Assembly: GCA_050250895.1 (NCBI GenBank)
Contig: JBFWNU010000001.1
Span: 1,902,884-1,966,883 of the forward strand
Direction: 5' to 3'
Length of the DNA stretch: 64,000 nucleotides
Source: Vulcanimicrobiota bacterium
GTDB lineage: Bacteria; Vulcanimicrobiota; Xenobia; Xenobiales; JADMJV01
The notes beneath the pieces were generated by a model. The model saw nothing but the letters and a program-made list of their open reading frames with translations. It did not search any database and was not told the origin of the DNA. A program made the position numbers and the translations under genes. Shown here one piece after another: positions 1-64,000 of the stretch (position 1 is the first letter of the stretch; the number at the start of each line of letters is the position of its first letter).

Positions 1-139
1 GTGGCGCTACGAGCGCAACGGCCAGTCCGAGAACTTCGTCTTCGTGCGCGAGATCGAAGAGACCCGCGTCCGCGAGACGGCCGTGCTTCGTCGCGATGCC
101 GGCCGTCAAGAGTTCGACTTCAAGCGTTGCACCTGGTAG
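1..139 (+). CDS. possible 3' end of a gene entering the window (WRYERNGQSENFVFVREIEE...KRCTW*)
   Basis: Frame starting at position 2 is open to TAG at 137-139 with GC3-rich codons; not in the ORF track. Confidence 0.35.
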   Translation, partial: WRYERNGQSENFVFVREIEETRVRETAVLRRDAGRQEFDFKRCTW

Positions 140-2451
140 GCACGCTGTTCTCTCTCGCTGGCCTTCAGGCGCCGGCTAAGCCAGCGGAAGGTCGCCAGGG
201 CTACCTCGGGGTGGCTTTTCACCAGGGCTTCGAAGTCGCTTCTCGCCAGGGATAGCAACCGGCTTGGTTGCTGGGCTTCGAGAGGTTGGCCGTGGTGACC
301 GTCGAGCAGGTCGACCAGTCCCACCACTTCGCCGGGGCCGCTGTGGTCGATCATGCCCGAAAGAATCAGATAGAGTTTGCCCGCTGGAACAGGCCTATCT
401 GGGGTAAAGCCTTCTTCGAAGGTCAGTCTCTCGATCTCTTCGAGAACCTCCAGGCCGAGTTGGCCAAACAGTTCGAGGCGGCGCAGGGCCAGCAGCCGTT
501 CGACTTCGAGTCGGGGGGGATGACTGGCGGCCCAGCGGAGAAAGCGATCAGAGGATTGGCGGCAAAGGCGTTCGATGGCCGCTGCCTCGGTGGGCACCTC
601 CAGCCCCTCGACCTCTTTGAGCCTCTCTTCCAGAGGCGAATCCTCGAGCAGCAGCACCAGCAAGTCGCAGGCCCGGCGGTCTCCCAGGTTGGACAACACC
701 TCGAGGGCGTCGGCCCGGCCCGACGACGAGGCCACTTTCAGGGCCATCGAGACGCGACCCACTACGACCTCGCCTTCGAGTAACTCGAGGATGCGAAAGG
801 CCAGGCGCCGATTGCGTCGGGCTCGGTCCTCGAGGGCGCAGATGAGGAACTCGTGCTCGATATGGCGGCTCATGATTAGATCCGCCCAGGCTTCGCGCAC
901 CAACCGCTGCAACTCGTTGACCACCAGAGCCCGGCCGGATACCGGTTCGGCCGCTACCACCGCCGCCAGGGCGGCGCTCACGGTCGACTCCTTCTCGGCG
1001 GTCAGATAGGCTTCCGCGGCCGCCAGGCCCTCGTCACCTCGACCGGCCAGGGCGGCCACCGCGGCCGCCCGCACCCTCGGAGAGGAGTCGTCGAGGGCTT
1101 CGGCCAGTCGCAAGCAGGCCAACGGGTCGGGGTCGTCAGCCAACTCTGTCAGACCCTCGTCGGGGCGAGGCCGGGCGGGTTGGTCGACCATCTCGAGCCC
1201 CGGCCCCAGCCCCTCGACCAGAGTGGCCAGATAGGCCTTGCGAACGCCCACGGCTCCTCCCAGATAGGCGGCGGCAAACAGGCCACCGGCGGGCACGATC
1301 CAGCGCGGGTCAAAGCTTTGCAAGGCCATCAACATCAGGCCGTCGGCAGCATGAGCCACCGAGCCCAGCACCCCCTGCACCACCCCGCGGAGGCGGCCTC
1401 GCAACCGCCTCGGAAAGGCATTGAAAATCAGGGTTCGAGTGGGGGAGGCCAGGGCGTCTTGTAAGGTGCGCCGGTGCATCCAGGCTAGCATGGCCACCCC
1501 CAGCGCGCTGTTGAAGCCGATGGCCACGAACACCACCAGGCTCAACAGGGGATGGATCAGGTTGGTCTGGGCGACCCCGAACCGGCGTAGCAACCAGGGC
1601 GTCAGGCGGGCCCCGATGACCAGCTCGAGCAGGTTGGTGACCGCCAGGAAGATGCCCAGAAAGGCGGCCAGGCGCTCGGTGCTGGGGAAATGCTCGACGA
1701 AGATGGCCGAGGTAAGGTATTGCAGCATCCCCATGGCGACGATCATTCCCATCACTGCCACCACCAGGGAGCGACCCAACAGCGAGCCCCGCAAATAGGT
1801 CAGGCCGCCTTTGAACGAGACCCACCCGCTGACGGCTTCGTGCTCAGGTTGGTGCGGATTCCAACGCAGCAGCCGGCTCCGTCCGGCCATGATCCAGGCG
1901 GCCGAGACGGCCAGCGTCACCAGCCATAGACCGAGCAGCGCCAGGGTACCCTGGTTGCTAACAGCAGCCGACAGCAAGCCTCCGCATAGCTCGCCCAGGG
2001 TGGCGCCGACCCCGAACAGCGGCACCATGCGCTTGATCGAGAAGGTATCGAAGAACTCCGAGACCAGGGTGTAGAAGTGGCTGTAAAACAGAGAAAAGCT
2101 AGCCCAATAGAGGCAGAAAAGGGCAGAGTAAGCCCAGCTGATCTGGCGCACGACCAGCCAGGCCAGCAGTCCCAACAATCCCATGCAGCTGACCAGCATC
2201 ATCACCAGTAGCTTCTCGTGCCGAAATCGCCCCACCGCACTGGAATAGACGGCCGAAACCACGGCCGTCACGGCCGAGGCGAGCAACAGGGTCGCCGGCA
2301 AGGCCTCGACCCCCAATTGCGCCAACAGCAACGCTTCGGCCACCGTCGATCCGACCGCAAGCCCCACCAGCAATAAGCCGATGAGCACGAAGAAATAAAC
2401 GAACCGCTGGCGTTCGCCCGCTCTTACCGTGGGAAAGAGCCAGGCCGTCAT
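106..2451 (-). CDS. Npt/TLC-like MFS transporter fused to HEAT repeats and a C-terminal cyclic-nucleotide-binding domain
   Basis: About 12 hydrophobic segments in the N-terminal half (SEFFDTFSIKRMVPLFGVGATLG); HEAT-like LDDSSPRVRAAAVAALA; cNMP-like LYLILSG..GEVVG..LLSLARSDFEALV. Confidence 0.75.
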   Translation of the reverse strand: MTAWLFPTVRAGERQRFVYFFVLIGLLLVGLAVGSTVAEALLLAQLGVEALPATLLLASAVTAVVSAVYSSAVGRFRHEKLLVMMLVSCMGLLGLLAWLVVRQISWAYSALFCLYWASFSLFYSHFYTLVSEFFDTFSIKRMVPLFGVGATLGELCGGLLSAAVSNQGTLALLGLWLVTLAVSAAWIMAGRSRLLRWNPHQPEHEAVSGWVSFKGGLTYLRGSLLGRSLVVAVMGMIVAMGMLQYLTSAIFVEHFPSTERLAAFLGIFLAVTNLLELVIGARLTPWLLRRFGVAQTNLIHPLLSLVVFVAIGFNSALGVAMLAWMHRRTLQDALASPTRTLIFNAFPRRLRGRLRGVVQGVLGSVAHAADGLMLMALQSFDPRWIVPAGGLFAAAYLGGAVGVRKAYLATLVEGLGPGLEMVDQPARPRPDEGLTELADDPDPLACLRLAEALDDSSPRVRAAAVAALAGRGDEGLAAAEAYLTAEKESTVSAALAAVVAAEPVSGRALVVNELQRLVREAWADLIMSRHIEHEFLICALEDRARRNRRLAFRILELLEGEVVVGRVSMALKVASSSGRADALEVLSNLGDRRACDLLVLLLEDSPLEERLKEVEGLEVPTEAAAIERLCRQSSDRFLRWAASHPPRLEVERLLALRRLELFGQLGLEVLEEIERLTFEEGFTPDRPVPAGKLYLILSGMIDHSGPGEVVGLVDLLDGHHGQPLEAQQPSRLLSLARSDFEALVKSHPEVALATFRWLSRRLKASEREQRAYQVQRLKSNS

Positions 2452-4184
2452 GGCTCTTCCTCGAGCAGGGGAAGGCTGAGGGCGAAGCGATTACCCTGGT
2501 GGACGGGCGTATACTCCAACCGTCCCCGGTGGGCCTTGAGCACCACTGCCACGACCGCCAATCCCAGACCCGGGCCAGAGTTCGGCGCCGAGCCCTCTTT
2601 CGGATAATCCGGGTTGAGCAGGTGAGGCTGAAGGGTAGGGTCGATGGTGGTGCCGGCGCTGAGCAGGTCGATGATGGCTCGACCTCCGTCCACGGTCAGG
2701 CTGAGGGTCACCGTTTCATACGAGTAGCGCAGGGCATTGTCTAGCAGATTGTCCAGGGCCAGGCGCAGCCAGCGAGCATCGGCCTGAACGCGGGCGGGCG
2801 TGGTCAGGGTCAGGTCGAGGCGTTCCTGATCGGCCAGCGTTTTGACCAGGGGCTCTAGCTCGATCGACTTCAAGGTGGGGCCGGGCAACTTGCCGGTCAG
2901 CAGCAACAGATTGTCGCGAACGCGGGGGTGGTCCAGGTTTTCGGCCAGTTGTCCCGCCAGTCGCTCGAGGCTGGCCCGGGTGTTGTGCTGGCTGGTCACG
3001 TCGCGGGTCAGTAGAATGCTGCCGAGTTCGGAGTGCTGGCTGCGCAGGAAGGTGCGTGCCAGCTCGAAGCGGTGGCCCCGACGTTCCCACGAGGCACGCT
3101 GCACCAGACGGCCCGGTTGCTTCTGTCCCGCCAACAATTCGTCGGCCACCTGCGAGGGTAGCAGTTCGGCCAGCTTGCGCCCCTCCATCTGCGCAGTCGA
3201 GACACCCAGCGCGAAGGCGGCCGCCGGATTGCTCATGGTCACTCGACCGTCCTGGTCGAGCGCGACCAGTCCGTCGAGGTTGCCCCGAAAGACCGTCTGC
3301 ATCTGCAACTTGGTTTTTTCGAGTTGCTCGACCGGGTTGGCCATGCGACCCACCAGCGGCACCGACACGATCAGGGCGAGTACCAGCGCGGCCAGGCCCA
3401 GCAGGCCGAAGTTGCGAGCGGTGTGACGAAGCGAGGCCATCGCCTGGGAGCGGTCGCGGGCCACCACCAGTCGGACGGGCCCGGCCAGAGCTATCTGCAA
3501 GCCCTGAAAGTCTGCCTGGCCAACGCGAAAGTCAAAGGGCGAATGGCCCTTCTTCGGCCCGGAGCCCGGTCGTGGGGCACCGGGCAGGGTCGAGAGCATG
3601 ACCGCTTCGCCGGCCAGGATTACCTCGGTCTGGGTGTCCGAGGCCAGCCGGTCAACCCATTGCTGGTCGAGGGCTTGTCCCAGAGCCAGCCCGCCGCCCA
3701 CATAGTCGCTGCCGCTGGTGACGGGCACCGTGATCACCCGATAGAGCTGGCCGTCGAGCTCCCAGTAGCGGGCGGCGGTATAACCCTCCAGGCTGTAGCG
3801 GAAGCGCTCCCTGAGATCCTCGCCCAGCCGCTCGGGAGCGTCGCTGCGCAACTGCACCTCGCCCTGGGGACCGACCACTACCATCAACTCGACCCCAAGA
3901 CCCTCGCGCATGGCCAGCACCGAGTCGGCCAGCGTCGGCTGATCGCCCCAGCGAAAGACGTTGCGAAAGCCGGGGCTCTCTTCGAGCGAGCGAGCCAACA
4001 CCTCGAGGTGATCGAAGGCCCGCTCTTCCGAGGTGCGAAAGGTCGAGGCTGCCGTAGCCAGGCTGCGCTCGAAATCGCCCGAGATGCGCTGGCTGGCGTC
4101 GCCAAACAACAACAGCAAACAGCCGCTCAACACGACCACCAGCAGTCCCCCGATGAGGCCTAGCAGTTTGCGACGAAGGCCCAT
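2448..4184 (-). CDS. membrane sensor histidine-kinase-like protein (Cache-like sensor, PAS, degenerate HisKA/HATPase)
   Basis: Two TM helices; PAS DGLVALDQDGRVTMSNPAA; N-box LDNLLDNALRY; G2 GPGLGLAVV. ATG at 4184 preferred over 4316. Confidence 0.7.
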   Translation of the reverse strand: MGLRRKLLGLIGGLLVVVLSGCLLLLFGDASQRISGDFERSLATAASTFRTSEERAFDHLEVLARSLEESPGFRNVFRWGDQPTLADSVLAMREGLGVELMVVVGPQGEVQLRSDAPERLGEDLRERFRYSLEGYTAARYWELDGQLYRVITVPVTSGSDYVGGGLALGQALDQQWVDRLASDTQTEVILAGEAVMLSTLPGAPRPGSGPKKGHSPFDFRVGQADFQGLQIALAGPVRLVVARDRSQAMASLRHTARNFGLLGLAALVLALIVSVPLVGRMANPVEQLEKTKLQMQTVFRGNLDGLVALDQDGRVTMSNPAAAFALGVSTAQMEGRKLAELLPSQVADELLAGQKQPGRLVQRASWERRGHRFELARTFLRSQHSELGSILLTRDVTSQHNTRASLERLAGQLAENLDHPRVRDNLLLLTGKLPGPTLKSIELEPLVKTLADQERLDLTLTTPARVQADARWLRLALDNLLDNALRYSYETVTLSLTVDGGRAIIDLLSAGTTIDPTLQPHLLNPDYPKEGSAPNSGPGLGLAVVAVVLKAHRGRLEYTPVHQGNRFALSLPLLEEEP

Positions 4185-4282
4185 GGGGTGGGATACGTGG
4201 TCAAACTTGCGGCGGCCTGCCCTCGCGCCCAGTTCATAAATTGCTAACCAAATCCCACCCGGTCTTGTGCCTACCATGCCGT

Positions 4283-5983
4283 ATGAGGATTTCCGGTCCC
4301 AGGTTGGCGACCCCACGCCCCGCCACCCAGGCCCCCCCGCCCCGGTGGTCGGTGCTGCTCGATGGCGATTGCTTCGTTCCCTCTGGCGATGAGGCCAGGC
4401 TGCATGTTGCCCGCCGGCCGGCCGGCCAGACCCTGGCCGATTTTGTCAAGCAACAGACCGCCAGCTATCCTAGCGCCCACACGATGATTATCAGCGACCG
4501 CCCGGCCGCTGAATTGGCCGGCGAACTACCGCAAAAGGTCGATCTGCTCCACCTTTTGGGCGAAGGCGGCCAGCGGGCCGACCGAGTTTTTGCCTTGCGC
4601 GACCGGGCTCGCTTCGTGACCGGCGCCAGCGGGCCCAGCCGCACGGCTTTTCCGGGCCAAGAGTTGGCCGAGGTGCTAGGGCGATCTCCCCAGCTGTCGC
4701 CCGAAGAGCTGGCCCGCAAGGTGGTCTCGCGCTATGCGCTGGCCGCCTCACCTGACAGTATGGTGGCCACCGAGTCGAACCGGCTGACGGATGCGGCTCC
4801 CACCCTGAGGGTGCTGGTGAAGGCCATTCTCGAAGAGCAGTCCCCGCGCGAACGACTCTACACGCACTTGATGCGCAGCTGTCCCATGCGGCCCCACCAG
4901 ACCCTCGAGGCCGGCTATGACGACCGCGATCTGGGTACCTTCTTGCGAAATCTAGCCGAAGACAAGGGCCTGGGCGCGCGGGTCAACCTGGCCGCCCGCC
5001 AGGCCGCCCGCGCTGTCGACGAGAGCATGGTCAGCCTGCACGAGGGTCAGGGTCGCACCTCGACCGGCTTGTCGGGCTATCTGCCCTGGCACGAGCCGTC
5101 CAGACTCGAGGGCGAATTCGCGGCCCAGACCGGCTGGAATCTGCTGCTCGATTACATCTATGCCAGCCAGGCGCAAGCCCCCTCGCAGCCGCACCCCGAG
5201 CCAGAGCCTTTGGGTCTGGGGCAACGTCTGGGCAAAGCGGCCATCTATGAGTACAAGAAGTACGTCTCGCCCTATCTGGGTGGCTCGTGCGCTTATGACC
5301 CCAGTTGCTCTCAATACACCCGCGAGGCCATCGAAGAACACGGCCTGGTCGAGGGCTCGAAGCTGGGCTTCATGCGGTTGATCAGCTGTAACGGCCACGG
5401 CGGGGGTGGGCACGACCCGGTGCCCCACGCGCACGACCATTGCCAAGAGGAGCATGCCCACCATCCTCAGCCCCTGCCTCAACTCTGGCTGCAGCCGCCC
5501 AGCGCACCCGCCCGCTCCCAACCGGTCCGTCGCCTGCATCAGGCCTTGTTCGGTGCCGCCGGGGTGGTGGGTGCAGTCGCCGGCGGCCTGGCCGGTGGCC
5601 TGGTCGGCTTGGTGGCGGGGGCCGGCCTGGGAGGCACCGTCGGTTGGAAGGCCGGCAACGGGTCCCTGCCGGACTTCGAGGCCGGGCTGCGCGACAAATA
5701 CGGTCCCCACAAGCAAGAGAGTTTCTCGAGTCTGACCCATCTGCTCACTGTTCCAGGCGCTCGCCTGGGCAGTGTCCTGGGTAGCAACTGGTTGGCCGGT
5801 TTCGGTGGGGCCTTGGCCGGGGGGCTGATGGGCGCCCTGGGCGGAGCCTTTCAGAATGGTCGCTGGTTCGCCGAAATGGGCAAACTCTACGGCCAGCATC
5901 GAGCGATGGATGCGGTAGGCGAGCTTCCTACTCATTACCACACCGCCCAGATCCTGGCCCGCGACTATCATGAATCCGTTTAG
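4283..5983 (+). CDS. degenerate clostripain-like domain fused to a YidD (membrane insertion efficiency factor) domain and a Gly-rich hydrophobic C-terminus
   Basis: YidD motif YKKYVSPYLGGSCAYDPSCSQYTREAIEEHG..RLISCN; C11-like segments DLGTFL, GLSGYLP, FAAQTGW. Confidence 0.65.
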   Translation: MRISGPRLATPRPATQAPPPRWSVLLDGDCFVPSGDEARLHVARRPAGQTLADFVKQQTASYPSAHTMIISDRPAAELAGELPQKVDLLHLLGEGGQRADRVFALRDRARFVTGASGPSRTAFPGQELAEVLGRSPQLSPEELARKVVSRYALAASPDSMVATESNRLTDAAPTLRVLVKAILEEQSPRERLYTHLMRSCPMRPHQTLEAGYDDRDLGTFLRNLAEDKGLGARVNLAARQAARAVDESMVSLHEGQGRTSTGLSGYLPWHEPSRLEGEFAAQTGWNLLLDYIYASQAQAPSQPHPEPEPLGLGQRLGKAAIYEYKKYVSPYLGGSCAYDPSCSQYTREAIEEHGLVEGSKLGFMRLISCNGHGGGGHDPVPHAHDHCQEEHAHHPQPLPQLWLQPPSAPARSQPVRRLHQALFGAAGVVGAVAGGLAGGLVGLVAGAGLGGTVGWKAGNGSLPDFEAGLRDKYGPHKQESFSSLTHLLTVPGARLGSVLGSNWLAGFGGALAGGLMGALGGAFQNGRWFAEMGKLYGQHRAMDAVGELPTHYHTAQILARDYHESV

Positions 5984-7334
5984 CTTTTCTGGCCCCATTT
6001 CGCGGGGGGCCTACGCCGGTTGGGGTTGCGCCCTGATGGCGGTCAAATACAACCTGGACCGGTTGGTCGCCTGGCTAGCCTTCGGTCTGCCCTGGGATCC
6101 CACATCTTACTTGCGCTTCGACACGCCTATCCGCCGTCTGGACCAGAGCGATCGGCTGCAATTTTACACGGCCATGTTGTTGTTGGCCCTGCCTTTCATC
6201 TGGGTGGGAGTCTCTCTGACGGTGCGGCGACTGCGAGCGGTGGGGGCTTCGGGGCTGTGGGTCTGCTTGTTCTTCGTGCCCATTCTCAATTTGCTGCTGT
6301 TCTTGTCGATGTGCTTTGTACCTGACCAGGACGAGCCCGAGCCTGGACCGCTGGGAGCCGAGCCGGCCACCCCAGCCAATAGCTGGCTGCCCGAGAAGCC
6401 GGTGGCCATCGCGGCCACCGCGGCTCTGCTGTCCACCGGTGGCGGCATCGCTCTGACGGTGTTGGCGGCCAACTTCCTGGAGAATTATGGCTGGGGCCTG
6501 TTCGTGGGGGTTCCCTTCGTCAGCGGTTTGACCGCCTCGCTGATTCTCAACTGGAGGGCCCGCACCAGCCTGGGGCGGTCGCTAGGCGTCGGTATGCTCT
6601 CGGTCTCTCTGATTGGAGCGGGGCTACTGGTGCTGGCAGTGGAGGGCGTGATCTGCTTGCTGATGGCCGCTCCTATCGGCCTTCCGCTAGGAGCCCTGGG
6701 TGGCGCCCTGGGCTATGCCGTGTCGAATGAGCGGCCCGATGCCGGGCGCCCGGCCGCCAGCCTGGTCCTGTGGTTGGCCCTGCCGCTGCTGATGGGAGCA
6801 GAAGCCCAGGCGCCAGATCCGGCGCCGGCCTTGCCCTGCGTGACCAGTGTGGTGATCGATGCGCCTCCCGAAGTGGTCTGGCCACTGGTGGTGGCCTTCC
6901 CTGATTTGCCGCCCCCCAAGCGGCCGCTGCTTCGCACGGGCGTGGCTTATCCGGTGCGGGCCAGGATCGAGGGGCAAGGCGTGGGAGCGACTCGCTACTG
7001 CGAGTTTTCGACCGGACCGTTTGTCGAGCCGATCGAGGTCTGGGACCCGCCTCGGAGACTGGCCTTTTCGGTCTCGTCCCAGCCTGTACCGATGGACGAG
7101 TGGAGTCCGTACGCGGCTATCCATCCGCCCCACCTGGACGGAACCCTGACATCGGAGCGGGGCCAGTTCTTGCTCGAGCGCCTGCCTGGAGGCAAGACAC
7201 GCCTGGTGGGAACGACCTGGTATAGTCTCGAGATGTGGCCTGCGAGCTATTGGAGGGGCTGGTCAGACCAGCTCATTCACGCCATTCACTCTGAGGTGCT
7301 CGAGCATATCAAACGCGAGGCCGAGAAGGGTTAG
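5970..7334 (+). CDS. DUF805 membrane protein fused to an SRPBCC/START-like domain
   Basis: VSLTVRRLRAVGASG..LFFVPILN (DUF805); VVIDAPPEVVW..IEVWDPPRRLAF (SRPBCC). Confidence 0.75.
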   Translation: MNPFSFSGPISRGAYAGWGCALMAVKYNLDRLVAWLAFGLPWDPTSYLRFDTPIRRLDQSDRLQFYTAMLLLALPFIWVGVSLTVRRLRAVGASGLWVCLFFVPILNLLLFLSMCFVPDQDEPEPGPLGAEPATPANSWLPEKPVAIAATAALLSTGGGIALTVLAANFLENYGWGLFVGVPFVSGLTASLILNWRARTSLGRSLGVGMLSVSLIGAGLLVLAVEGVICLLMAAPIGLPLGALGGALGYAVSNERPDAGRPAASLVLWLALPLLMGAEAQAPDPAPALPCVTSVVIDAPPEVVWPLVVAFPDLPPPKRPLLRTGVAYPVRARIEGQGVGATRYCEFSTGPFVEPIEVWDPPRRLAFSVSSQPVPMDEWSPYAAIHPPHLDGTLTSERGQFLLERLPGGKTRLVGTTWYSLEMWPASYWRGWSDQLIHAIHSEVLEHIKREAEKG

Positions 7335-7783
7335 AGGGGGAAGGTCTCGATCAACCCGACCTTCCAGGTCTGGCCTTCACGAAAGACTTTGAAGGTCAGC
7401 TTGGAGGGGTCCACGCCATCCATGGTCACCTGGGCCGATTTGTTGTTGCTGGAAACGGTCTTGAACTTGCCCTGGGCGAAGACGTCGGCCTTGGAGCTGG
7501 TGCGGAAGGAGTCCCAAAAGCCGCGCTGGGTCTGAGGCGAGTTGGACTCGAACATTTTGCGCACTTTGGTGACATCCATCTTCTCATCCTTGGCCACGCG
7601 GGTGATGATGGTGTCCTGGCTGTGCTTTGAGAGCAGACTCCAGGAACCGGCGTAGTTCTTGGAGCTGACCGCCGCCCAGAAGGCCTGGACCGCGCCCGAG
7701 GGCTTACCTTCCTGGGCGGTTGCGGAGGCGGCTAGAAACAGCGTGAGAACGAGGGGAAGAGCGATGCGAGAAATACTATGCAT
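7331..7783 (-). CDS. secreted hypothetical protein (NTF2-like fold possible)
   Basis: Signal peptide RIALPLVLTLFLAASATA; C-terminal REGQTWKV. Confidence 0.6.
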   Translation of the reverse strand: MHSISRIALPLVLTLFLAASATAQEGKPSGAVQAFWAAVSSKNYAGSWSLLSKHSQDTIITRVAKDEKMDVTKVRKMFESNSPQTQRGFWDSFRTSSKADVFAQGKFKTVSSNNKSAQVTMDGVDPSKLTFKVFREGQTWKVGLIETFPL

Positions 7784-8103
7784 GACATGCCGGATTCGAC
7801 TTAGACGGTTGCCAACCTCCGCCGGGTGGGTGAGACCACCGGTAAAGAACTCGGTCGACACGCTCGGTAGCCCACCAGTAAAACCAGAATCCGAAGATGA
7901 CTGCAGGGATGATCATGGGCGCTCCTATCTCGCGGGGACGAAGGGGGGCTGGTCGGAGGCGGTCGTTCGCCCCCACTCGGGGCGACTGAGATTATTGTAG
8001 GATAGGGTTTCGTTGATTCGCATGACAGTCTTTGACAGTAACCTTGTCGGTCGCTGCGCCAACCTCTTTAGTGGGAGGCAAGAAGTCGGCCTGAGGCGAA
8101 CCC

Positions 8104-10548
8104 GTGGCGGTGCGACGGGTCTGGTTGATTTGGGTGTTGTTGTTCTTGCCAGGGTGGTCAGCCCCGCTGGTGGGCGGTGACCACGAGGGCCAGGATGCGG
8201 TTCGTTATCTGCGCGAACTGGGCGTGCTGGAAGGCTATCCCGACGGCGGTTTTCGCGGCGAACGAGCCACTTCGCGCTGGGAAGTGGCGGCGATCCTGGC
8301 CCGCGTGCTGGCGCGGGCCGAAAGCAGCCATCAGACCTTGGCTACCAGAGTCGAACTCGAAGAGCTTCATCGTCTGGCTCTGGCTTATCGCGAAGAACTC
8401 GACGCCCTCGGGGTTCGAGTGACCAGTCTCGAGGAGCAGGTCGAGCGGCTCGACCAGCGAGTCGCCGAAAAGGGGCGCATCACCTTCAGCGGACGGAGCG
8501 TTACCTACATCGGCGGGCAGAGTTTTTCCAACCGGGGCAATCCGACCTCGGGCTTCGGTCCGGGCGCTCTCGACTATCACGCCGCCGTGGGGAGCCTGGC
8601 TTCGGCCAACTTGCTCCCTCATTCCCCGTTGGGCATCGTGCCCGCCATCGATCTCATGCGCGGTCAACCCTTGACCAACGGGTCGGGCTTTGCCTCGTTG
8701 CTTTTTCTGACCACCACCATCGTCCCCAATGACGATTTCACAGCCGAGCTTCAGCTCTACGCCTATTCGAGTCAGGGCGACCAGTTGGTGGATGCTCTCT
8801 GGGGCATTACCCCCCCTTACCTATCCAATTCCTTTACCGGCACGAACTTCGCCAACGGCCAGTCGTTGAACAACGTGCCTTTTACCCGGGCCGGTTTCGA
8901 CCGTTTCACCCTATCTCATCATCCCTCGGGAATCACGGCGACGGTGGGCACTTTCACGCCCCGAGTGATGACCCCCACCGTCTACCTGGGACAGATCAAT
9001 CCCATCAAGCGCACCCCCAACGTGCTCGAGAGCTTCGGCTTTCAGATCACCCAGGATAGCGAACCCTGGGCCTGGGAGGTGTTCGGCACCCGCAATCCCT
9101 CGGGCAACCCGGGTGTCAATGCCAACCCCTATCGTAACGAAGCTCTCGGGGCAGCTGTCAGCTACAGTGGCGAACAGTTTCGGGTGGGCTTCAACTTTCT
9201 GCGGGCGGCTGACCAGTTCACCGGCGGTGGCCCCCTCACGGTGGGCCAGCAGACCCAGTTGCAGGGCCTCATCGGCGAACTCTATACCGAGTGGGTTAAT
9301 CCTCCCGGCTTCTACCTTAACGAGTTGGGGGGCATCGGCTCGAGCCAGGTGGCCGGCGTGGGCAGCACCTCTGACCAGCGGCCGGTTCCCGGCGACCCCA
9401 CCAGCGATGCGCTCTCTCGCCTGGCCAGCGTGGGGCCTCAGGGCATCACTCTTTGGGGCCTCAATTTCCAATACAATGGCGACGATTGGGAGGTCCGTGG
9501 CGACTACGCAACCTCGACCTACAAGCCCAATCGAAACTCAGCCTATTCGGTAGACGGCGACCTTTGGAATCTTGGCGCGCGCAAGACTTTCGACGACGGC
9601 AACATCGAGCTGGCCGTCAATTATCGGTCCACCGACCCCACCTATGACCCCCTGATCTTGTCGTGGCCCGACGCGGCCGCCAGCGGCCTCAACGGCATGC
9701 AGCCGCTGCGGGCCTATCACCGCGTGCCCGACTTCGACAACTACTGGCATCTTTATGCGCTCCACGACACCAACAAGAACCCGCTCAATCGCCGGGGCTG
9801 GTGGCTAGACGCGCGCTGGCAGTATTCTGATGAAGGCTGGCTCAAAGCTCACTACAACACCCTCGAGCAGGTGAAAACGTCGTTGCCCGGCGTGCGCGTG
9901 CTGGCCAACAGCCTGGCACCGGGCACCCCCAACGCCACTGTGTTGGGACACGTTCCCGGCTTTCTCGACCCGGTCTTCCGCGCCTATTCGCCGATGAGCT
10001 TTGACGCCGCTCTCAATCCCCTCGAGGACCAGCGTGGCAAGGTGACCTCCTACGGCGGTCGTATCGTCCACGACTTCGCCGATTCACCATGGGGGGTCGA
10101 CTTCGGCTACGATCGTTGGCACTTCGATCGGCCCACCACTTTGCCGGCCGCCCTGGGCGGCAGCCAGAACCGCGTTGACTTGCTGCTGTCGACGCTGGAC
10201 CTGGGCGTGAGCTATCGTTTCACTTCAGACCTCAAGCTCAAGGTCGGGGTCGAGCAGGGGCGCCAGAGCGGCCACTATGATAGCTTCGGCACCTACAACC
10301 CCTACGCGTTGGCGGCCAATTCGGTCGATTTCAAGACTCGCGATACCGTCCAGACAATCCCCTACGCCAAAGTCGATTGGAGCGTGGACCCGGCCGTCAA
10401 GATCAACTCGGAGATCTACTTCTACAACACCGTCGACCACGTGGGAGCCAACATCTTCTCGGGCCCGCCCAACGGCGGCGCCGCCACCAACCATCCCTTC
10501 TCGTGGAAGGGCATCCGTTACGGAACCACCGTCGAGGTGACGTTCTAA
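8104..10548 (+). CDS. S-layer homology (SLH) domain outer-membrane protein
   Basis: SLH motif GVLEGYPDGGFRGERATSRWEVAAILAR, then a coiled coil and a beta-rich region ending in C-terminal Phe (VEVTF). Confidence 0.8.
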   Translation: MAVRRVWLIWVLLFLPGWSAPLVGGDHEGQDAVRYLRELGVLEGYPDGGFRGERATSRWEVAAILARVLARAESSHQTLATRVELEELHRLALAYREELDALGVRVTSLEEQVERLDQRVAEKGRITFSGRSVTYIGGQSFSNRGNPTSGFGPGALDYHAAVGSLASANLLPHSPLGIVPAIDLMRGQPLTNGSGFASLLFLTTTIVPNDDFTAELQLYAYSSQGDQLVDALWGITPPYLSNSFTGTNFANGQSLNNVPFTRAGFDRFTLSHHPSGITATVGTFTPRVMTPTVYLGQINPIKRTPNVLESFGFQITQDSEPWAWEVFGTRNPSGNPGVNANPYRNEALGAAVSYSGEQFRVGFNFLRAADQFTGGGPLTVGQQTQLQGLIGELYTEWVNPPGFYLNELGGIGSSQVAGVGSTSDQRPVPGDPTSDALSRLASVGPQGITLWGLNFQYNGDDWEVRGDYATSTYKPNRNSAYSVDGDLWNLGARKTFDDGNIELAVNYRSTDPTYDPLILSWPDAAASGLNGMQPLRAYHRVPDFDNYWHLYALHDTNKNPLNRRGWWLDARWQYSDEGWLKAHYNTLEQVKTSLPGVRVLANSLAPGTPNATVLGHVPGFLDPVFRAYSPMSFDAALNPLEDQRGKVTSYGGRIVHDFADSPWGVDFGYDRWHFDRPTTLPAALGGSQNRVDLLLSTLDLGVSYRFTSDLKLKVGVEQGRQSGHYDSFGTYNPYALAANSVDFKTRDTVQTIPYAKVDWSVDPAVKINSEIYFYNTVDHVGANIFSGPPNGGAATNHPFSWKGIRYGTTVEVTF

Positions 10549-12104
10549 CGCTCGGCGGACACCCTCGGTCTGCTTTCCAACGGTTGGGGCGATGACCGTG
10601 GCGTGCCAAAGTTCATCCGCGCGAATTCTTGCAGTGCGATCGACTTGACCCAGTGGTCGAGGATGGCCGAGAAGCGGGCCTGCCGGCCTTTGGACCACCA
10701 GAGCGAGCGCAAGAAGTAGGTCCAACGACGCCAGCCCCCAGGGGCAATGACGTGACGGAGGGTGCGCCAGACCACACCCGGCTGCTTTCGGATAGGCAAG
10801 AAGTTCTCGACTAGCGGCTGCTCGGGCAGGTCGCGCATCTTGTTGGCCAGCCTCTCGAAGATGGCCTCGTCGGTGAACAGGCGGCGCATCAAGTCGGAAT
10901 AGCCGCAAACCAATTGTTCATAGGTCATGTTGAGAGGCTCGATATTGGTCATGGCTCCTGTATTGTCGGCGCCATCGAGCAACGAATCGGCCACCCTGAG
11001 CCGGCCGTCACGCTCGAGGCGATCCCAAAGGGGGGTTCGGTTGATGGCGATGAGCAGGCCGGCCATGGGCACGCTGATACCGGATGTCTGGATAAACCGA
11101 TAGTGGGACTCGAAGACCGCGGGCGTGTCGGCGTCAAATCCCACGATGAAGCCAGCATAGACACTGATGCCCTGGCGGTGGATGGTGCGCACCGCTGCGA
11201 GCAGGTCGACGCGCGAGTTCTGAAATTTCAGGGTCTCTTCCAGAGCGGCCTGGCTGGGGCTCTCGATGCCGATAAAGACCCACGAGAAGTTGGCCGCCCG
11301 AAAGAGCTCGAGCAGTTCCTGGTCGTCGGCCAGATTGACGCTGGCCTCGGTGCCAAAATAGAATTGATGGCGATGTCGTTTTTGATAGTCAATCAGAAAG
11401 CGTAGTAGCTCTTTGCAGCGCGGCTTGTGTCCGATCAGGTTGTCGTCGACAAAGAAGACGTTGTGGACCCCTTTGGCGCGCAGCGCGTCGAGTTCGGCTC
11501 CGACCTGCTCGAGGCTCTTGGTCCGGGGACGACGTCCGAAGATGACGATGATGTCGCAAAATTCACAGCGGAACGGGCAGCCTCGCGAAAATTGCAGGCA
11601 GGGCGTGAGATAGCGATCGAGTTTGAGCAGATCGAAGCGGGGCGTGGGTGAAACCGTCAAGTCGACGTTGCCGGTCTCTTGATAGAGAGGCTGAGGATTG
11701 CCGGCTTCGAGATCGTGACAGAAGCGGGGCCAGACATGCTCGGCTTCGCCGGCGATCACGGTATCGGCGAGGCTCTGGTAGTTGGCCGGCAACAGAGAAG
11801 CATGATTGCCCCCGGCCACCACATAGCAGCCGCGCTTTCTGAACCTCCCCAGGATAGTGCTTTGGCGTTGGAACTGGTTGGACATACCCGAGACTCCGAC
11901 CACATCGGCTGGAAAGTCCCAGTCTATCTCTTCGACATTCTCGTCGACGATGGTCACCTGCCAGTGGGGCGGCGTCAAGGCAGCGATGCTGGCCAGTCCC
12001 AGGGGCGGATTGGTGTAACGGGTCCAGGGCAAGATCTCGCGAGAGATCAGTTGAAAGTTCCAGAAGCTCGGCCGAAACTTGGGGCAGATCAGAAGCAGTC
12101 GCAC
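10545..12104 (-). CDS. B12-binding radical SAM protein
   Basis: PPLGLASIAALTP; SRGCPFRCEFC (CxxxCxxC); FFVDDN; FIGIES; GFIVGFD. Confidence 0.9.
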   Translation of the reverse strand: MRLLLICPKFRPSFWNFQLISREILPWTRYTNPPLGLASIAALTPPHWQVTIVDENVEEIDWDFPADVVGVSGMSNQFQRQSTILGRFRKRGCYVVAGGNHASLLPANYQSLADTVIAGEAEHVWPRFCHDLEAGNPQPLYQETGNVDLTVSPTPRFDLLKLDRYLTPCLQFSRGCPFRCEFCDIIVIFGRRPRTKSLEQVGAELDALRAKGVHNVFFVDDNLIGHKPRCKELLRFLIDYQKRHRHQFYFGTEASVNLADDQELLELFRAANFSWVFIGIESPSQAALEETLKFQNSRVDLLAAVRTIHRQGISVYAGFIVGFDADTPAVFESHYRFIQTSGISVPMAGLLIAINRTPLWDRLERDGRLRVADSLLDGADNTGAMTNIEPLNMTYEQLVCGYSDLMRRLFTDEAIFERLANKMRDLPEQPLVENFLPIRKQPGVVWRTLRHVIAPGGWRRWTYFLRSLWWSKGRQARFSAILDHWVKSIALQEFARMNFGTPRSSPQPLESRPRVSAER

Positions 12105-13687
12105 CCGTCAGTATCCCTCGATGGAACCGGCGGTGTCAAGATTCGGCCGTCCATCGTGCCCACCGCCAACCGGCCATCCTCGGCCACGGCCAGGGCGCAT
12201 AGTTCGCCGGCCTCGAGGTCGAGACGTTGCTCGGGCTCGCCCCAGAAGCCGAGGGTTCCGTCTTGCGAGGCCGACACCAGTCGGCCGGCCCGGAAGGCCA
12301 GGGCATGAATCGCCCCATGGTGAGCCTTGAAGCCGGCTTCGAGGCGACCCTGGCGCCACAGGCAGAGGTGCCCGTCGCTGTCGCCACTGGCCAGCAAGTC
12401 CCCCTGGTAGGCCAGGCAGCGCACCGCGCTGCGATGACCTTCGAGGGCCACGAGTTCACCACTGGGCGGGTGAAACAGAAACACTTTGGACGAGGGCGAG
12501 GCGGCCAGGGCTAATCGCTCTCCGCCCACAGCGGCCATCGCGCCGATGCCACCACGCAGTCCGGGCTGATAAAGGGTGACCTGCTCACCCCGCAGGCAGG
12601 CCAATCGCCCGTCACGCAAGCCGGCGAAGAGACCCCCTGACCACACCAGGCTGAGCACTTCGCGCGGCATCGCCACAGGCTTGCCCACGAAGATCTGACG
12701 GTCGTTACCTCCACTGGCCAGCAGGCCGTCCGGGCCAAAGGCCAGCGCGTTGACCCAGTCGTCGTGCAGCGTATGAAGGCGTGGCGCACCGTGCCAGAGC
12801 AGCACCTGGCGGTCCTCGCCGGCCGAGGCCAACAGGTTGCCATAGTAGGCCAGCGCCGTGACCCGGCCCTGATGTCCGGCCATCGCCACTCCGGTCTCTA
12901 AGCCCTCGATTAGCTCACCCACTGTGGCGGGACGCTCGCTTGGGTCGAGAGCCAGGGCGCGAGCCACTTGGGCCGGCAGGCCTGCTGGCAGCCGGAAAGT
13001 GTCTCTCGTAAGACGTTCGACCACCTCGGGTGGGGGGGCTCCGGTGACCAGGTGCACCAGAGTGGCGGCCAGGCTGTAGATATCGCTCCACGGGCCGGGC
13101 CGCAAGCCGGTGCCGTACTGCTCCGGCGGAGCATAGCCCGGAGTCACGATGGCCGTGTGATGGGATTTGCCCAACGGGCGGGCCGAGCCGAAGTCGAGCA
13201 AGACCAATCGCCCCTCGCTAGTCAGAAACAGGTTGCCCGGCTTAAGGTCGCGGTGGAGCACGCTGCGGGCGTGCAGCACCTCGACGGCCCTGGCCGCTCG
13301 TCGGATGTAGTCCAGGGCCGTTTCTATCGGGAGTGCGCCGTCGCGTTCCACCAGCTGTTGGAGGTCGTGGCCAGTTAGCAATTCCATCACCAGATAGCCG
13401 GCCCCACCCTCTTCGAAGACGGCGTGGACCTTGACGATGTCGGGATGGTCGAAGCTGGCCAGCAGTCGGGCTTCTTCAAGAAATCCGAGCAACGCCTCGC
13501 CGCTGCACACCTTGATCGCGACCTCTCGGTTCAGGGCCAGATCGTGAGCCCGATAGGTCGAGCCGAACCCACCCCGCGAAAGTAGCTCTTCGACGCGGTA
13601 GGTCCCGCTTCGCAAGAGGGTGCCCGGGGAGAGGTCCATACCCAGCGTTTGGCTATCTGCTGGGTTCGCTCCCGCCATGGCTTGCAT
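12089..13687 (-). CDS. Ser/Thr protein kinase with WD40 repeats
   Basis: GGFG, VAIK, HRDLKPGN, DFG, GYAPPEQ; WD repeats GHQGRVTALA, GHRSAVRCLA. Confidence 0.9.
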   Translation of the reverse strand: MQAMAGANPADSQTLGMDLSPGTLLRSGTYRVEELLSRGGFGSTYRAHDLALNREVAIKVCSGEALLGFLEEARLLASFDHPDIVKVHAVFEEGGAGYLVMELLTGHDLQQLVERDGALPIETALDYIRRAARAVEVLHARSVLHRDLKPGNLFLTSEGRLVLLDFGSARPLGKSHHTAIVTPGYAPPEQYGTGLRPGPWSDIYSLAATLVHLVTGAPPPEVVERLTRDTFRLPAGLPAQVARALALDPSERPATVGELIEGLETGVAMAGHQGRVTALAYYGNLLASAGEDRQVLLWHGAPRLHTLHDDWVNALAFGPDGLLASGGNDRQIFVGKPVAMPREVLSLVWSGGLFAGLRDGRLACLRGEQVTLYQPGLRGGIGAMAAVGGERLALAASPSSKVFLFHPPSGELVALEGHRSAVRCLAYQGDLLASGDSDGHLCLWRQGRLEAGFKAHHGAIHALAFRAGRLVSASQDGTLGFWGEPEQRLDLEAGELCALAVAEDGRLAVGTMDGRILTPPVPSRDTDGCDCF

Positions 13688-13908
13688 TCATTTCGACGAG
13701 GCGCTGGAGGGTCGTGATGTGGTAGTCTGCGCCTTGACGGGGCTTCCTCCAGGGTGTACAATATACGCAACTGGTTTCACCCAGTAGAATGGAGTCGTCT
13801 ATGTCCCAGTGGCACCCTGGGCGGCCCACCTGCCCCACCCCCGAGTAATAGCCGGAGAATCCCCTTCTCCTCTTTTATTTTTCAGGCTTTACTCGAAAGG
13901 AATCGGTC

Positions 13909-15891
13909 ATGTTAGGCCCCATCATGCCGTGGCTTTACGCCCTCGGCACCCTCCTGTGCGTTGGCGCACTTTTTCACTATGTGATTCGTTTCATCCCGAA
14001 CAACCGGGTCGGAATCAAAGAGCTGGTCTGGTCCGCCAAAGGTAATCTCGAATCCGGCATCATCGCCCTCAAAGGCGAGGCCGGCTTCCAGCCCGAAGTG
14101 ATGCGCGGCGGCGTTCACCTCCTCTTCCCCACCCGCGATCGCGTGCACGTGACCTCGCTGGTGACCGTGCCCCAGGGCCAGGTCGGATACATCTTCGCTC
14201 GCGACGGCGAGCCCCTGGTTGCGACCCAGACCCTGGCCAGAGCGATAGATTGCAACCACTTCCAGGATGTGCGTGCTTTCTTTGCCAACGGTGGTCAGCG
14301 CGGACCCCAACGTCAAATTTTGCGAGAGGGCACTTACGCTATCAACCTGGCTCAGTTCGCCGTCATCACTGCCGACCAGATCTATTACCATCAGCTTCGT
14401 CGTGAAGACGACGAGCTGTTCAGCCGCATGGCCGACCAGATTCACGAGCGCGACGGCTTCAGGCCGGTGGTCATCACCGCCGATTTGGTAGGCATCGTGA
14501 CGGTCCACGACGGCCCGTCTCTGGCACCGGGCGAGATCATCTGCCCCATCGTGGGCACCAACTCGGACAAGCCCGAGATCTATCACAACAACTTCCAGGA
14601 TCCCGAGGCCTACTTGCGGGCCCACGGCAAACGGGGTCGTCAACTGCAGGTGCTGGTGGAAGGCACCTACTACGTCAATCGTCTCTTCGCCACCGTCGAG
14701 ACCATTCCCAAGACGGTCGTCGAGGTTGGCTATGTCGGAGTCGTCGTCAGTTATGTCGGCGACATCGGCGCCGACCTCTCCGGCAACCTTTACCGCCACG
14801 GCGAACTGGTTCCCGAAAATCACAGGGGTGTGTGGAAACGCCCTTTGATGCCGGGCAAGTACGCATTCAATACCTACGCAGGCAAGATCATCCTCGTCCC
14901 CACCACCAACTTCATTCTAAAGTGGGTGCGCCGGGAGGTGGGTGCTCATCGCTACGACGAGAATCTGTCCGAGGTCTCTCTCATCACCAAAGACGCCTTC
15001 GAGCCGTCTCTGCCGTTGTCTGTAGTCGTGCACATCGACTATATGAAGGCACCCCTGGTGGTGCAGCGTTTCGGAGATGTCAAGAAGCTGGTCGAGCAGA
15101 CGCTCGATCCGATGGTGGCGGCCTATTTCAAGAACATTGGCCAGACCCGCACTCTGATCCAGCTGCTGCAAGATCGCAGCAGCATTCAGAAGCTGGCTGC
15201 CGATGAGATGAAGGAGAAGTTCGAACACTACGACCTGGAACTCGAGGAAGTACTGATCGGTACGCCGGCGCCCTCTGACGGCGACCAGCGGATCGAGGAC
15301 ATCCTCGCCCAGCTGCGTGCCCGCCAGATCGCCGAAGAACAGATCGAGACCTACGCTCGTCAAGAGAAGGCCGCTGTCAAGGAGCGGGAACTTCGGGAAG
15401 CCGAAGCCCGTGCCCGCCAGCAGACCCAGATCACCGAGTCGGAACTCTCGATTCAGGTTCACCAGAACCAGGGCAAAGCCGAACTGCAGAGGGCTCTGCA
15501 AGAAGCCGATCGCATCCGCGCTCTGGCTGATGCCGAAGCCAGTCGTCATCGGGCTCTGGCCGAGGCCGAAGCGACCAAAGTGAAAGCCCTGGGTGAGGCT
15601 GAAGCCGACCGCGAACTGCGGGTGGGACAGGCCCGCGCCGTGGCCATTCACGAGCAGGTCCAGGCCTATGGTGGCCCTCAGTTCCAGCTCACTCGAGAAG
15701 TGATGGTCCGCTTCGCCGAGGCCATCCAACAGTCAGGCGTCGACGTGGTGCCTCGCATCATGGTTGGCGGTTCTGGCCAGGCTGGCCCTGGAAGCGCCGT
15801 CGAGGGCCTGATGGCTCTGCTGATGGCCGAACGTGCCGAGAAGGTGGATGCTCCCAAGCTAGAGTCGACCTTCAACGGCAAAGCCGGCTAA
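13909..15891 (+). CDS. SPFH/flotillin family protein
   Basis: N-terminal TM; SLITKDAFEPSLPLSVVVHID SPFH core; AEAEA-rich coiled coil. Confidence 0.85.
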   Translation: MLGPIMPWLYALGTLLCVGALFHYVIRFIPNNRVGIKELVWSAKGNLESGIIALKGEAGFQPEVMRGGVHLLFPTRDRVHVTSLVTVPQGQVGYIFARDGEPLVATQTLARAIDCNHFQDVRAFFANGGQRGPQRQILREGTYAINLAQFAVITADQIYYHQLRREDDELFSRMADQIHERDGFRPVVITADLVGIVTVHDGPSLAPGEIICPIVGTNSDKPEIYHNNFQDPEAYLRAHGKRGRQLQVLVEGTYYVNRLFATVETIPKTVVEVGYVGVVVSYVGDIGADLSGNLYRHGELVPENHRGVWKRPLMPGKYAFNTYAGKIILVPTTNFILKWVRREVGAHRYDENLSEVSLITKDAFEPSLPLSVVVHIDYMKAPLVVQRFGDVKKLVEQTLDPMVAAYFKNIGQTRTLIQLLQDRSSIQKLAADEMKEKFEHYDLELEEVLIGTPAPSDGDQRIEDILAQLRARQIAEEQIETYARQEKAAVKERELREAEARARQQTQITESELSIQVHQNQGKAELQRALQEADRIRALADAEASRHRALAEAEATKVKALGEAEADRELRVGQARAVAIHEQVQAYGGPQFQLTREVMVRFAEAIQQSGVDVVPRIMVGGSGQAGPGSAVEGLMALLMAERAEKVDAPKLESTFNGKAG

Positions 15892-15898
15892 GTCGCTA

Positions 15899-15926
15899 GC
15901 CCCCGGTTTCGACCGGGGGCCTTTTC
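15899..15926 (+). terminator. intrinsic terminator
   Basis: GCCCCCGGT-TTCG-ACCGGGGGC hairpin followed by CTTTTC just after the SPFH stop codon. Confidence 0.75.
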
Positions 15927-16262
15927 TCGTCTCTCGTTCGGGCTAAAGGCTATCCGCCGAGGCTGGCGCTGAGAATAGCGCGCTCGATGTCGGACATTTC
16001 AGGCTCGTGGTCACGCACCGTTTCGATGAGCTTTTTATAGGGGCTGCGTTCGAGCATAGGTCTATGCTATCAGGCCTGACCGGACCTGTGGGGGCGATCA
16101 TGTAAAAGCTTTGTTACAAGTTGTTTCCGTCGTGTCTTTTTCTGACAAAAACGAAGGTGGCGGGAGAAAGCCCGGCGCCGGGGCGAACGCGAGTTTAACA
16201 TCTTTCTCGACATGTGAGCCGGACCTTGCGATACGCTCTCAAGCGTCAAGGCAGGTGCTCTA

Positions 16263-17579
16263 GTGTATATCAGACCTCAGCTCACAACCGGATACGCCGA
16301 GCCCAAAGAGGCCGCCCCCCGGGTCGCCATTCTCGACGACTTCGACGGCGACCCTAAGGGCTTTCCTCATGGTCAGGCGGTCGAATCGGTCTTGTTCTCG
16401 CACAGCGCTCTGAGCGATGACGATGTGCAGCGCCTGCAGAACGAGCCCAAACAGGCGGACCTGCGCGAGTTGCTCCAGCAGATGCCCTTTCGCCAGGCCT
16501 TCGGAGCCATGGTCGCTCGCAACGTGGCCGGCTTCTATCTCAGCACTGCCCAGAATCTTCACACCATCCTCAACGAGTTGCCGTCGGTGAAGCTCATCGA
16601 GCAATCGCAGGGCGAGACCTCGGCCCGCCAGCTCGAGTCGATTTTTGACGGCCTGACCAACAGCCAGGCTTTCCGTCAGCAGGTCAGCCAGGCCATGGGG
16701 CTTCCTGCCGACGCTCCGCTTCATAAAGTGTGTGAAGAGCTACTGGCCGAGGCCGACCAGGTGGCCAACCACTCCGAGCTCTGCCAGAAGTCGCGCCAGG
16801 AGTATCTGAAGGTCGCCCGCGCCGCCTATGACCGGGGAATCACCTACCTCGTGGCCGCCGGCAACCATGGCCAGTTCGCTCGCGAACTCGAAGCCATCGG
16901 GGTGCAGGCTAGTCCCAGCGCCTTTCGCAACATCTTCGTCAACGACTATGTGACCGTGGTCGGAGCCAACACGCCCGAAGGCCAGCCGTCGGGCCTGAAC
17001 TCGCCGAATGCGGCCATCGAGGTCTATGAACGTGGCGAAGACCTGGTCTGGTCGGTGGGCGAGGGGTTTGACGTCCATGGCGTGCATAGCGGCACCTCCT
17101 TTGCGGTGCCGATCGTGGCCGGCAGGGTGACCGAGCGTCAGGCCACGGAGCCGGGTCTGACTCCTTTCGAGATCGAGACGCAGTTGCAGGGCCTGGATTC
17201 CTACCAGGTCCAGGACGGGGCGGCGGTGTCTACGGGCAACGGGCAGAGCCTCATCGCTGATGGCTCGATCGAGCCGTACATTCTCGAGCAGATAGGGGAA
17301 GGCTTCGTAACGGGCCTGGACACCGACGAAGCCGGTCAGTTGGCCCGGGCCACCCAGGACCGGACATTCTTCGGCTTGCCCGGGGCCAAAGACCACGAAT
17401 TCCAGTTGGTACGCGTGGCCCCCGATCCCGATGGGGTGCGCCAACTTTCGCTCGAAACCTATTTCAAGGCCGGGCATCACGTCTTGACCGCCAGGTTGAA
17501 AGACGGAGCCTGGGACCCGCATTCGGTTACCGAAGAACTCCACCTCGACCCCAGGCGCGCAGCCGCTATCGAAAACTAG
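16263..17579 (+). CDS. S8 (subtilisin-like) serine peptidase
   Basis: Catalytic motifs in order: AILDD, PHGQAV, VAAGNHG, SGTSFAVP. Confidence 0.8.
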   Translation: MYIRPQLTTGYAEPKEAAPRVAILDDFDGDPKGFPHGQAVESVLFSHSALSDDDVQRLQNEPKQADLRELLQQMPFRQAFGAMVARNVAGFYLSTAQNLHTILNELPSVKLIEQSQGETSARQLESIFDGLTNSQAFRQQVSQAMGLPADAPLHKVCEELLAEADQVANHSELCQKSRQEYLKVARAAYDRGITYLVAAGNHGQFARELEAIGVQASPSAFRNIFVNDYVTVVGANTPEGQPSGLNSPNAAIEVYERGEDLVWSVGEGFDVHGVHSGTSFAVPIVAGRVTERQATEPGLTPFEIETQLQGLDSYQVQDGAAVSTGNGQSLIADGSIEPYILEQIGEGFVTGLDTDEAGQLARATQDRTFFGLPGAKDHEFQLVRVAPDPDGVRQLSLETYFKAGHHVLTARLKDGAWDPHSVTEELHLDPRRAAAIEN

Positions 17580-17603
17580 CGCTACGGGCTTGACGGGACC
17601 GGC

Positions 17604-18425
17604 TTAGAAGGTGTTGCCGTCCTCGATGCGGCCGCTCTCCCAGCCCCTCTTGAACCACTGCTTGCGCTGTTCGGAGCTGCCGTGGGTGAACGAGTCGGGC
17701 ACGACATAGCCTCGGGCCTGCTGCTGCAGGCGGTCGTCGCCCACGGCCGCGGCCGCTCCCAGGGCTTCGTCCAGGTCGCCCGGCTCGAGCACATTGAGGC
17801 GCTGCTGGGCGTGATGGGCCCACACGCCGGCATAGAAGTCGGCCTGTAGTTCGACCTTCACCTGTAAAGCGTTGGCTTCTTTCTTTGCCAGCCGTTGCTG
17901 GCGGGCGTGAACCTCGCTGAGCACTCCGAATTGGTTTTGCACGTGATGGCCGACTTCGTGGGCGATGACATAGGCGCGGGCGAAGTCGCCGGGCGCTCCG
18001 AAGCGTTGCTCGAGTTCTTGAAAGAAGCTCAGATCGAGATAGACCTTTTCGTCCCCCGGGCAATAGAACGGCCCCATGGCCGCCTGGGCAAAGCCGCAAG
18101 CGCTGCTGATCTCGCCGTCAAACAGCACCAGCTTGGGCTCGATATAGGTCATCCCTCGCTCGGCAAAGAGTTGATGCCAGACCTCTTCGGTGTCGGCCAG
18201 CACGACTGAGGCGAACTCATCCGAGCCGTCGGGCGCCACGACCGCCGGGCGTGAGGGGGGGCCAGAACTCGAGAGGGCGTGCAGAATCTCGAAGGGGTCG
18301 ACGCCGGCCAGCAAAGCGACGACGACCACCACGACCGTGACCAGTCCGCCCGCGCGCACCGGCCCACCGCCTCCCCCTCGTAGATCTTCTACGTTGTCGC
18401 TGCCTCGCCGGCCCTGCCATCGCAT
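17604..18425 (-). CDS. ypfJ: neutral zinc metallopeptidase (YpfJ family)
   Basis: MRWQGRRGSDNVED; GPFYCPGD; AHEVGHHVQ; ELQAD; FTHGSSEQR. Confidence 0.9.
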   Translation of the reverse strand: MRWQGRRGSDNVEDLRGGGGGPVRAGGLVTVVVVVVALLAGVDPFEILHALSSSGPPSRPAVVAPDGSDEFASVVLADTEEVWHQLFAERGMTYIEPKLVLFDGEISSACGFAQAAMGPFYCPGDEKVYLDLSFFQELEQRFGAPGDFARAYVIAHEVGHHVQNQFGVLSEVHARQQRLAKKEANALQVKVELQADFYAGVWAHHAQQRLNVLEPGDLDEALGAAAAVGDDRLQQQARGYVVPDSFTHGSSEQRKQWFKRGWESGRIEDGNTF

Positions 18426-18432
18426 GGTCCAG

Positions 18433-21129
18433 CTATTCTTGGACCGGTTTCTGCGGCCCTGCAGTCAGTCCCAGCGCCGCCAACACAGCGGCCGGGCTGT
18501 CGGCACCGTGCTTGTGGACCACCTCCGCCACCTGGTCCAGGCGAGCGTAGTCTTCGGGTCCCAGGTCGCGGGCAGTGTAGATGACCACCGGCACCCGGGG
18601 GTCAAGGCGACGCAGTCCCTCTAAGACCTGAAAGCCTTCCATGTCGGGCAGGCCGAGGTCAAGCACGACTGCCGAAGGCAGCTGTTGGGCGAAAAAGTCG
18701 AGCGCCTCCTGACCTGTGGCAACCGAGATGAACCTGGCATTCATCCCGTCTAGCTCTTGCTCGAGCAGGCCACGGGTCCCGACGTCGTCCTCCACCACCA
18801 GCACCGTCCCCTCTTGAGCCAGGTCTTGCAGCACGGCCTGAAAACGGGAGGCATCCACCGGCTTGGTCAACCAGGCGGCGATGCCCAGATCGTAGCCCAC
18901 CGGCGAATTGTCGAGCACGCTCGTGATGATGACTGGAATCGAGCTGGTCTGGGGGTTGGCCCGAATGCGTTTGAGCACTTCCCAGCCGCCCATTCCGGGC
19001 ATGACGATATCCAGCAGCACCGCGCTCGGACGCAGCGAGGCCAGGCGGGCCAGACCTTCTTCGCCGCTGCGGGCCAAATGCACGCGGTAGCCGGCCTCGC
19101 TCAACTCGCTGTACATCACCTCGAGAAAGCTGGCCTGATCGTCGATGACCAGCACGTCCGGGCCCGCGCCTTTGGGCTTGAGGGCTTCGAGACCCCGCTC
19201 CTGGTCGCCCACCAATACCGTGTCGGGAAAGATCAGCGAGAACGTCGAGCCCACGCCGAGTTCGCTCTCGACCTGCATTCGCCCACCCATCAGAGTGGCC
19301 AGTTTGTCGACGATGGCCAGGCCCAGTCCGGCCCCCTCGCGCTCGCGGGTATGCGAGGCATCGACCTGATGGAACGGCTCGAAGATGCGCTTGAGCTGTT
19401 CTGGCCCGATACCCAGGCCCTGGTCTTGCACGGCCAGCACGACCTCGCGTCCGCGCAGGCCGAAAGTGGACAGGATGTTACCGCTGTCGGAGTATTTGAT
19501 GGCGTTGGTGAGCAGATTGATCAACACCTGGCGTAGCCGATCGGGGTCGAGGTAGAGGACCATGGGTTCTTGCTCGACCCGAAACTCCATGGTCATTCCC
19601 TTTTCCTCGGCCTGGGGAGTCAGGGTGTCACGCAATTCTTCGGCCAGGGCCCGACAGTCAACCTCAGAGGGGCTCACCACCATGCGACCGGCTTCGATGC
19701 GCTCGAAGTCGAGGATGTCGTTGACCAGGGTCAGCAGTTGCCGTCCGCTCTGATGAATCAGCTGTAGATTCTTGTATTGCCGCTCGGGCAGCTTGTCCTG
19801 GGTTTTGCGCAACATCAGTTTCGAGAAGCCGATGATGGCGTTGAGCGGGGTGCGCAGCTCGTGGGACATGTTAGCCAGAAATTGGCCCTTGATACGATAG
19901 GCTCTTTCTAGTTCGTCGTTCTGGTCTTCGAGTCGGGCCAGACTCTGGCCGAGCTTGTGGCGCGAGTCGACCAGGCGATCGATCATACGATTGGTGTCCC
20001 CGGCCAACTGGCCCACCTCGTCCTTGAAGAAAACGGGCACCCGGTCGCCGGCGTCCACCTCGCCCCGCACCACGATCTTGCGGACCGTATCGGCGATTCG
20101 AGCCAGGGGGTTGGCCACGGTGTGGCTCATCAGCAGGGCCGAGCCCAGTCCCCAGGCGACCGCCACCAGGGCAGCCAGGGCAATGGCCACTTGAGACGTC
20201 CTGGTGGCGCCGGCCGCCAGCACCACCACCCCAACCACCTGGTCACCCTGAAGGCGAGTGCGTAGCACCGCTCGCTGACTGCGATTGGTCGAAGCGCCCT
20301 CCGAGACCGATTGCGTGAACCACCGGGCCAGGGCCGGCCTTTCGCGCAGCAACACCGTGAGTTTGTCGCCCTGGACCAAGCCACCCTGTGGGGTGGCCAG
20401 GAAAGGATAGACGCCCTCCGCGTCCTGCCACGATTCGGGTGAGTCGAGGTGAGCCAGAACCAGTTCGGCGGTGCGTGCCGATTCGTTCATTTCCTGGGCG
20501 CTGCGCAAGATGGCCTGGATTCCGATGAAATAGCAGCAGGGCGAGAGAGCCAGACACAGACCCAGCACCACCATCTTGCTGCGGATCGATACCCAGACGC
20601 CGGGTAACTCGAGGCCGCGCTTCTCGGCCGGAATCGAGATTCGTCCGGCGATAGGAGCAAACAGAAAGAGATTGAGCGGAAAACCCACGGCAAAGCCGCC
20701 GAAACCCACCGTGGCCGCGAATAACAGCCCCGGAATCAGAGCGTCGGGTCCTAGCCTGGCCGGCGTATCGGCCAGGCTAAGGATGACCGCCAGGGCGGCA
20801 TACATCACGAAGAACAAGCATGAGTAAAAAATGGTGTAGTAGAGCGGAAAATTGTAGATGGCGCGAGCGGCGCTGCTGGCCTGTTCATCGTCCCAGGTCT
20901 CGTCGGGACGGCGGCTCAGCCAGCGGTCGAGCGGCGCCACCATGCGCACCCGCAGCAGCAGCCAAACGGCCGTGCGGGGCAGATAGAGCCAGAACAGGAT
21001 GCGGTAGAAGGCATGAGCGGCCTCAGCCTCAAGGCTGAAGACATAGCGAAAGCAGACAGCCAGGAGCAGGTTGAAGACCACGTCGAGACAAGCCATCACC
21101 AGCGTGGTGCGGAGCGTGTAAGACCCCAT
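18433..21129 (-). CDS. hybrid sensor histidine kinase (HAMP, HisKA, HATPase, two receiver domains)
   Basis: FLANMSHELRTPLN; NLLTNAIKY; DQGLGI; GAGLGL; two LLD..P receiver motifs. Confidence 0.9.
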   Translation of the reverse strand: MGSYTLRTTLVMACLDVVFNLLLAVCFRYVFSLEAEAAHAFYRILFWLYLPRTAVWLLLRVRMVAPLDRWLSRRPDETWDDEQASSAARAIYNFPLYYTIFYSCLFFVMYAALAVILSLADTPARLGPDALIPGLLFAATVGFGGFAVGFPLNLFLFAPIAGRISIPAEKRGLELPGVWVSIRSKMVVLGLCLALSPCCYFIGIQAILRSAQEMNESARTAELVLAHLDSPESWQDAEGVYPFLATPQGGLVQGDKLTVLLRERPALARWFTQSVSEGASTNRSQRAVLRTRLQGDQVVGVVVLAAGATRTSQVAIALAALVAVAWGLGSALLMSHTVANPLARIADTVRKIVVRGEVDAGDRVPVFFKDEVGQLAGDTNRMIDRLVDSRHKLGQSLARLEDQNDELERAYRIKGQFLANMSHELRTPLNAIIGFSKLMLRKTQDKLPERQYKNLQLIHQSGRQLLTLVNDILDFERIEAGRMVVSPSEVDCRALAEELRDTLTPQAEEKGMTMEFRVEQEPMVLYLDPDRLRQVLINLLTNAIKYSDSGNILSTFGLRGREVVLAVQDQGLGIGPEQLKRIFEPFHQVDASHTREREGAGLGLAIVDKLATLMGGRMQVESELGVGSTFSLIFPDTVLVGDQERGLEALKPKGAGPDVLVIDDQASFLEVMYSELSEAGYRVHLARSGEEGLARLASLRPSAVLLDIVMPGMGGWEVLKRIRANPQTSSIPVIITSVLDNSPVGYDLGIAAWLTKPVDASRFQAVLQDLAQEGTVLVVEDDVGTRGLLEQELDGMNARFISVATGQEALDFFAQQLPSAVVLDLGLPDMEGFQVLEGLRRLDPRVPVVIYTARDLGPEDYARLDQVAEVVHKHGADSPAAVLAALGLTAGPQKPVQE

Positions 21130-21165
21130 CAGGAAAGGTTCCCAGGGGTTCGGGCTTTGGCCTGC

Positions 21166-22098
21166 CTAGAAGAACACGGACAGCAGCGACGCTAGCGCCA
21201 CGGTTACGGCCGCTCCGGCTAGAAGCAGGTTCATTTTCGAATCGCTGGGGGCGACCGCAAGTTCGGGGGCGGCGAGTCGTGAAGTCTCGGGAGCAGGTTC
21301 TCCGGTGACCTGGCTGTAGGCTTCCGCCAGGGCGCGTCGCATGGCCCGGCCGCTGGCGAAACGCCTGGCCAGTCGACCTTCGGTGGCGCGGGCGACCAAT
21401 TGGCTGACCGCCTCGGGGCAGTCGGGCAGCACCGTCTCGGGGCGGCAAGTCTTGAGAGGCCTGGGAGTCTCGCCGGTAATCAATTCGTAGAGGGTGGCAC
21501 CCAGAGCATAGAGATCCGAGCGCGGTTCGGGATGGCCCTGTAATTGCTCGAGGGGAGCATAGGCCAGGGTGCCGACCATGGTCTTGGTGGCCGGTCCGGC
21601 CATGTCCCGAGCCATGCCGAAATCGACCAGAACCACCGTGCCATCGGGTCGCAGCACGATGTTGTGGGGCTTGACATCGCGATGCACCACCGGAACCGGG
21701 CGGTTATGGAGGTAGCACAAGACATCGCAGACTCCCAGGCAATGGGCCAGAGCCTGACCCAGCGGCAGTGGTCCCTGCTCGAGAAGCGAAGCCAGACTCT
21801 GGCCCTGGATGTAGTCCATGGCCAGATAGTCGGTCCCGTCCTGCTCGAAGAAGTCCGAGATATCGGGAATGCCAGGGTGGCGCAACTCGAGCAGTGTAGC
21901 CGCCTCGCGAGCGAACCGTCCGCGCATGTCGTGATCGGCCCCGGGGTTGATCTGCTTGATGGCCACCGCCCCGCCGGTTTGCTGATCGCGAGCCAGATAG
22001 ACGGATCCCATCCCTCCGCTACCCAGCATCGATTCGACCAGGTAGCGGTCATGCAGCAGGGTCCCGGGCTTGCATTGGTGTTCCGAAGTCGGGGTCAC
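21166..22098 (-). CDS. Ser/Thr protein kinase with C-terminal membrane anchor
   Basis: GSGGMG, VAIK, HRDVKPHN, DFG, YAPLEQ. Confidence 0.9.
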   Translation of the reverse strand: MTPTSEHQCKPGTLLHDRYLVESMLGSGGMGSVYLARDQQTGGAVAIKQINPGADHDMRGRFAREAATLLELRHPGIPDISDFFEQDGTDYLAMDYIQGQSLASLLEQGPLPLGQALAHCLGVCDVLCYLHNRPVPVVHRDVKPHNIVLRPDGTVVLVDFGMARDMAGPATKTMVGTLAYAPLEQLQGHPEPRSDLYALGATLYELITGETPRPLKTCRPETVLPDCPEAVSQLVARATEGRLARRFASGRAMRRALAEAYSQVTGEPAPETSRLAAPELAVAPSDSKMNLLLAGAAVTVALASLLSVFF

Positions 22099-22135
22099 GC
22101 TCTAAAGTATAGCCCAGCTTTTTGAAGTGTGCAGG

Positions 22136-22849
22136 CTAACAAGTCCCGCAGCAACCGTAGACGAAGCCTCCCAACCCTTCGCACGTGCCACCCGCCGTTC
22201 CCGCGGCCAGCCCGCAACAAGCCACCCCCACGGCGGTTTGGTGGGCGTTGGCGCGAGCGGTAGAGCAGGTCGTGTTGACCTCGATGGGAGCCGAACTGAG
22301 ATCGATGCAATCTGGATTGAAGGCAGCCGGCAGGGCATTAGCGAGCGGGTCGGTAGCGCAGCTACCGCTCGAATCGGTTGGACGGCAGCGCCAGATGATA
22401 CACGAGCAGTTGCTGGCGCACTGACTGGGGTTGGTGCAAAAACAATCCGAGCAGGCCGCGGTGCAGGCGGCGGCGCTGATGCAGGCCGACGACGCGTGGG
22501 CGGGCGTAGGCAAAGCCAGGCTGGTGAGGGCAAGTGCGGCTGCCGCTGTGCCCGAGCCGGCCAGGAACGCGCGGCGAGTCTGGTTGCCCTCGACAAGGCC
22601 CGCGGCTTGCAGCCGAACCAGGGCGGCATCAAGCACCTCTTCACCGCCAACCTCTTCACCAACCTGGCTGCGCGGAGTATGTCCGTCACAGCGCGCGAGG
22701 ATCTGGCTCAATAAGGGAGTCAAGGCATGGGCTTGACGGCTGGAGGGGTCGTAGGCCAGGGCTTCGTCGCCAATCGCGGTGATGGTCAGTCCACTCTTGG
22801 TGGAGGGCATTCTATTTTCAGTCATCTGGACCCGGTTCGTTTCAAGCAA
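22136..22849 (-). CDS. PqqD/RRE-like domain fused to a twin-arginine-like signal and a Cys-rich domain
   Basis: IGDEALAYDP..AHALT..ILARCDG..LQAAGLV (PqqD-like); TRRAFL..PTPAHA; 18 Cys in the last ~118 aa. Alternative ATG start at 22825. Confidence 0.7.
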   Translation of the reverse strand: MLETNRVQMTENRMPSTKSGLTITAIGDEALAYDPSSRQAHALTPLLSQILARCDGHTPRSQVGEEVGGEEVLDAALVRLQAAGLVEGNQTRRAFLAGSGTAAAALALTSLALPTPAHASSACISAAACTAACSDCFCTNPSQCASNCSCIIWRCRPTDSSGSCATDPLANALPAAFNPDCIDLSSAPIEVNTTCSTARANAHQTAVGVACCGLAAGTAGGTCEGLGGFVYGCCGTC

Positions 22850-22938
22850 ACTCCTTCCTTCTGTTGGCTTTGGCCTGCCTCTTTGGTAGATGAGGGTCAG
22901 GACTTGGGTGGAAGTCTAGTTGTTCGAAAGTGCGGTCG

Positions 22939-23466
22939 CTAGCGAGTCGCCTGGCCGCTATCAACCACTCGAGCTACCGCCGCCACATCGACCGCCGTGG
23001 GTAGATGCAAGAAAACGACCCCGGAGGCCAGCTGATGATGCAGCGCCAGGTAATAGATCTGATTGCAGAGATAGGTGCCGGCGCTGTACGAGAGCACGGT
23101 AGCCAGACCCCCTCGGCGTAGCGCCTCGAGCCAGCCGCGAGTATCGGCTGTCGACCAATAGGCGACCGGGCCGCCGACAACCACTGGTTCATCGATCTGC
23201 ATCCGCCCGTTGGCGTCGGGAATGTCAAAATCGTTGAGATTGACGGCCACACGCTCGACTCGGACGACGCTCGAGCCTCGCGCTTCGCCCAGGCACACCA
23301 GTAGCTCCGGGTTGAGTTCGCGGGCCTTCTTCTCGAGCCTTGGAAAGGCTGTTTGGCTATCGACCGGCAGCAGCAGGGTGGGGTGCTTCACTTGAGCCAG
23401 GACTTCGGCTGAGGGGTTGCGCGAAGCGCCAGCGAACGGTTCGAAGCCCGTAACCAGAATGCTCAT
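22939..23466 (-). CDS. pcp: pyroglutamyl-peptidase I
   Basis: ILVTGFEPF..NPS; ERVAVN; SAGTYLCN; FLHLP. Confidence 0.9.
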   Translation of the reverse strand: MSILVTGFEPFAGASRNPSAEVLAQVKHPTLLLPVDSQTAFPRLEKKARELNPELLVCLGEARGSSVVRVERVAVNLNDFDIPDANGRMQIDEPVVVGGPVAYWSTADTRGWLEALRRGGLATVLSYSAGTYLCNQIYYLALHHQLASGVVFLHLPTAVDVAAVARVVDSGQATR

Positions 23467-23638
23467 CGAGCTATCTTAGGGGCAGATATCGAAACTCTTG
23501 CCATGTTACAAATGTAAACGTGACATTGCTGACATGTTAACCTCGAGACACAGGACTGTGGGTAACCCGGTGGATAAACTCACAGACGTCAGGGCTGGTA
23601 TGTCTTTGAACCCTGAAGCCAGGGATTTTTGGGGGGTG

Positions 23639-23667
23639 TTGACATCCCTCCGGCCATGCAGTATCTT
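23639..23667 (+). promoter_or_regulatory. sigma70-type promoter
   Basis: TTGACA (23639-23644), 17-bp spacer, TATCTT (23662-23667). Confidence 0.7.
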
Positions 23668-23672
23668 GCAGT

Positions 23673-24826
23673 CACTCCAGTCACGGAGTCGCCCCGCCAA
23701 GCGAGAGAGGCGGAGGGGACTAGCACCCCCGACAGGTAACGGTCGAAGGGCTAGAGGTTAGACGCAAACCTTCGTGGTCTACCGCCCAAGCGATGCACCA
23801 GCAAGCGTCTCCAGAGTCTTCACTGGAAACGAGAAGACAGGGCTTGACGGCCAGTTTGGAACCCGCGAGGGGAAAGGGCGACCGGGGTAACTCGGAGCAG
23901 CCGCCAGAGAACGTCGAACAAGAGGCTCGGTTGGTGACCGGGTAGCGGAACGCTCGAGGCCGCGCCACACCACAGTGGCAAAAGAGAGCGAGGCGCACCA
24001 GCCTCGAGGTGTCCGGCCCCATCCGGTAATGTGGGGAGTGTCGTGACGGGCACAAGCGGAGCTGCGACGGTTCGAGCGTAAGCGAGAACTCAAGCCGCGA
24101 CGGTCGGCAGGCCGTGAACAAAGAGCGCAGGGGTGCATCCACCCAAAGGGATGCTGAAGTCACTCTCTAGTAGGAGTGATAGGGCCCACAGCCCGCGTAG
24201 GAACCGCGAGGGGAATGGCTGGCCGAGGAGACTCGAGCAGCGCCCACGAGGGGCACGATGTGGGGAGCCTGAGCGCAGGATGGCACTCGGGCAGCGGACC
24301 GAAGGTGGCCGCGCGAAGACGAGAGTCTTCGGGAAAGACTTCGGGGTTGCGATCTGACCAGAGAATCGCCCAGAGCCGACTGGGAAAACGGGAGGCGAGG
24401 CATCGCCTGAAAGCTCACGGTGGTGGAGCCGGGAGTGGCAACTCGGGCCAGACGCGAAGGCGTCGAACGGCGGGGGCGGAACTGCTAGAAACCGCGACGC
24501 GAGAGCGTGAAAAATGGAGCAGGGGTAGCATGCAGACCAGAGCTATGCGCAGCGTTTCGTCTGAAGGCATTCGAAACGAGGCCCGGCGCGCTAGACGGAC
24601 CCGCGAGGGGTAAAGATCCTGGCAACAGGAAGCCGGCTTAAGCGGACCACGGGAGCTTGGTGCAGGTGGGAAGGCGGCCAAGCAACGGTGACATTCGGTC
24701 TACCGTGACGCCCCAGCGTCGAATGCGAATGTTAGGGTCTTCGCCCCGAAAAAGCGAAGTCGGTTTGCCGGACTGGGAAGAAGGCAAGCTAACAAAGGAC
24801 GCGTTCTTCGGAGCGCGTCTTTTTCT
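23673..24826 (+). ncRNA. candidate large structured non-coding RNA (~1.15 kb), possibly GOLLD-like
   Basis: No credible ORF; bounded by promoter and terminator; purine-rich + strand; many tetraloop hairpins; long-range 5'/3' complementarity. Ends approximate. Confidence 0.65.
24797..24826 (+). terminator. intrinsic terminator
   Basis: GGACGCGTTC-TTCG-GAGCGCGTCT stem with a cUUCGg loop, followed by TTTTCTATTT. Confidence 0.85.
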
Positions 24827-24863
24827 ATTTGCCTGGACGAGCTTTTGCTGCTAGCATTCGATC

Positions 24864-25151
24864 ATGGGCTTTGATGAACGGCTAGAGAGACTTGAGCAAC
24901 GAGTCGAGCGTGATGATCAGCATTTGGAGCGGGTGATAGTCACGCAGCGCGAGATTGTCCAAAAGGCCTTTGACCAGGTGAACCTGGCTTTACTTGAGCA
25001 GCAGATAGGCCTCAAGGCCTTCGCGGACAATACTCGAGACAGCCTGCGTGAATTGATTGAGTTGATGAAGGGCCAACGCGCCGAGAATGATCGCGAATTG
25101 GAAGCCATCAAGGCTCGTCTTGACCGGCTGGAGAGCCCTCCCGCGGCCTGA
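24864..25151 (+). CDS. small coiled-coil hypothetical protein
   Basis: ERLERLEQRVE..LEAIKARLDRLE heptad pattern. Confidence 0.6.
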   Translation: MGFDERLERLEQRVERDDQHLERVIVTQREIVQKAFDQVNLALLEQQIGLKAFADNTRDSLRELIELMKGQRAENDRELEAIKARLDRLESPPAA

Positions 25152-25154
25152 AGA

Positions 25155-28100
25155 CTACTCGCGGCGAGCGACCTGGATGTCGTTGACCCAGATCTCTTCC
25201 TCGTTGACCTCGAGATTGCCCTCCGACTCGTCCTCCATCGACTTTTTCAGGATCATGGTGTCGATGATGTCTTCTACCTTTTTCTCGAGAGGGCGGCCAT
25301 CCTTGGGGTCGAGCGCCTCGAGCATCTTCTGGAATTCGTCGAGCTTCAGGTTGTTGGTCTCGGCCTTGTTCAGGACGTTCTTGAGGGCCTTGAGACAGGC
25401 TCGGAGCGGGTCGACGGGCTGGCCTGACTGCAGACCCACCACCAGCACCTGGCGTCCGAAAGGACCGGCCTGGTGATAGAGTTCGAGGGCCGGCTTTTGA
25501 TGATATTCCCAGTTATAGCTGGCCTCTGGATAAGGTGGGTGGGCTTCCAGAGCTTTCTTCAGCCGGGTCACCTCGCTGCGGGCCTGCTCGAGATTGGCGC
25601 CGTCGCCCAGCAGATCGGCGGCGGCCGGATAGAACAGCCCCAACTCTTTGAGCAGGTCGAGGCGCTGGTCGAGGTTGGTGTTTGCGACCGGGTTCAAAAC
25701 GACCTTGACAGCCTTCGGGTCCTTCTTCTGGCTGAGTAGCTCGAGAAAGTAGAGGCGCGCCGCCTCGCAATCAGGCTTGAGCAGCTGGTTCTTGTAAAGG
25801 TCGAAGCTCGGCTTGAGGGTGTACTCCCACTGATACGAGTCCTCTGGATAGACCCGGGCGCCCTCGGCGGCCTGCTGGTATTGCGAGAGGTGCTCGCGCG
25901 CCACGTTCAAGGTCGTGCCCTGGCCCAGATCGGCTGCGAGCAGGTCGTACATCGGGCCGGCGAACTTGCCGCTCTGTAGCTCGCGGAAGACCTCGATGCG
26001 CTGATTCAGGTCAAGCCCCGGCACGTCGGGAAGCACGTGTTTGACCAGGGCGGGGCTCTGCTTGGCGGCAAGCAGTTCCAGGAAGAATTGCCGGGCCGGT
26101 TCAAGCTCGGGCTCGAGCAACTCGGAATAGAGGCCATAAACCGGCTTGAGGGTGTATTCCCAGTGATAAGGGTCCTCTGGATAGACCCGCGCCTTCTCGC
26201 CCGCGGTGGCAAACTGGGCCGTTCGCTGGCGGGCCTGCTCGAGGTCGTGGCCAGTCTTCATGTCCGCCAGCACCAGGTCATACATCTGGGTCGGGAACTT
26301 CTGTTTCTGGAACTCACCGAAAAGGTCGATCCGCTGGCTCAGGTCCAATCCCGCCACTTCGGGCAGGACATGCTTTACGCTGGTGGCGTCCTTTTTTTCG
26401 CGTAGAAGCTGCAAGAATAGCTGGCGGGCTGGGGCTCGCTCGTCGGCCAGCAATTCGTCTTTATAGAGTTGGTAGGGCTTTTCCAGGGTGTACTGCCAGT
26501 GATAGGGGTCTTCGGGGTAGACACGGGACCCTTCGCCGGCGGCGAAGAACTCGGCCGCTCGCTCTTTGGCCACCTCGAGCGTGGCGCCGGCTTCCAGCTC
26601 GGCCTTGACCAGCTCGTAAGATGGGTTGGGGAATTTACTCTGCTGGCACTCTCGAAACAGCTCGACCCGCTGGCTCAGCCTCAGACCCCTGACCTCGGGC
26701 AGTACGTGCCCGACGGCGGTGGCGTCCTTCTTCTCGCGCAGCAACTGCAAGAACAGCTCGCGTGCCGGCTCGCGAGCGGCATCGAGAAGTTCTCTCTGGT
26801 AAAACTGGTAGGGCTTCTCCAAGGTGTACTGCCAGTGGTAGGGGTCTTCGGGATAGACGCGCGCTTTGTCGCCAGCGGCGAACAGCTCGTCGACTCTTTG
26901 ACGGGCCTGGTCGAGGCTTTGACCGGCACCCATCTCGGCCGCGATCAAGTCGAATTTCTGGGTGGCAAACTTGCCTTCGCGCAATTCACGATAGAGCGTG
27001 ACCCGTCGTTGCAGGTCTAGACCGTTCACCTCTGGCAACAGATGCTTGACCGTTAAGGCGTCTTGCTGGTGGGACAGCATCTCGAGGAAGAGCTGCCTGG
27101 CCGGTTCACGGTCGGGCTTGAGCAATTCGGCCTGGTAGAAGTTGTAGGGCTTCTCGAGGGTGTATTGCCAATGGTAGGAGTCCTCGGAATAGACTCGTGC
27201 TTTCTCGGCCGCCGCCGCGTACTCGAGGGTTCGCTCGCGGGCCTGGTCGAGGCTGCGCCCCTGGGCCAGTTCCCCGCTGGCCAGCGCATAGAGGCGGTCT
27301 GGCAGGGGGTGTTGGCGCAAGGCTCTCATCAACTCGGTCCGCTGCTCGAGGTTGGTCGAGCCGGCTGGTTCAAAGAGCCTGGTGACGTCGACGGGTCGAC
27401 CGCCCTGGAGTTGCTCGAGATAGAGCGCGCGAGCCGGGGTTCGCTCGGGGGACGACAAGGTGGTTTTGACCAGGGTCAGGGCCGGCAGGGCCACTCGGTT
27501 TTCGAAATCGTAGGAGCCTTTGGCTCGGTCCAGGGCAGAGTTCAAGCCGGCTACCGCCCTGGTCGCCTCGGCGTGGGAGTTGCCGCTGGCCACCAGGTCC
27601 ATATGCAAATCGTAGAGCAGCTCGGGCTTGAAGCCTTTGCTGGCGGTGCTCAGGGCTTGCAGCCGCTCGGCCAGACTGCCCTGGCCCCGGTCGAGGCACT
27701 CCCTGTACTCGGACAGTTCGACGAGTTGGGTGGTGCTGGTGACCGCGGTCTTGAGATCGGCAGTCGCGAAGAGTTCGCGCACCTTGTCCGGCTGAGTGGG
27801 GACGGCCTGCACACAGGCCGCCACCGGGTCGTTGGCAAAGGCGGCGTAGAGGGCGGCCGGGCTCTGGCCGCCCAGCTTCGTGAGGCTGGCAAACCCCTCG
27901 GGGTCATCATCGAGCTGCTTAAGAGCGTTGCGCGCTTTGGTCAGCAGGTCGAGGTTGGCGTCGGGTTGATAGAGGCCAATCTGCTTCAAGGCCAGGGCCG
28001 CGTTCTTGGGCTGGTCCCCCAACAGGCGCAGGCGGGTCGCGATCTGCTCGGGGCTTAGCTGGTCGTGCATCGCCTCGATGACCCGGCGGTGGGGTGAACT

Positions 28101-28796
28101 CAAAGGATAGAGACGGGCCGGTTCGATATCACCCAGGTCAGCCCCCAAAGCTTCCACCAGCAAGGCGGCACCTTCGGCCGGGCTGGCTTGCAGGGCGACT
28201 TTGAAGGCGCTCAGATCGCGGGTCTTGACCGGCTTGTCGTGCTCGAGGCGGGCCAGGGGATAACCTTCTTGGAAGGCCACGATGGGGCCGTTGTCCTCCA
28301 GTTTGAGAAAGGCGTCATACAGGTTCGTCGTCTTGCCGCTCACCGGATCGAGCAGGGCGTGTCCGACCATGGCCGCGGCCTGGCTGGGGAGGGGCCGTGG
28401 GGTGCTGCCGGTCAGCGCTTGCTCTAGAACGGCCAGCTCGTCGAGGTTGCCCAGCCGACATTTCTGGCCGTCAATCTCGACCCTCAGACGGGAGCTGCCC
28501 TCGTTGAGGGCCTCGGCGGCTTGCTCTGGAGCCAGGGGCTGGTAGGCGTCGGTCCAGGGCCAGTGAAAGCGCTTGTGGTGGAAGAAGTGGCAGTCGAGCT
28601 TGGACAACTCGTCGGCCACGACCGGTCCGACCGGCCCGGTGGCGGCTGCCACCACGGCCTGGGTGACCGGGGCCGGAACGACAGGTTGCTCAGGCCGAGC
28701 CGTCAGCTCGACCTGGTCGGGAGAACTTTCGGTTTTCTTGCTCTCTGACGGGGCGCGGTAGACCGTCGGAAAGGAGGTCAGAGGCTTTATCCGCAT
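25155..28796 (-). CDS. large helical repeat protein (112-aa repeat), paralog A
   Basis: Five full copies plus one partial copy of RVYPEDPYHWQYTLEKPY..LL..PARQLFL; ATG at 28796 aligns with the start of paralog B. Confidence 0.8.
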   Translation of the reverse strand: MRIKPLTSFPTVYRAPSESKKTESSPDQVELTARPEQPVVPAPVTQAVVAAATGPVGPVVADELSKLDCHFFHHKRFHWPWTDAYQPLAPEQAAEALNEGSSRLRVEIDGQKCRLGNLDELAVLEQALTGSTPRPLPSQAAAMVGHALLDPVSGKTTNLYDAFLKLEDNGPIVAFQEGYPLARLEHDKPVKTRDLSAFKVALQASPAEGAALLVEALGADLGDIEPARLYPLSSPHRRVIEAMHDQLSPEQIATRLRLLGDQPKNAALALKQIGLYQPDANLDLLTKARNALKQLDDDPEGFASLTKLGGQSPAALYAAFANDPVAACVQAVPTQPDKVRELFATADLKTAVTSTTQLVELSEYRECLDRGQGSLAERLQALSTASKGFKPELLYDLHMDLVASGNSHAEATRAVAGLNSALDRAKGSYDFENRVALPALTLVKTTLSSPERTPARALYLEQLQGGRPVDVTRLFEPAGSTNLEQRTELMRALRQHPLPDRLYALASGELAQGRSLDQARERTLEYAAAAEKARVYSEDSYHWQYTLEKPYNFYQAELLKPDREPARQLFLEMLSHQQDALTVKHLLPEVNGLDLQRRVTLYRELREGKFATQKFDLIAAEMGAGQSLDQARQRVDELFAAGDKARVYPEDPYHWQYTLEKPYQFYQRELLDAAREPARELFLQLLREKKDATAVGHVLPEVRGLRLSQRVELFRECQQSKFPNPSYELVKAELEAGATLEVAKERAAEFFAAGEGSRVYPEDPYHWQYTLEKPYQLYKDELLADERAPARQLFLQLLREKKDATSVKHVLPEVAGLDLSQRIDLFGEFQKQKFPTQMYDLVLADMKTGHDLEQARQRTAQFATAGEKARVYPEDPYHWEYTLKPVYGLYSELLEPELEPARQFFLELLAAKQSPALVKHVLPDVPGLDLNQRIEVFRELQSGKFAGPMYDLLAADLGQGTTLNVAREHLSQYQQAAEGARVYPEDSYQWEYTLKPSFDLYKNQLLKPDCEAARLYFLELLSQKKDPKAVKVVLNPVANTNLDQRLDLLKELGLFYPAAADLLGDGANLEQARSEVTRLKKALEAHPPYPEASYNWEYHQKPALELYHQAGPFGRQVLVVGLQSGQPVDPLRACLKALKNVLNKAETNNLKLDEFQKMLEALDPKDGRPLEKKVEDIIDTMILKKSMEDESEGNLEVNEEEIWVNDIQVARRE

Positions 28797-28872
28797 GCTG
28801 AGTCGAGAATATTTCAGCACCCGGAAAGAATGATGAAACGCGGCTCGACAACTACTCTTACCGCTACTTCCT

Positions 28873-29466
28873 TCAGTGAGTCGTGGGGGTGGGAGTGACT
28901 TCGATGGCGTTGGTGGCGTCAAAAGCCGGCTCGCTGACGGTGAAGTAGAGGGCCAGGACGTAGCCTACCAGGCGATTCGCCTCGGGGCCGGCCTCGACGG
29001 TGATAGTGCCCTGCTTGGCCAGGGCCGGGTCCATCGCACTGTAGAGTTCTCCGACGCGTTGCCAACGGAGCACATCGCCCACCACCAGGTCGCCATTACT
29101 CTCGACTCGCATGGGTCCGGGCTGGCCGTCGAGTTCGACCTCGCCTTGAGCGGTGAGCTTGACGCTCTGTCTTTGCCCGTCAGCCTCCATACGACCGTCA
29201 GGAAAGACCTGGAAATGCTTCTCCTGGGCCACCGACTTGATGGTGATGTTACCCTGGTCATCGCCGCTGATCCGAACGGTGTGCTCGGCCTCGCCTTCGG
29301 GACCGGCCAGAGTGAGGGTGAAAGGGGCGATGGTCAGATGCCCTTCGGCGGCCAGCGGGGTGGCGACCGCGGTTGCCATAGGAGTGGGGGTCGCCGTCGG
29401 TTGCGAGCAACCAACTAGAAGGGTGATGGCCAGCGCCACCGGCAAGAAGCTTCGAAGAGTGTTCAC
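28873..29466 (-). CDS. putative lipoprotein
   Basis: GTG start overlapping the upstream stop; lipobox LLVGC. Confidence 0.65.
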   Translation of the reverse strand: MNTLRSFLPVALAITLLVGCSQPTATPTPMATAVATPLAAEGHLTIAPFTLTLAGPEGEAEHTVRISGDDQGNITIKSVAQEKHFQVFPDGRMEADGQRQSVKLTAQGEVELDGQPGPMRVESNGDLVVGDVLRWQRVGELYSAMDPALAKQGTITVEAGPEANRLVGYVLALYFTVSEPAFDATNAIEVTPTPTTH

Positions 29467-30467
29467 GGCGTGTCTCTTTCGGCTGGAATCGGGCTCTCCT
29501 TCCCGGCTTGGAACTCGACCAACAGCGGGCGATGGTCCGAGAGCTTGACCGACGCGGTCCAGCATCCGGTCACGGTCAGGTCGGGCGAAAGCCAGGCATA
29601 GTCGATGCGCCAAAGCGGCAGGTGGGACTTGTAGGTCAGGCCCCAACCTGTCCCGTGCGTGAAAGCATCCTGGGCCAGCGAGCGCAGGCGCCAGTAGTGG
29701 TGGGAGCGCGGCGGCGTGTTGAAATCCCCCATCAAGAGGGTGGGCACGGGGTCATCCAGTAGCGTGAGTAGGGCGTCGATCTGGCGACGGCGGGTATCGG
29801 CGGTGAGTTGCAGACGCTGGGTCGCGCTGGCTTGTCCTTTGAGCTTGCCCTCGGGATCGCCCGTCATCAGGTGAACGTCGAGGACCCGCAGAGGAGAACC
29901 GTTGACTTCGACCGTGGCTTCGAGGGCCTGGCTCAAACCATCAAGAGAATGGGACTTCTGCTCGAGCACCGGCAAGCGCGTGAAGATGGCCAACTCGTCG
30001 CGGATGCCACCCCGGACCAACTGGTATCCGACCAGGCGCTCGGCCAGGATAGGCACGGGGTCGGGGTGGCCCGGAGCAATGGGCGTGCGAGCCTCTTGCA
30101 GGGCGATGATGTCGGGACTGTGCTTGAGCAGATAGTCGGCCAGGCGGGCCGGTCCGCCCAGGCCGGCCTGGATGTTGTAGCTAATGGCTCGTAAGCTGCC
30201 CGGGCGGGCCGGAGCCGACAACTGCAGGCCAGAGGCCAGTAGCAGAGGCAGCACCAGGGCGGAGGCGATGAGAGCCGGTCGCACTTTGAGCCACCAGGCC
30301 AGACCCGCCAGCAGAGGCAGAGGGGCCAGCCAAACCAGCGGGGGTGCATAGCAGGGCAACACCGTCACCCAGTGTCTCTCGGGCACCAGGCGGAAGTAGA
30401 CGGGAATCAAGCATAACCCGCCCGCGTAGCCAAGCAGCAAGGCGGTAGCCGCCTTTTGCCAGGTCAT
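29463..30467 (-). CDS. endonuclease/exonuclease/phosphatase family membrane protein
   Basis: SYNI, DIIALQE, MGDFN, RIDY, SDHRP. Confidence 0.9.
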   Translation of the reverse strand: MTWQKAATALLLGYAGGLCLIPVYFRLVPERHWVTVLPCYAPPLVWLAPLPLLAGLAWWLKVRPALIASALVLPLLLASGLQLSAPARPGSLRAISYNIQAGLGGPARLADYLLKHSPDIIALQEARTPIAPGHPDPVPILAERLVGYQLVRGGIRDELAIFTRLPVLEQKSHSLDGLSQALEATVEVNGSPLRVLDVHLMTGDPEGKLKGQASATQRLQLTADTRRRQIDALLTLLDDPVPTLLMGDFNTPPRSHHYWRLRSLAQDAFTHGTGWGLTYKSHLPLWRIDYAWLSPDLTVTGCWTASVKLSDHRPLLVEFQAGKESPIPAERDTP

Positions 30468-33400
30468 TCGTCGCGCCGGGCCACCGGAATGTCGTTAATC
30501 ACGATCTCGTCTTCGTTCAACTCGAGGCTGCCTCCCGAATCGACCTCTAGCGACTTCTTCAAGATGAGAGCCCCGAGCGTGGTCTTGATGCGTTCATCGA
30601 AGTCCCCTGCAGAGGCCGCGGCTAGCCCGGCCTGCAAGTCTTCTGGCTGGATGCCGACGGCGGCAGCCTGGCGGAGATCGTCTTTGAGTCCGGGCACGAG
30701 CCGTTGTAGCGAGTTCAAGGATTGTCCCTGGGCCAATCCGGCCAGCAAGACTTCTCGTCCGAGCGGCGGACTCGACTGGTAGAGGTCAAGCCCGTTGTGG
30801 ATGTGGCGAGAGGTGTTCTGCGGTGGAGCGCAGGATTGCAGCGCGTCCTTGAGGCGGGCTGCTTCGCTGCGAGCCTGCTCGAGAGTGGACCCCTCTTGCA
30901 GCCAGGCGAAGGCTGCTTCGGAGTACTCACCCAACTGGGCCAGCAGAGCCACTCGCTGTTCCAGGGTAGTGTTGGGCACCTCTTTCAAGGCCGCTTTGAT
31001 ATCGAGGGGTTGCTGCTTGTCGGCCAATAGTTTCAAGAAGAGTTTGCGGGCCGGCTCGCTACTGGGGGCGAGCAGGTGCTGGCTGTAGAATTCGTAGGGC
31101 TCGCGCACGGTGAGACGCCAGTGATCCGAGTCGGCCGGATACTTGCGACCCGATTCGGCCGCCCGGGCGAAGTCGGCGGTCATCGTCCTGGCTCGCTCGG
31201 GGGGCTGGCCGGACCGGACGGCTTGAGCGAAGAGGTCGTACATTTGGGAGCCGTGGGGCAGTCCGCCGAACTCTCGCAAGATGGACACCCGTTGGCCGAG
31301 ATCAAGGCCCGGTAGATCGGCCAGCGCGTGGTCGGCCTGGAGAGGGTCTTTCTTGTTGGCCAGCAACTCCAGAAAATACTCGCGGACCAGAGCCTTGTCA
31401 GGGGTCAGCAGATGGTCGCTGTAGTATTCCACCGCCGCCTTGAGGGTCAGGCGCCAGTGGTCTGAGTCGCTGGGATAGCGGCGACCGGTCTGGCCGGCCA
31501 CCGAAATGGCCCGAGCCAACTCTTTGGCCTCTTCGAGGCTGGCGCCCTGGTCAAGTCCGGCTTTGACCAGGTCATACATCGCAATGGGATAGTGGGTAGC
31601 CTGTAGCTCAGCAAACAGGTCGATGCGCGCCGGCAGGTCCAGGCCTCCGGCGGCCGGCAGAACGTGGGCCACCGAGTTGGCCTCTTTCTTGTCGGCCAGT
31701 AGTTTCAGAAAGAGCTGACGGGCCGGTTCGCGAGCGGGCGTCAGCAGTTCGTCGCGATAGAACTCATAAGCCGGATTAGCCGTCAGGCGCCAGTGGTCGG
31801 AGTCGCCCTGGTAGCGGCGTCCCTTTTCGGCCGCCTCGGCGAAGTCGCTGACCAGCCGCCGAGCCTGGTCGAGGTCTGAGCCAGCCGCGACGGCCGTGGT
31901 CAACAGGTCGTAGTAGTGACTTCCAAATTTGGCCTGATCGAGCTGCTCAAAGAGTTCCACTCTTCGTTCTAACGACAGACCCCTCACCTCGGGCAAGACG
32001 TGGGTCACGGCGGTAGGATCCTTTTTGTTGGCCAGCATCCGCAGGAAGAGTTCGCGCGCCGGCTGGCGGTCGGGCGTGAGCAAGTTCTCTTGATAGAACT
32101 CGCAGGCGGGTCGCAAGGTGAGTCGCCAATGGTCCGAGTCGCTTTGATAGCGTCGGCCCTCTTCACCTGCCACCGAGAACGCGCGGGTCAGCTCTTTGGC
32201 CTGCTCGAGAGTGGCCCCTTTGGCCATCGCCGCCGTGGTCAGGTCATACATCGGGTTGGCATACTTGTGTTGCTGCAACTCACCGAAGAGTTGAATGCGG
32301 GCGTCAAGGTCGAGTCCGGCCACCTCTGGCAGCACGTGACTCACCGACAGCGCGTCTTTCTTGTCGGCCAACAGCTGCAAGAAGAGCTTGCGAGCCGACT
32401 CTCGGCTTGGAGCCAGCAGTTCATCCCGATAAAATTGGTGGGCCTGGCTCACGGTGAGCCGCCAGTGATCGGATTGCCCCTGATAGCGGCGACCGCTTTC
32501 GGCCGCGCTGGCGAATTCAGAGGTCCTGGCCTCGGCCTGCTCGAGACTGGCCCCCGTTTTGAACGCAGCCACCACGAGCTCATACATTGGGCCAGGGAAC
32601 GGGCTGCGCTGGAGTCGTTCCAGGACGCCGGTCCGTTGCTCCAGGCTCAAGCCCTGGACTGGCTCGAGGATGTCCGCCACCGAGGTCGCCTCTTTCTTGT
32701 CAGCCAGAAGCTTCAGAAAGAGTACTCTGGCGGGTTCGTTGCCAGGCTTGAGCAAGTTCTTCTGGTAGAATTCGTAGGCGTCTCGCAAGGTAAGGCGCCA
32801 ATGGTCCGAGTCACTCTGATATCGTCGAGCCTTTTCCGCTGCCCGGGCAAATTCCAGGGTGCGGTCCGCCGCCTGCTGGGGGGTTCGTCCGCCAGCCACC
32901 TCATCTAGTGTCAGTCTCAGCCAGTGGCCGGCGAACGCTTTATTGGTCAGCTTCTCGGCCAGCTCGACGCGTTCGGCCAGAGTTGTGCCCGCGATCGGCT
33001 CGAAGGTGTCGGTGATGTAGCTGGCGTCGCGCCCGGCCGCCATCTGTTCGAGATAGAAGCTGCGAGCCGGAGCCTTCTCGGGCTCCATCAGGTAGTCACG
33101 CACGAAGCCCCTGACTTTGTTGGTGTTGGGGCTCTTCTCGGCTTTGAGCATCCTCTCCAGGGTAGCTTTCGCCTGGTCGTGACTGTTGCCGGCCTCGATG
33201 AGCTGTGTGTTGAGCTCGTACAGATCCTCGGGGGCCCGGCCAAATCTTACCGTTCTCAGGACTTCGAGCCGCTCAGCCAGGTTGCCGCCGCCCCCGTCGA
33301 GGCAATGGCTCAGCTCGGAGAGTTCGGCCAGAGAGGCGACGCCTTGCACCGCCGCGTTGAGTTCACTGGTGGCGAACAGCTCGTTGACTCGAGCCTGTTC

Positions 33401-34402
33401 CTCGGGTAGGGCCGCCAGGCACGCAGCCTTCGGGTCCTCAGAGAAATGGCTGTAAAAGTGATTGGGATCATTGCTGGCCAAGGTGGCCAGACAAGCGAAG
33501 GTCTCGGGATCTTGCCCTTCAAGGCGAGACAAGGCCTGGCGGGCGCTGGTCAGCAGGTTGAGGTTCGCCTGTGGCTCTGTCAATCCCAACGGAGTAAGTG
33601 CTCTGATAGCCTGCTCGGGCTCATCGCCGAGCAATCGTAGTCGGGCCGCCAGGCTGGCGGGTGCTAGCTCAGCGGGCATGCGTTCTATGACACGACGAAA
33701 GGGAGAAGCGATTGGATATAGCCGGGCCGCTTCGATCTTGCCGAGATCGGCCCCGAGCGCCTCCACCAACAAAGCTGCGGCCTCGGCCGGCTGGTCCTGG
33801 AGAGCCGTCTCGAAAGTCCCATAATCGCGCAGGCTCGCAGGCTCGGGCCCGTTCAGTCGCGCCAGTGGGTAACCCCTCTCGAAGACGACCACGGGACTGT
33901 GGGCTTCGACTTGCAGATAGGCATCGTACAGTCCGAGGTTCGCAAGTTTTTCGGGGTCCAGCAACTGGTGGCCGACCATGGCCTGGGCCGAAGCGGGGAG
34001 CGGTCGGGTGGTTTGCCCGCTCAGGGTGTGCTCGAGCACGGCCAGATCGCGAGGCCCCTTGAGGGGGCGGGTCTGGCCGTCAAACTCCACCCTCAATCGA
34101 CCGTCGTCGAGGTTGAGCGCTTTAGCGGCTTGCTCGGCCGACAGGGGACGATGGGCGTCCGTCCAGGGCAGGTGGAAGAGCTTCTGGTGCAAGAAGCGGC
34201 AGGGCAACCGGCTGAGTTCGTCGGCCAGCACCGGACCGAGCGGGCCGGTCGCCTGGGCCACCACCGCCTGCTCTACGGGGGGCACGGCAACTCGAGCTGA
34301 CTGGTTAGTCAGCTCGACCTGATCGAGAGGTTGATTTTGTTCCTTGATCTCTGACGGGGCGCGGAAAACCGTCGGGACGAAGGTCAGAGATTGTATCCGC
34401 AT
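30464..34402 (-). CDS. large helical repeat protein (112-aa repeat), paralog B
   Basis: Six copies of RRYQSDSDHWRLT..EFY..LL.P..PAR.LFL; N- and C-termini homologous to paralog A. Confidence 0.8.
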   Translation of the reverse strand: MRIQSLTFVPTVFRAPSEIKEQNQPLDQVELTNQSARVAVPPVEQAVVAQATGPLGPVLADELSRLPCRFLHQKLFHLPWTDAHRPLSAEQAAKALNLDDGRLRVEFDGQTRPLKGPRDLAVLEHTLSGQTTRPLPASAQAMVGHQLLDPEKLANLGLYDAYLQVEAHSPVVVFERGYPLARLNGPEPASLRDYGTFETALQDQPAEAAALLVEALGADLGKIEAARLYPIASPFRRVIERMPAELAPASLAARLRLLGDEPEQAIRALTPLGLTEPQANLNLLTSARQALSRLEGQDPETFACLATLASNDPNHFYSHFSEDPKAACLAALPEEQARVNELFATSELNAAVQGVASLAELSELSHCLDGGGGNLAERLEVLRTVRFGRAPEDLYELNTQLIEAGNSHDQAKATLERMLKAEKSPNTNKVRGFVRDYLMEPEKAPARSFYLEQMAAGRDASYITDTFEPIAGTTLAERVELAEKLTNKAFAGHWLRLTLDEVAGGRTPQQAADRTLEFARAAEKARRYQSDSDHWRLTLRDAYEFYQKNLLKPGNEPARVLFLKLLADKKEATSVADILEPVQGLSLEQRTGVLERLQRSPFPGPMYELVVAAFKTGASLEQAEARTSEFASAAESGRRYQGQSDHWRLTVSQAHQFYRDELLAPSRESARKLFLQLLADKKDALSVSHVLPEVAGLDLDARIQLFGELQQHKYANPMYDLTTAAMAKGATLEQAKELTRAFSVAGEEGRRYQSDSDHWRLTLRPACEFYQENLLTPDRQPARELFLRMLANKKDPTAVTHVLPEVRGLSLERRVELFEQLDQAKFGSHYYDLLTTAVAAGSDLDQARRLVSDFAEAAEKGRRYQGDSDHWRLTANPAYEFYRDELLTPAREPARQLFLKLLADKKEANSVAHVLPAAGGLDLPARIDLFAELQATHYPIAMYDLVKAGLDQGASLEEAKELARAISVAGQTGRRYPSDSDHWRLTLKAAVEYYSDHLLTPDKALVREYFLELLANKKDPLQADHALADLPGLDLGQRVSILREFGGLPHGSQMYDLFAQAVRSGQPPERARTMTADFARAAESGRKYPADSDHWRLTVREPYEFYSQHLLAPSSEPARKLFLKLLADKQQPLDIKAALKEVPNTTLEQRVALLAQLGEYSEAAFAWLQEGSTLEQARSEAARLKDALQSCAPPQNTSRHIHNGLDLYQSSPPLGREVLLAGLAQGQSLNSLQRLVPGLKDDLRQAAAVGIQPEDLQAGLAAASAGDFDERIKTTLGALILKKSLEVDSGGSLELNEDEIVINDIPVARRDE

Positions 34403-34447
34403 GTCAGGACCAGCTTATCTCGCCGGCCCGAAAGATTCATGAAAGAG

Positions 34448-34936
34448 TCATTGCTGGACCAAAAGCAGCTCTCTTGCCTCCTGGCGTAGAGCCTCCGTGG
34501 CATTGCTGTCCTGGTGGCAACCATCCCCGTAGCGGGTGGTAACTTGTTGTTCTTCGAGGATGTCCTTGTCGAGTTCTTCGGCCTGGATACGGCCAAACTG
34601 CTCACCGTCGACGGTGATCCAGTAGCGATTCTGCTGACTGGCCCGCTCCAGTTCGAGTATTCCGGCCGGCATACGCGCATAGACGCGTTTGCCCGAGTCT
34701 AGCTCATCCAGACCGATCTGACGGTCGTCGTAGAACAGGAGGTTATCCAGGGGGACGTCCATCTCCACGCCATTGGGAGTGATGATGGTAACCAGCTGTT
34801 CGGCCGGCAAGACCTCATCCACGCGTCCACTCACCGTGAGGGCATCCTTTAACACGTGGTCGGCTCGGTCATGGTCGTGAGCTGCGGCCGGGGTGAAGAG
34901 GGCCGCAAAGATTAGCAAAGTAAATAGTCGTCTCAT
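34448..34936 (-). CDS. secreted hypothetical protein
   Basis: Signal peptide MRRLFTLLIFAALFTPAAA; RBS AAAGGA upstream. Confidence 0.65.
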   Translation of the reverse strand: MRRLFTLLIFAALFTPAAAHDHDRADHVLKDALTVSGRVDEVLPAEQLVTIITPNGVEMDVPLDNLLFYDDRQIGLDELDSGKRVYARMPAGILELERASQQNRYWITVDGEQFGRIQAEELDKDILEEQQVTTRYGDGCHQDSNATEALRQEARELLLVQQ

Positions 34937-35022
34937 GGTCTGTCCTTTCCCTACCAGCCTGAGGGCAGGCCGACGATGGAGCTAGACTCGCGCGGATGGC
35001 GCGGTCGCATCCGCAAGTGCCA

Positions 35023-35925
35023 CTACCCCAGTTTCAACCGCTCGCGCCAGCCGGCCACCTCGCCCTCAGCCAGCCAGTTCTCTACCCGGACCTGCGGCGG
35101 TGCGGCCTCTAGATAAGGGCCAAAGAAGCCCGTGTTCCAGCTTCTACTTCCCAGGATCGCAGGCCACAACAGCATCACCTGGTGGTCGTCTATCCAGCTG
35201 ATCGAATCCGGAGCCGCCTCGGCCCAGACGCTGGCGCCGAGTTCTGCCGTGGGGCAGTCGGCCTGGCCGAAATGCCACCAGGCCGTGTCCATTAGTTCGG
35301 AGTCTCGCGATTCTCCGCGGGCCACGGCGACGATGTGGGGGTCGGTTGTCCGGGCTCCCGGCATACGTTGCTCGAGTGCAGCCTGCAAAAGGGTGAACAG
35401 GTGAGCACAGTTGGTCAGGTTGTGATAGCTGAGCATGGCTGCTACCGGCTTCTGGCCATGCAAAACCAGCAAACGGCCGCTCTGTTGACGCAGCAAATGC
35501 CCGACCCAGATCGCTCCCACGGTGTGCTGCTCGAGTTCTGCTAGCCTCTCGAGCAGGCCCGGACGTTGGGAGAGTTGCTGCTTCACGTTCTCGGCGCGGG
35601 CTAAATGGGCCACCAGGGCCTGGCCCAGATAGCGCAATCCCAGCCCCAGCCGTTCGTCGACCCGGCTTTCGTCGGTCAGGTCGCGGGTCCAGGCGAGAAA
35701 GCATTGCATGATGGCCTCGATCGACCGCTCGGGTGGCTCGCCCTGTTCCACCAGGGCTCCCAGCCAAACGGCCACCAGGCCCGCTCCGGCCGGCTCTTCA
35801 ATGGCCGCCAGAGCCTCGTGAATCCGGGCCGGGTCGCAGCCTCTGAGCGCCTCGCGCAGCTCGGGGCTGAAGGCCTCTTCGCGCTGGGTGTTGGCCGCCT
35901 GGATCACGGCCTGCAGGTCACTCAT
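35023..35925 (-). CDS. hypothetical protein
   Basis: Long ORF; ATG at 35925 overlaps the upstream stop (ATGA). Confidence 0.6.
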   Translation of the reverse strand: MSDLQAVIQAANTQREEAFSPELREALRGCDPARIHEALAAIEEPAGAGLVAVWLGALVEQGEPPERSIEAIMQCFLAWTRDLTDESRVDERLGLGLRYLGQALVAHLARAENVKQQLSQRPGLLERLAELEQHTVGAIWVGHLLRQQSGRLLVLHGQKPVAAMLSYHNLTNCAHLFTLLQAALEQRMPGARTTDPHIVAVARGESRDSELMDTAWWHFGQADCPTAELGASVWAEAAPDSISWIDDHQVMLLWPAILGSRSWNTGFFGPYLEAAPPQVRVENWLAEGEVAGWRERLKLG

Positions 35926-36635
35926 GAGCCGTCGTTCGCGACCGGCGTCCACGCGCCTTCGGCATGGCGGCGTTCGAGATAGTAGCCCTCAAGGTCGTAG
36001 CCGCCGCCTCCCAGGTCGACCTCGAGTTGGCCCAGATCGGCCTTCGGGGGTCCACAAGCGTCACGAAGCCATTTCTTGAGAGTGACAAAGTCGAGATTCA
36101 TCATGCAGATCACTCCCGAGCTTTCTGCGCTCGAATCCGGTAAGTAAAGAGCCTCGTCGGCGCCAAATAGCTCCGCCAGCGAACGCCCCAGCTTTAGGTG
36201 GTCTTGACGAAATCTTGGGTCGGTCACATTGATTTTGCGCCCGAAGGACGAGACGCTCAGAAGGCATGTCCAAAACTCGAGATAGAATTCGAGCGGGGTG
36301 TCGAGCATCAACACCGGGAAATACTCATCGTTTGACCCCATACAGCTTTCGACGCGCCACTCCCAGGGCTGCCGCCACTTGGATTCGAGTTCAGGAGGCA
36401 GATCGACCCTCGGAGGGTGCTCGGGGTCAACCCGATGGCTGAGGGCCGTGAGTTCGCGGTCCTCCTCGGGGAAATGAGCTAGCCGGCAGCGTCGTCTCTG
36501 GAGAAAAGCCTGATAGGGGCTCAGACGGAATGCCTCACAGGCTGGCAATAATTGAATTGCCTCGAGGAGCTTTTTCCGGTCTTGGAGCGGCGGGATCCCG
36601 ACCGGCAGAATAATCTCCAGGTAGATGCCCACCAA
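35922..36635 (-). CDS. hypothetical protein
   Basis: Long ORF translationally coupled to the next gene. Confidence 0.55.
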   Translation of the reverse strand: MVGIYLEIILPVGIPPLQDRKKLLEAIQLLPACEAFRLSPYQAFLQRRRCRLAHFPEEDRELTALSHRVDPEHPPRVDLPPELESKWRQPWEWRVESCMGSNDEYFPVLMLDTPLEFYLEFWTCLLSVSSFGRKINVTDPRFRQDHLKLGRSLAELFGADEALYLPDSSAESSGVICMMNLDFVTLKKWLRDACGPPKADLGQLEVDLGGGGYDLEGYYLERRHAEGAWTPVANDGS

Positions 36636-36741
36636 ATGAGGTTCGCGACCCCCATGAAGGTTCCCCCGGTGGAGCGACGCGACCTCGGCGTGCGGGTTCG
36701 GGGAACCTCAAGACCTACTCTAACAGGGACAGGTTGCGTGG

Positions 36742-37593
36742 TCAGTGACTTTTTCCCGCTTCGGAGTGGTCGGTGAGCACAGGCGCGGCCCGGTCCCAAT
36801 CGGGGGCTTCCTCGAGGCCTCTACAGTAGTCGAGGAGAGGATAGGCGGTAGCAATCTCGCCGGCTCGCCTGAGCAATTCTTCGCGGCGGAGCGGCTGTTG
36901 CGAATTGTAGCCGACCACCACCCGTTGGGCGGCGCTCTCGAAGCCGTAGGTCTGGGGAAAGGCCTGGGCCATAGTGTTGCGGTCGCTAGCGTAGAGCGGC
37001 GAACGCAGGTGGAGGTTGGCCACCACCGCCCCGTCGGGCTGCAAACGGCTGCCCAACAGTTGGTAGAATTCCACCGTGCGCAGATGGTCCGGCACGTCGA
37101 GGCCGTCGAAGGCATCGAGCAGAATCAGATCGTAGCGTTCTGTCGAGTTCTCGAGATGATGGCGGGCGTCGTCGACGAAGGTCCGCAGGCGAGGGCCTTC
37201 TTGATACAAGAAGAACTTGCGCGCCGCCTCGACCACGACCGGGTCGATCTCGATACTGTCGATTTGAGTCTCGGGCAAGAGGTGGGCCAGGGCCCGAGTC
37301 AGCGAGGCGCCACCCAGACCGACCACCAGCACTTTGCGGGGGCGGGGCACGAAGACCAGTCCCAGCAATTGCTTGCGCGTGTACTCATAGGAGAGATATT
37401 CGGGCCGGCGCAGGTCGAGACGCGATTGCTCGATATCTCCCTCGGGGCGCTTGAACTTGAGGGCGCGCAGCGAGCCTTCCTGGGTCACCAGCACCGTTCC
37501 GAAGGGGCCCTTCTTCTCGAAGAGCAGTTCCTCGGCCCAGGCCGGGCCAAGGACTATCAGCAGCAGTAGGATGAGTGCGCGCCCGTTTGGCAT
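36742..37593 (-). CDS. spermidine-synthase-like SAM-dependent methyltransferase-fold protein
   Basis: VLVVGLGGASL; IEIDPVVVEAARKFF; YDLILLDAF. Confidence 0.85.
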   Translation of the reverse strand: MPNGRALILLLLIVLGPAWAEELLFEKKGPFGTVLVTQEGSLRALKFKRPEGDIEQSRLDLRRPEYLSYEYTRKQLLGLVFVPRPRKVLVVGLGGASLTRALAHLLPETQIDSIEIDPVVVEAARKFFLYQEGPRLRTFVDDARHHLENSTERYDLILLDAFDGLDVPDHLRTVEFYQLLGSRLQPDGAVVANLHLRSPLYASDRNTMAQAFPQTYGFESAAQRVVVGYNSQQPLRREELLRRAGEIATAYPLLDYCRGLEEAPDWDRAAPVLTDHSEAGKSH

Positions 37594-37675
37594 CGCCAGG
37601 ACATTCAAGCCGAGAGGCGCGGCTCCTGGGGCAGTGCGCCAGGGGGCCGGTAACGCCCCGCCGAACGCGGCGCGC

Positions 37676-37957
37676 GTGAAACACAGAATGCTTCTTCTTC
37701 TTTTGCTTACGGTATTTGCCCTGGCTGACACCCACGTCATCGAAGGCTCCAGCGTGGTCAAGCGCGTGGGGGTCAAGCCTGGGGACACCGTCAAGCTCGA
37801 GGCGGTCGACACCCAGGTGACCATTGTCGGTAATGGCGATGTCTTCCACATCGACGGCTCGGGCAACAAGACAGTCTGGGTGCGCCAGCCGGGTGCAAAG
37901 CCGCCGCGGGTCGAGCGAGAAGGTTGGGATAACCTCTCCGAGGTCGCCGAGCCCTAG
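37676..37957 (+). CDS. small secreted protein (DUF3060-like)
   Basis: Signal peptide; VTIVGNGDVFHIDGSGN. Confidence 0.5.
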   Translation: MKHRMLLLLLLTVFALADTHVIEGSSVVKRVGVKPGDTVKLEAVDTQVTIVGNGDVFHIDGSGNKTVWVRQPGAKPPRVEREGWDNLSEVAEP

Positions 37958-38108
37958 TCGGACTTCTCCAGCCCATTCTTGCCCGAGTATCTCAACCACC
38001 GACCGCCCGGACGCGCCGAAAGATAGCACTTTCCCCCTTACTTCCGAGAAGTACCGGCGGTTCACTTCTGACGAAGGCCGGCATGCCTGCCCGCGCGAAG
38101 TAATCTGG

Positions 38109-38300
38109 ATGCACCCCGCTCTGGCAGCTACCGTGGGTTGCCTGCTGGCTACCCTGGTGATCTTCCTGGCCAGCGACCCTCTACGAAGCCTGATCGAAAG
38201 GCGAGGCCTTACGGCCGACGTCAAGCTCTGGACGACGCTCTTGATGGGTTTGTTCGAAGTAGCGACCGTGGGCTGCTTGATCTGGTTCTGGGCGAGCTAG
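38109..38300 (+). CDS. small two-TM membrane protein
   Basis: Two hydrophobic helices. Confidence 0.45.
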   Translation: MHPALAATVGCLLATLVIFLASDPLRSLIERRGLTADVKLWTTLLMGLFEVATVGCLIWFWAS

Positions 38301-38389
38301 CCCTGATGAGCCGCTGAGTGCACCACCAACGCGGAAAAAGGCTTGAACACTAGCTTGTCTTGAAGAGTGCGAACTGGTAGCCTGAGACT

Positions 38390-39166
38390 ATGCAAAGGTT
38401 GCGCCGAAGGAGGTTGGCATCGCTGGCGATAGCCGCCCTCTCGCTAATCCTGGCCGCGACCGTGGGCGCGGGCCTCGAGGCAATCGTCAGGACCCGAGCG
38501 ACGGTCGATTTCACTATTCACTATGCCCTGGTGGGTCTCGACGGGGGGCACGTCTCCAGTCGCGTTTGGGCCAGCCTGGCCGACCAGGCCGAGAGATCGT
38601 GGTATCGACGCGGAGACGCCCGATGGGTGGATCACATGGTGGGTGACTATTTTGTGCCCAACGCCTGGTATGAAGAGCTCCACCCAACCAGGCGCAGCGT
38701 GCGAACGGGCACCAGACTCAATGGCGTGCGACTGGGAGCCGATTGCAACGAAGTCCGGTCCGTACTCGGTGACCCGGCCCAATGGAGCCCCGAACCCAGC
38801 TTTGCAGCATCAGCTTTGCCAGAGGGGTGCCGTTTCGCGGTCTACGGAGGGACCGTCGAGGTGGCCGGTCTTTCAGGACCGGAGGTGATCGTGGCCTTTC
38901 GCGAAGAGAAAGTGGCGGCAGTCTGGGGAACGCGACTCGAGCGGCCCAGCGGGCCGGCGGTGGCCTCCGGCCTCCCGATTGAGCAGCTCTACCGGGTGCT
39001 GGGCCGACCGGATTGGGTAGACTACGTCGATTCTTTCGGCTACGCCGAGCACTTTGCTCGCGGCGCCCGCTTCGAGTCCCTGCAATTGACGGCCGAGGTC
39101 TACCGTGGGCAGGTCGGGCTTTTCCAGCTTGCTGGCGAGCAGTTTTACTATCCCTCACAGCCCTGA
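38390..39166 (+). CDS. hypothetical exported protein
   Basis: N-terminal TM; GVRLG..EVRSVLGDP and VLGRPD segments. Confidence 0.6.
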   Translation: MQRLRRRRLASLAIAALSLILAATVGAGLEAIVRTRATVDFTIHYALVGLDGGHVSSRVWASLADQAERSWYRRGDARWVDHMVGDYFVPNAWYEELHPTRRSVRTGTRLNGVRLGADCNEVRSVLGDPAQWSPEPSFAASALPEGCRFAVYGGTVEVAGLSGPEVIVAFREEKVAAVWGTRLERPSGPAVASGLPIEQLYRVLGRPDWVDYVDSFGYAEHFARGARFESLQLTAEVYRGQVGLFQLAGEQFYYPSQP

Positions 39167-39209
39167 GTCCCTCTGCGGGGAATAGGATGTCGAGGGCGAA
39201 GGCGGGCTC

Positions 39210-40583
39210 ATGCTCTCGCTTGCCCTCGGCTGCCTTCTAACGCCTATCCTTTTCGTCTTCTTTGCTGCGGTGTTGCCCGAGGGCACGGCCCGGCGCGGGC
39301 TCGGGCCCTACCTTTGTCTGGGCCTGGTGGGTTGGGCGCTGGTCTGGGGTCCACAACTGAGCCCGGCCGCGCGGCTGCTCGTCTGTAGTTTGTGGCTGCT
39401 CTACTGTCTCAAAGGATGGAGTCTGCTCAAGCTGCCAAGAGAAGCCGTGCGAGGCTTTTCTCCCCTCGGGTTGCTGCTCTACTCCTACCCCTGGCCGGGG
39501 GTCGACCCCAGACCCTTCCAAAAGCGTACAGAACCCGACCAGGGCGCGGCCCGCTGGTTCGTGTTCGGCTTTCCCACGATGTGCCTGGGAATCCTCGCCG
39601 TGCTACTATTGGCGCTGCAGGCCGAAGCTCTGGCGCCAAGCGCGCTGGGCCTAGCCGGCACGACAGCCCTGTTGGTGACCGTCCATCTCGGCTACAGCGA
39701 TATCCTGAGCAGCCTGGTTCGTCTGCTCGGATTTCGCGCCTCGCGGCTGTTCGTCCATCCTCTGGCCAGCCGCTCCCTCAACGAATTCTGGAGCCGTCGC
39801 TGGAACGGTCCCTTCGTCGAGATGAACCGGCTGCTCTTCCGGCCGTTGCTGAAAGGCCGTTTCTCGGCGGGCACCGTGGTGGTGCTGCTCTTCTTGCTCT
39901 CGGGCCTGCTCCACGAGATGGCGCTTAGCTTTCCGGCTCAGGCCGGGTGGGGTGGACCATTGGCCTATTTCGGGGTCCAGGGCGGCCTCATGTTGATCGA
40001 GAAGCGCTGGCGAGTCAAGCATTGGAACGGCCTGACGGCCCGGCTCTGGACCTGGTTCTGGCTGCTGGCCCCGGCGCCGCTGCTGTTTCACGGGCCGTTC
40101 CGCGAGACTCTGGTGTTGCCGCTCTATGCGGCGCTGCATAGTCTGCCTCCGCTCTCCAACCCATTGGCCTTCGCAAGGGCCGCCCTCACAGCCGTCGGCT
40201 GCGGCCATTTTTTGGTGTTGGTGGCGAGCTTTCAGGTTCCCCATCGTCTGGGCTGGAAAGAGGAACTCGCTCGTCTGCGCCCCCTCAATCGCAAGCTGCT
40301 CTGGACCTACGGCGCCTACATCGTCGGCATGATCACCACCTGGGGAGTCCTGACCCTGAACCTGCTTCCCGAATTACTGGCCGGCGAGAAGAGCGCCCTG
40401 GCCCTGGCCATCGTGATCGCCGTCTTCTGGTGGTCGCGCATCGTGGTCGACACCTTTTACTTCGAGCATTCCGACTGGCCCGAAGGGGTCGAGTTCATCC
40501 TCGGCCACACCATGCTGACCAGCCTCTTCGTCACCATCGCCTCCACCTACACCACGCTGCTGGTCTGGCATTGGTGGCACTGA
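39210..40583 (+). CDS. MBOAT family membrane-bound O-acyltransferase with an extra C-terminal membrane domain
   Basis: PLASRSLNEFWSRRWN; FLLSGLLHE. Confidence 0.85.
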   Translation: MLSLALGCLLTPILFVFFAAVLPEGTARRGLGPYLCLGLVGWALVWGPQLSPAARLLVCSLWLLYCLKGWSLLKLPREAVRGFSPLGLLLYSYPWPGVDPRPFQKRTEPDQGAARWFVFGFPTMCLGILAVLLLALQAEALAPSALGLAGTTALLVTVHLGYSDILSSLVRLLGFRASRLFVHPLASRSLNEFWSRRWNGPFVEMNRLLFRPLLKGRFSAGTVVVLLFLLSGLLHEMALSFPAQAGWGGPLAYFGVQGGLMLIEKRWRVKHWNGLTARLWTWFWLLAPAPLLFHGPFRETLVLPLYAALHSLPPLSNPLAFARAALTAVGCGHFLVLVASFQVPHRLGWKEELARLRPLNRKLLWTYGAYIVGMITTWGVLTLNLLPELLAGEKSALALAIVIAVFWWSRIVVDTFYFEHSDWPEGVEFILGHTMLTSLFVTIASTYTTLLVWHWWH

Positions 40584-41083
40584 CCGTGCTGGTGATTCAG
40601 AGAATCACGCTGAAGTGGACCAAGAAGTCGCGCGGGCAACCCGGTGCGGGCAGGCGGACCCAGGTCCCAGACACTCTCATCGTCCCTCACCCGCAGGTGC
40701 CTGACGCTGGTGACTGGATCGTTCATGACGTGCTTTCTCTTGAATGGCAGGGGTTTGAGCTCGCCGAGACCGTCCGCCGACTTGATGCCTACTCTGTTCC
40801 ACCCCTAGAAGTCACACTCGACAACGACCTGGTCATCGTAACCTACTCGCGCGAGAGTATGGGAGCACCAGCCACACCGGCGAGCTGCCAGCCACGCCGA
40901 GTGCTGCGCTTGAGCAGGGGCGAAGTGGGTCAGGTCAAAGCTTGGGGACGCAAGAGCGGTGAGGACCTCTGGGAATATCGACAGGTGGTTGCCAACCTTT
41001 GCTTGCTCTCTCGTTGGAACCCGCGAATCTTTCGTGAGCGCCGGCCGGACCAGAGGTTTGAGGATTTGCCAACCTTGCGCTAG
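40574..41083 (+). CDS. hypothetical protein
   Basis: ORF following the MBOAT gene; start uncertain. Confidence 0.5.
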   Translation: MALTVLVIQRITLKWTKKSRGQPGAGRRTQVPDTLIVPHPQVPDAGDWIVHDVLSLEWQGFELAETVRRLDAYSVPPLEVTLDNDLVIVTYSRESMGAPATPASCQPRRVLRLSRGEVGQVKAWGRKSGEDLWEYRQVVANLCLLSRWNPRIFRERRPDQRFEDLPTLR

Positions 41084-41156
41084 CCGCTCGAGGAGTGTCT
41101 GCGACCGGTCATCCTGGGGCGAAGGCGTAGCCCGAGTTAGCCCGAATCTGGCGGCC

Positions 41157-41537
41157 ATGAAAAAGTATCTGCTCGCTCTGATGGTTCTCTTCTTCCTTCC
41201 CCTCTCGGCCCCGGCCCAGGAACGAGAGGAAGAACTCCATTTCAAGCCCGGCGCCTCCAGCATCCAGATTAACCGCGGCATCGCTCGGGGCGAGACCATG
41301 CGGTTTCTGCTCGGCGCCCGCGGTGGCCAGACCATGAAAGTGGTGGTTCAATCGGTCGAGAGCAACGCCGTCTTCGAAGTCATCGGCAACGGCGGTAGCC
41401 TGGGTCAATCGGCCCCCGCCAACGGCAAGCAGAAATGGAGCGGGGTCATTCCCGGCTACGGCGACGACACCATCGCCATCGTAGTCGGATCGGAACGGGG
41501 CGGCTCGGACTTCAATCTCTACGTCGAGATCCGCTAG
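41157..41537 (+). CDS. small secreted beta-sandwich protein (PPC-like)
   Basis: Signal MKKYLLALMVLFFLPLSAPA; FKPGASS..ARGGQTM..FNLYVEIR. Confidence 0.7.
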   Translation: MKKYLLALMVLFFLPLSAPAQEREEELHFKPGASSIQINRGIARGETMRFLLGARGGQTMKVVVQSVESNAVFEVIGNGGSLGQSAPANGKQKWSGVIPGYGDDTIAIVVGSERGGSDFNLYVEIR

Positions 41538-41569
41538 CTCGTAACCGCTTGCGCCTGCCGCGGCTTCGC

Positions 41570-42095
41570 TCCCGCGGAATCCCGGAGCACGCTCCCACAA
41601 AGCCCGGGAGCTGACCGTCTCGAGCGTTAGCTCCGACGGAATCCCGGAGCATGCTCCCACAAAACCCGGGAGCCAACCGGCTCGGGCGTTGGCTCCGACA
41701 GAATCCCGGAGCATGCTCCCACAAAACCCGGGAGCCAGCGCCACCCGCGGAGCCAAGCCGCCGCCGGCTAGGTCAGCCCCGCCCGCGACCACCCGCGAAG
41801 CCCGGGGGGCGACCGTCTCGGGCGTCAGTTGCGACGGATTCCCCGAGCGTGCTCCCACGAACCCGGGAGCCAACCGGCTCGGGCGTTGGCTCCGACAGAA
41901 TCCCGGAGCACGCTCCCATAAAACCCGGGAGCCAACGCCACCCGCGGAGCCAGGCCGCCGCCAGCTAGGTCACCCGCCCGCGACCACCCGCGAAGCCGGG
42001 GCCGACCGTCTTGGGCGTTAGCTCCGACGGAATCCCGGAGCATGCTCCCACAAAACCCGGGAGCCAGCGCCGCCCGCGGAGCCCAGGCCGCCGCC
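41570..42095. repeat. intergenic palindromic repeat cluster (REP/BIME-like)
   Basis: Six copies of GAATCCCGGAGCAYGCTCCCACAAAACCCGGGAGC at 41577, 41639, 41701, 41837 (degenerate), 41898 and 42030. Confidence 0.85.
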
Positions 42096-42191
42096 CGCTC
42101 GGCCAGCGTCCGGCCGCCCTTTAATCTCCTGTTCACAACCCGCCGCAGCGCGGGCGTTAAAGTGCCCCCAGCAGGAAACAGGAGGGGAACC

Positions 42192-43199
42192 ATGCACGTC
42201 ACTCACTCATTGAACCCGGCCCGGGTGCCGACCCACGATCCGCTTGTCGGCCGGGTGGTCGGACACATGATGGCCGGCCAGGCCCAGTGGAACAAGCCCG
42301 AAGAAGTCCATCTCTCGGGCCACAGCGACAGCGGCCAGATCAAGCTCACTTTCAAACGCCAGGACGACGGCAGCGTCAGCGCCGACGGCTATTGCGGCTC
42401 GGTCGAGATCCACGAGAGCTATAGCGGCGTGAACACCGAGGCTTTCGGTACCTCAGACAAAAGCCGCCTCTTCGGCGTGGCGGGTAATGCTTTGCAGAAC
42501 GTGGTGGCCAGGGTCTCGGGCACGGTCGGCGGAGAAGCGGTGGACATCGCCGTCACGGGCCAGCGCAGTGAGCGTCCAATCCAGCTGACCGAGGAGCTGA
42601 AGGCCAAGAGCCCCCCGGCGGGATTTTCGATGGGCAGCAAGATCCATCAAAGCCCAGCCTTTGGCGGCGCGTCGGTGACGACCTACACCACGCCGAATCC
42701 GTTTCCCACCGAAACCACACCCATCGAGACCACCGACAACCTGGCCGTGCGCGGTAAGGTCGGCAAGCTCGAGTTCGCCAACTTTCTAGAGTGGAAAACC
42801 ACCAGCTGGACCACCGTCTGGAACACCACCGACGGTTGGAACTGGCAGCAGTTTCACACCGTCGATTCGGGCAAGCTACGCGAGCAGTGCAAGCTCGGCG
42901 AGCAAGAGACTCGCACCGGTCAGGCCATCGCCTTCGAGGTCACGCCAGGGCCGTTCGCCAGCGGCCAGGGCTCGCTGGTGACCACCGACGCCAACGGCAA
43001 TGCTCAGAGCACGCCGCTGGAGAAGAGTTATCAGACCCTGCGCGAGAAGGGTGGCGTGGTGCATGTCGAGCAGCGTTACGGGGATCACAACATGGAGTTC
43101 GACATCTACACCCTCGACTCCAACGGCGCCCGAGTGGGCATGGTCACTGAGCCGCAGCGCGAAGAGCAAAGGATTGACCAAGGGCCTGTCGGGCAATAG
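42192..43199 (+). CDS. hypothetical protein
   Basis: RBS GGAGGGG before the ATG at 42192. Confidence 0.7.
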   Translation: MHVTHSLNPARVPTHDPLVGRVVGHMMAGQAQWNKPEEVHLSGHSDSGQIKLTFKRQDDGSVSADGYCGSVEIHESYSGVNTEAFGTSDKSRLFGVAGNALQNVVARVSGTVGGEAVDIAVTGQRSERPIQLTEELKAKSPPAGFSMGSKIHQSPAFGGASVTTYTTPNPFPTETTPIETTDNLAVRGKVGKLEFANFLEWKTTSWTTVWNTTDGWNWQQFHTVDSGKLREQCKLGEQETRTGQAIAFEVTPGPFASGQGSLVTTDANGNAQSTPLEKSYQTLREKGGVVHVEQRYGDHNMEFDIYTLDSNGARVGMVTEPQREEQRIDQGPVGQ

Positions 43200-43304
43200 C
43201 CACTAACCTCCAGAACGCGCTGGTTAAGGCTTCCTCTCTTTTTCTATAAAATTTTAGTGCAGATGTGTACATTTAAGCCACATCAATGTCTGGAGGGTTC
43301 TCGC

Positions 43305-43946
43305 ATGCGCGCTCTATGTGCAAATGGAGGCTATCCAGCCAACGCTCATCACCAGAACGTCCGAAGAGGAGTCAACCAGCAGCAGCCGCTCGGCGACCGC
43401 GTCACCTTCTCTTCTTTGACTAAAGCTGAACAGGACAGCGCCGTTCAGAAGCTGATCGAACTCGATTCCAAAGGGCGGCTATTCCTGGCCAATCAAGATG
43501 GCAAGCTTCGCCGGGTCGGCCCAGAAGAGGCGGCCTCGGCCCTCGACAGCGGCCCGACGGTTTTTCTAGCCCGTGAGGTGGCCGAACTCGGCCGCAACCA
43601 GTCCTCGTCGGGCACCTGGAACAAGCGAGGCTGGTCCGGCCCGGTGCTTTATAGCGAATCGGGCGCGGCCGCCGGAAGCTATGCGAGTCGCACCGTCAAC
43701 TTCGCCACCAGCCAGCTCAATAGCTGGCCCCAACTCCGATTTGTCAACGCAGCTACCAACGGCGTTCCTGGAACGCCCGAATTGCCGGGCCCTGCCGGTT
43801 CGGTCAAAGTGAGTGAAAGCTGGGAAAGCTGGCGCAGCGTCCAGACCCAGGGCGTCAGAATCGGACACTGGGGCGGGTTGGCCGTCGGCGACGGAAGCAG
43901 CCACCAGACCGAACTGGACTCGGGCTTCCTTTCGCCCAGAGGCTAA
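43305..43946 (+). CDS. hypothetical protein
   Basis: RBS GGAGGG before the ATG at 43305. Confidence 0.6.
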   Translation: MRALCANGGYPANAHHQNVRRGVNQQQPLGDRVTFSSLTKAEQDSAVQKLIELDSKGRLFLANQDGKLRRVGPEEAASALDSGPTVFLAREVAELGRNQSSSGTWNKRGWSGPVLYSESGAAAGSYASRTVNFATSQLNSWPQLRFVNAATNGVPGTPELPGPAGSVKVSESWESWRSVQTQGVRIGHWGGLAVGDGSSHQTELDSGFLSPRG

Positions 43947-43948
43947 CC

Positions 43949-44992
43949 GTGCAAATCAACCACTACCGACCATCCCCCCTGGCTCGATTGGACCGCCAGT
44001 TGGCCCAGGGGGAGGTGCCCCACGATCTAGAGACGATCGTCAAGCGGGACAGCGGTCTGGACCGCTTCGCGTCCACCGATCTGGTGGCCAGCCGACCGGG
44101 CATCTGGCGCTCGCTCAAAGCCGACGTGAGAGGTCACGCTCAGGAACGCTCGCGCTACCTGACCTGGATGAGGGCGGATAGCCTTTGTCAAGCCGTTCTG
44201 TTCGGCGCTGTGGGGGTGGCCGCTTATGGTCTCTTCACCCATGGACCGGTCTGGGGTAGCGCCGTCGCCTTTGGCCTGGGCGCCCTCGTGGGGGCGGCCA
44301 CTGCTTCCAAGCAGTGCGCAGCCGCGAAAACGGGCCAGGTCAAGATTCTCGTAGACGGGCAGACCAGTAGCCGGCAGCCCTATTACAGTCATCCCAACAG
44401 TTACAAGAGAACTCCTCAGGAGTTGCGTTCTCTGCTGATGGCCGTCGGAGCTTTAGGTGACGAGATTACCCCGGGCGCCCAACCTTCGCTGACGCCCAAC
44501 CCGACGGCCTCGGCCAGTTGGAATGCGAGCGCCGACCGTTTGGCCGAGCTGGATTCGGCCCGCCGGTTGGTGGCCGACCTGGGCCATCAATCCCGTTACG
44601 GCAAGCCCACCTTAAGCCTGGTCGACCCCCACGTGGCCGTCGAGGTCTTAGCCAGCGGTGGGCGGGTGGCGGCGGTGCGAGTGGAGTCGGTCGCGGACCG
44701 TGCCCACAGCTATCAAGCCCACGCCGAGAGCGGTGACGGCAGCCGCATCCAGCTTGAGGATCATCACTATACCACCCGTTCCATCAGCTATCGCCTCGAC
44801 CCGATTCGTGAGCCTGACGACCTGACCAGATTGGCCGAGGGCGAAGGGCTGCCGCCGGGATTCTGTGGAGTCTATGCCGACGGTTCACCCTGTGAACTGC
44901 AAGTTCGCAACGAAGAAACGCACACCAGCCGGGTGCGCACCCCCGACCGGCAATCCGATGGCTATCTTCATGGTCGCCTGACGGTGAACTAG
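43949..44992 (+). CDS. hypothetical membrane protein
   Basis: GTG start 2 bp after the upstream stop; central Gly/Ala hydrophobic hairpin. Confidence 0.6.
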   Translation: MQINHYRPSPLARLDRQLAQGEVPHDLETIVKRDSGLDRFASTDLVASRPGIWRSLKADVRGHAQERSRYLTWMRADSLCQAVLFGAVGVAAYGLFTHGPVWGSAVAFGLGALVGAATASKQCAAAKTGQVKILVDGQTSSRQPYYSHPNSYKRTPQELRSLLMAVGALGDEITPGAQPSLTPNPTASASWNASADRLAELDSARRLVADLGHQSRYGKPTLSLVDPHVAVEVLASGGRVAAVRVESVADRAHSYQAHAESGDGSRIQLEDHHYTTRSISYRLDPIREPDDLTRLAEGEGLPPGFCGVYADGSPCELQVRNEETHTSRVRTPDRQSDGYLHGRLTVN

Positions 44993-45016
44993 TCGGAACC
45001 GTTTCCGCCTGCGGAC

Positions 45017-45793
45017 CTAAGAATTGACGGCCTCACTGGCCTCATATCCATCCTTATCCTCGAGCGGCTTGAACAGCTCGCTGTCATAAGGGGAAAAAAT
45101 GCGTGAGTTGACTCTGAGTAGGCAGAAGCAGCGGTACTGAATTGGCGCGTCTTTCGTCACTCCTTTGACTGATACTTCCGGCGGTTCTCCGGCCGAGTTT
45201 CGCAAAGCAGCCAAAATGGCGCTACTGAGGTAACGAGGGACATAGCCCACAATGTGTTTGTCTTCGGTACGCAGGCCGACAGCCTCTGCGTCGACATCGT
45301 TCTGCACGTCCCAGAACAGTCGCAGGCGTTCCCCACTTTCGAGGGTCCAAGCCCGTCGTTGGGAACTATCCGGCAGATATCTAAGTCCCCGGAGGGGGAA
45401 GACAAGATGATAGAGGTCATTACTCGGCTCTGGCTGTGGAAAAATTTCCAGGTGATCAGTCATTCGGCGACTTTCTCGCGAGAGGATTAGGAAGGGGTCT
45501 GAGTTCAAAGGAAGCAGCAGCCAGCCTAAATAGCTGTCAAATTCCGGTCGTGAGTGTGGCATGATTCTGTTCTTAAAGGGAGGAAACAACTCTCGCGACC
45601 TGTATACGCGGTGCCTATCTGGAAAGGCTAGGAAAGGTCTGAATCCGTGCTCCACGGCGATTTCAGAGCCTTGAACATACTCAAAGACAAAGTCAACTCC
45701 GTCTCTCGACAGTTTCCCAACGGGGATCCACCTCCTAGCATCGGAAGCCAGCCAGCCAACGAATAGTGCTTTAATCCTCTGAGGGTCTTCCAC
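45017..45793 (-). CDS. HIRAN-domain protein (HipA-associated)
   Basis: LFPPFKNRIMPHSRPEF; QNDVDAEAVGL..VGYVPRYL. Confidence 0.8.
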   Translation of the reverse strand: MEDPQRIKALFVGWLASDARRWIPVGKLSRDGVDFVFEYVQGSEIAVEHGFRPFLAFPDRHRVYRSRELFPPFKNRIMPHSRPEFDSYLGWLLLPLNSDPFLILSRESRRMTDHLEIFPQPEPSNDLYHLVFPLRGLRYLPDSSQRRAWTLESGERLRLFWDVQNDVDAEAVGLRTEDKHIVGYVPRYLSSAILAALRNSAGEPPEVSVKGVTKDAPIQYRCFCLLRVNSRIFSPYDSELFKPLEDKDGYEASEAVNS

Positions 45794-46688
45794 GGCAAAT
45801 CTCGTCCTTGTTCCTTTGCAGTAAGCGAATCACGAACTCTCGATGGCACGTAGCTATTCGTGAGGACGGAATCTGATTTACTATCGACGTGAATTTTTCG
45901 GTGCTCACATCACCGATGCAACCGCGCCAATGCCGAACGTCCTCGGGCCAAAGCCCCTTCGCCTCGGCAAGCGCTGCGATCGGCGAGATGGGTTTTTGAC
46001 TTCCGCTCGCAGCGTAGAAAGCCGACTTCGCTCGCGTGGCGTAACCCTCAGGGGTGCGATTCTGGTCGTTTGTTGCGAGCCTTTCCCTCACTGCTTCCTC
46101 CTGAAGCTCACGGCCCAAGCTTGACGCATGATCGTAGCTTGGGGCCAGCAGGTAGCTCCCATCTGAAAGCTCTATTACTCCCCAGTTTTCGTGGTGCCGA
46201 TCCGTGTTACCGATCCAGGCATCCAAAGCGAGTATTCCTGTGAAAGCGCGGCTCCAGGACATTTCTCCCCATCCACGGAGGCTGGCCACTTTAGCAAGTG
46301 CTTTGCCGGCAGCTTCCACGGTATGTTCGTGGACTCCCCGGAGCTGGGCCCTTGGATAGGCCGGGTCAATGCCGAATAGCAGCTCATTGCCGTGGTGAAG
46401 ATGTCCGTGGCGCGGGACAAAGCTGGTGGAGATGGTCCCTTTCTTTCCTTTGAACTCGGCCAAGTCAATATGGGCGTGACTAACCCCGAGCAGCCCGCCG
46501 AGCTCCGCTCCGAGCTTTTCGGACCAGTCTTCTCCGGTGTTTGGCCGTGCGTATTTGAACAGCACTTGTCTCCTTTTCTGGTTCGGCTCCTCGATATAAT
46601 ACCAGAACTTTGACTTGGTCCCGAGATGCTCACTGAAGATCTCTACATTAGGTGGGACAATTTCTATCCCGAATTTCGACTCAGGCAC
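45771..46688 (-). CDS. HipA-like kinase
   Basis: GTKSKFW; LFKY..GEDWSEK; LDAWIGNTDRHHENWG; LAPSYDHASSLG. Confidence 0.85.
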   Translation of the reverse strand: MPESKFGIEIVPPNVEIFSEHLGTKSKFWYYIEEPNQKRRQVLFKYARPNTGEDWSEKLGAELGGLLGVSHAHIDLAEFKGKKGTISTSFVPRHGHLHHGNELLFGIDPAYPRAQLRGVHEHTVEAAGKALAKVASLRGWGEMSWSRAFTGILALDAWIGNTDRHHENWGVIELSDGSYLLAPSYDHASSLGRELQEEAVRERLATNDQNRTPEGYATRAKSAFYAASGSQKPISPIAALAEAKGLWPEDVRHWRGCIGDVSTEKFTSIVNQIPSSRIATCHREFVIRLLQRNKDEICRGRPSED

Positions 46689-46733
46689 GCTGCGTGTGAA
46701 TTTCTTGAATCAGCTTGAGCGACCTGCCCGTCG

Positions 46734-46775
46734 TTAAAAAGAAGAGAGAACCGCACGGCTGCGCGGTTCTCTCTT
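46734..46775 (-). terminator. intrinsic terminator downstream of the tRNA 3' end
   Basis: 13-bp stem AAGAGAGAACCGC (46742-46754) / GCGGTTCTCTCTT (46763-46775), followed by a T run on the minus strand. Confidence 0.8.
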
Positions 46776-46822
46776 GGTGGGTCGTGTAGGATTTGAACCT
46801 ACGACCACCTGATTAAAAGTCA
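46775..46822 (-). other. 3' fragment of tRNA-Lys(UUU); att junction of an integrated element
   Basis: Minus strand TGACTTTTAATCAGGTGGTCGTAGGTTCAAATCCTACACGACCCACCA covers anticodon loop, T-arm and CCA; upstream sequence lacks a D-arm and a full anticodon stem. Confidence 0.85.
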
Positions 46823-46980
46823 CACTCGGTCTGTGACGCTAGATGCCGACCCGTGTCGAGAAGTGCCATTTGACGCCGTTTCGATGTCGCTCTGTCTGGT
46901 CTCGTTCCGGGTCGTGTCGGCTTGTTGGTCCCCAGCCGGTCCCCAGGAGGCATTCTTAGGGACCAGACGAAGCGCCGCCC

Positions 46981-47955
46981 GTGCGATTGATATTTCCCGC
47001 TACCCTTCAACCAGTCCCGAACCTGAAAACCCGCGATGATAGTTTCGTCTTTCCTGATTTCCTAGAGATCGGGGCCGGAATCGCGTTGCACCGCCACCGC
47101 AAAGGCGACTTGCTACAGGAAGCGGCCCAGAACTATCACCAGCCCCCCGCGAATTTCTTTCTCCTACTCGAATCCGAACGGCTACTCAGCGACCTCAAGA
47201 CTCAGTGGCCGCGCGGAGTCGAGTTTCCGACCAACGAAAGAGTTCTGCACAAAGCCGCGATGAATTCGATGATGCGTCTACTCGTTTCACTCGTCCTGGC
47301 CGGCTACGTTTTCAATGGCAACCCTGCGCAACGCTTCTTTATCCAGGAGTCAGACACTGGGGGTTGGGGGATCGGTAGCTTCTTCACCAACCTTCCAGGG
47401 TATCGAGCGGTAAACATCAGCCTAGCGGAAAGCCCAGAGAGGTGGTGCGAGGAGACATTTCGACGCTGGTTCGACCTCCTGGCGCCGTACTATCGTCCAG
47501 AAATCGAATGCGAAGACCGTATTGGTATTGCGCTGAACTCATTCTGGCACGGGATGACGACACTCAAGTCAGACCAACAGGTTCTGTCCTACACGGTGGT
47601 CCTCGAAGCCCTCCTGGCCACCGGCTCGAACGAGATAACCCACCAGCTCGCTGAACGCGTAGCCTGCCTCTTGGCTACGGATGCGAGGGAGCGGCTTGCT
47701 CTCTACCACCGCACCAAAGGGCACTACAGGACCAGGAGCAACCTCGTTCATGGGAACCTCGCCAAGACCGGTCTGAAGGCTAGCGGTGCTAGGTGGGACC
47801 CGGCGGCCGTTCATGACCTGTTTACCCTGGCGCGCGGGGTTTTGCGAAAGGCCCTGGCCGACCCACCTTACTGCCAGCTTGTCAAAGCCAAGGACGACAA
47901 GCAACTGAACGAGTTCTTTCTAGAGCTGCTCTTCGGTGTTCGCGGACGCCAATAG
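46981..47955 (+). CDS. HEPN-domain protein (ApeA-like)
   Basis: LEALL..EITHQLAERVACLL..YRTRSNLVHG (Rx4H). Confidence 0.75.
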   Translation: MRLIFPATLQPVPNLKTRDDSFVFPDFLEIGAGIALHRHRKGDLLQEAAQNYHQPPANFFLLLESERLLSDLKTQWPRGVEFPTNERVLHKAAMNSMMRLLVSLVLAGYVFNGNPAQRFFIQESDTGGWGIGSFFTNLPGYRAVNISLAESPERWCEETFRRWFDLLAPYYRPEIECEDRIGIALNSFWHGMTTLKSDQQVLSYTVVLEALLATGSNEITHQLAERVACLLATDARERLALYHRTKGHYRTRSNLVHGNLAKTGLKASGARWDPAAVHDLFTLARGVLRKALADPPYCQLVKAKDDKQLNEFFLELLFGVRGRQ

Positions 47956-47996
47956 CCGCACGAAGACCGGAATGTATCATTACGGAGGTCCTGAGA

Positions 47997-48491
47997 ATGG
48001 ATGAAGTCAGCAAGATTCTAATAACTGCGATTGTCACCGCGATTTTTTCTGGGCTCTCGGCCGGCATAATGGTGCCACTTCTATCCGGCTGGTTCAACAA
48101 AACGTTCGATTTCTTCGGCTACAGACAGCAACAACTGTGGGACGCTCGCCAGAAGCTCTACGCCGAGATTGTCGGGTCTTTCACTAAAGCCAGACAGAAT
48201 CTTGACGTGTTCGAAGCCTCACAAACCGGGACGGAACAGCGTAACAAGGCCGTCAGACATTTCCGCAGAGCGGTGGAGTCAATGCGAACTGAACGTGACT
48301 CTTTAGCTTTACTCGCACCCTCGTCGGTGCGGGACGCATTTGCGGAGTTGCGCCGGACCGCCGAGCTGATATACGGAGGTTTAAAAGAGGTGCCAGACGG
48401 GTTCGAGTTGGACGAGCTGACCCGGAGCTTCTCGGAGGCTTACGACCCACTGCTCAGAGCAATGAGGGTCGATCTGGGTTTCGGAGAATGA
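47997..48491 (+). CDS. hypothetical single-TM protein
   Basis: N-terminal TM followed by a helical domain. Confidence 0.6.
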   Translation: MDEVSKILITAIVTAIFSGLSAGIMVPLLSGWFNKTFDFFGYRQQQLWDARQKLYAEIVGSFTKARQNLDVFEASQTGTEQRNKAVRHFRRAVESMRTERDSLALLAPSSVRDAFAELRRTAELIYGGLKEVPDGFELDELTRSFSEAYDPLLRAMRVDLGFGE

Positions 48492-48500
48492 ACAAGCCGC

Positions 48501-49013
48501 TCACAGCGTTGAAGCCGTTATCCACCACTTCTTGTGGAAGTCGTTGAAGTCTTCCATCTGGCGGGTCGACACGCCCAGCCAGCCGCCCTCCCACTTTTCG
48601 TAGGCCGGCTTGCCCGTGGGGGTCTTTAGTTTCTCGGGCAGCGTGCGAATCAGGTAGACCGGGTTTTCGCCGGCCTCGAAGTCCTTGCCGAGCTGGTAGA
48701 AGTCCTGGCCAGACAGCTTGAAGCAAGCGCCCTTGCGGTATTCGAGGACAACCTCTTGATACGGCTCGGGGTGCTCTTTGACGACCAGGGCGGCCGCGGT
48801 GAAGAGCACGCGGGTCACGTCGGCGGGGCTCCGCTCGCCAGAAACAGACAGCAGGTCGACCACCAGCATTTCGCCTTTGGCCCGGAGCGAGACCTCGATG
48901 CCAGCGTTCCGCAGGTCATCGGCCAGCTCGGTGGCCAACTTCTTGCTGTAATCGTCGGCACAGCCGGTCAGCAGTATGGCCGCCAGCAGCAGCCCCTTCA
49001 TCCAGGTCTTCAA
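48501..49013 (-). CDS. putative lipoprotein
   Basis: Lipobox ILLTGC. Confidence 0.7.
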   Translation of the reverse strand: MKTWMKGLLLAAILLTGCADDYSKKLATELADDLRNAGIEVSLRAKGEMLVVDLLSVSGERSPADVTRVLFTAAALVVKEHPEPYQEVVLEYRKGACFKLSGQDFYQLGKDFEAGENPVYLIRTLPEKLKTPTGKPAYEKWEGGWLGVSTRQMEDFNDFHKKWWITASTL

Positions 49014-49078
49014 GCTTGGTTCCCCCTCTTGGCATTGAATCGTAGAGGGAGCTTATACGTAACCCGTCTGGAGGCCTG

Positions 49079-49273
49079 CTATTCCGACTGGTTGGGCATT
49101 TCTGCCCGCGCCCACGCTTCGATTTTCTGCCGAGCGCCATCGGGATGAGTCGTCAGCCAATCGTAAACGTCAGGGTCGAGCCTGGTTCGTAGAATGGGCG
49201 CCCCTTGCTGCGTGCCGGGATAGCCGCGGGGGTATTGTGGGTCAGGTCCGGGTTTTCCTCGTTGCTTTGTCAT
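49079..49273 (-). CDS. small ribbon-helix-helix-like DNA-binding protein
   Basis: ILRTRLDPDVYDWL, a BrnA/CopG-like pattern. Confidence 0.5.
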   Translation of the reverse strand: MTKQRGKPGPDPQYPRGYPGTQQGAPILRTRLDPDVYDWLTTHPDGARQKIEAWARAEMPNQSE

Positions 49274-49286
49274 GAAGACATCATAA

Positions 49287-49330
49287 CCTGTGTCACAGGG
49301 ATTGACAACACTGTGTCACAGTGTTAGGAT
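49287..49330 (+). promoter_or_regulatory. sigma70 promoter with two palindromic operators
   Basis: TTGACA (49302-49307), 17 bp, TAGGAT (49325-49330); palindromes CCTGTG-T-CACAGG (49287-49299) and AACACTGTG-T-CACAGTGTT (49307-49325). Confidence 0.75.
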
Positions 49331-49366
49331 GTGTATGCAAGAGAGATTCCACGGAGGTCAAACAGA

Positions 49367-49720
49367 ATGCGCGAAACCGTCACCCAGAAAGCTCACCGTC
49401 TCGTCGACAACTTCCGGGTCGTCCTGTTGGACAACCAGCCCGGCCTGGTCACCGCTGAGGTCATCGGCGACCACAGCACCTACACGGTGCGGTTTCGCCC
49501 CCACGGCGCCTTCTGCGGCTGCAAGTGGTTCCAGATGAAGGGCCACATCAAGCCCTGCAGCCACATCCTGGCCACCCGTCGGGCGATGGACGAGCCCGAG
49601 AGCCAGGAGCCGGTCAAGCGGCTGGCCGAGGCCCTACGGGCCAACCTGCCGGCCAAGAAGCCGCCCGTCGCGGTCACCGAGACGGAAGCCGACCTGCAGG
49701 CGCTCTTCAACTTCCGCTAG
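49367..49720 (+). CDS. SWIM zinc-finger protein
   Basis: YTVR..FCGC..PCSHILA (CxC..CxH); RBS GGAGG. Confidence 0.75.
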   Translation: MRETVTQKAHRLVDNFRVVLLDNQPGLVTAEVIGDHSTYTVRFRPHGAFCGCKWFQMKGHIKPCSHILATRRAMDEPESQEPVKRLAEALRANLPAKKPPVAVTETEADLQALFNFR

Positions 49721-49821
49721 CGACCGGGCCCGCAAGGGCCCAACCCCCTCGAGCCTCCTGTTTTCGAACCGTGAGGGCCCCGGCCCGGGTGGAGGCTCGT
49801 TTCTATTTCAGGAGGATTGCT

Positions 49822-50412
49822 ATGCTGCTCACCACCGCTCGCAAGCGTGAAATCGAAGCCACCGTCGAGGCCCTGCAGGCCCGTCACGGTGACCCGTCGG
49901 CCATCCCCGCCACCTACCTGGAGGAGGTGGTTAGAGCGGTGGGTTACCAGCTGGTCGACGCCGACCTGCCCGCGGGGGTGGCCGGCTGCTGCTACCCGCG
50001 GAGCCAGCGCATCTTGCTGAACCGCGACCTGGGCTCCATCCTGACCTACGACCGGGCCCCTCAGTTCCGCCTGGCCACACTGGCCCACGAGCTGGGTCAC
50101 GCGGTTCTGCACGAGCAGCTCATTTTGACCGGCCAGGCTCCAGCTGCAGTTATCGAGCCCGAGGCCCAGCACTTCGCGGCCGCGTTCCTGGTGCCCCGTC
50201 ACCTGGTCCTGGCGCGGCCCGAGGGGGCTCAGCTACTTCGAGCTCGTCGCGCGCGGTTCCGGTGGTCGTCGGGGCGTGTCTGGCGGAGCGTCCACCGACT
50301 GGCCGAGGTGTTTCAGGTGACCTCAACGCTGATGGCGTGGCGCCTCGCTGAACTTGGGGTGGTCGATGCTTGCGAGAAGCGGCCCTGTCGCTTGGTGCTT
50401 GCGGTTTGCTAA
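49822..50412 (+). CDS. ImmA/IrrE family metallopeptidase
   Basis: TLAHELGHAVLH; EAQHFAAAFLVP; LAEVFQVT; RBS AGGAGG. Confidence 0.85.
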   Translation: MLLTTARKREIEATVEALQARHGDPSAIPATYLEEVVRAVGYQLVDADLPAGVAGCCYPRSQRILLNRDLGSILTYDRAPQFRLATLAHELGHAVLHEQLILTGQAPAAVIEPEAQHFAAAFLVPRHLVLARPEGAQLLRARRARFRWSSGRVWRSVHRLAEVFQVTSTLMAWRLAELGVVDACEKRPCRLVLAVC

Positions 50413-50475
50413 GAGCCGACCGGAACATCAGACTGGTGGAATGAGAATGGGTAAGTCGTTTCGAAGTTCCGCGTG

Positions 50476-51732
50476 ATGAACATACGAGACATCGAGAATG
50501 CGTTCCAACCGGCAATAGAGGTCAAGGACCCGAAACGTTTCGCGGGTAGGAAGTCCTACGTGCAAGACGCATATCGGGCGCTTCTCTCTGAGGGAACGAA
50601 TATTGCGGTAGTTGGAAACAGAGGAATCGGAAAGTCTTCCCTTGCCCGCCAAATCGTGAGTATGGCGTCTGGACATGACGACCTTCTCAAAAAGCTGTCG
50701 ATTGACACAGACGCCCAGGCACCTGACTTCCTGGCAACCTATTTCGCGTGTGGCAACAGCGTTAGAACACTCGGCGATCTCCTAAACAGCTTATTGACGG
50801 ATAGCGACGCGTTGGGATCTTGGATCTATGACATTCCCAGCACAAAGACCATCATCGAGAAATACGCCCCAAAATTCAACGCCGGTTTCGCTTCCTTGGG
50901 GGGTGAGAAGTCTACGTCGACGACTTCCTCGAAGGCCATTCAACAACACGACGTCGAGTCGGTTTTTACCAATGTCGTTCGAGCCCTAGTCCAAGAATGT
51001 GTCGCTACCGACGGCCTGATAATCGTGGTCGATGAATTTGACCAAATCAAAGACCCGACTGGATTCGCATCCTTCCTAAAGTCCCTGGCGACGAACGTGC
51101 CTAAGGTTCGGTTTTGCATCGTTGGCGTGGCCCAGGACATTCAACAGCTGATGAAGGAACATGCCTCCGCCGACCGACTATTTTCGGGCTCGGTGCTGAC
51201 ACTTCCGCCGATGAATCCTGAGGAACTCACCGAGATTATCGAAATCGCCGAGTCCTCGATCAAGGGTAGCATTGTGTTCGACGAGAGTGCACGCCGAACG
51301 TTGGTCAAATTAGCCCAAGGACACCCTTACATGATTCACCTGATCGGAAAGGATGCTCTCAAGCAAGCTTTCCTAAAGAAAGACGAGACAATCACGCAGG
51401 CAGACATAGAAAGTGCGCTCCGAGGCATAGCCGAGAGGGGGACAGACCCAGTCTTAGAGGGTCGATACAAGAAGGCTGTCGCGTCATCACAGCATAGAGA
51501 GATAGTTCTTCGAGCGATGGCAAACTCCGTTTCTGGAGACGACGGGGAGATTCAGACCACCGCGGCATATCAACAGGCGTTGACTGAAGGAGTAGAAAAT
51601 TCCAGTCAATACGTAGGGCACTTGACGACTGAACAGTTCGGAGAGGAACTCGTGAAAGTCAGGGAGCGCTACTATCGTTTTCGGGATTCGCTCTTTCGAA
51701 CATACGTAACGCTTCGCCCACCGATCTTTTAA
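50476..51732 (+). CDS. AAA/STAND-like P-loop ATPase
   Basis: RFAGR; Walker A GNRGIGKS; Walker B IIVVDEFD; QGHPY. Confidence 0.8.
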   Translation: MNIRDIENAFQPAIEVKDPKRFAGRKSYVQDAYRALLSEGTNIAVVGNRGIGKSSLARQIVSMASGHDDLLKKLSIDTDAQAPDFLATYFACGNSVRTLGDLLNSLLTDSDALGSWIYDIPSTKTIIEKYAPKFNAGFASLGGEKSTSTTSSKAIQQHDVESVFTNVVRALVQECVATDGLIIVVDEFDQIKDPTGFASFLKSLATNVPKVRFCIVGVAQDIQQLMKEHASADRLFSGSVLTLPPMNPEELTEIIEIAESSIKGSIVFDESARRTLVKLAQGHPYMIHLIGKDALKQAFLKKDETITQADIESALRGIAERGTDPVLEGRYKKAVASSQHREIVLRAMANSVSGDDGEIQTTAAYQQALTEGVENSSQYVGHLTTEQFGEELVKVRERYYRFRDSLFRTYVTLRPPIF

Positions 51733-51802
51733 GCGAACCTCGACGCTGATGGCCTGAACTTGACGTGGTTTAAGCCTAGGAGAAGGTGCACAACGTGCTT
51801 TC

Positions 51803-53569
51803 TTAGCCCTCGGAGAATAGACGGCCTTGTTGATGTCGAGGCGCTTTCACCTGTAGCGGTGGCTTTTTGCTCCACCTCGGTAGTTTCAACGGTGCCTGAA
51901 CTTCCTTGCCTGAGAGCAGGTCGGCCACCGTCAGTATCTGTAGAGTAGGATAGCGGTCATTCCCCACGGGTGTGTAAAACCCCGCGGATGCTGCCTCTTT
52001 TACCATCGGCTTAGATGGTTCTTGGAGTGTTATCAGGACCCCGATTGGGGTCTTGCCGCGTTTGTTTTCGCGCTCGATCACACCGCGCAGGTCGCGCACG
52101 TCGCGTGAGGTCACCTTGCCGCTCTTGACCGAATACACAATGGCTTTGTCATCACCGGTTCCAGGCTCTTTGAAGAAGCCTCGTCCGTCGATTCCCTGGT
52201 CTGCACCCTTCTTTTGTTGGTCCCGGGTGACTTTGGCGCCCACCAGGCCTAACGCCCACCATTGGAACTGGTAACGATCTTCGGCGGCGAGAACCTTTGC
52301 GCTCTCCAGGTCTTTGGGTTCACCCAAAACTTTGTAGGGAGCCAGTGAGTCGGGGAAAGCCTCCTCGATACGATGCCGAATCAGGCTCACCGCCAGGTGG
52401 GTGATGTCAATTCCTATCCACCTGCGCTCCAAGTGCTCGGCAGCGGCTACTGCGGTGCCGCAGCCACAAAACGGGTCTAGCACGATGCCTTCGGGTGGGC
52501 AAGCCGAGGTGATAATGCGGGCGAGCAGTCCGAGGGGCTTCTGAGTCGGATAGCCGAGCCGCTCACCAGACGTTGGCCCTAGCCACGACACGTCTTCGTC
52601 GATTCCGTGCTCCAAGTCCCCGTAGTAGTAGCCTTTCGTGTATGGCTGATACGCCCAAATGTCCTGATATGGGGTTCCAAGGTCAGAGTCTTCTTCGAGA
52701 TAGACCTTGATCATCGGAATGCCGCCAGGCTTGGCCGGTAGCTTGATGTAACCGGCATCGAGCAAGGCATCAAGCTTCTTTCTGGTTGGCAAACTGTTGT
52801 CTATCCCAAGACGCTCGCAAACCTTTCGAGGAGGCGCCCACGCTCGATTGCGCTCGGTGGGATTGAAGCCCTTCCATGGCTTACCTGAGTCGCCGTAACG
52901 CGGGCCCGGTCCGCAGGGGTCGTTAAGTTTATACTGGCCATACTCGTCACGATACTTGAACCGTTCATCCACGTGAGCTTGAGGGAGGGGCATCTTCTGG
53001 GGCTCAAAGTAGCAATTGTCTGACTTGGCGTAGAAGAATATCGTGTCGTGAATCTGCCCGAAACGCTTGGTGTCGTTGTGGGTGTTGGTCCGCCGCCAGA
53101 TAATCTCGTTGCGGAAGTTCTGTGGGCCGAAGATGGCATCCAAGAGGAGCTTCAAGTAATGACTCGATGTGGGATCGCAGTGCAAAAATAGGCTTCCACG
53201 GGCTTTCAGGACTCTGTGCATCTCCACCAGTCGCGGCGCCATCATCGTTAGATAGGCCATGGCATCGCTTCGACCTAGATAATCTAGCAATGCTGAGAGC
53301 AACTGTCTGAGCTTCGACTCGCTCTGATCCATCATCTCTTCAAACGCGTGCTCGGCCTCCACCCCCCAACGCCAGGTATCTTCGAAAGCGGTTATTTGAG
53401 CGGTCGAAGTCTCGCCGCTGTGCTCCCGAAACAGCACATTGAAATCTGCCTTCTTGTTGAATGGCGGGTCGAGATAGATGAGGTCTATTGATTCAGCGTC
53501 TACATACTCGCGAAGAATGACGAGGTTATCGCCGATATACAGCTGATTGCACCAGTTTTGAAAAAGCAT
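51803..53569 (-). CDS. N6/N4 DNA methyltransferase fused to a C-terminal Mrr-like restriction endonuclease domain
   Basis: LIYLDPPF; YPTQKP; DPFCGCGT; DQGIDG..SVKSG. Confidence 0.85.
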   Translation of the reverse strand: MLFQNWCNQLYIGDNLVILREYVDAESIDLIYLDPPFNKKADFNVLFREHSGETSTAQITAFEDTWRWGVEAEHAFEEMMDQSESKLRQLLSALLDYLGRSDAMAYLTMMAPRLVEMHRVLKARGSLFLHCDPTSSHYLKLLLDAIFGPQNFRNEIIWRRTNTHNDTKRFGQIHDTIFFYAKSDNCYFEPQKMPLPQAHVDERFKYRDEYGQYKLNDPCGPGPRYGDSGKPWKGFNPTERNRAWAPPRKVCERLGIDNSLPTRKKLDALLDAGYIKLPAKPGGIPMIKVYLEEDSDLGTPYQDIWAYQPYTKGYYYGDLEHGIDEDVSWLGPTSGERLGYPTQKPLGLLARIITSACPPEGIVLDPFCGCGTAVAAAEHLERRWIGIDITHLAVSLIRHRIEEAFPDSLAPYKVLGEPKDLESAKVLAAEDRYQFQWWALGLVGAKVTRDQQKKGADQGIDGRGFFKEPGTGDDKAIVYSVKSGKVTSRDVRDLRGVIERENKRGKTPIGVLITLQEPSKPMVKEAASAGFYTPVGNDRYPTLQILTVADLLSGKEVQAPLKLPRWSKKPPLQVKAPRHQQGRLFSEG

Positions 53570-54007
53570 CAAACCCCCTGGGCGAAAACATGTTCGATGC
53601 CTTCGCAGTAGTCCCTCCTGGCGGTCTGGGCAGAGGGGCTTACTTTGGAAACGGGGGCGGTTTTGGGTAAACGTCGGCCCAGAAGCCCGCAATCAAAAGG
53701 CGCTTCCATCTCGGCTAACAGAAAAAGGTGGTTATTTATGTGCAGAAATTGCAGAAAAAGGGCCCGAGGATGCCGAGAAATACTCCAAGAAACCGTCACT
53801 TTTGCGCGATATTCGGCCAAAATCGTCGGAGAATGCTCCCAGTATCCACCGCTGTGCGAAACGGCCGGCGGCCCGGGAAGCACAAAGCCACCGTCACGAG
53901 CCATTAGGGGGTGGCGTGCTTCGTTCGGGTGGCCGACAACCGTTCGGTCAGGTCCCAGACCATCCCTGTCCCGGACCGTCACCGGGAAGGCGTCCAGTTA
54001 GCGAGCT

Positions 54008-54667
54008 TCACAAAGTGCCGGGGAACTTGATTCCCTCGGGGGTCAGGTTGCGGGCGCGGTAGGCGGTCTTGAAGGCGTTCCATTCGTCTTCGTCGACCTC
54101 AACGAACTCATCCAGCTCCCATATGGGCTCCGTGCCGGGCTTGACCCCCTGGAGGGCCGCCAGGAAGGTTTGGTGGTGCCACCGGTCCCGCTGGGCCATC
54201 TTGAAGTAGCGGACCAGCAGACGGGCCGGCCAGGCCGTCAGGAGCGTGCCCGGGTCGGGCCCGTGATAGGTGGCGCTCACCAGGGCTGCCATCTCCAGCC
54301 AGGCGGCCTCCTCGTGGTCAGCGTGGCGCGGCCGTCGTGACTTCGACACTTTGCCCCGCTGGTAGGTCTGAAACAGCTCGGCCAGGCCGTTCAGCTGGTC
54401 CTGCAGGTCGAACAGCTGGGTCGTCTGGTCGAGGTCGAGTTCAGCGGCCAGCTGGCGGGCGTCCGGGCTTGCGCGCAGGATGAAAGCGACCAGCTGGCGG
54501 CGGGCCAGTTCCTCTCTGCCGGCCGTCAGGGCGTCTCGATAGCGGCCCCGGAGCTGCAAGAACTCCCTTAGCTCCATGGCCGTGGGTTCGCGGAGCGTGG
54601 CCACCACGTGGCCGGCGGCCAGCGGCAGAACGACTTCTTCGGACCGGAATAGCTCGAATGGCCTCAT
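54008..54667 (-). CDS. hypothetical protein, possible tail assembly chaperone
   Basis: Coupled to the TMP stop codon; VATLREPTAMEL pattern. Confidence 0.5.
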   Translation of the reverse strand: MRPFELFRSEEVVLPLAAGHVVATLREPTAMELREFLQLRGRYRDALTAGREELARRQLVAFILRASPDARQLAAELDLDQTTQLFDLQDQLNGLAELFQTYQRGKVSKSRRPRHADHEEAAWLEMAALVSATYHGPDPGTLLTAWPARLLVRYFKMAQRDRWHHQTFLAALQGVKPGTEPIWELDEFVEVDEDEWNAFKTAYRARNLTPEGIKFPGTL

Positions 54668-57600
54668 GAACCCAGCCTCCCGGCTCCGCCGTCGCGCAGG
54701 CTGCCCCGCTTGACCTGCTTGGCAATCTCTTGGGCCACCTGGTTGACCAGCTCTTCAATCTTCGGCGTAACGGTGACGTGAGGGCCGAAGGTGGTGTGAA
54801 ACGTCTGGTTGATGGTGGTCGGAGCCGACTTCGGTGCGCCACCCGAGTCCAATGGCGACCCCTTTGGCGTGGCGGCCTTCCGCTGGGCCTGGCCGATGTC
54901 CTCGAAGGTGGGCACCTGCGGAGCCGTCTGAGCGGCGGCCGCCCGCAGACTGTCGACCACGCCGGCGCGGTCAAGCTTGTCACTGAGTCGCTCCCGAAAC
55001 AGCTCCTGCGCCCTCTGCAGCCGCGGCGTGTCCCGCTCGACGGCCGCGGTGCGTCGGCTCTCGTCGATTTGGGAGACCAACTCCAGGCCCAGCTGGTTCG
55101 AGCGCCGGAAAGAATCGGCCCGGCGGGCCCGGTCGTCAGTTGCCTTCGCCCGCAGGTCGGCCAAGCTCGGGGCTGTGCTGCCGCCGGTCAGGGCCTGGTC
55201 AGGTGTCAGCCGCGGGTCGGCCGTCGGGGTTGGCCCTTCAGGCGCTCCTGCAGGAGGTTGCAGGCTTGCAGTTGCTGTTTGCAGGCCGGTTTGCGCGTTC
55301 TGCCGGGCTACGCCTGCGGCCTGGTCCTTCTCCTGCTCCGCGAGCTCACGCTTCCGGTTGATGGTCCCCTCGCGCAGGATGGCTTCGCGCTTGAGGCGTG
55401 CCTTCTGCTCGGCCAGCTCGCGGTCTTTGCCGGCGGCCAGGTCGGCTTGCAGCTCCCGGTCGATGGCCTCGAGGCGAACCTTCTGCAGCTCGAGCCGCTT
55501 GGCCATCAGCTGGTCTTCGACGGCTTCGCCGGCTTGCAGGCGGGTTTGAAGGAGGTCGATTTCTTGTTGAACGGCTTGAATCTGCAGGGCGGCCACCTCA
55601 TCGGCCTGCGCCCGCCGCTCGTTGGTGATTTGCTGTTCGAGGCCCAGCCGCTCGCGGGCCAGGCCACGAAGTTCCTGGTCGGCCGTCGCGGTGTCGATGC
55701 TGCCACGGCGCTGGGCGGACTTGATGAGGGCTATGGCCCGGGCGTTCGCCTCAAGGCGCTGGGTGGCGTTGGTGGCCCCGGCAGAGAAGTCGGCAACCTG
55801 CTGTTTGAGCTGGTTGAAGTTGTCGGCCAGGGCCTTCGTGGCCTGCTGGCCCCGCTCACCGGTCAGCCGGTCTGTGAACTCCTTCAGCTGCTCGCTCAAC
55901 TCGGGGTAGTCGTCCAGCAGCTGGCGGTTCTTGTCTCGCCACTTCTGCAGGCTGGTCAAGACGAGGTCGATTTGGTCGACCACCTCGGCGGCCGTCGCGC
56001 CCTGCTGGTTCTTGACCTCGGTCACCGCTTGTGTGGCGGCTTTGAGCTGGCCTTCCACCAGCTTCTTGGCCGTTTCCTCGGCGTCTTTGGCCTCTTGGGC
56101 CCTGACGGCCTTGATTTTCTCGCGAATCTGAATCGCATCATCGAGGCCGGCCTGGCCGAGACGCTTGGCGGCCGCCAGGGCGCGCTCTAGCTCGGCGATC
56201 TCTTCCGAGGTCGACACTTCGCGCAGGGACTTCTGCTCCCGAAGGCTCCGCTCGACGGCGTCGACCTCTTCTTTGGCCTTCTGCTGGGTCTTGTCCGTGA
56301 TAGAGGACTGCAGCTGTTCCCGGGTCTTGAGCAGGCCGAGCTGCTCCTGAATGACAGCGCGTTGCTGCTCGGTCACCTGGTCGGCACCTTCCAACAGGGC
56401 GCGCTGCAAGCCCTCGAAGGAGGTCGGGAGGGCGGCCTTCTTCAGCTTTTCGTTGTTCCGGGCTAGCTGGGCATCGAGTTCGGAGAGGGCCCCCTTCAGG
56501 TTGTCCACCGAACCGGTGGCGCCAGCGAAGTTGAGGTAGTCTTTGAGCCGGGCCGTCTCCTCTGTCAGGGCCTTCAGGTCCGGGCTGATGGCCGCGACCT
56601 TCTGCTGAGCCTGGCGCAGAGCCGTCGCCTCCTGGCCCAGGTCGCTGAACTCCTGCTGGAGGAGCTGTAAAGCTTCGTTTGCTTCGTCTACGCTCACATA
56701 CCAGCTGTCAGGGAACAGCGTCTTCAGCTCGTCGGTGACTTGGATGGTGGAATCCGTGATGGGCGGGGCTTTGGCGATGGCCTCTTGCAGGGCCTGAATC
56801 TGCCTGCGGCGCTCGTCGGCAGCTTCCCGGTTCTCGGCCAGCTTTTTCTTCAGCTCGTCGAGCGTATAGCCGAGGGCCACCAGCCGGGCCGCGAGCCTGC
56901 CGGCGGGGATGTTGTCAAGCGCCTTGCCGAACTGCTCGGCGAACTTGCTGGCGTCGTTGGTGCGCTCCACGAAGACGCCCTGCTCTTTGGCCAGGTCGTT
57001 GACCACCGAGGTGATTGACCGAAGGGTCGCGCGGGAATCCTGGATGGTCCGGGCCTGCTCGCCAATCGCCTGGCCGAGCCGCTCCTGGGTTCGAGCATAG
57101 TTCAGGGTGGCCAGGTTGGCGATGGCCAAGGCAGCGACCAGCGGCCCGGCGATGGTGGTGGTCAAGATGGTCATGACCCCGCCCACCGTGCCGGCCACCG
57201 CACCGAGGCCCTTCAGGGCGCTGCCGGTCACGACGGCCGCCCGGCCAGCTGCTGGGAAGCCGTTGACCGCGGCAAGGGCCAACTGCTGGTTCATCGCGGC
57301 CAGGCCGGCGGTGGCAGTGACGGCGCCCCCGCCGAGCACCAGCAGACCGGCGGTGGCCACCGCTCCGAAGGTGGCTATCTGCCGGAAGGTGTCGGGCACG
57401 GAACCGGCAACCTCAACCATCTTCGTGAAGATTTGCGCACCGACTTGGACCGCCGGCGCCAGGTCGTCGCCGAACTTCGCGGCGAAGTTCGTGACGGCAT
57501 CGGCCGCGTTCGAGAGGCTGCCTTGCAGGGTCTTGGCTTGACGGTCGATAGCCCCCCCGAAACGAACTTGGATGAGCCGCAGGAGGGCCTGCCGGGCCTT

Positions 57601-58293
57601 CTCGAGGTCCTCGCCGGCCACGGTCGCGACGCTGCCCGTCTTGGTGAGGACGGCGCCGTATTTCTTCAGGTCCTGGCTCGACACTCCGTAGGTGTTGCGG
57701 AGTGACTCGAAGCCCTCGAGGCTGCCGGACAGCGCCTTCCCTACGACAAGGGCCGTCTCGTTGAGGTTGCGGCCCATCCCCGCGGCCAGGTCGGCCACGC
57801 GGGGAAGGACTTCCTGGCTCCGCTGCCCGTAGACCTCGAGTTGAACAGTGGCTTCGACAATGCCCCGCACATCAAACGGTGTACGAGCTGCCAGCTGCTT
57901 GGCTGCCTCGAGGGTCTTTTGGGCCCTGGCCGACGAACCCTGAACGGTCTCGAGTCTGCCCTGCAGTTGCTCGAACTCGCTGGAGATGCGAACGGCGTTG
58001 GCCAGGATGAGGGCCAGCCCGGCACCGGCCGCAGCGGCGGCCACGCCGAAGCCCTTGCCCAGCTCGGTGACCTGGCCTTGGAGCTCCCGATGGTCGTTCT
58101 TGACATGTTCCAGCTCGTTGCTGAGTCCGCGGAAGCGCTCGGTCGCGCCCCTTCCGACCTGGTCCAATTGGACGTTCGCCTCTCGGGCTGCGCGTCCCAC
58201 CCTGTCGATGCCCTTCTCGAGGTCATCAAGGGTCTTCCTGAAAGAGGGGTCTGTCCGAGCGAGAACCTTGAAGATAAGAGCGGTTTCTGGCAT
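54664..58293 (-). CDS. phage tail tape-measure protein
   Basis: 1209 aa, helical; ARTPFDVRGIVEATVQL..VADLAAGMG..TLQGSLSNAADA tape-measure domain; central Ala/Gly hydrophobic segments; long coiled coil. Confidence 0.85.
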   Translation of the reverse strand: MPETALIFKVLARTDPSFRKTLDDLEKGIDRVGRAAREANVQLDQVGRGATERFRGLSNELEHVKNDHRELQGQVTELGKGFGVAAAAAGAGLALILANAVRISSEFEQLQGRLETVQGSSARAQKTLEAAKQLAARTPFDVRGIVEATVQLEVYGQRSQEVLPRVADLAAGMGRNLNETALVVGKALSGSLEGFESLRNTYGVSSQDLKKYGAVLTKTGSVATVAGEDLEKARQALLRLIQVRFGGAIDRQAKTLQGSLSNAADAVTNFAAKFGDDLAPAVQVGAQIFTKMVEVAGSVPDTFRQIATFGAVATAGLLVLGGGAVTATAGLAAMNQQLALAAVNGFPAAGRAAVVTGSALKGLGAVAGTVGGVMTILTTTIAGPLVAALAIANLATLNYARTQERLGQAIGEQARTIQDSRATLRSITSVVNDLAKEQGVFVERTNDASKFAEQFGKALDNIPAGRLAARLVALGYTLDELKKKLAENREAADERRRQIQALQEAIAKAPPITDSTIQVTDELKTLFPDSWYVSVDEANEALQLLQQEFSDLGQEATALRQAQQKVAAISPDLKALTEETARLKDYLNFAGATGSVDNLKGALSELDAQLARNNEKLKKAALPTSFEGLQRALLEGADQVTEQQRAVIQEQLGLLKTREQLQSSITDKTQQKAKEEVDAVERSLREQKSLREVSTSEEIAELERALAAAKRLGQAGLDDAIQIREKIKAVRAQEAKDAEETAKKLVEGQLKAATQAVTEVKNQQGATAAEVVDQIDLVLTSLQKWRDKNRQLLDDYPELSEQLKEFTDRLTGERGQQATKALADNFNQLKQQVADFSAGATNATQRLEANARAIALIKSAQRRGSIDTATADQELRGLARERLGLEQQITNERRAQADEVAALQIQAVQQEIDLLQTRLQAGEAVEDQLMAKRLELQKVRLEAIDRELQADLAAGKDRELAEQKARLKREAILREGTINRKRELAEQEKDQAAGVARQNAQTGLQTATASLQPPAGAPEGPTPTADPRLTPDQALTGGSTAPSLADLRAKATDDRARRADSFRRSNQLGLELVSQIDESRRTAAVERDTPRLQRAQELFRERLSDKLDRAGVVDSLRAAAAQTAPQVPTFEDIGQAQRKAATPKGSPLDSGGAPKSAPTTINQTFHTTFGPHVTVTPKIEELVNQVAQEIAKQVKRGSLRDGGAGRLGS

Positions 58294-58823
58294 CAGTCCT
58301 CCTGCATGATGCGGTCGGTCGCCTGCTTGACCGCGGCTTGCTCGTAGAGTCGAAGGCCGTGCTCGAAGATCTCGTCGATCTGGTTGACCCGGTCTTGAAG
58401 GGCCAGCACAGCTTGAACGGTCTCCAGGCTACACTGGCGCAGCAGGTCGGGGTCGGCCGGTGGCCCGCCGTCGGTCGGGTGGCGGAGCGCCTGCAGCAGC
58501 AATCCGGTCAGGTTCGACAGCATCCTTTCGACGGCGTCGGCCATCGTCGGGGCCTCGGTGCCCATGTCCTGGATGTCAGCCAGAGCAGATCGAGCTGCAT
58601 CCTCCTGGGCCTGCAGGTAGACCGGCAGCTGGTCGAGCGGCCAGGCCGTCACGGCGAAGGTCCGGCTCGAGCCGTCGGTCAGCTCGAGCACGAACTCTTC
58701 TCGGCGAGGGCGCAGGATGAGGCGCCCTTCCTCGTCGCGGGGTAGGTCCAACTCGGGCCGCGGCCGGGCCTGCACGGCGAAGTTGGCAAAGAGGCCAACG
58801 AGGGGGGAGAGGGAGGTATTCAT
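58293..58823 (-). CDS. hypothetical protein, possible tail assembly chaperone
   Basis: 176-aa acidic helical ORF immediately upstream of the TMP gene. Confidence 0.5.
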   Translation of the reverse strand: MNTSLSPLVGLFANFAVQARPRPELDLPRDEEGRLILRPRREEFVLELTDGSSRTFAVTAWPLDQLPVYLQAQEDAARSALADIQDMGTEAPTMADAVERMLSNLTGLLLQALRHPTDGGPPADPDLLRQCSLETVQAVLALQDRVNQIDEIFEHGLRLYEQAAVKQATDRIMQED

Positions 58824-59125
58824 CTGTTCTTCTTCCTTTCGGGTTTGGTTGAGACGCGAAGCGCCTCCGTAAAGGCCAGGGTGAGGCCGAGAACAAAGGC
58901 GTCCCAGCTTTCGGGCGTGTAGGCCCAGGGCTTGCCAGCTCCGCCGTGAGCCGACTTCCCAGCCTGGTGAGTGACCTTTTCGAAATCGCCTTCCGTCCAC
59001 CAACAGCCCTCCGCTTCGCACTGGTCGAGGATGCCGACAAACTTCTCTTTGCCGTCGACGTGAAGGGCGATGGTTTCCCGTTGGTTGTCGGGGTTGCGGT
59101 CCCACTTGAAAACGATCTGGTTCAC
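58820..59125 (-). CDS. hypothetical phage protein
   Basis: RBS AGGAGG; coupled to the next gene. Confidence 0.55.
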   Translation of the reverse strand: MNQIVFKWDRNPDNQRETIALHVDGKEKFVGILDQCEAEGCWWTEGDFEKVTHQAGKSAHGGAGKPWAYTPESWDAFVLGLTLAFTEALRVSTKPERKKNR

Positions 59126-59133
59126 GGGTCCTC

Positions 59134-59523
59134 CTAGAACGGGATGTCGTCAATCCCGAGGCCGTCGCTTTGCCTCGGTGGTTGGGGCTGCCGGCGAGGT
59201 TCCTGGGCCGGCGGGGCCTGCTGGGGTGGCGCCGCCTGCAGGTAGACCTGCAAGTCCGGGTCGCGGTCGTCGTTCTTCTGCTGGTTGGCGAAGACCAGCA
59301 CGCGAGCGCCGCCGAGGCGGCCAACGTAGTAGCGGGTTCCGTTCTTGGATTCGCGGGCCCAGAGGCCGCAGAGCGGGACCTTCGCGGGATAGGATTCGCT
59401 CATCGAGTTGCCTTTCTGCCCGCTTGGCACGGGCTTGGGTTTGGTGGGTGGAGTGGGGGTGGGTTGATTTAGTGGTCGGTAGAAGTCGATAGCAGCCTGA
59501 CGGGCCGCTCGTGAACGGTTCAT
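59134..59523 (-). CDS. DUF736-like / SSB-like protein
   Basis: GLWARESKNGTRYYVG..DPDLQVY; acidic C-terminal tail DDIPF. Confidence 0.7.
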   Translation of the reverse strand: MNRSRAARQAAIDFYRPLNQPTPTPPTKPKPVPSGQKGNSMSESYPAKVPLCGLWARESKNGTRYYVGRLGGARVLVFANQQKNDDRDPDLQVYLQAAPPQQAPPAQEPRRQPQPPRQSDGLGIDDIPF

Positions 59524-59771
59524 AGTTCCTCCAGGTGGGGTAGGATGGCCCGGCTGGCCGCCAGGTTCCACGGCGCGGGCTTCAGGGCGCAGGGCTTGGC
59601 CACGAAGTACTCGCGACCGCCGTAGGTGAAGGTCTCACCCCAAAAAGCTAGCTCGACATCCTCCACCAGCCTGGCCCGCCCGATGAGCTGGCCTTCAACG
59701 ACAAGGTCGACCAGGGCGACCACGGGCGGGGCTGGGATTTCTGGATACCAGCAAACAAAAGACACCTTCAT
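59520..59771 (-). CDS. hypothetical protein
   Basis: Short ORF overlapping both neighbours by 4 bp. Confidence 0.45.
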   Translation of the reverse strand: MKVSFVCWYPEIPAPPVVALVDLVVEGQLIGRARLVEDVELAFWGETFTYGGREYFVAKPCALKPAPWNLAASRAILPHLEEL

Positions 59772-60619
59772 GCCGCCCCCCAACAGTCGACCGAAAGCGC
59801 CTGGTCGGCGAGGTCGAAGAGTCGCTTCAGGGGGCAGCACCTGCCTAGCGAGCCAGTTTCCATCTCCTCCTGGACGCGAGCGAAGGCTTCTCTGATAGCT
59901 TGCTGGAGTTTGTGGGGTGGTAGGGGGAGGTCTAGGAAGTCTTGTTTTCGCTTTTGCACATACCGCGGGGCCCGGCTCATCTTGCTGGGGGCCAGACGGG
60001 TAAGCAGCTTCTGAAGCCAGGAATCGAAGAGAATCTTCCCACCTCCCCCCTCTTGGGGGGTAAGGGGGGTACTGTCTTTATGTCTTTCCTTGTCTTTAGA
60101 CCCCTCGGAAAGGCTTTTGCCAGAAGGCTCAGACGGGGGTGAAAGGGGGGCCTGGAGGGAACCCTTTGTGGGGGCCTGGAGGGTACCCTTTCTGTGCCCT
60201 CCGGTATCCCCTTTCTCATGCGAAAGGGTTCCCGGAGCTACCCCCTTTTCTTGGTCTGAAAGGGGTCCCTCCGGTATCCCCTTTTCATCGGGTCGGGCCG
60301 TACGACTCGAACCCTTGGGGGTGTTGGGTGGTGGTGGCCAGTTCAAGCTGAGTTCACTCTTGGCGCCGCGGTGGGTGCCTTGAGCGTGTCGGTGAAGTAG
60401 GCCGGCGCTTGTCAGGCTCCGAAGAGCTGTGCGAATCACCTTCTTGGTGTGGCCCGTCAATGTCATCAGCTCAGCGACAGTGATACGCACCCGCTCAACC
60501 CTCCATCCCCAGGTTTCGCGCTCGATGATGTCCAGAACGTCGCGCTCTGAGCCACGCAGGCCCTGTTTCGCAAGGTGCCGCGGCCAATCGTTCGGCCGTT
60601 GATACCAACCGTGACTCAT
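59768..60619 (-). CDS. phage replication initiator (lambda O-like wHTH)
   Basis: ERDVLDIIERETWGW..ITVAELMTLTG..IRTALRSL..GLL; low-complexity centre carrying DNA repeats. Confidence 0.75.
   Translation of the reverse strand: MSHGWYQRPNDWPRHLAKQGLRGSERDVLDIIERETWGWRVERVRITVAELMTLTGHTKKVIRTALRSLTSAGLLHRHAQGTHRGAKSELSLNWPPPPNTPKGSSRTARPDEKGIPEGPLSDQEKGVAPGTLSHEKGDTGGHRKGTLQAPTKGSLQAPLSPPSEPSGKSLSEGSKDKERHKDSTPLTPQEGGGGKILFDSWLQKLLTRLAPSKMSRAPRYVQKRKQDFLDLPLPPHKLQQAIREAFARVQEEMETGSLGRCCPLKRLFDLADQALSVDCWGAA
60142..60286. repeat. iteron-like repeats inside rep (putative origin)
   Basis: GGGGGCCTGGAGGGWACCCTTT twice (60146, 60170); CCCTCCGGTATCCCCTTT twice (60197, 60267). Confidence 0.65.
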
Positions 60620-62010
60620 TGGAGGTCGCCTCCGAAGTCAAGACTGTCCCAGCTCTCGTCTGGGACGGATTCGCAAACCTGCCGGGGCACAAGAGCCGGC
60701 TCAAACCGGGTGAGTCGTCCCACCCATCGAAGCCGGATGTTGACGAGCTCGCCGTTTCGGCGCTTGCGCACGTAGAGCCACGCCTCTTCTGGGTCGGCGT
60801 TCTTGCTGAACATCACCGGCCGATGGAGCATCAAGACCAGGTCGGCATCCTGTTCCAGGTGGCCCGACTCGCGAAGGTCGCTCAGCTGAGGGGTCTTGTC
60901 TGGGCGCCTTGTCACGTCGCGGCTCAGCTGACACAGCACGATGACGGCCAGGCCGGTGCGCCGAGATAAGGCCTGCAGGACCCTGCTCGCCTCGCTGGTC
61001 TGCTCATAGTCGCGCCGGCCGAGGTGGCCCAGGTGGTCGATGACCACCGCCTTGGCGTCGGGGTGCCGAATCACGAATCGCTCGATTTGACCCAGCACCG
61101 TGGCCAGCTCCTGGCCCGCGGGGCCCAGCTGGTCGAGGATGTAGAGCGGGCACCGGTCGCGCAGGCGCTCTTCCAGCTCGAGCGCCACGCCCGCTGAAGG
61201 CACGACCTCGCGGAGCTGGGCGACGTAGCGGCCGGCCAGTTCAGCGCCGGGCATCTCGCCGGACACGTAGAGCGTTGGCCCATGTTGGCCCGCGATGTGC
61301 TTTGCAAGAGCGCCCGTCAAAGCCGACTTGCCCATCGAGGGGCGTCCGGCGATGATGGTCATCGCGCCCAGCGGCAGGCCGCCGTTCTCATCGAGCGCCG
61401 GGAGCCCGGTAGTCAGGCCCGTCTTTGTGTCGGCGTTCTCCTGCAGTTCTCGGGCAAGCTCGGCCATGGCGTCGGCAATATGAACCGGCTCATGCCGAAG
61501 ACCGCGCCCTGTGGCCCTGACCAGGTCGTCAGCGACCCTAATGGCCAGGGCCGTCGCGTCAGCGTCAGGCGACCGCAGTTCGCTCAGCAAGTGCCGGGCA
61601 GCGCGCTCTATCTCGCGCCGCTGGGCCTGCTTGACCACCAGGTCGACCAGGGCGAAGGCCGCCGAGTCGGTTGAGTCTACATCGGTGGCCAGTACGGCCT
61701 GAAGCGCCTCTGGGTCGAGGTGCTCGGCCAGCAGGTGAGGGTGAACCCGGTGGCCTCGCTTGACCAGCTCCCGCAGGCCGCGATAGCCGCGCCTGGCGGC
61801 CAGGTCCGCGAAGTCTGATTCTACGGCGACCCGCAGAAGGTAGGCGGTCCGGTTCTCCGACTCGAGGGCGCAACGGATGGCGCGCCGTTCGGTGAGGGCG
61901 GCCGGGGACGTTTGCGCGTTGTCTTTGGATGGCGTAGTATGGTGGTGACGCCGTTTGTCACCCTTGCCCCCCTGGTCGCCAGCCTTCGGGGCTCTTTCAT
62001 TTTCGGGCAT
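60616..62010 (-). CDS. dnaB: DnaB-like replicative helicase
   Basis: IAGRPSMGKS; VIDHL; LCQLSR; LSDLRESGHLEQDAD; KRRNG. Confidence 0.9.
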   Translation of the reverse strand: MPENERAPKAGDQGGKGDKRRHHHTTPSKDNAQTSPAALTERRAIRCALESENRTAYLLRVAVESDFADLAARRGYRGLRELVKRGHRVHPHLLAEHLDPEALQAVLATDVDSTDSAAFALVDLVVKQAQRREIERAARHLLSELRSPDADATALAIRVADDLVRATGRGLRHEPVHIADAMAELARELQENADTKTGLTTGLPALDENGGLPLGAMTIIAGRPSMGKSALTGALAKHIAGQHGPTLYVSGEMPGAELAGRYVAQLREVVPSAGVALELEERLRDRCPLYILDQLGPAGQELATVLGQIERFVIRHPDAKAVVIDHLGHLGRRDYEQTSEASRVLQALSRRTGLAVIVLCQLSRDVTRRPDKTPQLSDLRESGHLEQDADLVLMLHRPVMFSKNADPEEAWLYVRKRRNGELVNIRLRWVGRLTRFEPALVPRQVCESVPDESWDSLDFGGDLQ

Positions 62011-62102
62011 CTTTCGTCCTTATGGCGGTGGAATCTGTAACTCCATCGTGTGATACCTCCTCACTGTCTTGACAGAAATTCAATCCGTCGGTCAAAAAAA
62101 AA

Positions 62103-62285
62103 TCAATCGCCTTCGAGTAGCCGCCGCAACCGACACAAAGGCACCAGCAGGCGCCGTCCAACTCGGATTGTGGGGATGTCCCCCCGACGGGCTGCAGCAT
62201 AGCTAGACTGGCGGCCTAGACCAAGCATTCGGCCGGCCTTTGGCACAGAAATGGCCAGGGGCTTCTCTTCGGGCTTGGCATTCAC
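62103..62285 (-). CDS. excisionase-like HTH protein
   Basis: ISVPKAGRMLGLGRQSSYAAARRGDIPTIRVGRRLLVP. Confidence 0.8.
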   Translation of the reverse strand: MNAKPEEKPLAISVPKAGRMLGLGRQSSYAAARRGDIPTIRVGRRLLVPLCRLRRLLEGD

Positions 62286-62509
62286 GCCGAGGCCGCTTCC
62301 TGCTCGGTGGCCACCACCAGGGTTTCTACGGGTATGCCGGTGACCTTCGAAAGTCGCATGAGCACTCCCACGCTCACACCGATCACGCCCCCCATCTGCT
62401 GGTAAAAGGTGTCTTTGGTCACCCCGATTTTGTTGGCAAGCCAAACAAAGGTTCGACCTTCTCGCGCCTTCCAGCGCCGAAGCTCGCTCTGGTTGAGGCG
62501 ATACTGCAT
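62282..62509 (-). CDS. Cro-like HTH regulator
   Basis: WLANKIGVTKDTFYQ..LMRLSKVTGIPVETL; divergent from the repressor. Confidence 0.7.
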   Translation of the reverse strand: MQYRLNQSELRRWKAREGRTFVWLANKIGVTKDTFYQQMGGVIGVSVGVLMRLSKVTGIPVETLVVATEQEAASA

Positions 62510-62539
62510 GTCCAAAGCTTCAAGCCTCCTCTCTCTTGA

Positions 62540-62635
62540 TTTAAAAAGTTTCAAACTTAGTTTACCATTGTCTGGAGGTTTGTCAATCTGATATGGTAAA
62601 CTTGTTTGTATCATAAGTTTGGAACTTAGTTAGAT
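62540..62635. promoter_or_regulatory. divergent repressor/cro control region with operators
   Basis: AT-rich; AAGTTTCAAACTT (62546-62558) and AAGTTTGGAACTT (62615-62627); inverted pair AGTTTACCAT/ATGGTAAACT; minus-strand TTGACA at 62586-62581. Confidence 0.65.
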
Positions 62636-63229
62636 ATGAACTTCAAACAAAGTTTTGGGCGGCGTTTACGCTCTGCCCGCAATGAGCGCGGGCTTTCGCA
62701 ACGCGAATTAGCCGAGCTTCTGGGGGTGAGTGCGGCCGTGGTTTCGGATTGGGAGGTCGCCAAGTCGAGTCCTCAGCTCGAACGGCTGGAGCAAATAGCT
62801 TCTCACCTGCAGAAGTCACCGGCCTGGTTTTTTGTCGAGGAGGACGCCGGTTCAAGGGGTGTTGAGGTCGCGGCAAGCTCGCCAGAGATGGTCGACCTTT
62901 TGAACAGCGCAGCAGATTTCTGTGAACGCGAAGGTCAACGGGCGAAACTCCACGCCGAGGCTTTCGCCTGCTTTCAAAGATACTTCGAAGCCGTCGGTTC
63001 GATGACTCTTGCAAGCCTGTCGCAGGAGCAAAAGGAGGCTTTGAGTTTCACGACCACCCAGAGGCTATTCGACGCGGGTCAAATGGAACCGGAGGTGATG
63101 GAGTTCGCCGACGATGGCCCGGGAGTGGTGATTACTGGGAGTGACCTGCTAAACACTATTGAGGCGCACCTTGCGGGCTCATTGAGGGAGTTGCGTCGTC
63201 TTGACGCAGGCCGTGGGGGTCAAGCATGA
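62636..63229 (+). CDS. XRE-family (CI-like) repressor
   Basis: FGRRLRSARNERGLSQRELAELLGVSAAVVSDWE. Confidence 0.85.
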   Translation: MNFKQSFGRRLRSARNERGLSQRELAELLGVSAAVVSDWEVAKSSPQLERLEQIASHLQKSPAWFFVEEDAGSRGVEVAASSPEMVDLLNSAADFCEREGQRAKLHAEAFACFQRYFEAVGSMTLASLSQEQKEALSFTTTQRLFDAGQMEPEVMEFADDGPGVVITGSDLLNTIEAHLAGSLRELRRLDAGRGGQA

Positions 63230-64000
63230 GAGGGCACATCCAGAAGCGGGGCAACGGTTACCGGGTCGAGATTCACATCGGCTACGACGAGCAAGGCAAG
63301 CGGATTCGCCACCGCCAGACACTCTCGACCAAGAAGGCGGCCGAGAAGTACATGCGTGCCAAGCTCGACGAGCTGGAGACCGAAGGCGGCATCCGCGCGA
63401 AGAGCCTCGAGACACTGGAAGCCTATCTCAAGCGGTGGCTAGAGGTGTCGGCCGCGCCCCGCGTCAGGCAGCGCACGCTGGAGGACTACACCGAGAAGCT
63501 TCGTGGCTACGTCTTCGAAACGCCGCTCGGCCGCAAGCCGCTCGCCACGGTCACGCCGAGCGACATCCAGGAGCTTTACGCATCGGTGCAGGCCCGAGTA
63601 AAGGCGTCAGGCCGTGGCAACGGCGTGACCTCGGTGAAGCGCCTTCACGCGGTGCTGAGGAGCGCCATTAACCAGGCGGTGAAGTGGCGTCTGCTCACTC
63701 AGAACGTCTGCCTGTTTGTCGACCTACCGAAACAAAATCGGGCCGATGACCCGTATGGCCGCCAGCACAAAAAGGAGGTCCTTCAGACAGAGGATTTCCC
63801 GGCCTTCATCCAGGCCGCCCTACAGGAAGAGCGCCTCGGGGCAATGTGGGTTCTGGCGCTGCAGACCGGCCTGCGCCCTGGTGAGTATCTGGGTCTTCAG
63901 TGGGCCGACTTCGGACCGAACCTTCGCCAGTTCACCGTCAACCGCGCCCTGGTCCGGGTGCGCACCGAGGACGGACAGGGTTGGCGGTTCGAGGAGCCCA
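63226..64000 (+). CDS. int: tyrosine integrase (truncated by the window end)
   Basis: Manual translation from ATG 63226: MRGHIQKRGNGYRVEIHIGYDEQGKR (arm-binding) ... ALQTGLRPGEYLGLQWADF (box I Arg). Confidence 0.9.
   Translation, partial: MRGHIQKRGNGYRVEIHIGYDEQGKRIRHRQTLSTKKAAEKYMRAKLDELETEGGIRAKSLETLEAYLKRWLEVSAAPRVRQRTLEDYTEKLRGYVFETPLGRKPLATVTPSDIQELYASVQARVKASGRGNGVTSVKRLHAVLRSAINQAVKWRLLTQNVCLFVDLPKQNRADDPYGRQHKKEVLQTEDFPAFIQAALQEERLGAMWVLALQTGLRPGEYLGLQWADFGPNLRQFTVNRALVRVRTEDGQGWRFEEP

Follow-up and report, generated by a model that had tools for sequence, protein, structure and literature searches.

The window analysed here, a 64,000-nt stretch from the 9.5-Mb genome of a Vulcanimicrobiota bacterium, is dense with genes, and its longest stretch without an ORF of at least 150 aa extends over 1688 nt (positions 23467-25154), the next longest measuring 625 nt. 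A first-pass annotation made from the sequence alone had already singled out this gap as the largest in the window, and had proposed that it encodes a giant structured RNA. Is this region indeed an RNA gene and, if so, what sort of molecule does it produce? We put at about 0.85 the probability that positions 23674-24828 of the forward strand are a self-contained gene for a large, compactly folded non-coding RNA of an uncatalogued family, with its own promoter and terminator.

Boundaries of the transcription unit

The elements that delimit the gene, together with the putative regulatory sites upstream of it, are the following.

23674-24828, + strand: whole RNA, about 1155 nt, as delimited by paralogue homology and fold
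23639-23667, + strand: sigma-70-type promoter TTGACA-17-TATCTT, with a predicted start at about 23674 (+/-4)
24794-24828, + strand: intrinsic terminator, with a 13-bp stem (24794-24823), a UUCG loop and a U-run
23557-23565 and 23569-23577, - strand: two DnaA-box-like 9-mers, 82 and 70 nt upstream of the -35 element, candidate regulator sites outside the RNA

The promoter consists of a -35 element TTGACA (23639-23644) and, 17 nt further on, TATCTT (23662-23667), which amounts to 10 matches out of 12. Two promoter-like sites are present in 23000-25300 against 0.3 expected, and in an alignment of 20 homologous units, 17 have the motif TTGAC-N17-20-TAnnnT at this position. The terminator stem is 93% paired and has six double-change pairs in the homologues. 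Taken together, the conserved place of the promoter motif and the compensatory changes in the terminator indicate that this feature is more than chance. Homology between paralogues begins at 23634-23666 and stops at 24826-24836, i.e. at the promoter and the terminator. Both signals had been proposed in the first-pass annotation, which also listed the G/A-rich, T-poor character of the + strand, and all the features that it listed are indeed present in the sequence where it had placed them. The RNA contains 36.5% G, 24.2% A, 26.3% C and 13.0% U (window: G 31.7%, T 19.3%), with an AT skew of +0.29 to +0.41 and a GC skew of about +0.2.

Each of the two upstream 9-mers deviates by one mismatch from what we take to be the DnaA-box consensus, and the DnaA-box-like position is kept in 10 of 18 units. 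Such matches number 18 in 3.6 kb of upstream DNA versus 496 in the entire 9.5-Mb genome (0.052 per kb), and about six places genome-wide, the site upstream of the RNA among them, have two such matches within 40 nt. Expression of the RNA may be tied to DnaA via these boxes.

Coding potential

There is no conserved reading frame in 23674-24828, a point on which the first-pass annotation had made its RNA proposal depend. Variable sites are distributed over the three codon positions as 30/30/35 among four copies of the same genome and as 114/122/117 among 20 units, all but one of 18 indels have lengths that three does not divide, in-frame stops occur in other copies, and Pfam returned no match. 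Frames of 145 aa (+ strand) and 147 aa (- strand) do exist in the window copy; given the absence of codon-position bias, the frame-breaking indels and stops and the lack of a Pfam match, the chance that either is a genuine protein-coding gene is next to nil.

Fold of the RNA

The comparative data, in which covariation is strong, support a non-coding RNA of about 1155 nt that is highly structured and transcribed on its own. The 267 pairs predicted by RNAalifold on the reference columns are 89.6% paired over 20 homologues and 164 of them display double changes, versus 36-40% and 66-84 double-change pairs in slid controls, these counts being made on the same alignment that gave the structure and on a homologue set that includes paralogues and kin, not independent of each other. 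Compensatory changes thus lend support to the fold, the 5' pseudoknot included. The minimum free energy is -494.2 kcal/mol for the + strand versus -438.0 kcal/mol for the - strand, and many G-U pairs of the + strand fold would be A-C on the opposite strand. The flanking domains comprise the following elements.

23674-23678 with 23685-23689, + strand: P1, 5' hairpin, loop AGUCAC
23694-23698 with 23709-23713, + strand: P2, 5' hairpin, loop AAGCGAGAGA
23715-23754, + strand: 5' pseudoknot, in which P3 pairs 23715-23718 with 23727-23730 and the P3 loop (23720-23725) pairs with 23749-23754
23731-23735 with 23740-23744, + strand: GNRA hairpin inside the pseudoknot
24610-24793, + strand: 3' domain, with helices 24650-24663/24674-24688, 24691-24696/24727-24732 and 24706-24711/24716-24721

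P1 and P2 are 98-99% paired, with double changes in three of the five pairs of each (alignment A2), and all six pairs of the pseudoknot helix show double changes, 93% of the cells being paired. Over the whole 5' domain, 96% pairing is observed for 24 pairs, 16 of which have double changes; none of 500 shuffles reaches the observed value, and slid controls yield 31-50%. The three helices of the 3' domain are 99%, 87% and 90% paired, with three, six and three double-change pairs, respectively. Four long-range helices of the RNAalifold structure are devoid of double changes (23756-59/24645-48, 23946-48/24583-85, 24182-85/24368-71 and 24375-82/24520-26), and the last of these clashes with the junction stem of the module model R1 described below.

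A tandem array of junction modules

Four diverged copies of one junction module, each about 120 nt long, stand in tandem in the RNA, an organization newly recognized here. The molecule runs from a 5' leader (two hairpins and the pseudoknot) through the four modules to the 3' domain and the terminator. Each module begins with an entry helix and also has a GNRA hairpin, together with a three-way junction that GGGU/GCCC closes and that bears two hairpins (A and B); after most modules comes a further GNRA-capped hairpin.

23722-23867, + strand: module 1, diverged, with a large insertion in hairpin A (R1 29 bits, E 4.5e-6)
23862-23895, + strand: two GNRA-capped hairpins after module 1, CCC-GCGA-GGG and CCGGG-GUAA-CUCGG, with covarying stems
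24090-24209, + strand: module 2, hairpin A 24135-24141/24148-24154, hairpin B 24159-24165/24174-24180 (R1 27 bits, E 1.6e-5)
24304-24423, + strand: module 3, the weakest copy, read by eye and weak alone (R1 14.8 bits, E 0.045)
24482-24606, + strand: module 4, the conserved core (R1 141.6 bits)
24482-24486 with 24518-24522, + strand: entry helix of module 4
24497-24500 with 24505-24508, + strand: GNRA hairpin of module 4, ACGC-GAGA-GCGT, which covaries in homologues
24523-24526 with 24581-24584, + strand: junction stem of module 4
24528-24531 with 24545-24548, + strand: hairpin A of module 4, loop with CAGACCAGAG
24553-24559 with 24572-24578, + strand: hairpin B of module 4, loop UCUGAAGGCAUU

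Model R1 matches four times in the window RNA and five times in L059, behind a TTGACA-17-TATATT promoter; the version found in a sister family has five near-regular modules. Seven of the 24 pairs of module 4 have double changes in the RNAalifold analysis of 20 units, and this number rises to 21 of 24 in a set of 77 modules (92.7% paired) and to 20 of 24 in an independent set of 135 modules from metagenome contigs (93.8% paired), the alignments of both sets being fitted to the model. Of 69 modules, 40 have a perfect entry helix (6/6) versus 5.5 expected. This helix is crossed by the outer GCG/CGC helix of R1, so that either one of the two is wrong or both form a pseudoknot.

In module 2, the hairpins GCATCC/GGATGC and TCACTC/GAGTGA have seven and six double-change pairs, respectively, and module 3 retains GGGGUU as well as hairpin A with the ACCAGAG loop. 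Module 4 hardly varies between genera over some 100 nt, including its unpaired positions, and the identity of this block with other genera reaches 93%. In one family (f1), only module 4 keeps its loops, modules 1-3 having drifted. Kissing of loop A (CAGA) with loop B (UCUG) within a module was considered and rejected, as the observed variants do not compensate.

GNRA loops are kept in 15-20 of the 20 homologues at six places; positions 23865, 23887 and 24206 each retain the loop in 19 of 20, and position 24603 retains it in 12 of 20. The hairpin CCGGG-GTAA-CTCGG is 100% paired, with four double-change pairs, and a GGAACC-GNRA hairpin recurs after module 2 (24204-24211) and module 4 (24600-24609). 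The eight hairpins that the first-pass annotation had described as mostly GNRA-capped can all be read where it put them; one of them, GACGC-GAAG-GCGTC, has a loop that is not GNRA and is poorly kept (3 of 20 homologues).

Copies, distribution and genomic context

The gene is multi-copy and its taxonomic range is narrow. Six diverged copies reside in the genome studied here, which fall in two ancient types, A and B; both types are also found in genus g3, and the split between them is supported by an SH-aLRT value of 97. Full-length homologues of 1.0-1.6 kb are present in related genera. At the level of modules, relatives were detected in 20 of the 44 genomes of the class (record titles Vulcanimicrobiota/Ca. 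Xenobia), namely in 13 of 15 genomes of family f1, 5 of 5 of f2 and the single genome of f5, versus none of 19 in f3 and none of 3 in f4. A phylum-wide survey recovered them in 19 of 151 genomes, only in families f1, f2 and f5. No blastn match was obtained in plasmids or in 50,697 phage records, and viral contigs gave none either.

Such a distribution raises the question of whether the element could be a non-autonomous mobile or selfish repeat that spread through the genome, as six copies per genome, including a nearly identical pair separated by 5 kb (branch lengths 0.02 and 0.03), might suggest. This is hardly credible, since divergence between copies amounts to 12-26% and more while their pairs are kept by compensatory change, their edges are a promoter and a terminator rather than inverted repeats, types A and B predate the genera, and phages, plasmids and viral contigs yielded no match.

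On either side of the RNA in the window lie genes for a pyroglutamyl peptidase, a kinase and a histidine kinase, next to ORFs that have no Pfam family. No tRNA is present in 15000-33000 and no nuclease ORF in the flanks which, together with the negative phage and viral searches, agrees with the first-pass annotation. A 95-aa ORF without a Pfam family (24864-25151) begins on the same strand 36 nt past the terminator, and tandem aptamer-like modules are known from tandem riboswitches; the RNA could accordingly be conceived as a long cis-regulatory leader, an aptamer array, of this ORF. We hold this to be highly improbable: the six copies have unrelated neighbours, several of them on the opposite strand, and share no conserved neighbour gene, while metagenome contigs stop at the terminator. 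Among 23 longer loci, the recurrent 'proteins' proved to be spurious frames lying within the RNA, apart from a single orthologous neighbour that three loci share.

Metagenome contigs and RNA libraries

Relatives of the RNA, 85-99% alike and coming from relatives of the organism, occur in contigs of RNA libraries of two studies. The 5' landmark is present in 51 nominally metagenomic contigs, of which 38 start 1-19 nt before it, where the RNA is predicted to begin, none starts 20-262 nt before it, and the other 13 extend at least 263 nt and show a promoter directly upstream of the RNA. Of 30 contigs with the 3' landmark, 19 end 125-237 nt past it, the corresponding distance in the window being 162 nt. 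Contigs that begin and end where the RNA does come from 38 distinct metagenome records, and 11 contigs of 1273-1668 nt are bounded at both sides, bearing in mind that neither the strand nor the level nor the ends of a transcript can be read from contigs as such. Four runs show next to no cover of the flanks 22600-23600 and 24820-25900, which does not count as a finding; these runs were chosen by the RNA and their contigs derive from relatives with other flanks, and depths in them are not expression levels. Since all run shares are below 0.5, no habitat is named.

The contigs that span the RNA from end to end also bear on whether it could be a catalytic RNA or a self-cleaving array with module 4 as its active centre. 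The nearly invariant 100 nt of this module, unpaired positions included, and the conserved junction strands of its three-way junction would befit such an activity. We nevertheless deem it very unlikely, because these contigs cover the whole length of the RNA, no ribozyme family matched even at E up to 10, and no substrate or flanking intron-like context was found.

Possible function

What, then, might such an RNA do? We tentatively favour, at somewhat less than even odds, a stoichiometric role, in which the RNA would be abundant and serve as an architectural element or scaffold displaying its repeated modules. The modules and the conserved GNRA loops would pack together into a pseudo-repetitive particle, which would offer several equivalent sites to a candidate partner.

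Repeated modules could also serve as a sponge in the manner of CsrB/RsmZ, with either a small RNA or a regulatory protein being titrated. A tandem module with invariant unpaired nucleotides, several gene copies and the contigs in RNA libraries are all in line with this idea, which we regard as quite unlikely on the following grounds. GGA is not enriched in hairpin loops (5 in 32 loops versus 5.6 expected) or in the whole RNA (34 versus 37.5 in shuffles), nor are Shine-Dalgarno-like words (GGAGG, 2 versus 4.6; GGAG, 14 versus 13.1), and with these chance-level counts a Shine-Dalgarno sponge and a CsrA-type sponge were both rejected. Moreover, the drift of modules 1-3 in family f1, where module 4 alone keeps the loops, fits poorly with equivalent binding sites. 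A search for pairing of the conserved loops with other cellular RNAs found complements of the loops about as often as chance would give, or else solely in antisense orientation to the gene copies.

The scaffold reading has a further competitor, which opposes only its 'platform for a partner' half. Tetraloop and kissing contacts might let the RNA fold, and perhaps multimerize, into a cage or a ring that is closed, without any protein partner. The repeated modules, the many conserved GNRA loops at equivalent places after them and the strong conservation of unpaired junction nucleotides argue for this, and RNA-only multimers of ROOL, GOLLD and OLE have been reported by cryo-EM (10.1101/2024.12.08.627333). 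On the other hand, neither a receptor motif nor a self-complementary loop was identified and there is no homology to ROOL or GOLLD; an RNA-only particle therefore appears unlikely.

A bolder version of the scaffold reading, possible although on the unlikely side, is that the RNA represents a new class of giant RNAs in which one chain with four to six module copies would form a pseudo-symmetric particle via GNRA loops, made in bulk and switched by DnaA, with a level following the replication cycle. If true, this would be a one-chain counterpart of the multi-chain ROOL/GOLLD cages, produced from more gene copies than there are 16S genes in the assembly.

Significance

To our knowledge, bacterial non-coding RNAs longer than 600 nt are very few, and each of those found (rRNA, RNase P, group II introns, OLE, GOLLD, ROOL) opened a field. 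The RNA described here exceeds all of these in length except rRNA, and its plan of tandem multi-helix modules has not been described for them. Three points lay beyond the view of the first-pass annotation, namely the presence of several gene copies, the construction of the RNA from one module repeated in tandem, and its restriction to a single class within an uncultured phylum. The phylum lacks cultured model organisms, and a genome can keep as many as six diverged copies of the gene. The RNA offers a handle on Xenobia biology, a test case for the growth of large RNAs by module duplication, and a well-bounded target for cryo-EM and chemical probing. Should the DnaA boxes be real sites, a giant RNA would be linked to replication control.

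Comparison with known RNAs

The locus has what a generic structured non-coding RNA gene is expected to have, namely its own promoter and terminator, no conserved frame and compensatory pair changes. Its affiliation was sought with cmscan, in line with the Infernal search against Rfam that the first-pass annotation had advised: the whole window gave no match at gathering score to any of 4227 Rfam families, a library that we take to include GOLLD. At E up to 10, the region 23300-25000 produced only Twister-P5, outside the RNA, and mir-1471, both at chance level. The loci of nine relatives, searched at E up to 5, gave eight scattered matches, none recurrent, the best being MIR2670 (43 bits versus a cut-off of 117), again outside the RNA. 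In the literature, covered mostly at the level of abstracts, we found no report of this RNA.

The lack of an Rfam match indicates that the RNA is not GOLLD, ROOL, OLE or HEARO. Of the earlier alternative, 'GOLLD-like or new large RNA', the second half therefore stands, whereas membership of GOLLD does not. GOLLD is often located next to tRNA genes and within the DNA of phages or prophages, and neither association was found here, with no tRNA within 15000-33000, no viral contig and no phage match. The two RNAs share an unusual size, many helices, a pseudoknot and conserved GNRA loops; ours is longer (1.0-1.6 kb among full-length homologues) and chromosomal, as the first-pass annotation had already surmised, and differs further in its six copies per genome and its tandem copies of one module.

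OLE, described as an abundant and highly conserved large RNA of one bacterial lineage that is thought to act in a ribonucleoprotein, resembles our RNA in its confinement to a single lineage. OLE measures about 600 nt, belongs to Bacillota and has the partner genes oapA/B/C; the RNA studied here is twice as long, has a tandem-module plan and no conserved neighbour gene, and its relatives carry the titles Vulcanimicrobiota/Ca. Xenobia, not Bacillota. HEARO and OMEGA-type RNAs are likewise large, structured and present in several copies per genome. HEARO adjoins a nuclease (IscB) ORF within a mobile element, whereas no IscB-type nuclease ORF was found in the flanks of any of the six copies. Group I and II introns, RNase P and tmRNA were also discarded, given the absence of covariance-model or ARAGORN matches.

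CsrB/RsmZ likewise carry many small structured repeats on one transcript, and could be working analogues as multivalent platforms; their repeats are GGA hairpins of about 20 nt, in contrast to a multi-helix junction of about 120 nt in which GGA loops are not enriched. As a gene class, a parallel may be drawn with rRNA genes, which are also multi-copy genes of stable structured RNAs and in which every copy has a terminator, a strong promoter and, upstream, conserved sites; the present RNA does not match rRNA models, and the assembly has one 16S gene versus six genes of this RNA. ROOL, finally, is another large and ornate RNA, from another phylum and without a sequence or structure match in the window, the region or the nine relatives' loci. 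The repetition that in ROOL arises between chains lies here inside one chain, and the repeated modules could, by analogy, give a comparable repetitive particle from a single molecule.

Boundaries of the transcription unit

The putative RNA gene occupies the longest stretch of the window without an ORF of at least 150 aa (positions 23467-25154; 1688 nt, versus 625 nt for the runner-up), as expected from the first-pass annotation, which had described it as the largest gap in a gene-dense window. The TTGACA-17-TATCTT promoter and the cUUCGg terminator with U-tract proposed there are both present, and the hairpins listed are all readable at their coordinates. The base composition of the predicted transcript (23674-24828; G 36.5, A 24.2, C 26.3, U 13.0 %) agrees with the reported G/A-rich, T-poor + strand, and no tRNA was found within 15000-33000, in line with the claimed absence of an adjacent one.

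Features of the RNA locus and its neighbours
22939-23466, - strand: pyroglutamyl peptidase gene, flanking the RNA
23639-23644 and 23662-23667, + strand: predicted sigma-70-type promoter, TTGACA, 17 nt, TATCTT (10/12 matches)
24794-24823, + strand: intrinsic terminator predicted from sequence, 13-bp stem, UUCG loop, then U-run
24864-25151, + strand: 95-aa ORF just 3' of the terminator, without Pfam family
25155-28922, - strand: convergent 1255-aa ORF, without Pfam family

Homology among the paralogues starts at 23634-23666 and stops at 24826-24836, limits which coincide with promoter and terminator. The pattern TTGAC-N17-20-TAnnnT recurs at the equivalent aligned position in 17 of the 20 homologous units; two of the other three have a -10 element outside the search expression and one is cut by a contig end. 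Terminators are likewise preserved, with compensatory changes. The RNA is unlikely to be the leader of a downstream ORF; neither the 95-aa nor the 1255-aa ORF was found again next to the other copies of the RNA in its own genome. A weak Twister-P5 match inside the pyroglutamyl peptidase ORF (23408-23451; 20.4 bits versus a cut-off of 37.6, E 0.21) is taken for chance.

Non-coding status

The locus had been said to hold only short, non-protein-like ORFs, and its two longest frames behave accordingly. Variable sites are spread evenly over the codon positions, both among four close copies (30/30/35 and 39/35/33) and among all 20 units (114/122/117 and 131/130/134). Among the close copies, 12 of 13 indels in the - strand frame and 17 of 18 in the + strand frame are not multiples of three; stops interrupt both frames in most other copies, and a Pfam search of the frames of the locus returned no match. 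Taken together, these observations indicate that the locus is not coding, and a protein gene is unlikely.

Secondary structure and covariation

In the 20-unit alignment of the 5' domain, five helices were identified, including a pseudoknot between the loop of hairpin P3 (23720-23725) and 23749-23754. Paired states account for 96 % of the cells and 16 of 24 pairs have changed on both sides; none of 500 shuffles attains any of the observed measures, and controls in which the 3' partners were slid by 1-3 columns reach only 31-50 % pairing, with at most 5 doubly changed pairs. In the core, RNAalifold places a GNRA hairpin ahead of a three-way junction that GGGU/GCCC closes; from this junction extend hairpin A, which has CAGACCAGAG in its loop, and hairpin B, whose loop is UCUGAAGGCAUU.

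Applied to the reference columns of the 20-unit alignment, RNAalifold yielded a whole-RNA model of about 50 helices with 267 pairs. Pairing reaches 89.6 % and double changes occur at 164 pairs (668 cells), figures that are flattered because the structure was derived from the alignment used for counting; slid controls give 36-40 %, 66-84 pairs and 122-156 cells. Four long-range helices of this model show no double change and are unproven. Tetraloops remain GNRA despite letter changes at six places, in 15-20 of the 20 homologues. The RNA was assigned to the + strand because G-U pairs are frequent; the folding energy is -494.2 kcal/mol for the + strand versus -438.0 for the - strand.

Tandem modules

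Beyond what the first-pass annotation had noted, a search with R1, the covariance model of the core junction module, shows that the RNA is a tandem array of this one module.

Matches of the junction-module model within the RNA
23722-23867, + strand: module 1, 29 bits, E 4.5e-6
24090-24209, + strand: module 2, 27 bits, E 1.6e-5
24304-24423, + strand: module 3, 14.8 bits, E 0.045 (weak)
24487-24606, + strand: module 4, the conserved core, 141.6 bits

In the sister family f2 the RNA is about 1.26 kb long (locus L059, 1395-2693, - strand; promoter TTGACA-17-TATATT) and carries the module five times, once every 250 nt or so, each near-regular repeat comprising a hairpin with loop GAAGCGAnAGAA, an entry hairpin, the junction module and a GNRA hairpin. 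The same five-repeat RNA occurs at G022:C94, G020:C59, G016:C175 and G024:C337, and five or six modules are present in some metagenome contigs about 1.35 kb in length. A sub-threshold match to a plant microRNA family at L059 1198-1322 (43 bits, cut-off 117) falls 3' of the f2 RNA on a repeat that is palindromic and G/C-rich; it is probably a repeat element and no microRNA.

In a set of 77 modules (71 distinct), pairing reaches 92.7 % of the cells and both sides have changed in 21 of 24 pairs. A second set, of 135 other modules taken from metagenome contigs (122 distinct), gives 93.8 % and 20 of 24. Since both alignments were fitted to R1, these figures lean towards the model; for the second set, none of 500 shuffles did as well and slid controls are 31-40 % paired. 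An extra helix, CUGYYR with YRRCAG, lies immediately 5' of the junction, with all six pairs formed in 40 of 69 modules (5.5 expected) and numerous compensating variants. This helix and the outer GCG/CGC one of R1 cross each other, and would make a pseudoknot unless one is wrong.

All modules share the words CAGGGGU, ACC in loop A and GGCC. Within family f1 the loops are conserved in module 4 only, which is up to 93 % identical between genera versus 67-82 % for the remaining RNA.

Copies and taxonomic range

The 9.5-Mb source genome (17 contigs) contains four full-length copies of 82-100 % identity and two that are partial by BLAST and nearly full-length by profile search (profile positions 28-1138). 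These six genes compare with one 16S rRNA gene found in the assembly (G000:C1:2631049-2632564), a ratio that is uncertain because rRNA operons often collapse in assemblies. Two copies separated by 5 kb arose by recent duplication. Both the same genus and the related genus g3 yielded full-length relatives, 997-1622 nt in length. In a tree, the 20 units divide into two deep types (SH-aLRT 97), A with four and B with two of the source genome's copies; both also occur in g3, and the paralogues therefore predate the genera. At L008 ~1344-2913, the same place as L042 ~1604-3677, two RNA genes stand head to head with their promoters back to back.

Modules were detected with R1 in 20 of 44 sampled genomes of the class (f1, 13/15; f2, 5/5; f5, 1/1), some of them incomplete, and not in those of f3 (0/19, genomes of 1.9-4.7 Mb) or f4 (0/3). 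Across the phylum they were found in 19 of 151 sampled genomes, some incomplete, all of f1, f2 or f5. Contigs with the core motif are labelled Vulcanimicrobiota, Candidatus Eremiobacteraeota or Candidatus Xenobia. RNA-bearing MAGs labelled 'uncultured Burkholderiales' (L025, L030, L035, L040, L045) or 'Selenomonadaceae' (L043, L046) group with Vulcanimicrobiota/Xenobia genera and families; these labels are probably wrong. The core motif was found in no viral contig, and blastn of the RNA against phage and plasmid records gave no match; that its multiple copies represent a mobile repeat is unlikely.

Evidence for transcription

A motif scan of metagenome contigs recovered at least 120 stretches, of which 80 were examined (70 shorter than 2.3 kb). 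Among the matches listed, 51 contigs contain the 5' landmark (window 23689): 38, all distinct in sequence, start 1-19 nt upstream of it (equivalent to 23670-23688), none starts 20-262 nt upstream, and 13 extend at least 263 nt and show the promoter. Again among the matches listed, 11 of the 38 also end 145-237 nt past the 3' landmark (162 nt in the window), giving contigs of 1273-1668 nt. Ends stacked at both predicted RNA termini are what assembled transcripts give, unlike DNA assemblies, which makes these contigs candidate transcripts. RNA-library contigs from two studies contain relatives 85-99 % alike, which speaks to presence only and not to level, strand or ends; one, of 1082 nt, starts at 23684. 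Of the 38 contigs among the matches listed, 22 start 4-5 nt before the landmark, at 23684-23685 in the loop of hairpin P1, which could reflect 5' processing or stem from the assembly.

DnaA-box-like sites upstream

Two 9-mers (23557-23565 and 23569-23577), 12 nt apart and 82 and 70 nt upstream of the -35 hexamer, each differ by one mismatch from the DnaA-box consensus. Boxes stand at these positions in 10 of the 18 units, the other copies being without them. Upstream of the units there are 18 such words in 3.6 kb versus 0.052 per kb genome-wide, an approximately 96-fold higher density, and about six places in the genome have two boxes within 40 nt. Other clusters lie at G000:C1:1144284-1144444 (five in 160 nt), which may be the replication origin, C1:1154728-1154748 and C1:1077243-1077257. 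These candidate sites are a lead to possible regulation of the RNA by DnaA or another protein that recognises similar sequences.

Possible function and relation to known large RNAs

The RNA is thus independent, bounded, non-coding, highly structured, multi-copy and built of tandem modules. Two observations favour a stoichiometric role over a regulatory one: the RNA has several genes where the assembly shows one for 16S, and it assembles readily from RNA libraries. The junctions recur along the chain, and the conserved GNRA hairpin behind each of them suggests that the modules pack against each other. They would form a repetitive particle, and this particle would serve as an architectural or scaffold RNA offering repeated sites to a partner. 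We favour this scaffold reading, with a probability of roughly 0.4.

No Rfam family matches the RNA, and the defining features of GOLLD, ROOL, OLE, HEARO, group I/II introns, RNase P, tmRNA and CsrB-type sponges were looked for and not found. Of the earlier proposal of 'a GOLLD-like or new large RNA', the second half therefore stands and the first does not. An RNA-only cage like those of ROOL or GOLLD and a ribozyme centred on module 4 are rivals to the scaffold, and a sponge for a protein or sRNA fits poorly. No prior report was found in the titles and abstracts searched or in the text of two preprints, and we rate the RNA as a new class of large bacterial RNA. Its building plan, tandem multi-helix modules encoded by multi-copy genes, has not been described for the known giant RNAs.

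Follow-up and report, generated by a model that had tools for sequence, protein, structure and literature searches.

PLE11 of Vibrio cholerae builds chimeric tails with its own tape measure protein (TMP), which excludes that of the helper phage, and encodes a tail assembly chaperone (PMC12987554, Nature 2026). The use of an own TMP has been shown only recently, in these cholera-phage satellites (PMC12987554). EPIPs of Mycolicibacterium aichiense are likewise small satellites reported to have a TMP and tails that differ in length from those of the helper (PMC12822802, bioRxiv 2025). Putative tmp genes are also reported for cf-PICIs, which are unrelated to PLEs (PMC12987554, Extended Data Fig. 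10 legend). A sequence-only reading of the locus presented here had pointed to the TMP and chaperone of PLEs, which PMC12987554 confirms, and knew of no such report in the lineage. Literature searches found none either; the strategy itself is published for PLEs and EPIPs. SatelliteFinder treats tail profiles (80) as forbidden components for PICI and cfPICI, and it may reject a TMP-carrying element if the TMP is among these profiles (PMC10085698).

The element from an uncultured Eremiobacterota bacterium (class Xenobia; genome 99.6% complete) resembles PLEs as an integrated satellite that has no capsid genes and brings a TMP and a tail assembly chaperone of its own (PMC12987554). The described PLE helper is a non-resident phage, and likewise no resident helper was found here. 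This helper, ICP1, has a contractile tail, whereas the relatives of the Eremiobacterota TMP belong to siphophages (PMC12987554). Neither the baseplate hub BhuB nor the inhibitor Rta, both encoded by PLE11, was recognised in the Eremiobacterota element. Replication and regulation modules differ from those of PLE by description, and unlike in PLE, a gene of its own, placed downstream of the TMP and read without a frameshift, encodes the G-T chaperone (PMC12987554). EPIPs are smaller (about 11 kb), carry a serine integrase and encode TerS, head-tail adaptor and stopper, scaffold and major capsid protein, none of which was found here (PMC12822802). PICIs, SaPIs and P4 resemble the element in having an integrase at one end, a divergent switch, their own replication module and defence cargo and in being much smaller than phages; their Pri-Rep, TerS and capsid-redirection gene were not found in it (PMC10085698). 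The cf-PICIs differ in having their own capsid, portal, TerL and connectors, all missing from the Eremiobacterota element (PMC12987554).

The element was located in a window of 64,000 nucleotides, the whole stretch of DNA analysed. It measures 18,041 bp between the two copies of an 86-bp direct repeat, which are 98.8% identical. The left attachment repeat (46737..46822) consists of a tRNA-Lys 3′ end and 38 nt downstream. The right copy lies just past the window end (L002:1576-1661, window-equivalent 64692-64777) and includes the 48 nt at the 3′ end of tRNA-Lys(ttt), with the tRNA at L002:1614-1688. A complete tyrosine integrase of 395 aa (63226..64000, plus strand; phrog_1 5e-35) runs off the window to the equivalent of position 64413 (full ORF L002:110-1297), inside the repeats and adjoining tRNA-Lys. 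Because the integrase sits within the repeats, no part of the element lies beyond it, and because it abuts the tRNA-Lys repeat, no space is left past it for the head or tail genes that would have spoken against the earlier reading. The earlier reading had placed the integrase at one end and an att site at the other, which agrees with the repeats; its start at 46775 is near the left end, but inside the left repeat instead of at its edge. The ends are marked by the repeat at tRNA-Lys, the integrase gene is whole and the coupled operon has no break, which shows the element to be intact and bounded. It evidently integrates into the 3′ end of tRNA-Lys by its tyrosine integrase.

Integrase and repressor are followed leftward by a cro-like HTH gene, an HTH_17 ORF, a DnaB-like helicase, a RepO-like initiator, three small ORFs, a 176-aa ORF, the 1209-aa TMP and a 219-aa ORF, and then by cargo and the left repeat. 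Start and stop codons overlap as ATGA or TGATG at six junctions (dnaB/repO, repO/orf83, orf83/orf129, orf101/orf176, orf176/TMP and TMP/orf219), in line with the tight coupling noticed before. The genes evidently form a single translationally coupled leftward operon, leading from cro over DnaB and O-like replication to a three-gene tail-initiation cassette.

A CI/Cro-type switch is clearly recognisable. The CI-like HTH repressor (197 aa, 62636..63229, plus strand; HTH_3 1.5e-16, phrog_8 7.6e-17) adjoins a divergent control region (62510..62635) with AAAC(T)...(A)GTTT palindromes, read from the sequence, and a promoter-like site for the leftward operon. This site, TTGACA-16-TG-TAAACT at 62586-62559 on the minus strand, is the sole one in 9.8 kb (0.7 expected). 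The Cro-like HTH regulator (62282..62509, minus strand; HTH_31 2.7e-5) has an ORF open to 62614, where its start had been set in the earlier reading. Met at 62509 is probably the start: the first 40 codons are low in third-position GC, and the promoter-like site lies upstream of 62509. The Xis/AlpA-like HTH_17 ORF (62103..62290, minus strand) has an uncertain start, and its match was obtained on the 62103-62444 ORF (HTH_17 E 1.7e-4, 22.2 bits, under the cut-off). Replication is represented by a DnaB-like replicative helicase (464 aa, 60616..62010, minus strand; DnaB_C 2.8e-47, phrog_19 1e-56) and a lambda O-like initiator (283 aa, 59768..60619, minus strand; Phage_rep_O 2.5e-6 with 28.3 bits against a cut-off of 28.7 bits, phrog_678 2.6e-7). 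Of the small ORFs, orf83 (59520..59771, minus strand) has ATGA overlaps on both sides and no family match, and orf101 (58820..59125, minus strand) has no match in Pfam, PHROGs or PADLOC and no relative among the related loci compared. The third, orf129 (59134..59523, minus strand), is a small phage-like protein; its translation closes with DDIPF, a motif resembling an SSB tip. In the Atlas it falls closest to clusters of small viral or phage proteins, 11-15% of whose members have DUF736. An assignment as 'ssb' was rejected on this clustering and the lack of a Pfam or PHROG match. The gene order proposed from the sequence alone (int-repressor / cro-xis-dnaB-rep-orf-ssb-orf-orf-TMP-orf) holds, except that 'ssb' is not a recognisable SSB and the xis match is weak.

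The TMP (1209 aa, 54664..58293, minus strand) matches Pfam TMP_3 (1e-6; 29 bits, below Pfam's 41-bit cut-off) and nine PHROG TMP families (best 2.7e-9). Its sequence contains long coiled coils and hydrophobic segments rich in Gly/Ala; a PDB profile search matched coiled coils only. Homologues in siphophages of the same phylum sit between chaperone and distal tail genes. In all four contexts scanned in complete siphophages they come after the genes for major tail protein and chaperone, and the same canonical position is found in 17 of 20 IMG/VR loci. Judged by sequence, the family of the 1209-aa protein is a true tape measure.

Both ORFs flanking the TMP, unnamed in the earlier reading, are identifiable as homologues of the tail assembly chaperones G and G-T. 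The start and stop of the G-type gene (176 aa, 58293..58823, minus strand; phmmer 8.7e-8, profile 2.6e-40) overlap the neighbouring genes, and its phmmer match is a 160-aa gene between the major tail protein and TMP of phage G070_C6. The G-T type (219 aa, 54008..54667, minus strand) is a separate gene downstream of the TMP, needs no frameshift and has an ATG overlapping the TMP stop. Its C-terminal half matches -1-frame 'T' ORFs upstream of phage TMPs (phmmer 2.4e-11, 2.5e-9 and 5.3e-8; profile 2.1e-73); the similarity of its N-terminal half to the G profile is weak (hhalign probability 51%, E 1.5e-4). In the phage versions, the overlap of G and T contains the slippery site GGGAAAC, in phase.

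Capsid, portal, large terminase, tube and lysis genes were not detected by Pfam or PHROGs on 21 ORFs, and iterated profiles for 17 phage families, built from proteins of related phages, had no match in the element. For head, packaging and tube genes these searches uphold the earlier impression that none is present. TerS and a cos or pac signal were not found in the tRNA-Lys element. Relatives of capsid, portal, TerL, tube, tip and lysin were absent from the eight element intervals searched. The bacterium's own genome had no match to HK97 or lambda-type capsid, TerL_ATPase or portal families, and the proteins of four related phages matched only its two TMPs. A helper prophage with a related TMP, as envisaged in the sequence-only reading, was not found there.

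Syntenic integrase-replication-TMP elements, also envisaged, amount to nine in total at different sites, all with intact integrases. The second element in the same genome (17,830 bp, tRNA-Arg, contig C8) is paralogous, and the two have no non-coding DNA in common. Seven further elements are found in other records (G050, G058, G066, G074, G054, the G401 unit and L099). Six of them are bounded by 49-112-bp repeats at six additional tRNA genes; the G401 unit is delimited by a 16,922-bp tandem period, not by tRNA repeats. Five of the nine have sizes of 17.7-18.4 kb despite differing cargo and two of 13.3 and 13.5 kb, against 38.0 kb for a complete prophage at the orthologous tRNA-Lys of a related genus. 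Genes of the related loci were called with a crude GC3-based caller. Other members have additional genes of the hijacking type: TerS-like ones occur in three and head-protease-like ones in two of the nine elements. Chaperone homologues were detected in three of nine only.

In a TMP tree of 23 rows, the element's TMP is sister to that of phage G070. Satellite TMPs are scattered among phage TMPs, each grouping with a different one. The satellite label changes eight times, at least five of these changes being forced, which is no better than with shuffled labels and therefore indicates repeated TMP exchange with phages. On one IMG/VR contig, phage and satellite TMPs have 95% identity in the first 922 nt and no difference beyond.

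The element most likely borrows the remaining virion parts from a helper phage, because it is without head, packaging-motor and tail-tube genes yet keeps a TMP and two chaperones. We consider it reasonably likely that it is an intact helper-dependent satellite of a previously undescribed Eremiobacterota family, building chimeric tails as in Vibrio PLE11. The earlier proposal of a satellite that swaps its TMP into helper virions or blocks the assembly of helper tails is supported. A non-resident siphovirus would infect the cell or be induced, and the element would then derepress, excise and replicate. The satellite TMP, coated by its own G and G-T, would recruit the helper tail tip and major tail protein via the T domain. 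The resulting virions would combine helper heads with chimeric tails containing the satellite tape measure, as for PLE11 with ICP1. Possible pay-offs are an escape from tail-assembly inhibitors and the control of DNA entry, as the TMP is ejected into the recipient's envelope. Siphophage heads and tails assemble separately, so that a private TMP would not obviously favour the satellite's own particles, which is a point against this reading. The missing resident helper and packaging signal, the TMP_3 match below its cut-off and the detection of chaperones in only three elements count against it too.

TMP and chaperones may instead act mainly as dominant-negative decoys that titrate the tip and tube subunits of an infecting siphophage. 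Such an interference island would be mobile, protect the population and need not ride in particles built with its TMP; we regard it as rather unlikely. The mobile-element gene Tai reportedly acts on a TMP-dependent step of tail assembly. Tab (PMC10884400) and Rta of PLE11 (PMC12987554), also mobile-element genes acting on such a step, establish tail assembly and the TMP as proven defence targets. By their descriptions, Tab and Rta (80 aa) are inhibitors, whereas the Eremiobacterota element encodes a TMP of full length together with chaperones. The defence-like cargo and the location of the TMP in an early replication-coupled operon, not a late one, are consistent with interference. A decoy, however, need not keep its full length or both chaperones, and eight of nine elements have intact TMPs (958-1500 aa). 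The clustered sizes and the TerS-like and head-protease-like genes of relatives point to encapsidation. Interference and a virion-tail role are compatible with each other.

A function outside virions, as a membrane-inserting or DNA-transfer protein of a particle-free integrative element, is improbable. The hydrophobic segments and coiled coils would suit it, as would the lack of a packaging gene in the tRNA-Lys element, but the proteins most closely related to it are tape measures from canonical tail modules of phages, the flanking genes are homologues of two chaperones whose known job is tail assembly, and no relaxase, coupling-protein or secretion family was among the Pfam and PHROG matches on the element's ORFs. 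That the element is a decaying prophage, stripped of head and tail genes by deletion, is very improbable. In its favour are the phage origin of TMP and chaperones and the 38.0-kb prophage, a complete one, that occupies the orthologous tRNA-Lys of a related genus. Nine independent elements nevertheless have the same reduced content at nine different sites, with intact integrases and near-perfect repeats, and each of their TMPs joins a different phage TMP in the tree, which contradicts the one-off deletion weighed in the earlier reading. The order (replication, G, TMP, G-T) is unlike that of phages, G-T is rebuilt without a frameshift and the operon is unbroken and tightly coupled. An autonomous small virus with structural genes too divergent to recognise is hardly credible: six ORFs are without assigned function, but five of these have 83-170 aa, no ORF is left for portal or large terminase, and the iterated profiles were negative. 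The sixth, the only unassigned ORF of capsid-protein length, lies in the cargo on the opposite strand and has HEPN-like neighbours.

The remainder of the element is recognisable as defence-like cargo. Next to the operon, a DNA methyltransferase is fused to an Mrr-like nuclease domain (51803..53692, minus strand; N6_N4_Mtase 1e-39, Mrr_cat 8.9e-4, PADLOC MTase_II 2.7e-55). It is followed by a defence-like STAND-type NTPase (419 aa, 50473..51732, plus strand; nSTAND1 1.1e-12, phrog_6841 6.6e-30, PADLOC mad8 1.9e-6) and an IrrE/ImmA-type M78 metallopeptidase (49822..50412, plus strand; Peptidase_M78 5.4e-10, PADLOC capP 3.5e-10, RmrA-like matches), whose ORF is open from 49525 and likely starts at 49822. 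The 324-aa ORF (46981..47955, plus strand) has no Pfam or PADLOC match. Its structure neighbour in the Atlas bears the name 'HEPN domain-containing protein' (TM 0.69), and 11% of the named cluster nearest to it have HEPN_Apea, so far a lead only for a HEPN-like identity. Two ORFs without a family match in Pfam, PHROGs or PADLOC have a hydrophobic N-terminus (164 aa, 47997..48491, plus strand) and, by eye, a lipoprotein-like signal sequence (170 aa, 48501..49013, minus strand). A SWIM zinc-finger-like ORF (129 aa, 49331..49720, plus strand; PADLOC SWIM_XIII 9.8e-6, Pfam SWIM E 0.0054, under the cut-off) has a homologue in the cargo of the G050 satellite (4e-15).

The element lies at the right end of the window in a host genome of 9.5 Mb (17 contigs, 99.6% complete). 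Its integrase gene crosses the window end and, continued into the stretch directly to the right (L002), encodes a full-length tyrosine integrase of 395 aa (L002:110-1297). About 300 nt past the integrase lies a five-tRNA cluster, of which tRNA-Lys(ttt) is nearest, with its 3' end towards the integrase. An 86-bp repeat comprises the last 48 nt of tRNA-Lys(ttt) and 38 nt downstream, and its copy is located at window positions 46737-46822 with 98.8% identity. Leftward of the tRNA, 67 kb were searched, reaching about 23 kb beyond the left edge of the window, and contained no further copy. Measured by the repeat pair, the element is 18,041 bp long, and the integrase lies directly within one of its ends. 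The left start at 46775 in the sequence-only reading falls inside the left repeat. The position of the integrase just inside the repeat-bounded end excludes head or tail genes beyond it within the att boundaries. The initial observation holds: the element is bounded by repeats and carries a tape measure protein (TMP) gene, and no capsid, portal, large terminase (TerL) or tail tube gene was found in it.

Pfam and PHROGs annotations identified a CI-like HTH repressor followed by the integrase in the rightward direction. The leftward genes start with a Cro-like HTH protein, a Xis/AlpA-like ORF (HTH_17, weak), a DnaB-like helicase (DnaB_C, 2.8e-47) and a lambda-O-like initiator. The element thereby brings a module of its own for regulation and replication, made up of the CI/Cro-type HTH pair, the helicase and the O-like initiator. 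Next come three small orphan ORFs of 83, 129 and 101 aa, then orf176, the TMP of 1209 aa and orf219 (176 and 219 aa for the two ORFs). The control region has several AAAC(T)...(A)GTTT palindromes, and the promoter-like site of the leftward operon at 62586-62559 is the sole one found in 9.8 kb. ATGA or TGATG overlaps of start and stop codons at six junctions between dnaB and the last gene bear out the description as a tightly coupled operon. The proposed ssb gene had to be abandoned. Its product, orf129, cannot be recognised as an SSB: no family matched it, and the Atlas clusters closest to it consist of small phage proteins, of which a minority have DUF736. Its C-terminus reads DDIPF, the motif at the tip of bacterial SSB. 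For orf83, orf101 and orf129, no relatives were present in the loci compared.

Among the 21 ORFs, Pfam and PHROGs searches detected no capsid, portal, TerL, tube, tip or lysin gene, with a reach for the small ORFs that is limited by profile sensitivity. The same two collections revealed no small terminase (TerS) or capsid-morphogenesis gene. The seeds of the iterated profiles were taken from 17 families of phage proteins: TerL, portal, head morphogenesis, protease, decoration, capsid, adaptor, neck, two tube types, the tail assembly chaperone G, five post-TMP proteins and endolysin. In this element, chaperones alone matched. The virion-related genes are G, TMP and a G-T-like chaperone only; no ORF is left that is fit for a portal or a large terminase. 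A Phi6_P8 match on a hydrophobic part of the TMP (8e-4) was set aside as chance or composition.

The evidence from the TMP's own sequence is modest. It reaches 29 bits against Pfam TMP_3, below the cut-off of 41 bits, and matches nine PHROG tape-measure families with E-values of 2.7e-9 to 8e-5. A PDB sequence search with the TMP profile returned coiled-coil proteins only. A large protein collection contains about 50 relatives of 699-1546 aa. Across the searches, the closest relatives in named records are from Vulcanimicrobiota bacterium, UBP9, Candidatus Xenobia bacterium and Candidatus Eremiobacteraeota. The N-terminal 400 aa matched at 28 places, spread over 20 of the 401 genomes sampled from the phylum. 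Eleven of these places were taken with their flanks and, together with two in the own genome, gave 13 classified places. Six of the 13 are siphophage-type prophages, in which the TMP homologue comes after head genes, the major tail protein and a chaperone and before distal tail genes (four shown by PHROGs on 85 ORFs, two by profile searches). All four phage contexts scanned with PHROGs have the canonical slot of chaperone genes, TMP and distal tail genes. In IMG/VR, the context was phage in 17 of 20 loci and satellite-like in one; two loci were too short. These phage-tail contexts settle the identity: the 1209-aa protein belongs to a family of true tape measures of phages infecting this phylum.

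The neighbours of the TMP gene complete a tail-initiation cassette. The phage gene located between those of the major tail protein and the TMP encodes about 150-160 aa, and a second ORF, in the -1 frame, overlaps and follows it. In both phages checked with that motif, the overlap contains GGGAAAC as an in-phase slippery heptamer. A G gene and a -1-frame ORF with a slippery site are the G / G-T arrangement of lambda. Upstream of the satellite TMP, orf176 matches the phage G protein (phmmer 8.7e-8, profile 2.6e-40), and downstream the C-terminal half of orf219 matches the 'T' ORFs in the -1 frame of the phages (2.4e-11, 2.5e-9 and 5.3e-8), all E-values of these in-house searches referring to small local databases. 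The N-terminal half of orf219 is weakly similar to the G profile (hhalign probability 51%, E 1.5e-4), including a near-invariant QD.LN motif. Thus G, TMP and a G-T-like protein are all encoded in the element, the last without the need of a frameshift. In the classic mode, both chaperones share the N-terminus and the longer one arises by a -1 frameshift upstream of the TMP, whereas the satellite G-T is a separate gene downstream. By their sequences, satellite and phage chaperones are homologous and differ in their expression mode. The satellite of another genome of the phylum (G058) has the same layout: there, the protein upstream (157 aa) and the one downstream (218 aa) are similar to one another (3e-11) and also match the G and T parts of the phages. 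The downstream G-T gene is also present in a metagenome-contig locus (L099). A PDB sequence search with the chaperone profile gave nothing below E 0.46. The two-gene layout is a natural experiment on why phages set the chaperone ratio by programmed frameshift.

Eight more elements of like build were found in the own genome and in other records. In the own genome, tblastn with the element proteins located a second element on contig C8 (17,830 bp, L004:432-18261), bounded by perfect 48-bp repeats at tRNA-Arg(cct). The gene order is the same: integrase, repressor, cro, DnaB, O-like initiator, small ORFs, a 1208-aa TMP and a small ORF. No head genes were found in it. The two TMPs of the genome have nearly the same length, 1208 and 1209 aa, yet their identity outside residues 100-300 is only about 30%. 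Neither BLASTP nor phmmer detected similarity between the small ORFs of the two elements, and their DNA comparison showed no common non-coding segment that could be a packaging site. A phrog_10899 TerS match on a 147-aa ORF of the C8 element (8e-4) was set aside as chance or composition. This element also carries an internal tRNA-Glu(ttc) gene (L004:2634-2702).

At five places in other genomes, an integrase and a primase or helicase occur together with small ORFs and a TMP, and tRNA-derived repeats bound each of these elements. They are at tRNA-Met in G066 (18,271 bp), tRNA-Trp in G058 (18,389 bp), tRNA-Thr in G074 (17,708 bp), tRNA-Ala in G054 (13,253 bp) and tRNA-SeC in G050 (26,368 bp). TerL, portal, capsid and tube were not found among their 111 ORFs. 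Wider scans yielded five loci in a genome-contig collection and nine in a metagenome-contig collection, with one new satellite, L099 (13,518 bp, tRNA-Gln). The IMG/VR contig G401 contains a unit with a tandem period of 16,922 bp. With nine elements in all, the type is recurrent and conserved and not a single remnant. In G074 (L039/L040, G074:C69, context 19974-22783), two overlapping ORFs (704 and 271 aa) take the place of a single TMP gene, owing to a frameshift, a sequencing error or decay.

The iterated profile search covered eight element intervals, that is, those other than L099. The exceptions to an absence of virion proteins were chaperones (this element and G058) and head-protease-like proteins (G066, L043:16343-17545; G058, L037 about 18520-19188); the head-protease profile also had an N-terminal fragment match in the G401 unit. 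The G066 and G058 proteins match positions 72-288 of the 381-position head maturation protease profile (phrog_976 type), not the C-terminal part, and may be capsid-assembly modifiers. TerS-like genes are present in three of the nine elements, G050, G058 and L099 (PHROG 2e-12; Pfam Terminase_2 and Sf6_terminase below cut-off). Such extras are as expected of elements that tamper with virion assembly.

Element sizes are 17.7, 17.8, 18.0, 18.3 and 18.4 kb, 13.3 and 13.5 kb, 16.9 kb and 26.4 kb. Five of nine fall within 17.7-18.4 kb despite differing cargo and even differing replication genes, and a packaging-size constraint is the simplest explanation. The clade's phages are much larger: a prophage in another genome (G060:C5) has 38.0 kb and IMG/VR contigs have 40-45 kb. 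An 18-kb element doubled or a 13.4-kb one tripled is close in length to the 38-kb prophage; speculatively, this could reflect packaging, and a size of about 18 kb could equally fit a smaller capsid.

A TMP tree was calculated from the N-terminal 520 aa of 23 TMPs (8 satellite, 15 phage). The satellite label changes eight times on this tree, at least five changes are forced by well-supported branches, and the number is not lower than with shuffled labels. Satellite and phage tape measures have thus been exchanged many times. The TMP of this element is the sister of that of prophage G070_C6 (SH-aLRT 92). The TerL ORF of this prophage has only 286 aa, and a pair of IS-type transposases is located among its head genes (L035:5193-6053 and L035:10316-11541); this copy may be defective.

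The contig G401 connects a phage and a satellite. A phage left arm runs via the major tail protein and a chaperone into the TMP, followed by the tandem satellite-like unit. A 9,416-bp repeat from the TMP start codon on (38727-48142 and 55649-65064) is 99.54% identical, and all 43 differences are in the first 922 nt of the TMP. A 267-bp segment is common to the phage early region and the satellite with 94.8% identity. The likeliest explanation for this sequence is that the assembler crossed from phage to satellite through a near-identical TMP. If so, the join probably presents a candidate helper-satellite pair with an almost shared tape measure.

A complete siphophage prophage of 38.0 kb with a TMP of the family occupies the orthologous tRNA-Lys(ttt) in a related genus (G060:C5; L045, L046, L086). 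It has 71-bp repeats and the same five-tRNA cluster, and its integrase is only 27% identical to that of the satellite. The own genome offered no helper: PF05065, PF03864, PF03354 and PF04860 (HK97- and lambda-type capsid, TerL_ATPase, portal) had no match, and phrog_2 had weak P-loop matches only (E about 3e-4). The TMP_3 matches of the genome are the two satellites, and the proteins of four related phages matched only the two satellite TMPs and host genes. A helper, if any, would come from outside this genome, as ICP1 does for PLEs. Among public runs, one DNA run contained 10% of the sampled words, and no RNA run was listed. The contigs of the DNA run covered relatives in short and diverged pieces, and a usable junction of an excised or circular form was not found.

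Among the operational marks of a satellite, the element shows an integrase with att repeats, a regulation and replication module, few virion genes, a small size and recurrence; induction, packaging and transfer solely with a helper phage, a further mark, would be predicted. The comparative genomics of nine elements, with their repeats, integrases and reduced virion content, supports the reading of the element as a phage satellite of a recently established kind. In the sources consulted, the demonstration of satellites that supply a tape measure themselves dates only from 2026, for the Vibrio PLEs (PMC12987554), and a 2025 preprint reports on mycobacterial EPIPs (PMC12822802). PLE11 of Vibrio cholerae is described as encoding a TMP, a chaperone and a baseplate hub; its chimeric tails with the own TMP, documented by western blot, mass spectrometry and tail-length measurement, are reported to be thereby insensitive to its own inhibitor Rta (PMC12987554). 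The same report lists putative tmp genes in PLE-like elements and cf-PICIs (PMC12987554). A TMP and a tail assembly chaperone are encoded here too, a likeness in function only. The strategy is in common, the genes are not as far as tested, and no baseplate-hub family was matched in Pfam and PHROGs. The Mycolicibacterium EPIPs are reported to combine a TMP with genes for capsid, scaffold, TerS and connectors, a serine integrase, an adaptor and a stopper (PMC12822802). The element differs in that its integrase is of the tyrosine type and that searches for a capsid, an adaptor or TerS in it gave no match. It also departs from the PICI core set, with DnaB-like and O-like proteins in place of Pri-Rep and no TerS or capsid-morphogenesis gene found. 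Tail genes are forbidden in that set, whereas this element has a TMP and two chaperones. According to its description, SatelliteFinder treats tail profiles as forbidden components for PICIs and cf-PICIs (PMC10085698). As tail genes are disqualifying in this main satellite-finding tool, such satellites may be under-counted, a possible blind spot. At the level of titles and abstracts, no paper tied Eremiobacterota, Vulcanimicrobiota or Xenobia to satellites or tape measures. The family is an addition apparently unrelated to PLEs and EPIPs, in a phylum for which the literature searched held no phage or satellite system. To our knowledge, the phylum has a single cultivated representative.

Comparative evidence points to the tail cassette as the conserved hallmark, with nine elements, repeated TMP exchange with phages and a chaperone gene rebuilt without frameshift. 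By analogy to PLE11 and from the complete G / TMP / G-T cassette, chimeric tails would be built with the satellite's own tape measure. Interference of the cassette with helper tails is a live alternative that is compatible with this mechanism; the defence Tab is reported to block tail assembly via the TMP of the invading phage (PMC10884400). A wider reading starts from chimeric tails and is a tentative proposal that we consider unlikely to hold in all its parts together. The phylum would harbour a satellite family with the tail-initiation cassette of G, TMP and frameshift-free G-T as its main hijacking tool, repeatedly re-acquired from the current helper siphophage. The satellite would gain at the DNA-entry step through its private tape measure, and its particles would inject where TMP-directed exclusion or tail-assembly defences stop the helper. 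The narrow size classes of about 18 and 13.4 kb would stem from packaging, either as fixed multiples of a helper headful of about 38-40 kb or in smaller capsids. If the DNA-entry part is true, the TMP is a host-entry determinant owned by the satellite.

The remaining 7 kb of the element are cargo with a G+C of 0.52-0.58, compared to 0.61-0.69. Four genes encode a methyltransferase with a fused Mrr-like domain, a STAND NTPase, a peptidase of the M78 (ImmA/IrrE) type and a SWIM-like protein. Of the three other ORFs, one is lipoprotein-like, a small one is membrane-like, and the third encodes 324 aa, with HEPN-like neighbours as a lead that it may itself be HEPN-like. A phrog_2666 TerL match on the STAND ATPase (E 0.0078) was set aside as chance or composition. 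Directly outside the left repeat, a HipA-like kinase and a HIRAN-domain protein are encoded on the minus strand (window 45017-46688). This pair may be what is left of an earlier island at this site, though a further repeat copy was not found. It has a low G+C (0.53-0.56) and matches the PADLOC candidate defence pair PDC-M03A/B (2.1e-88 and 1.3e-66).
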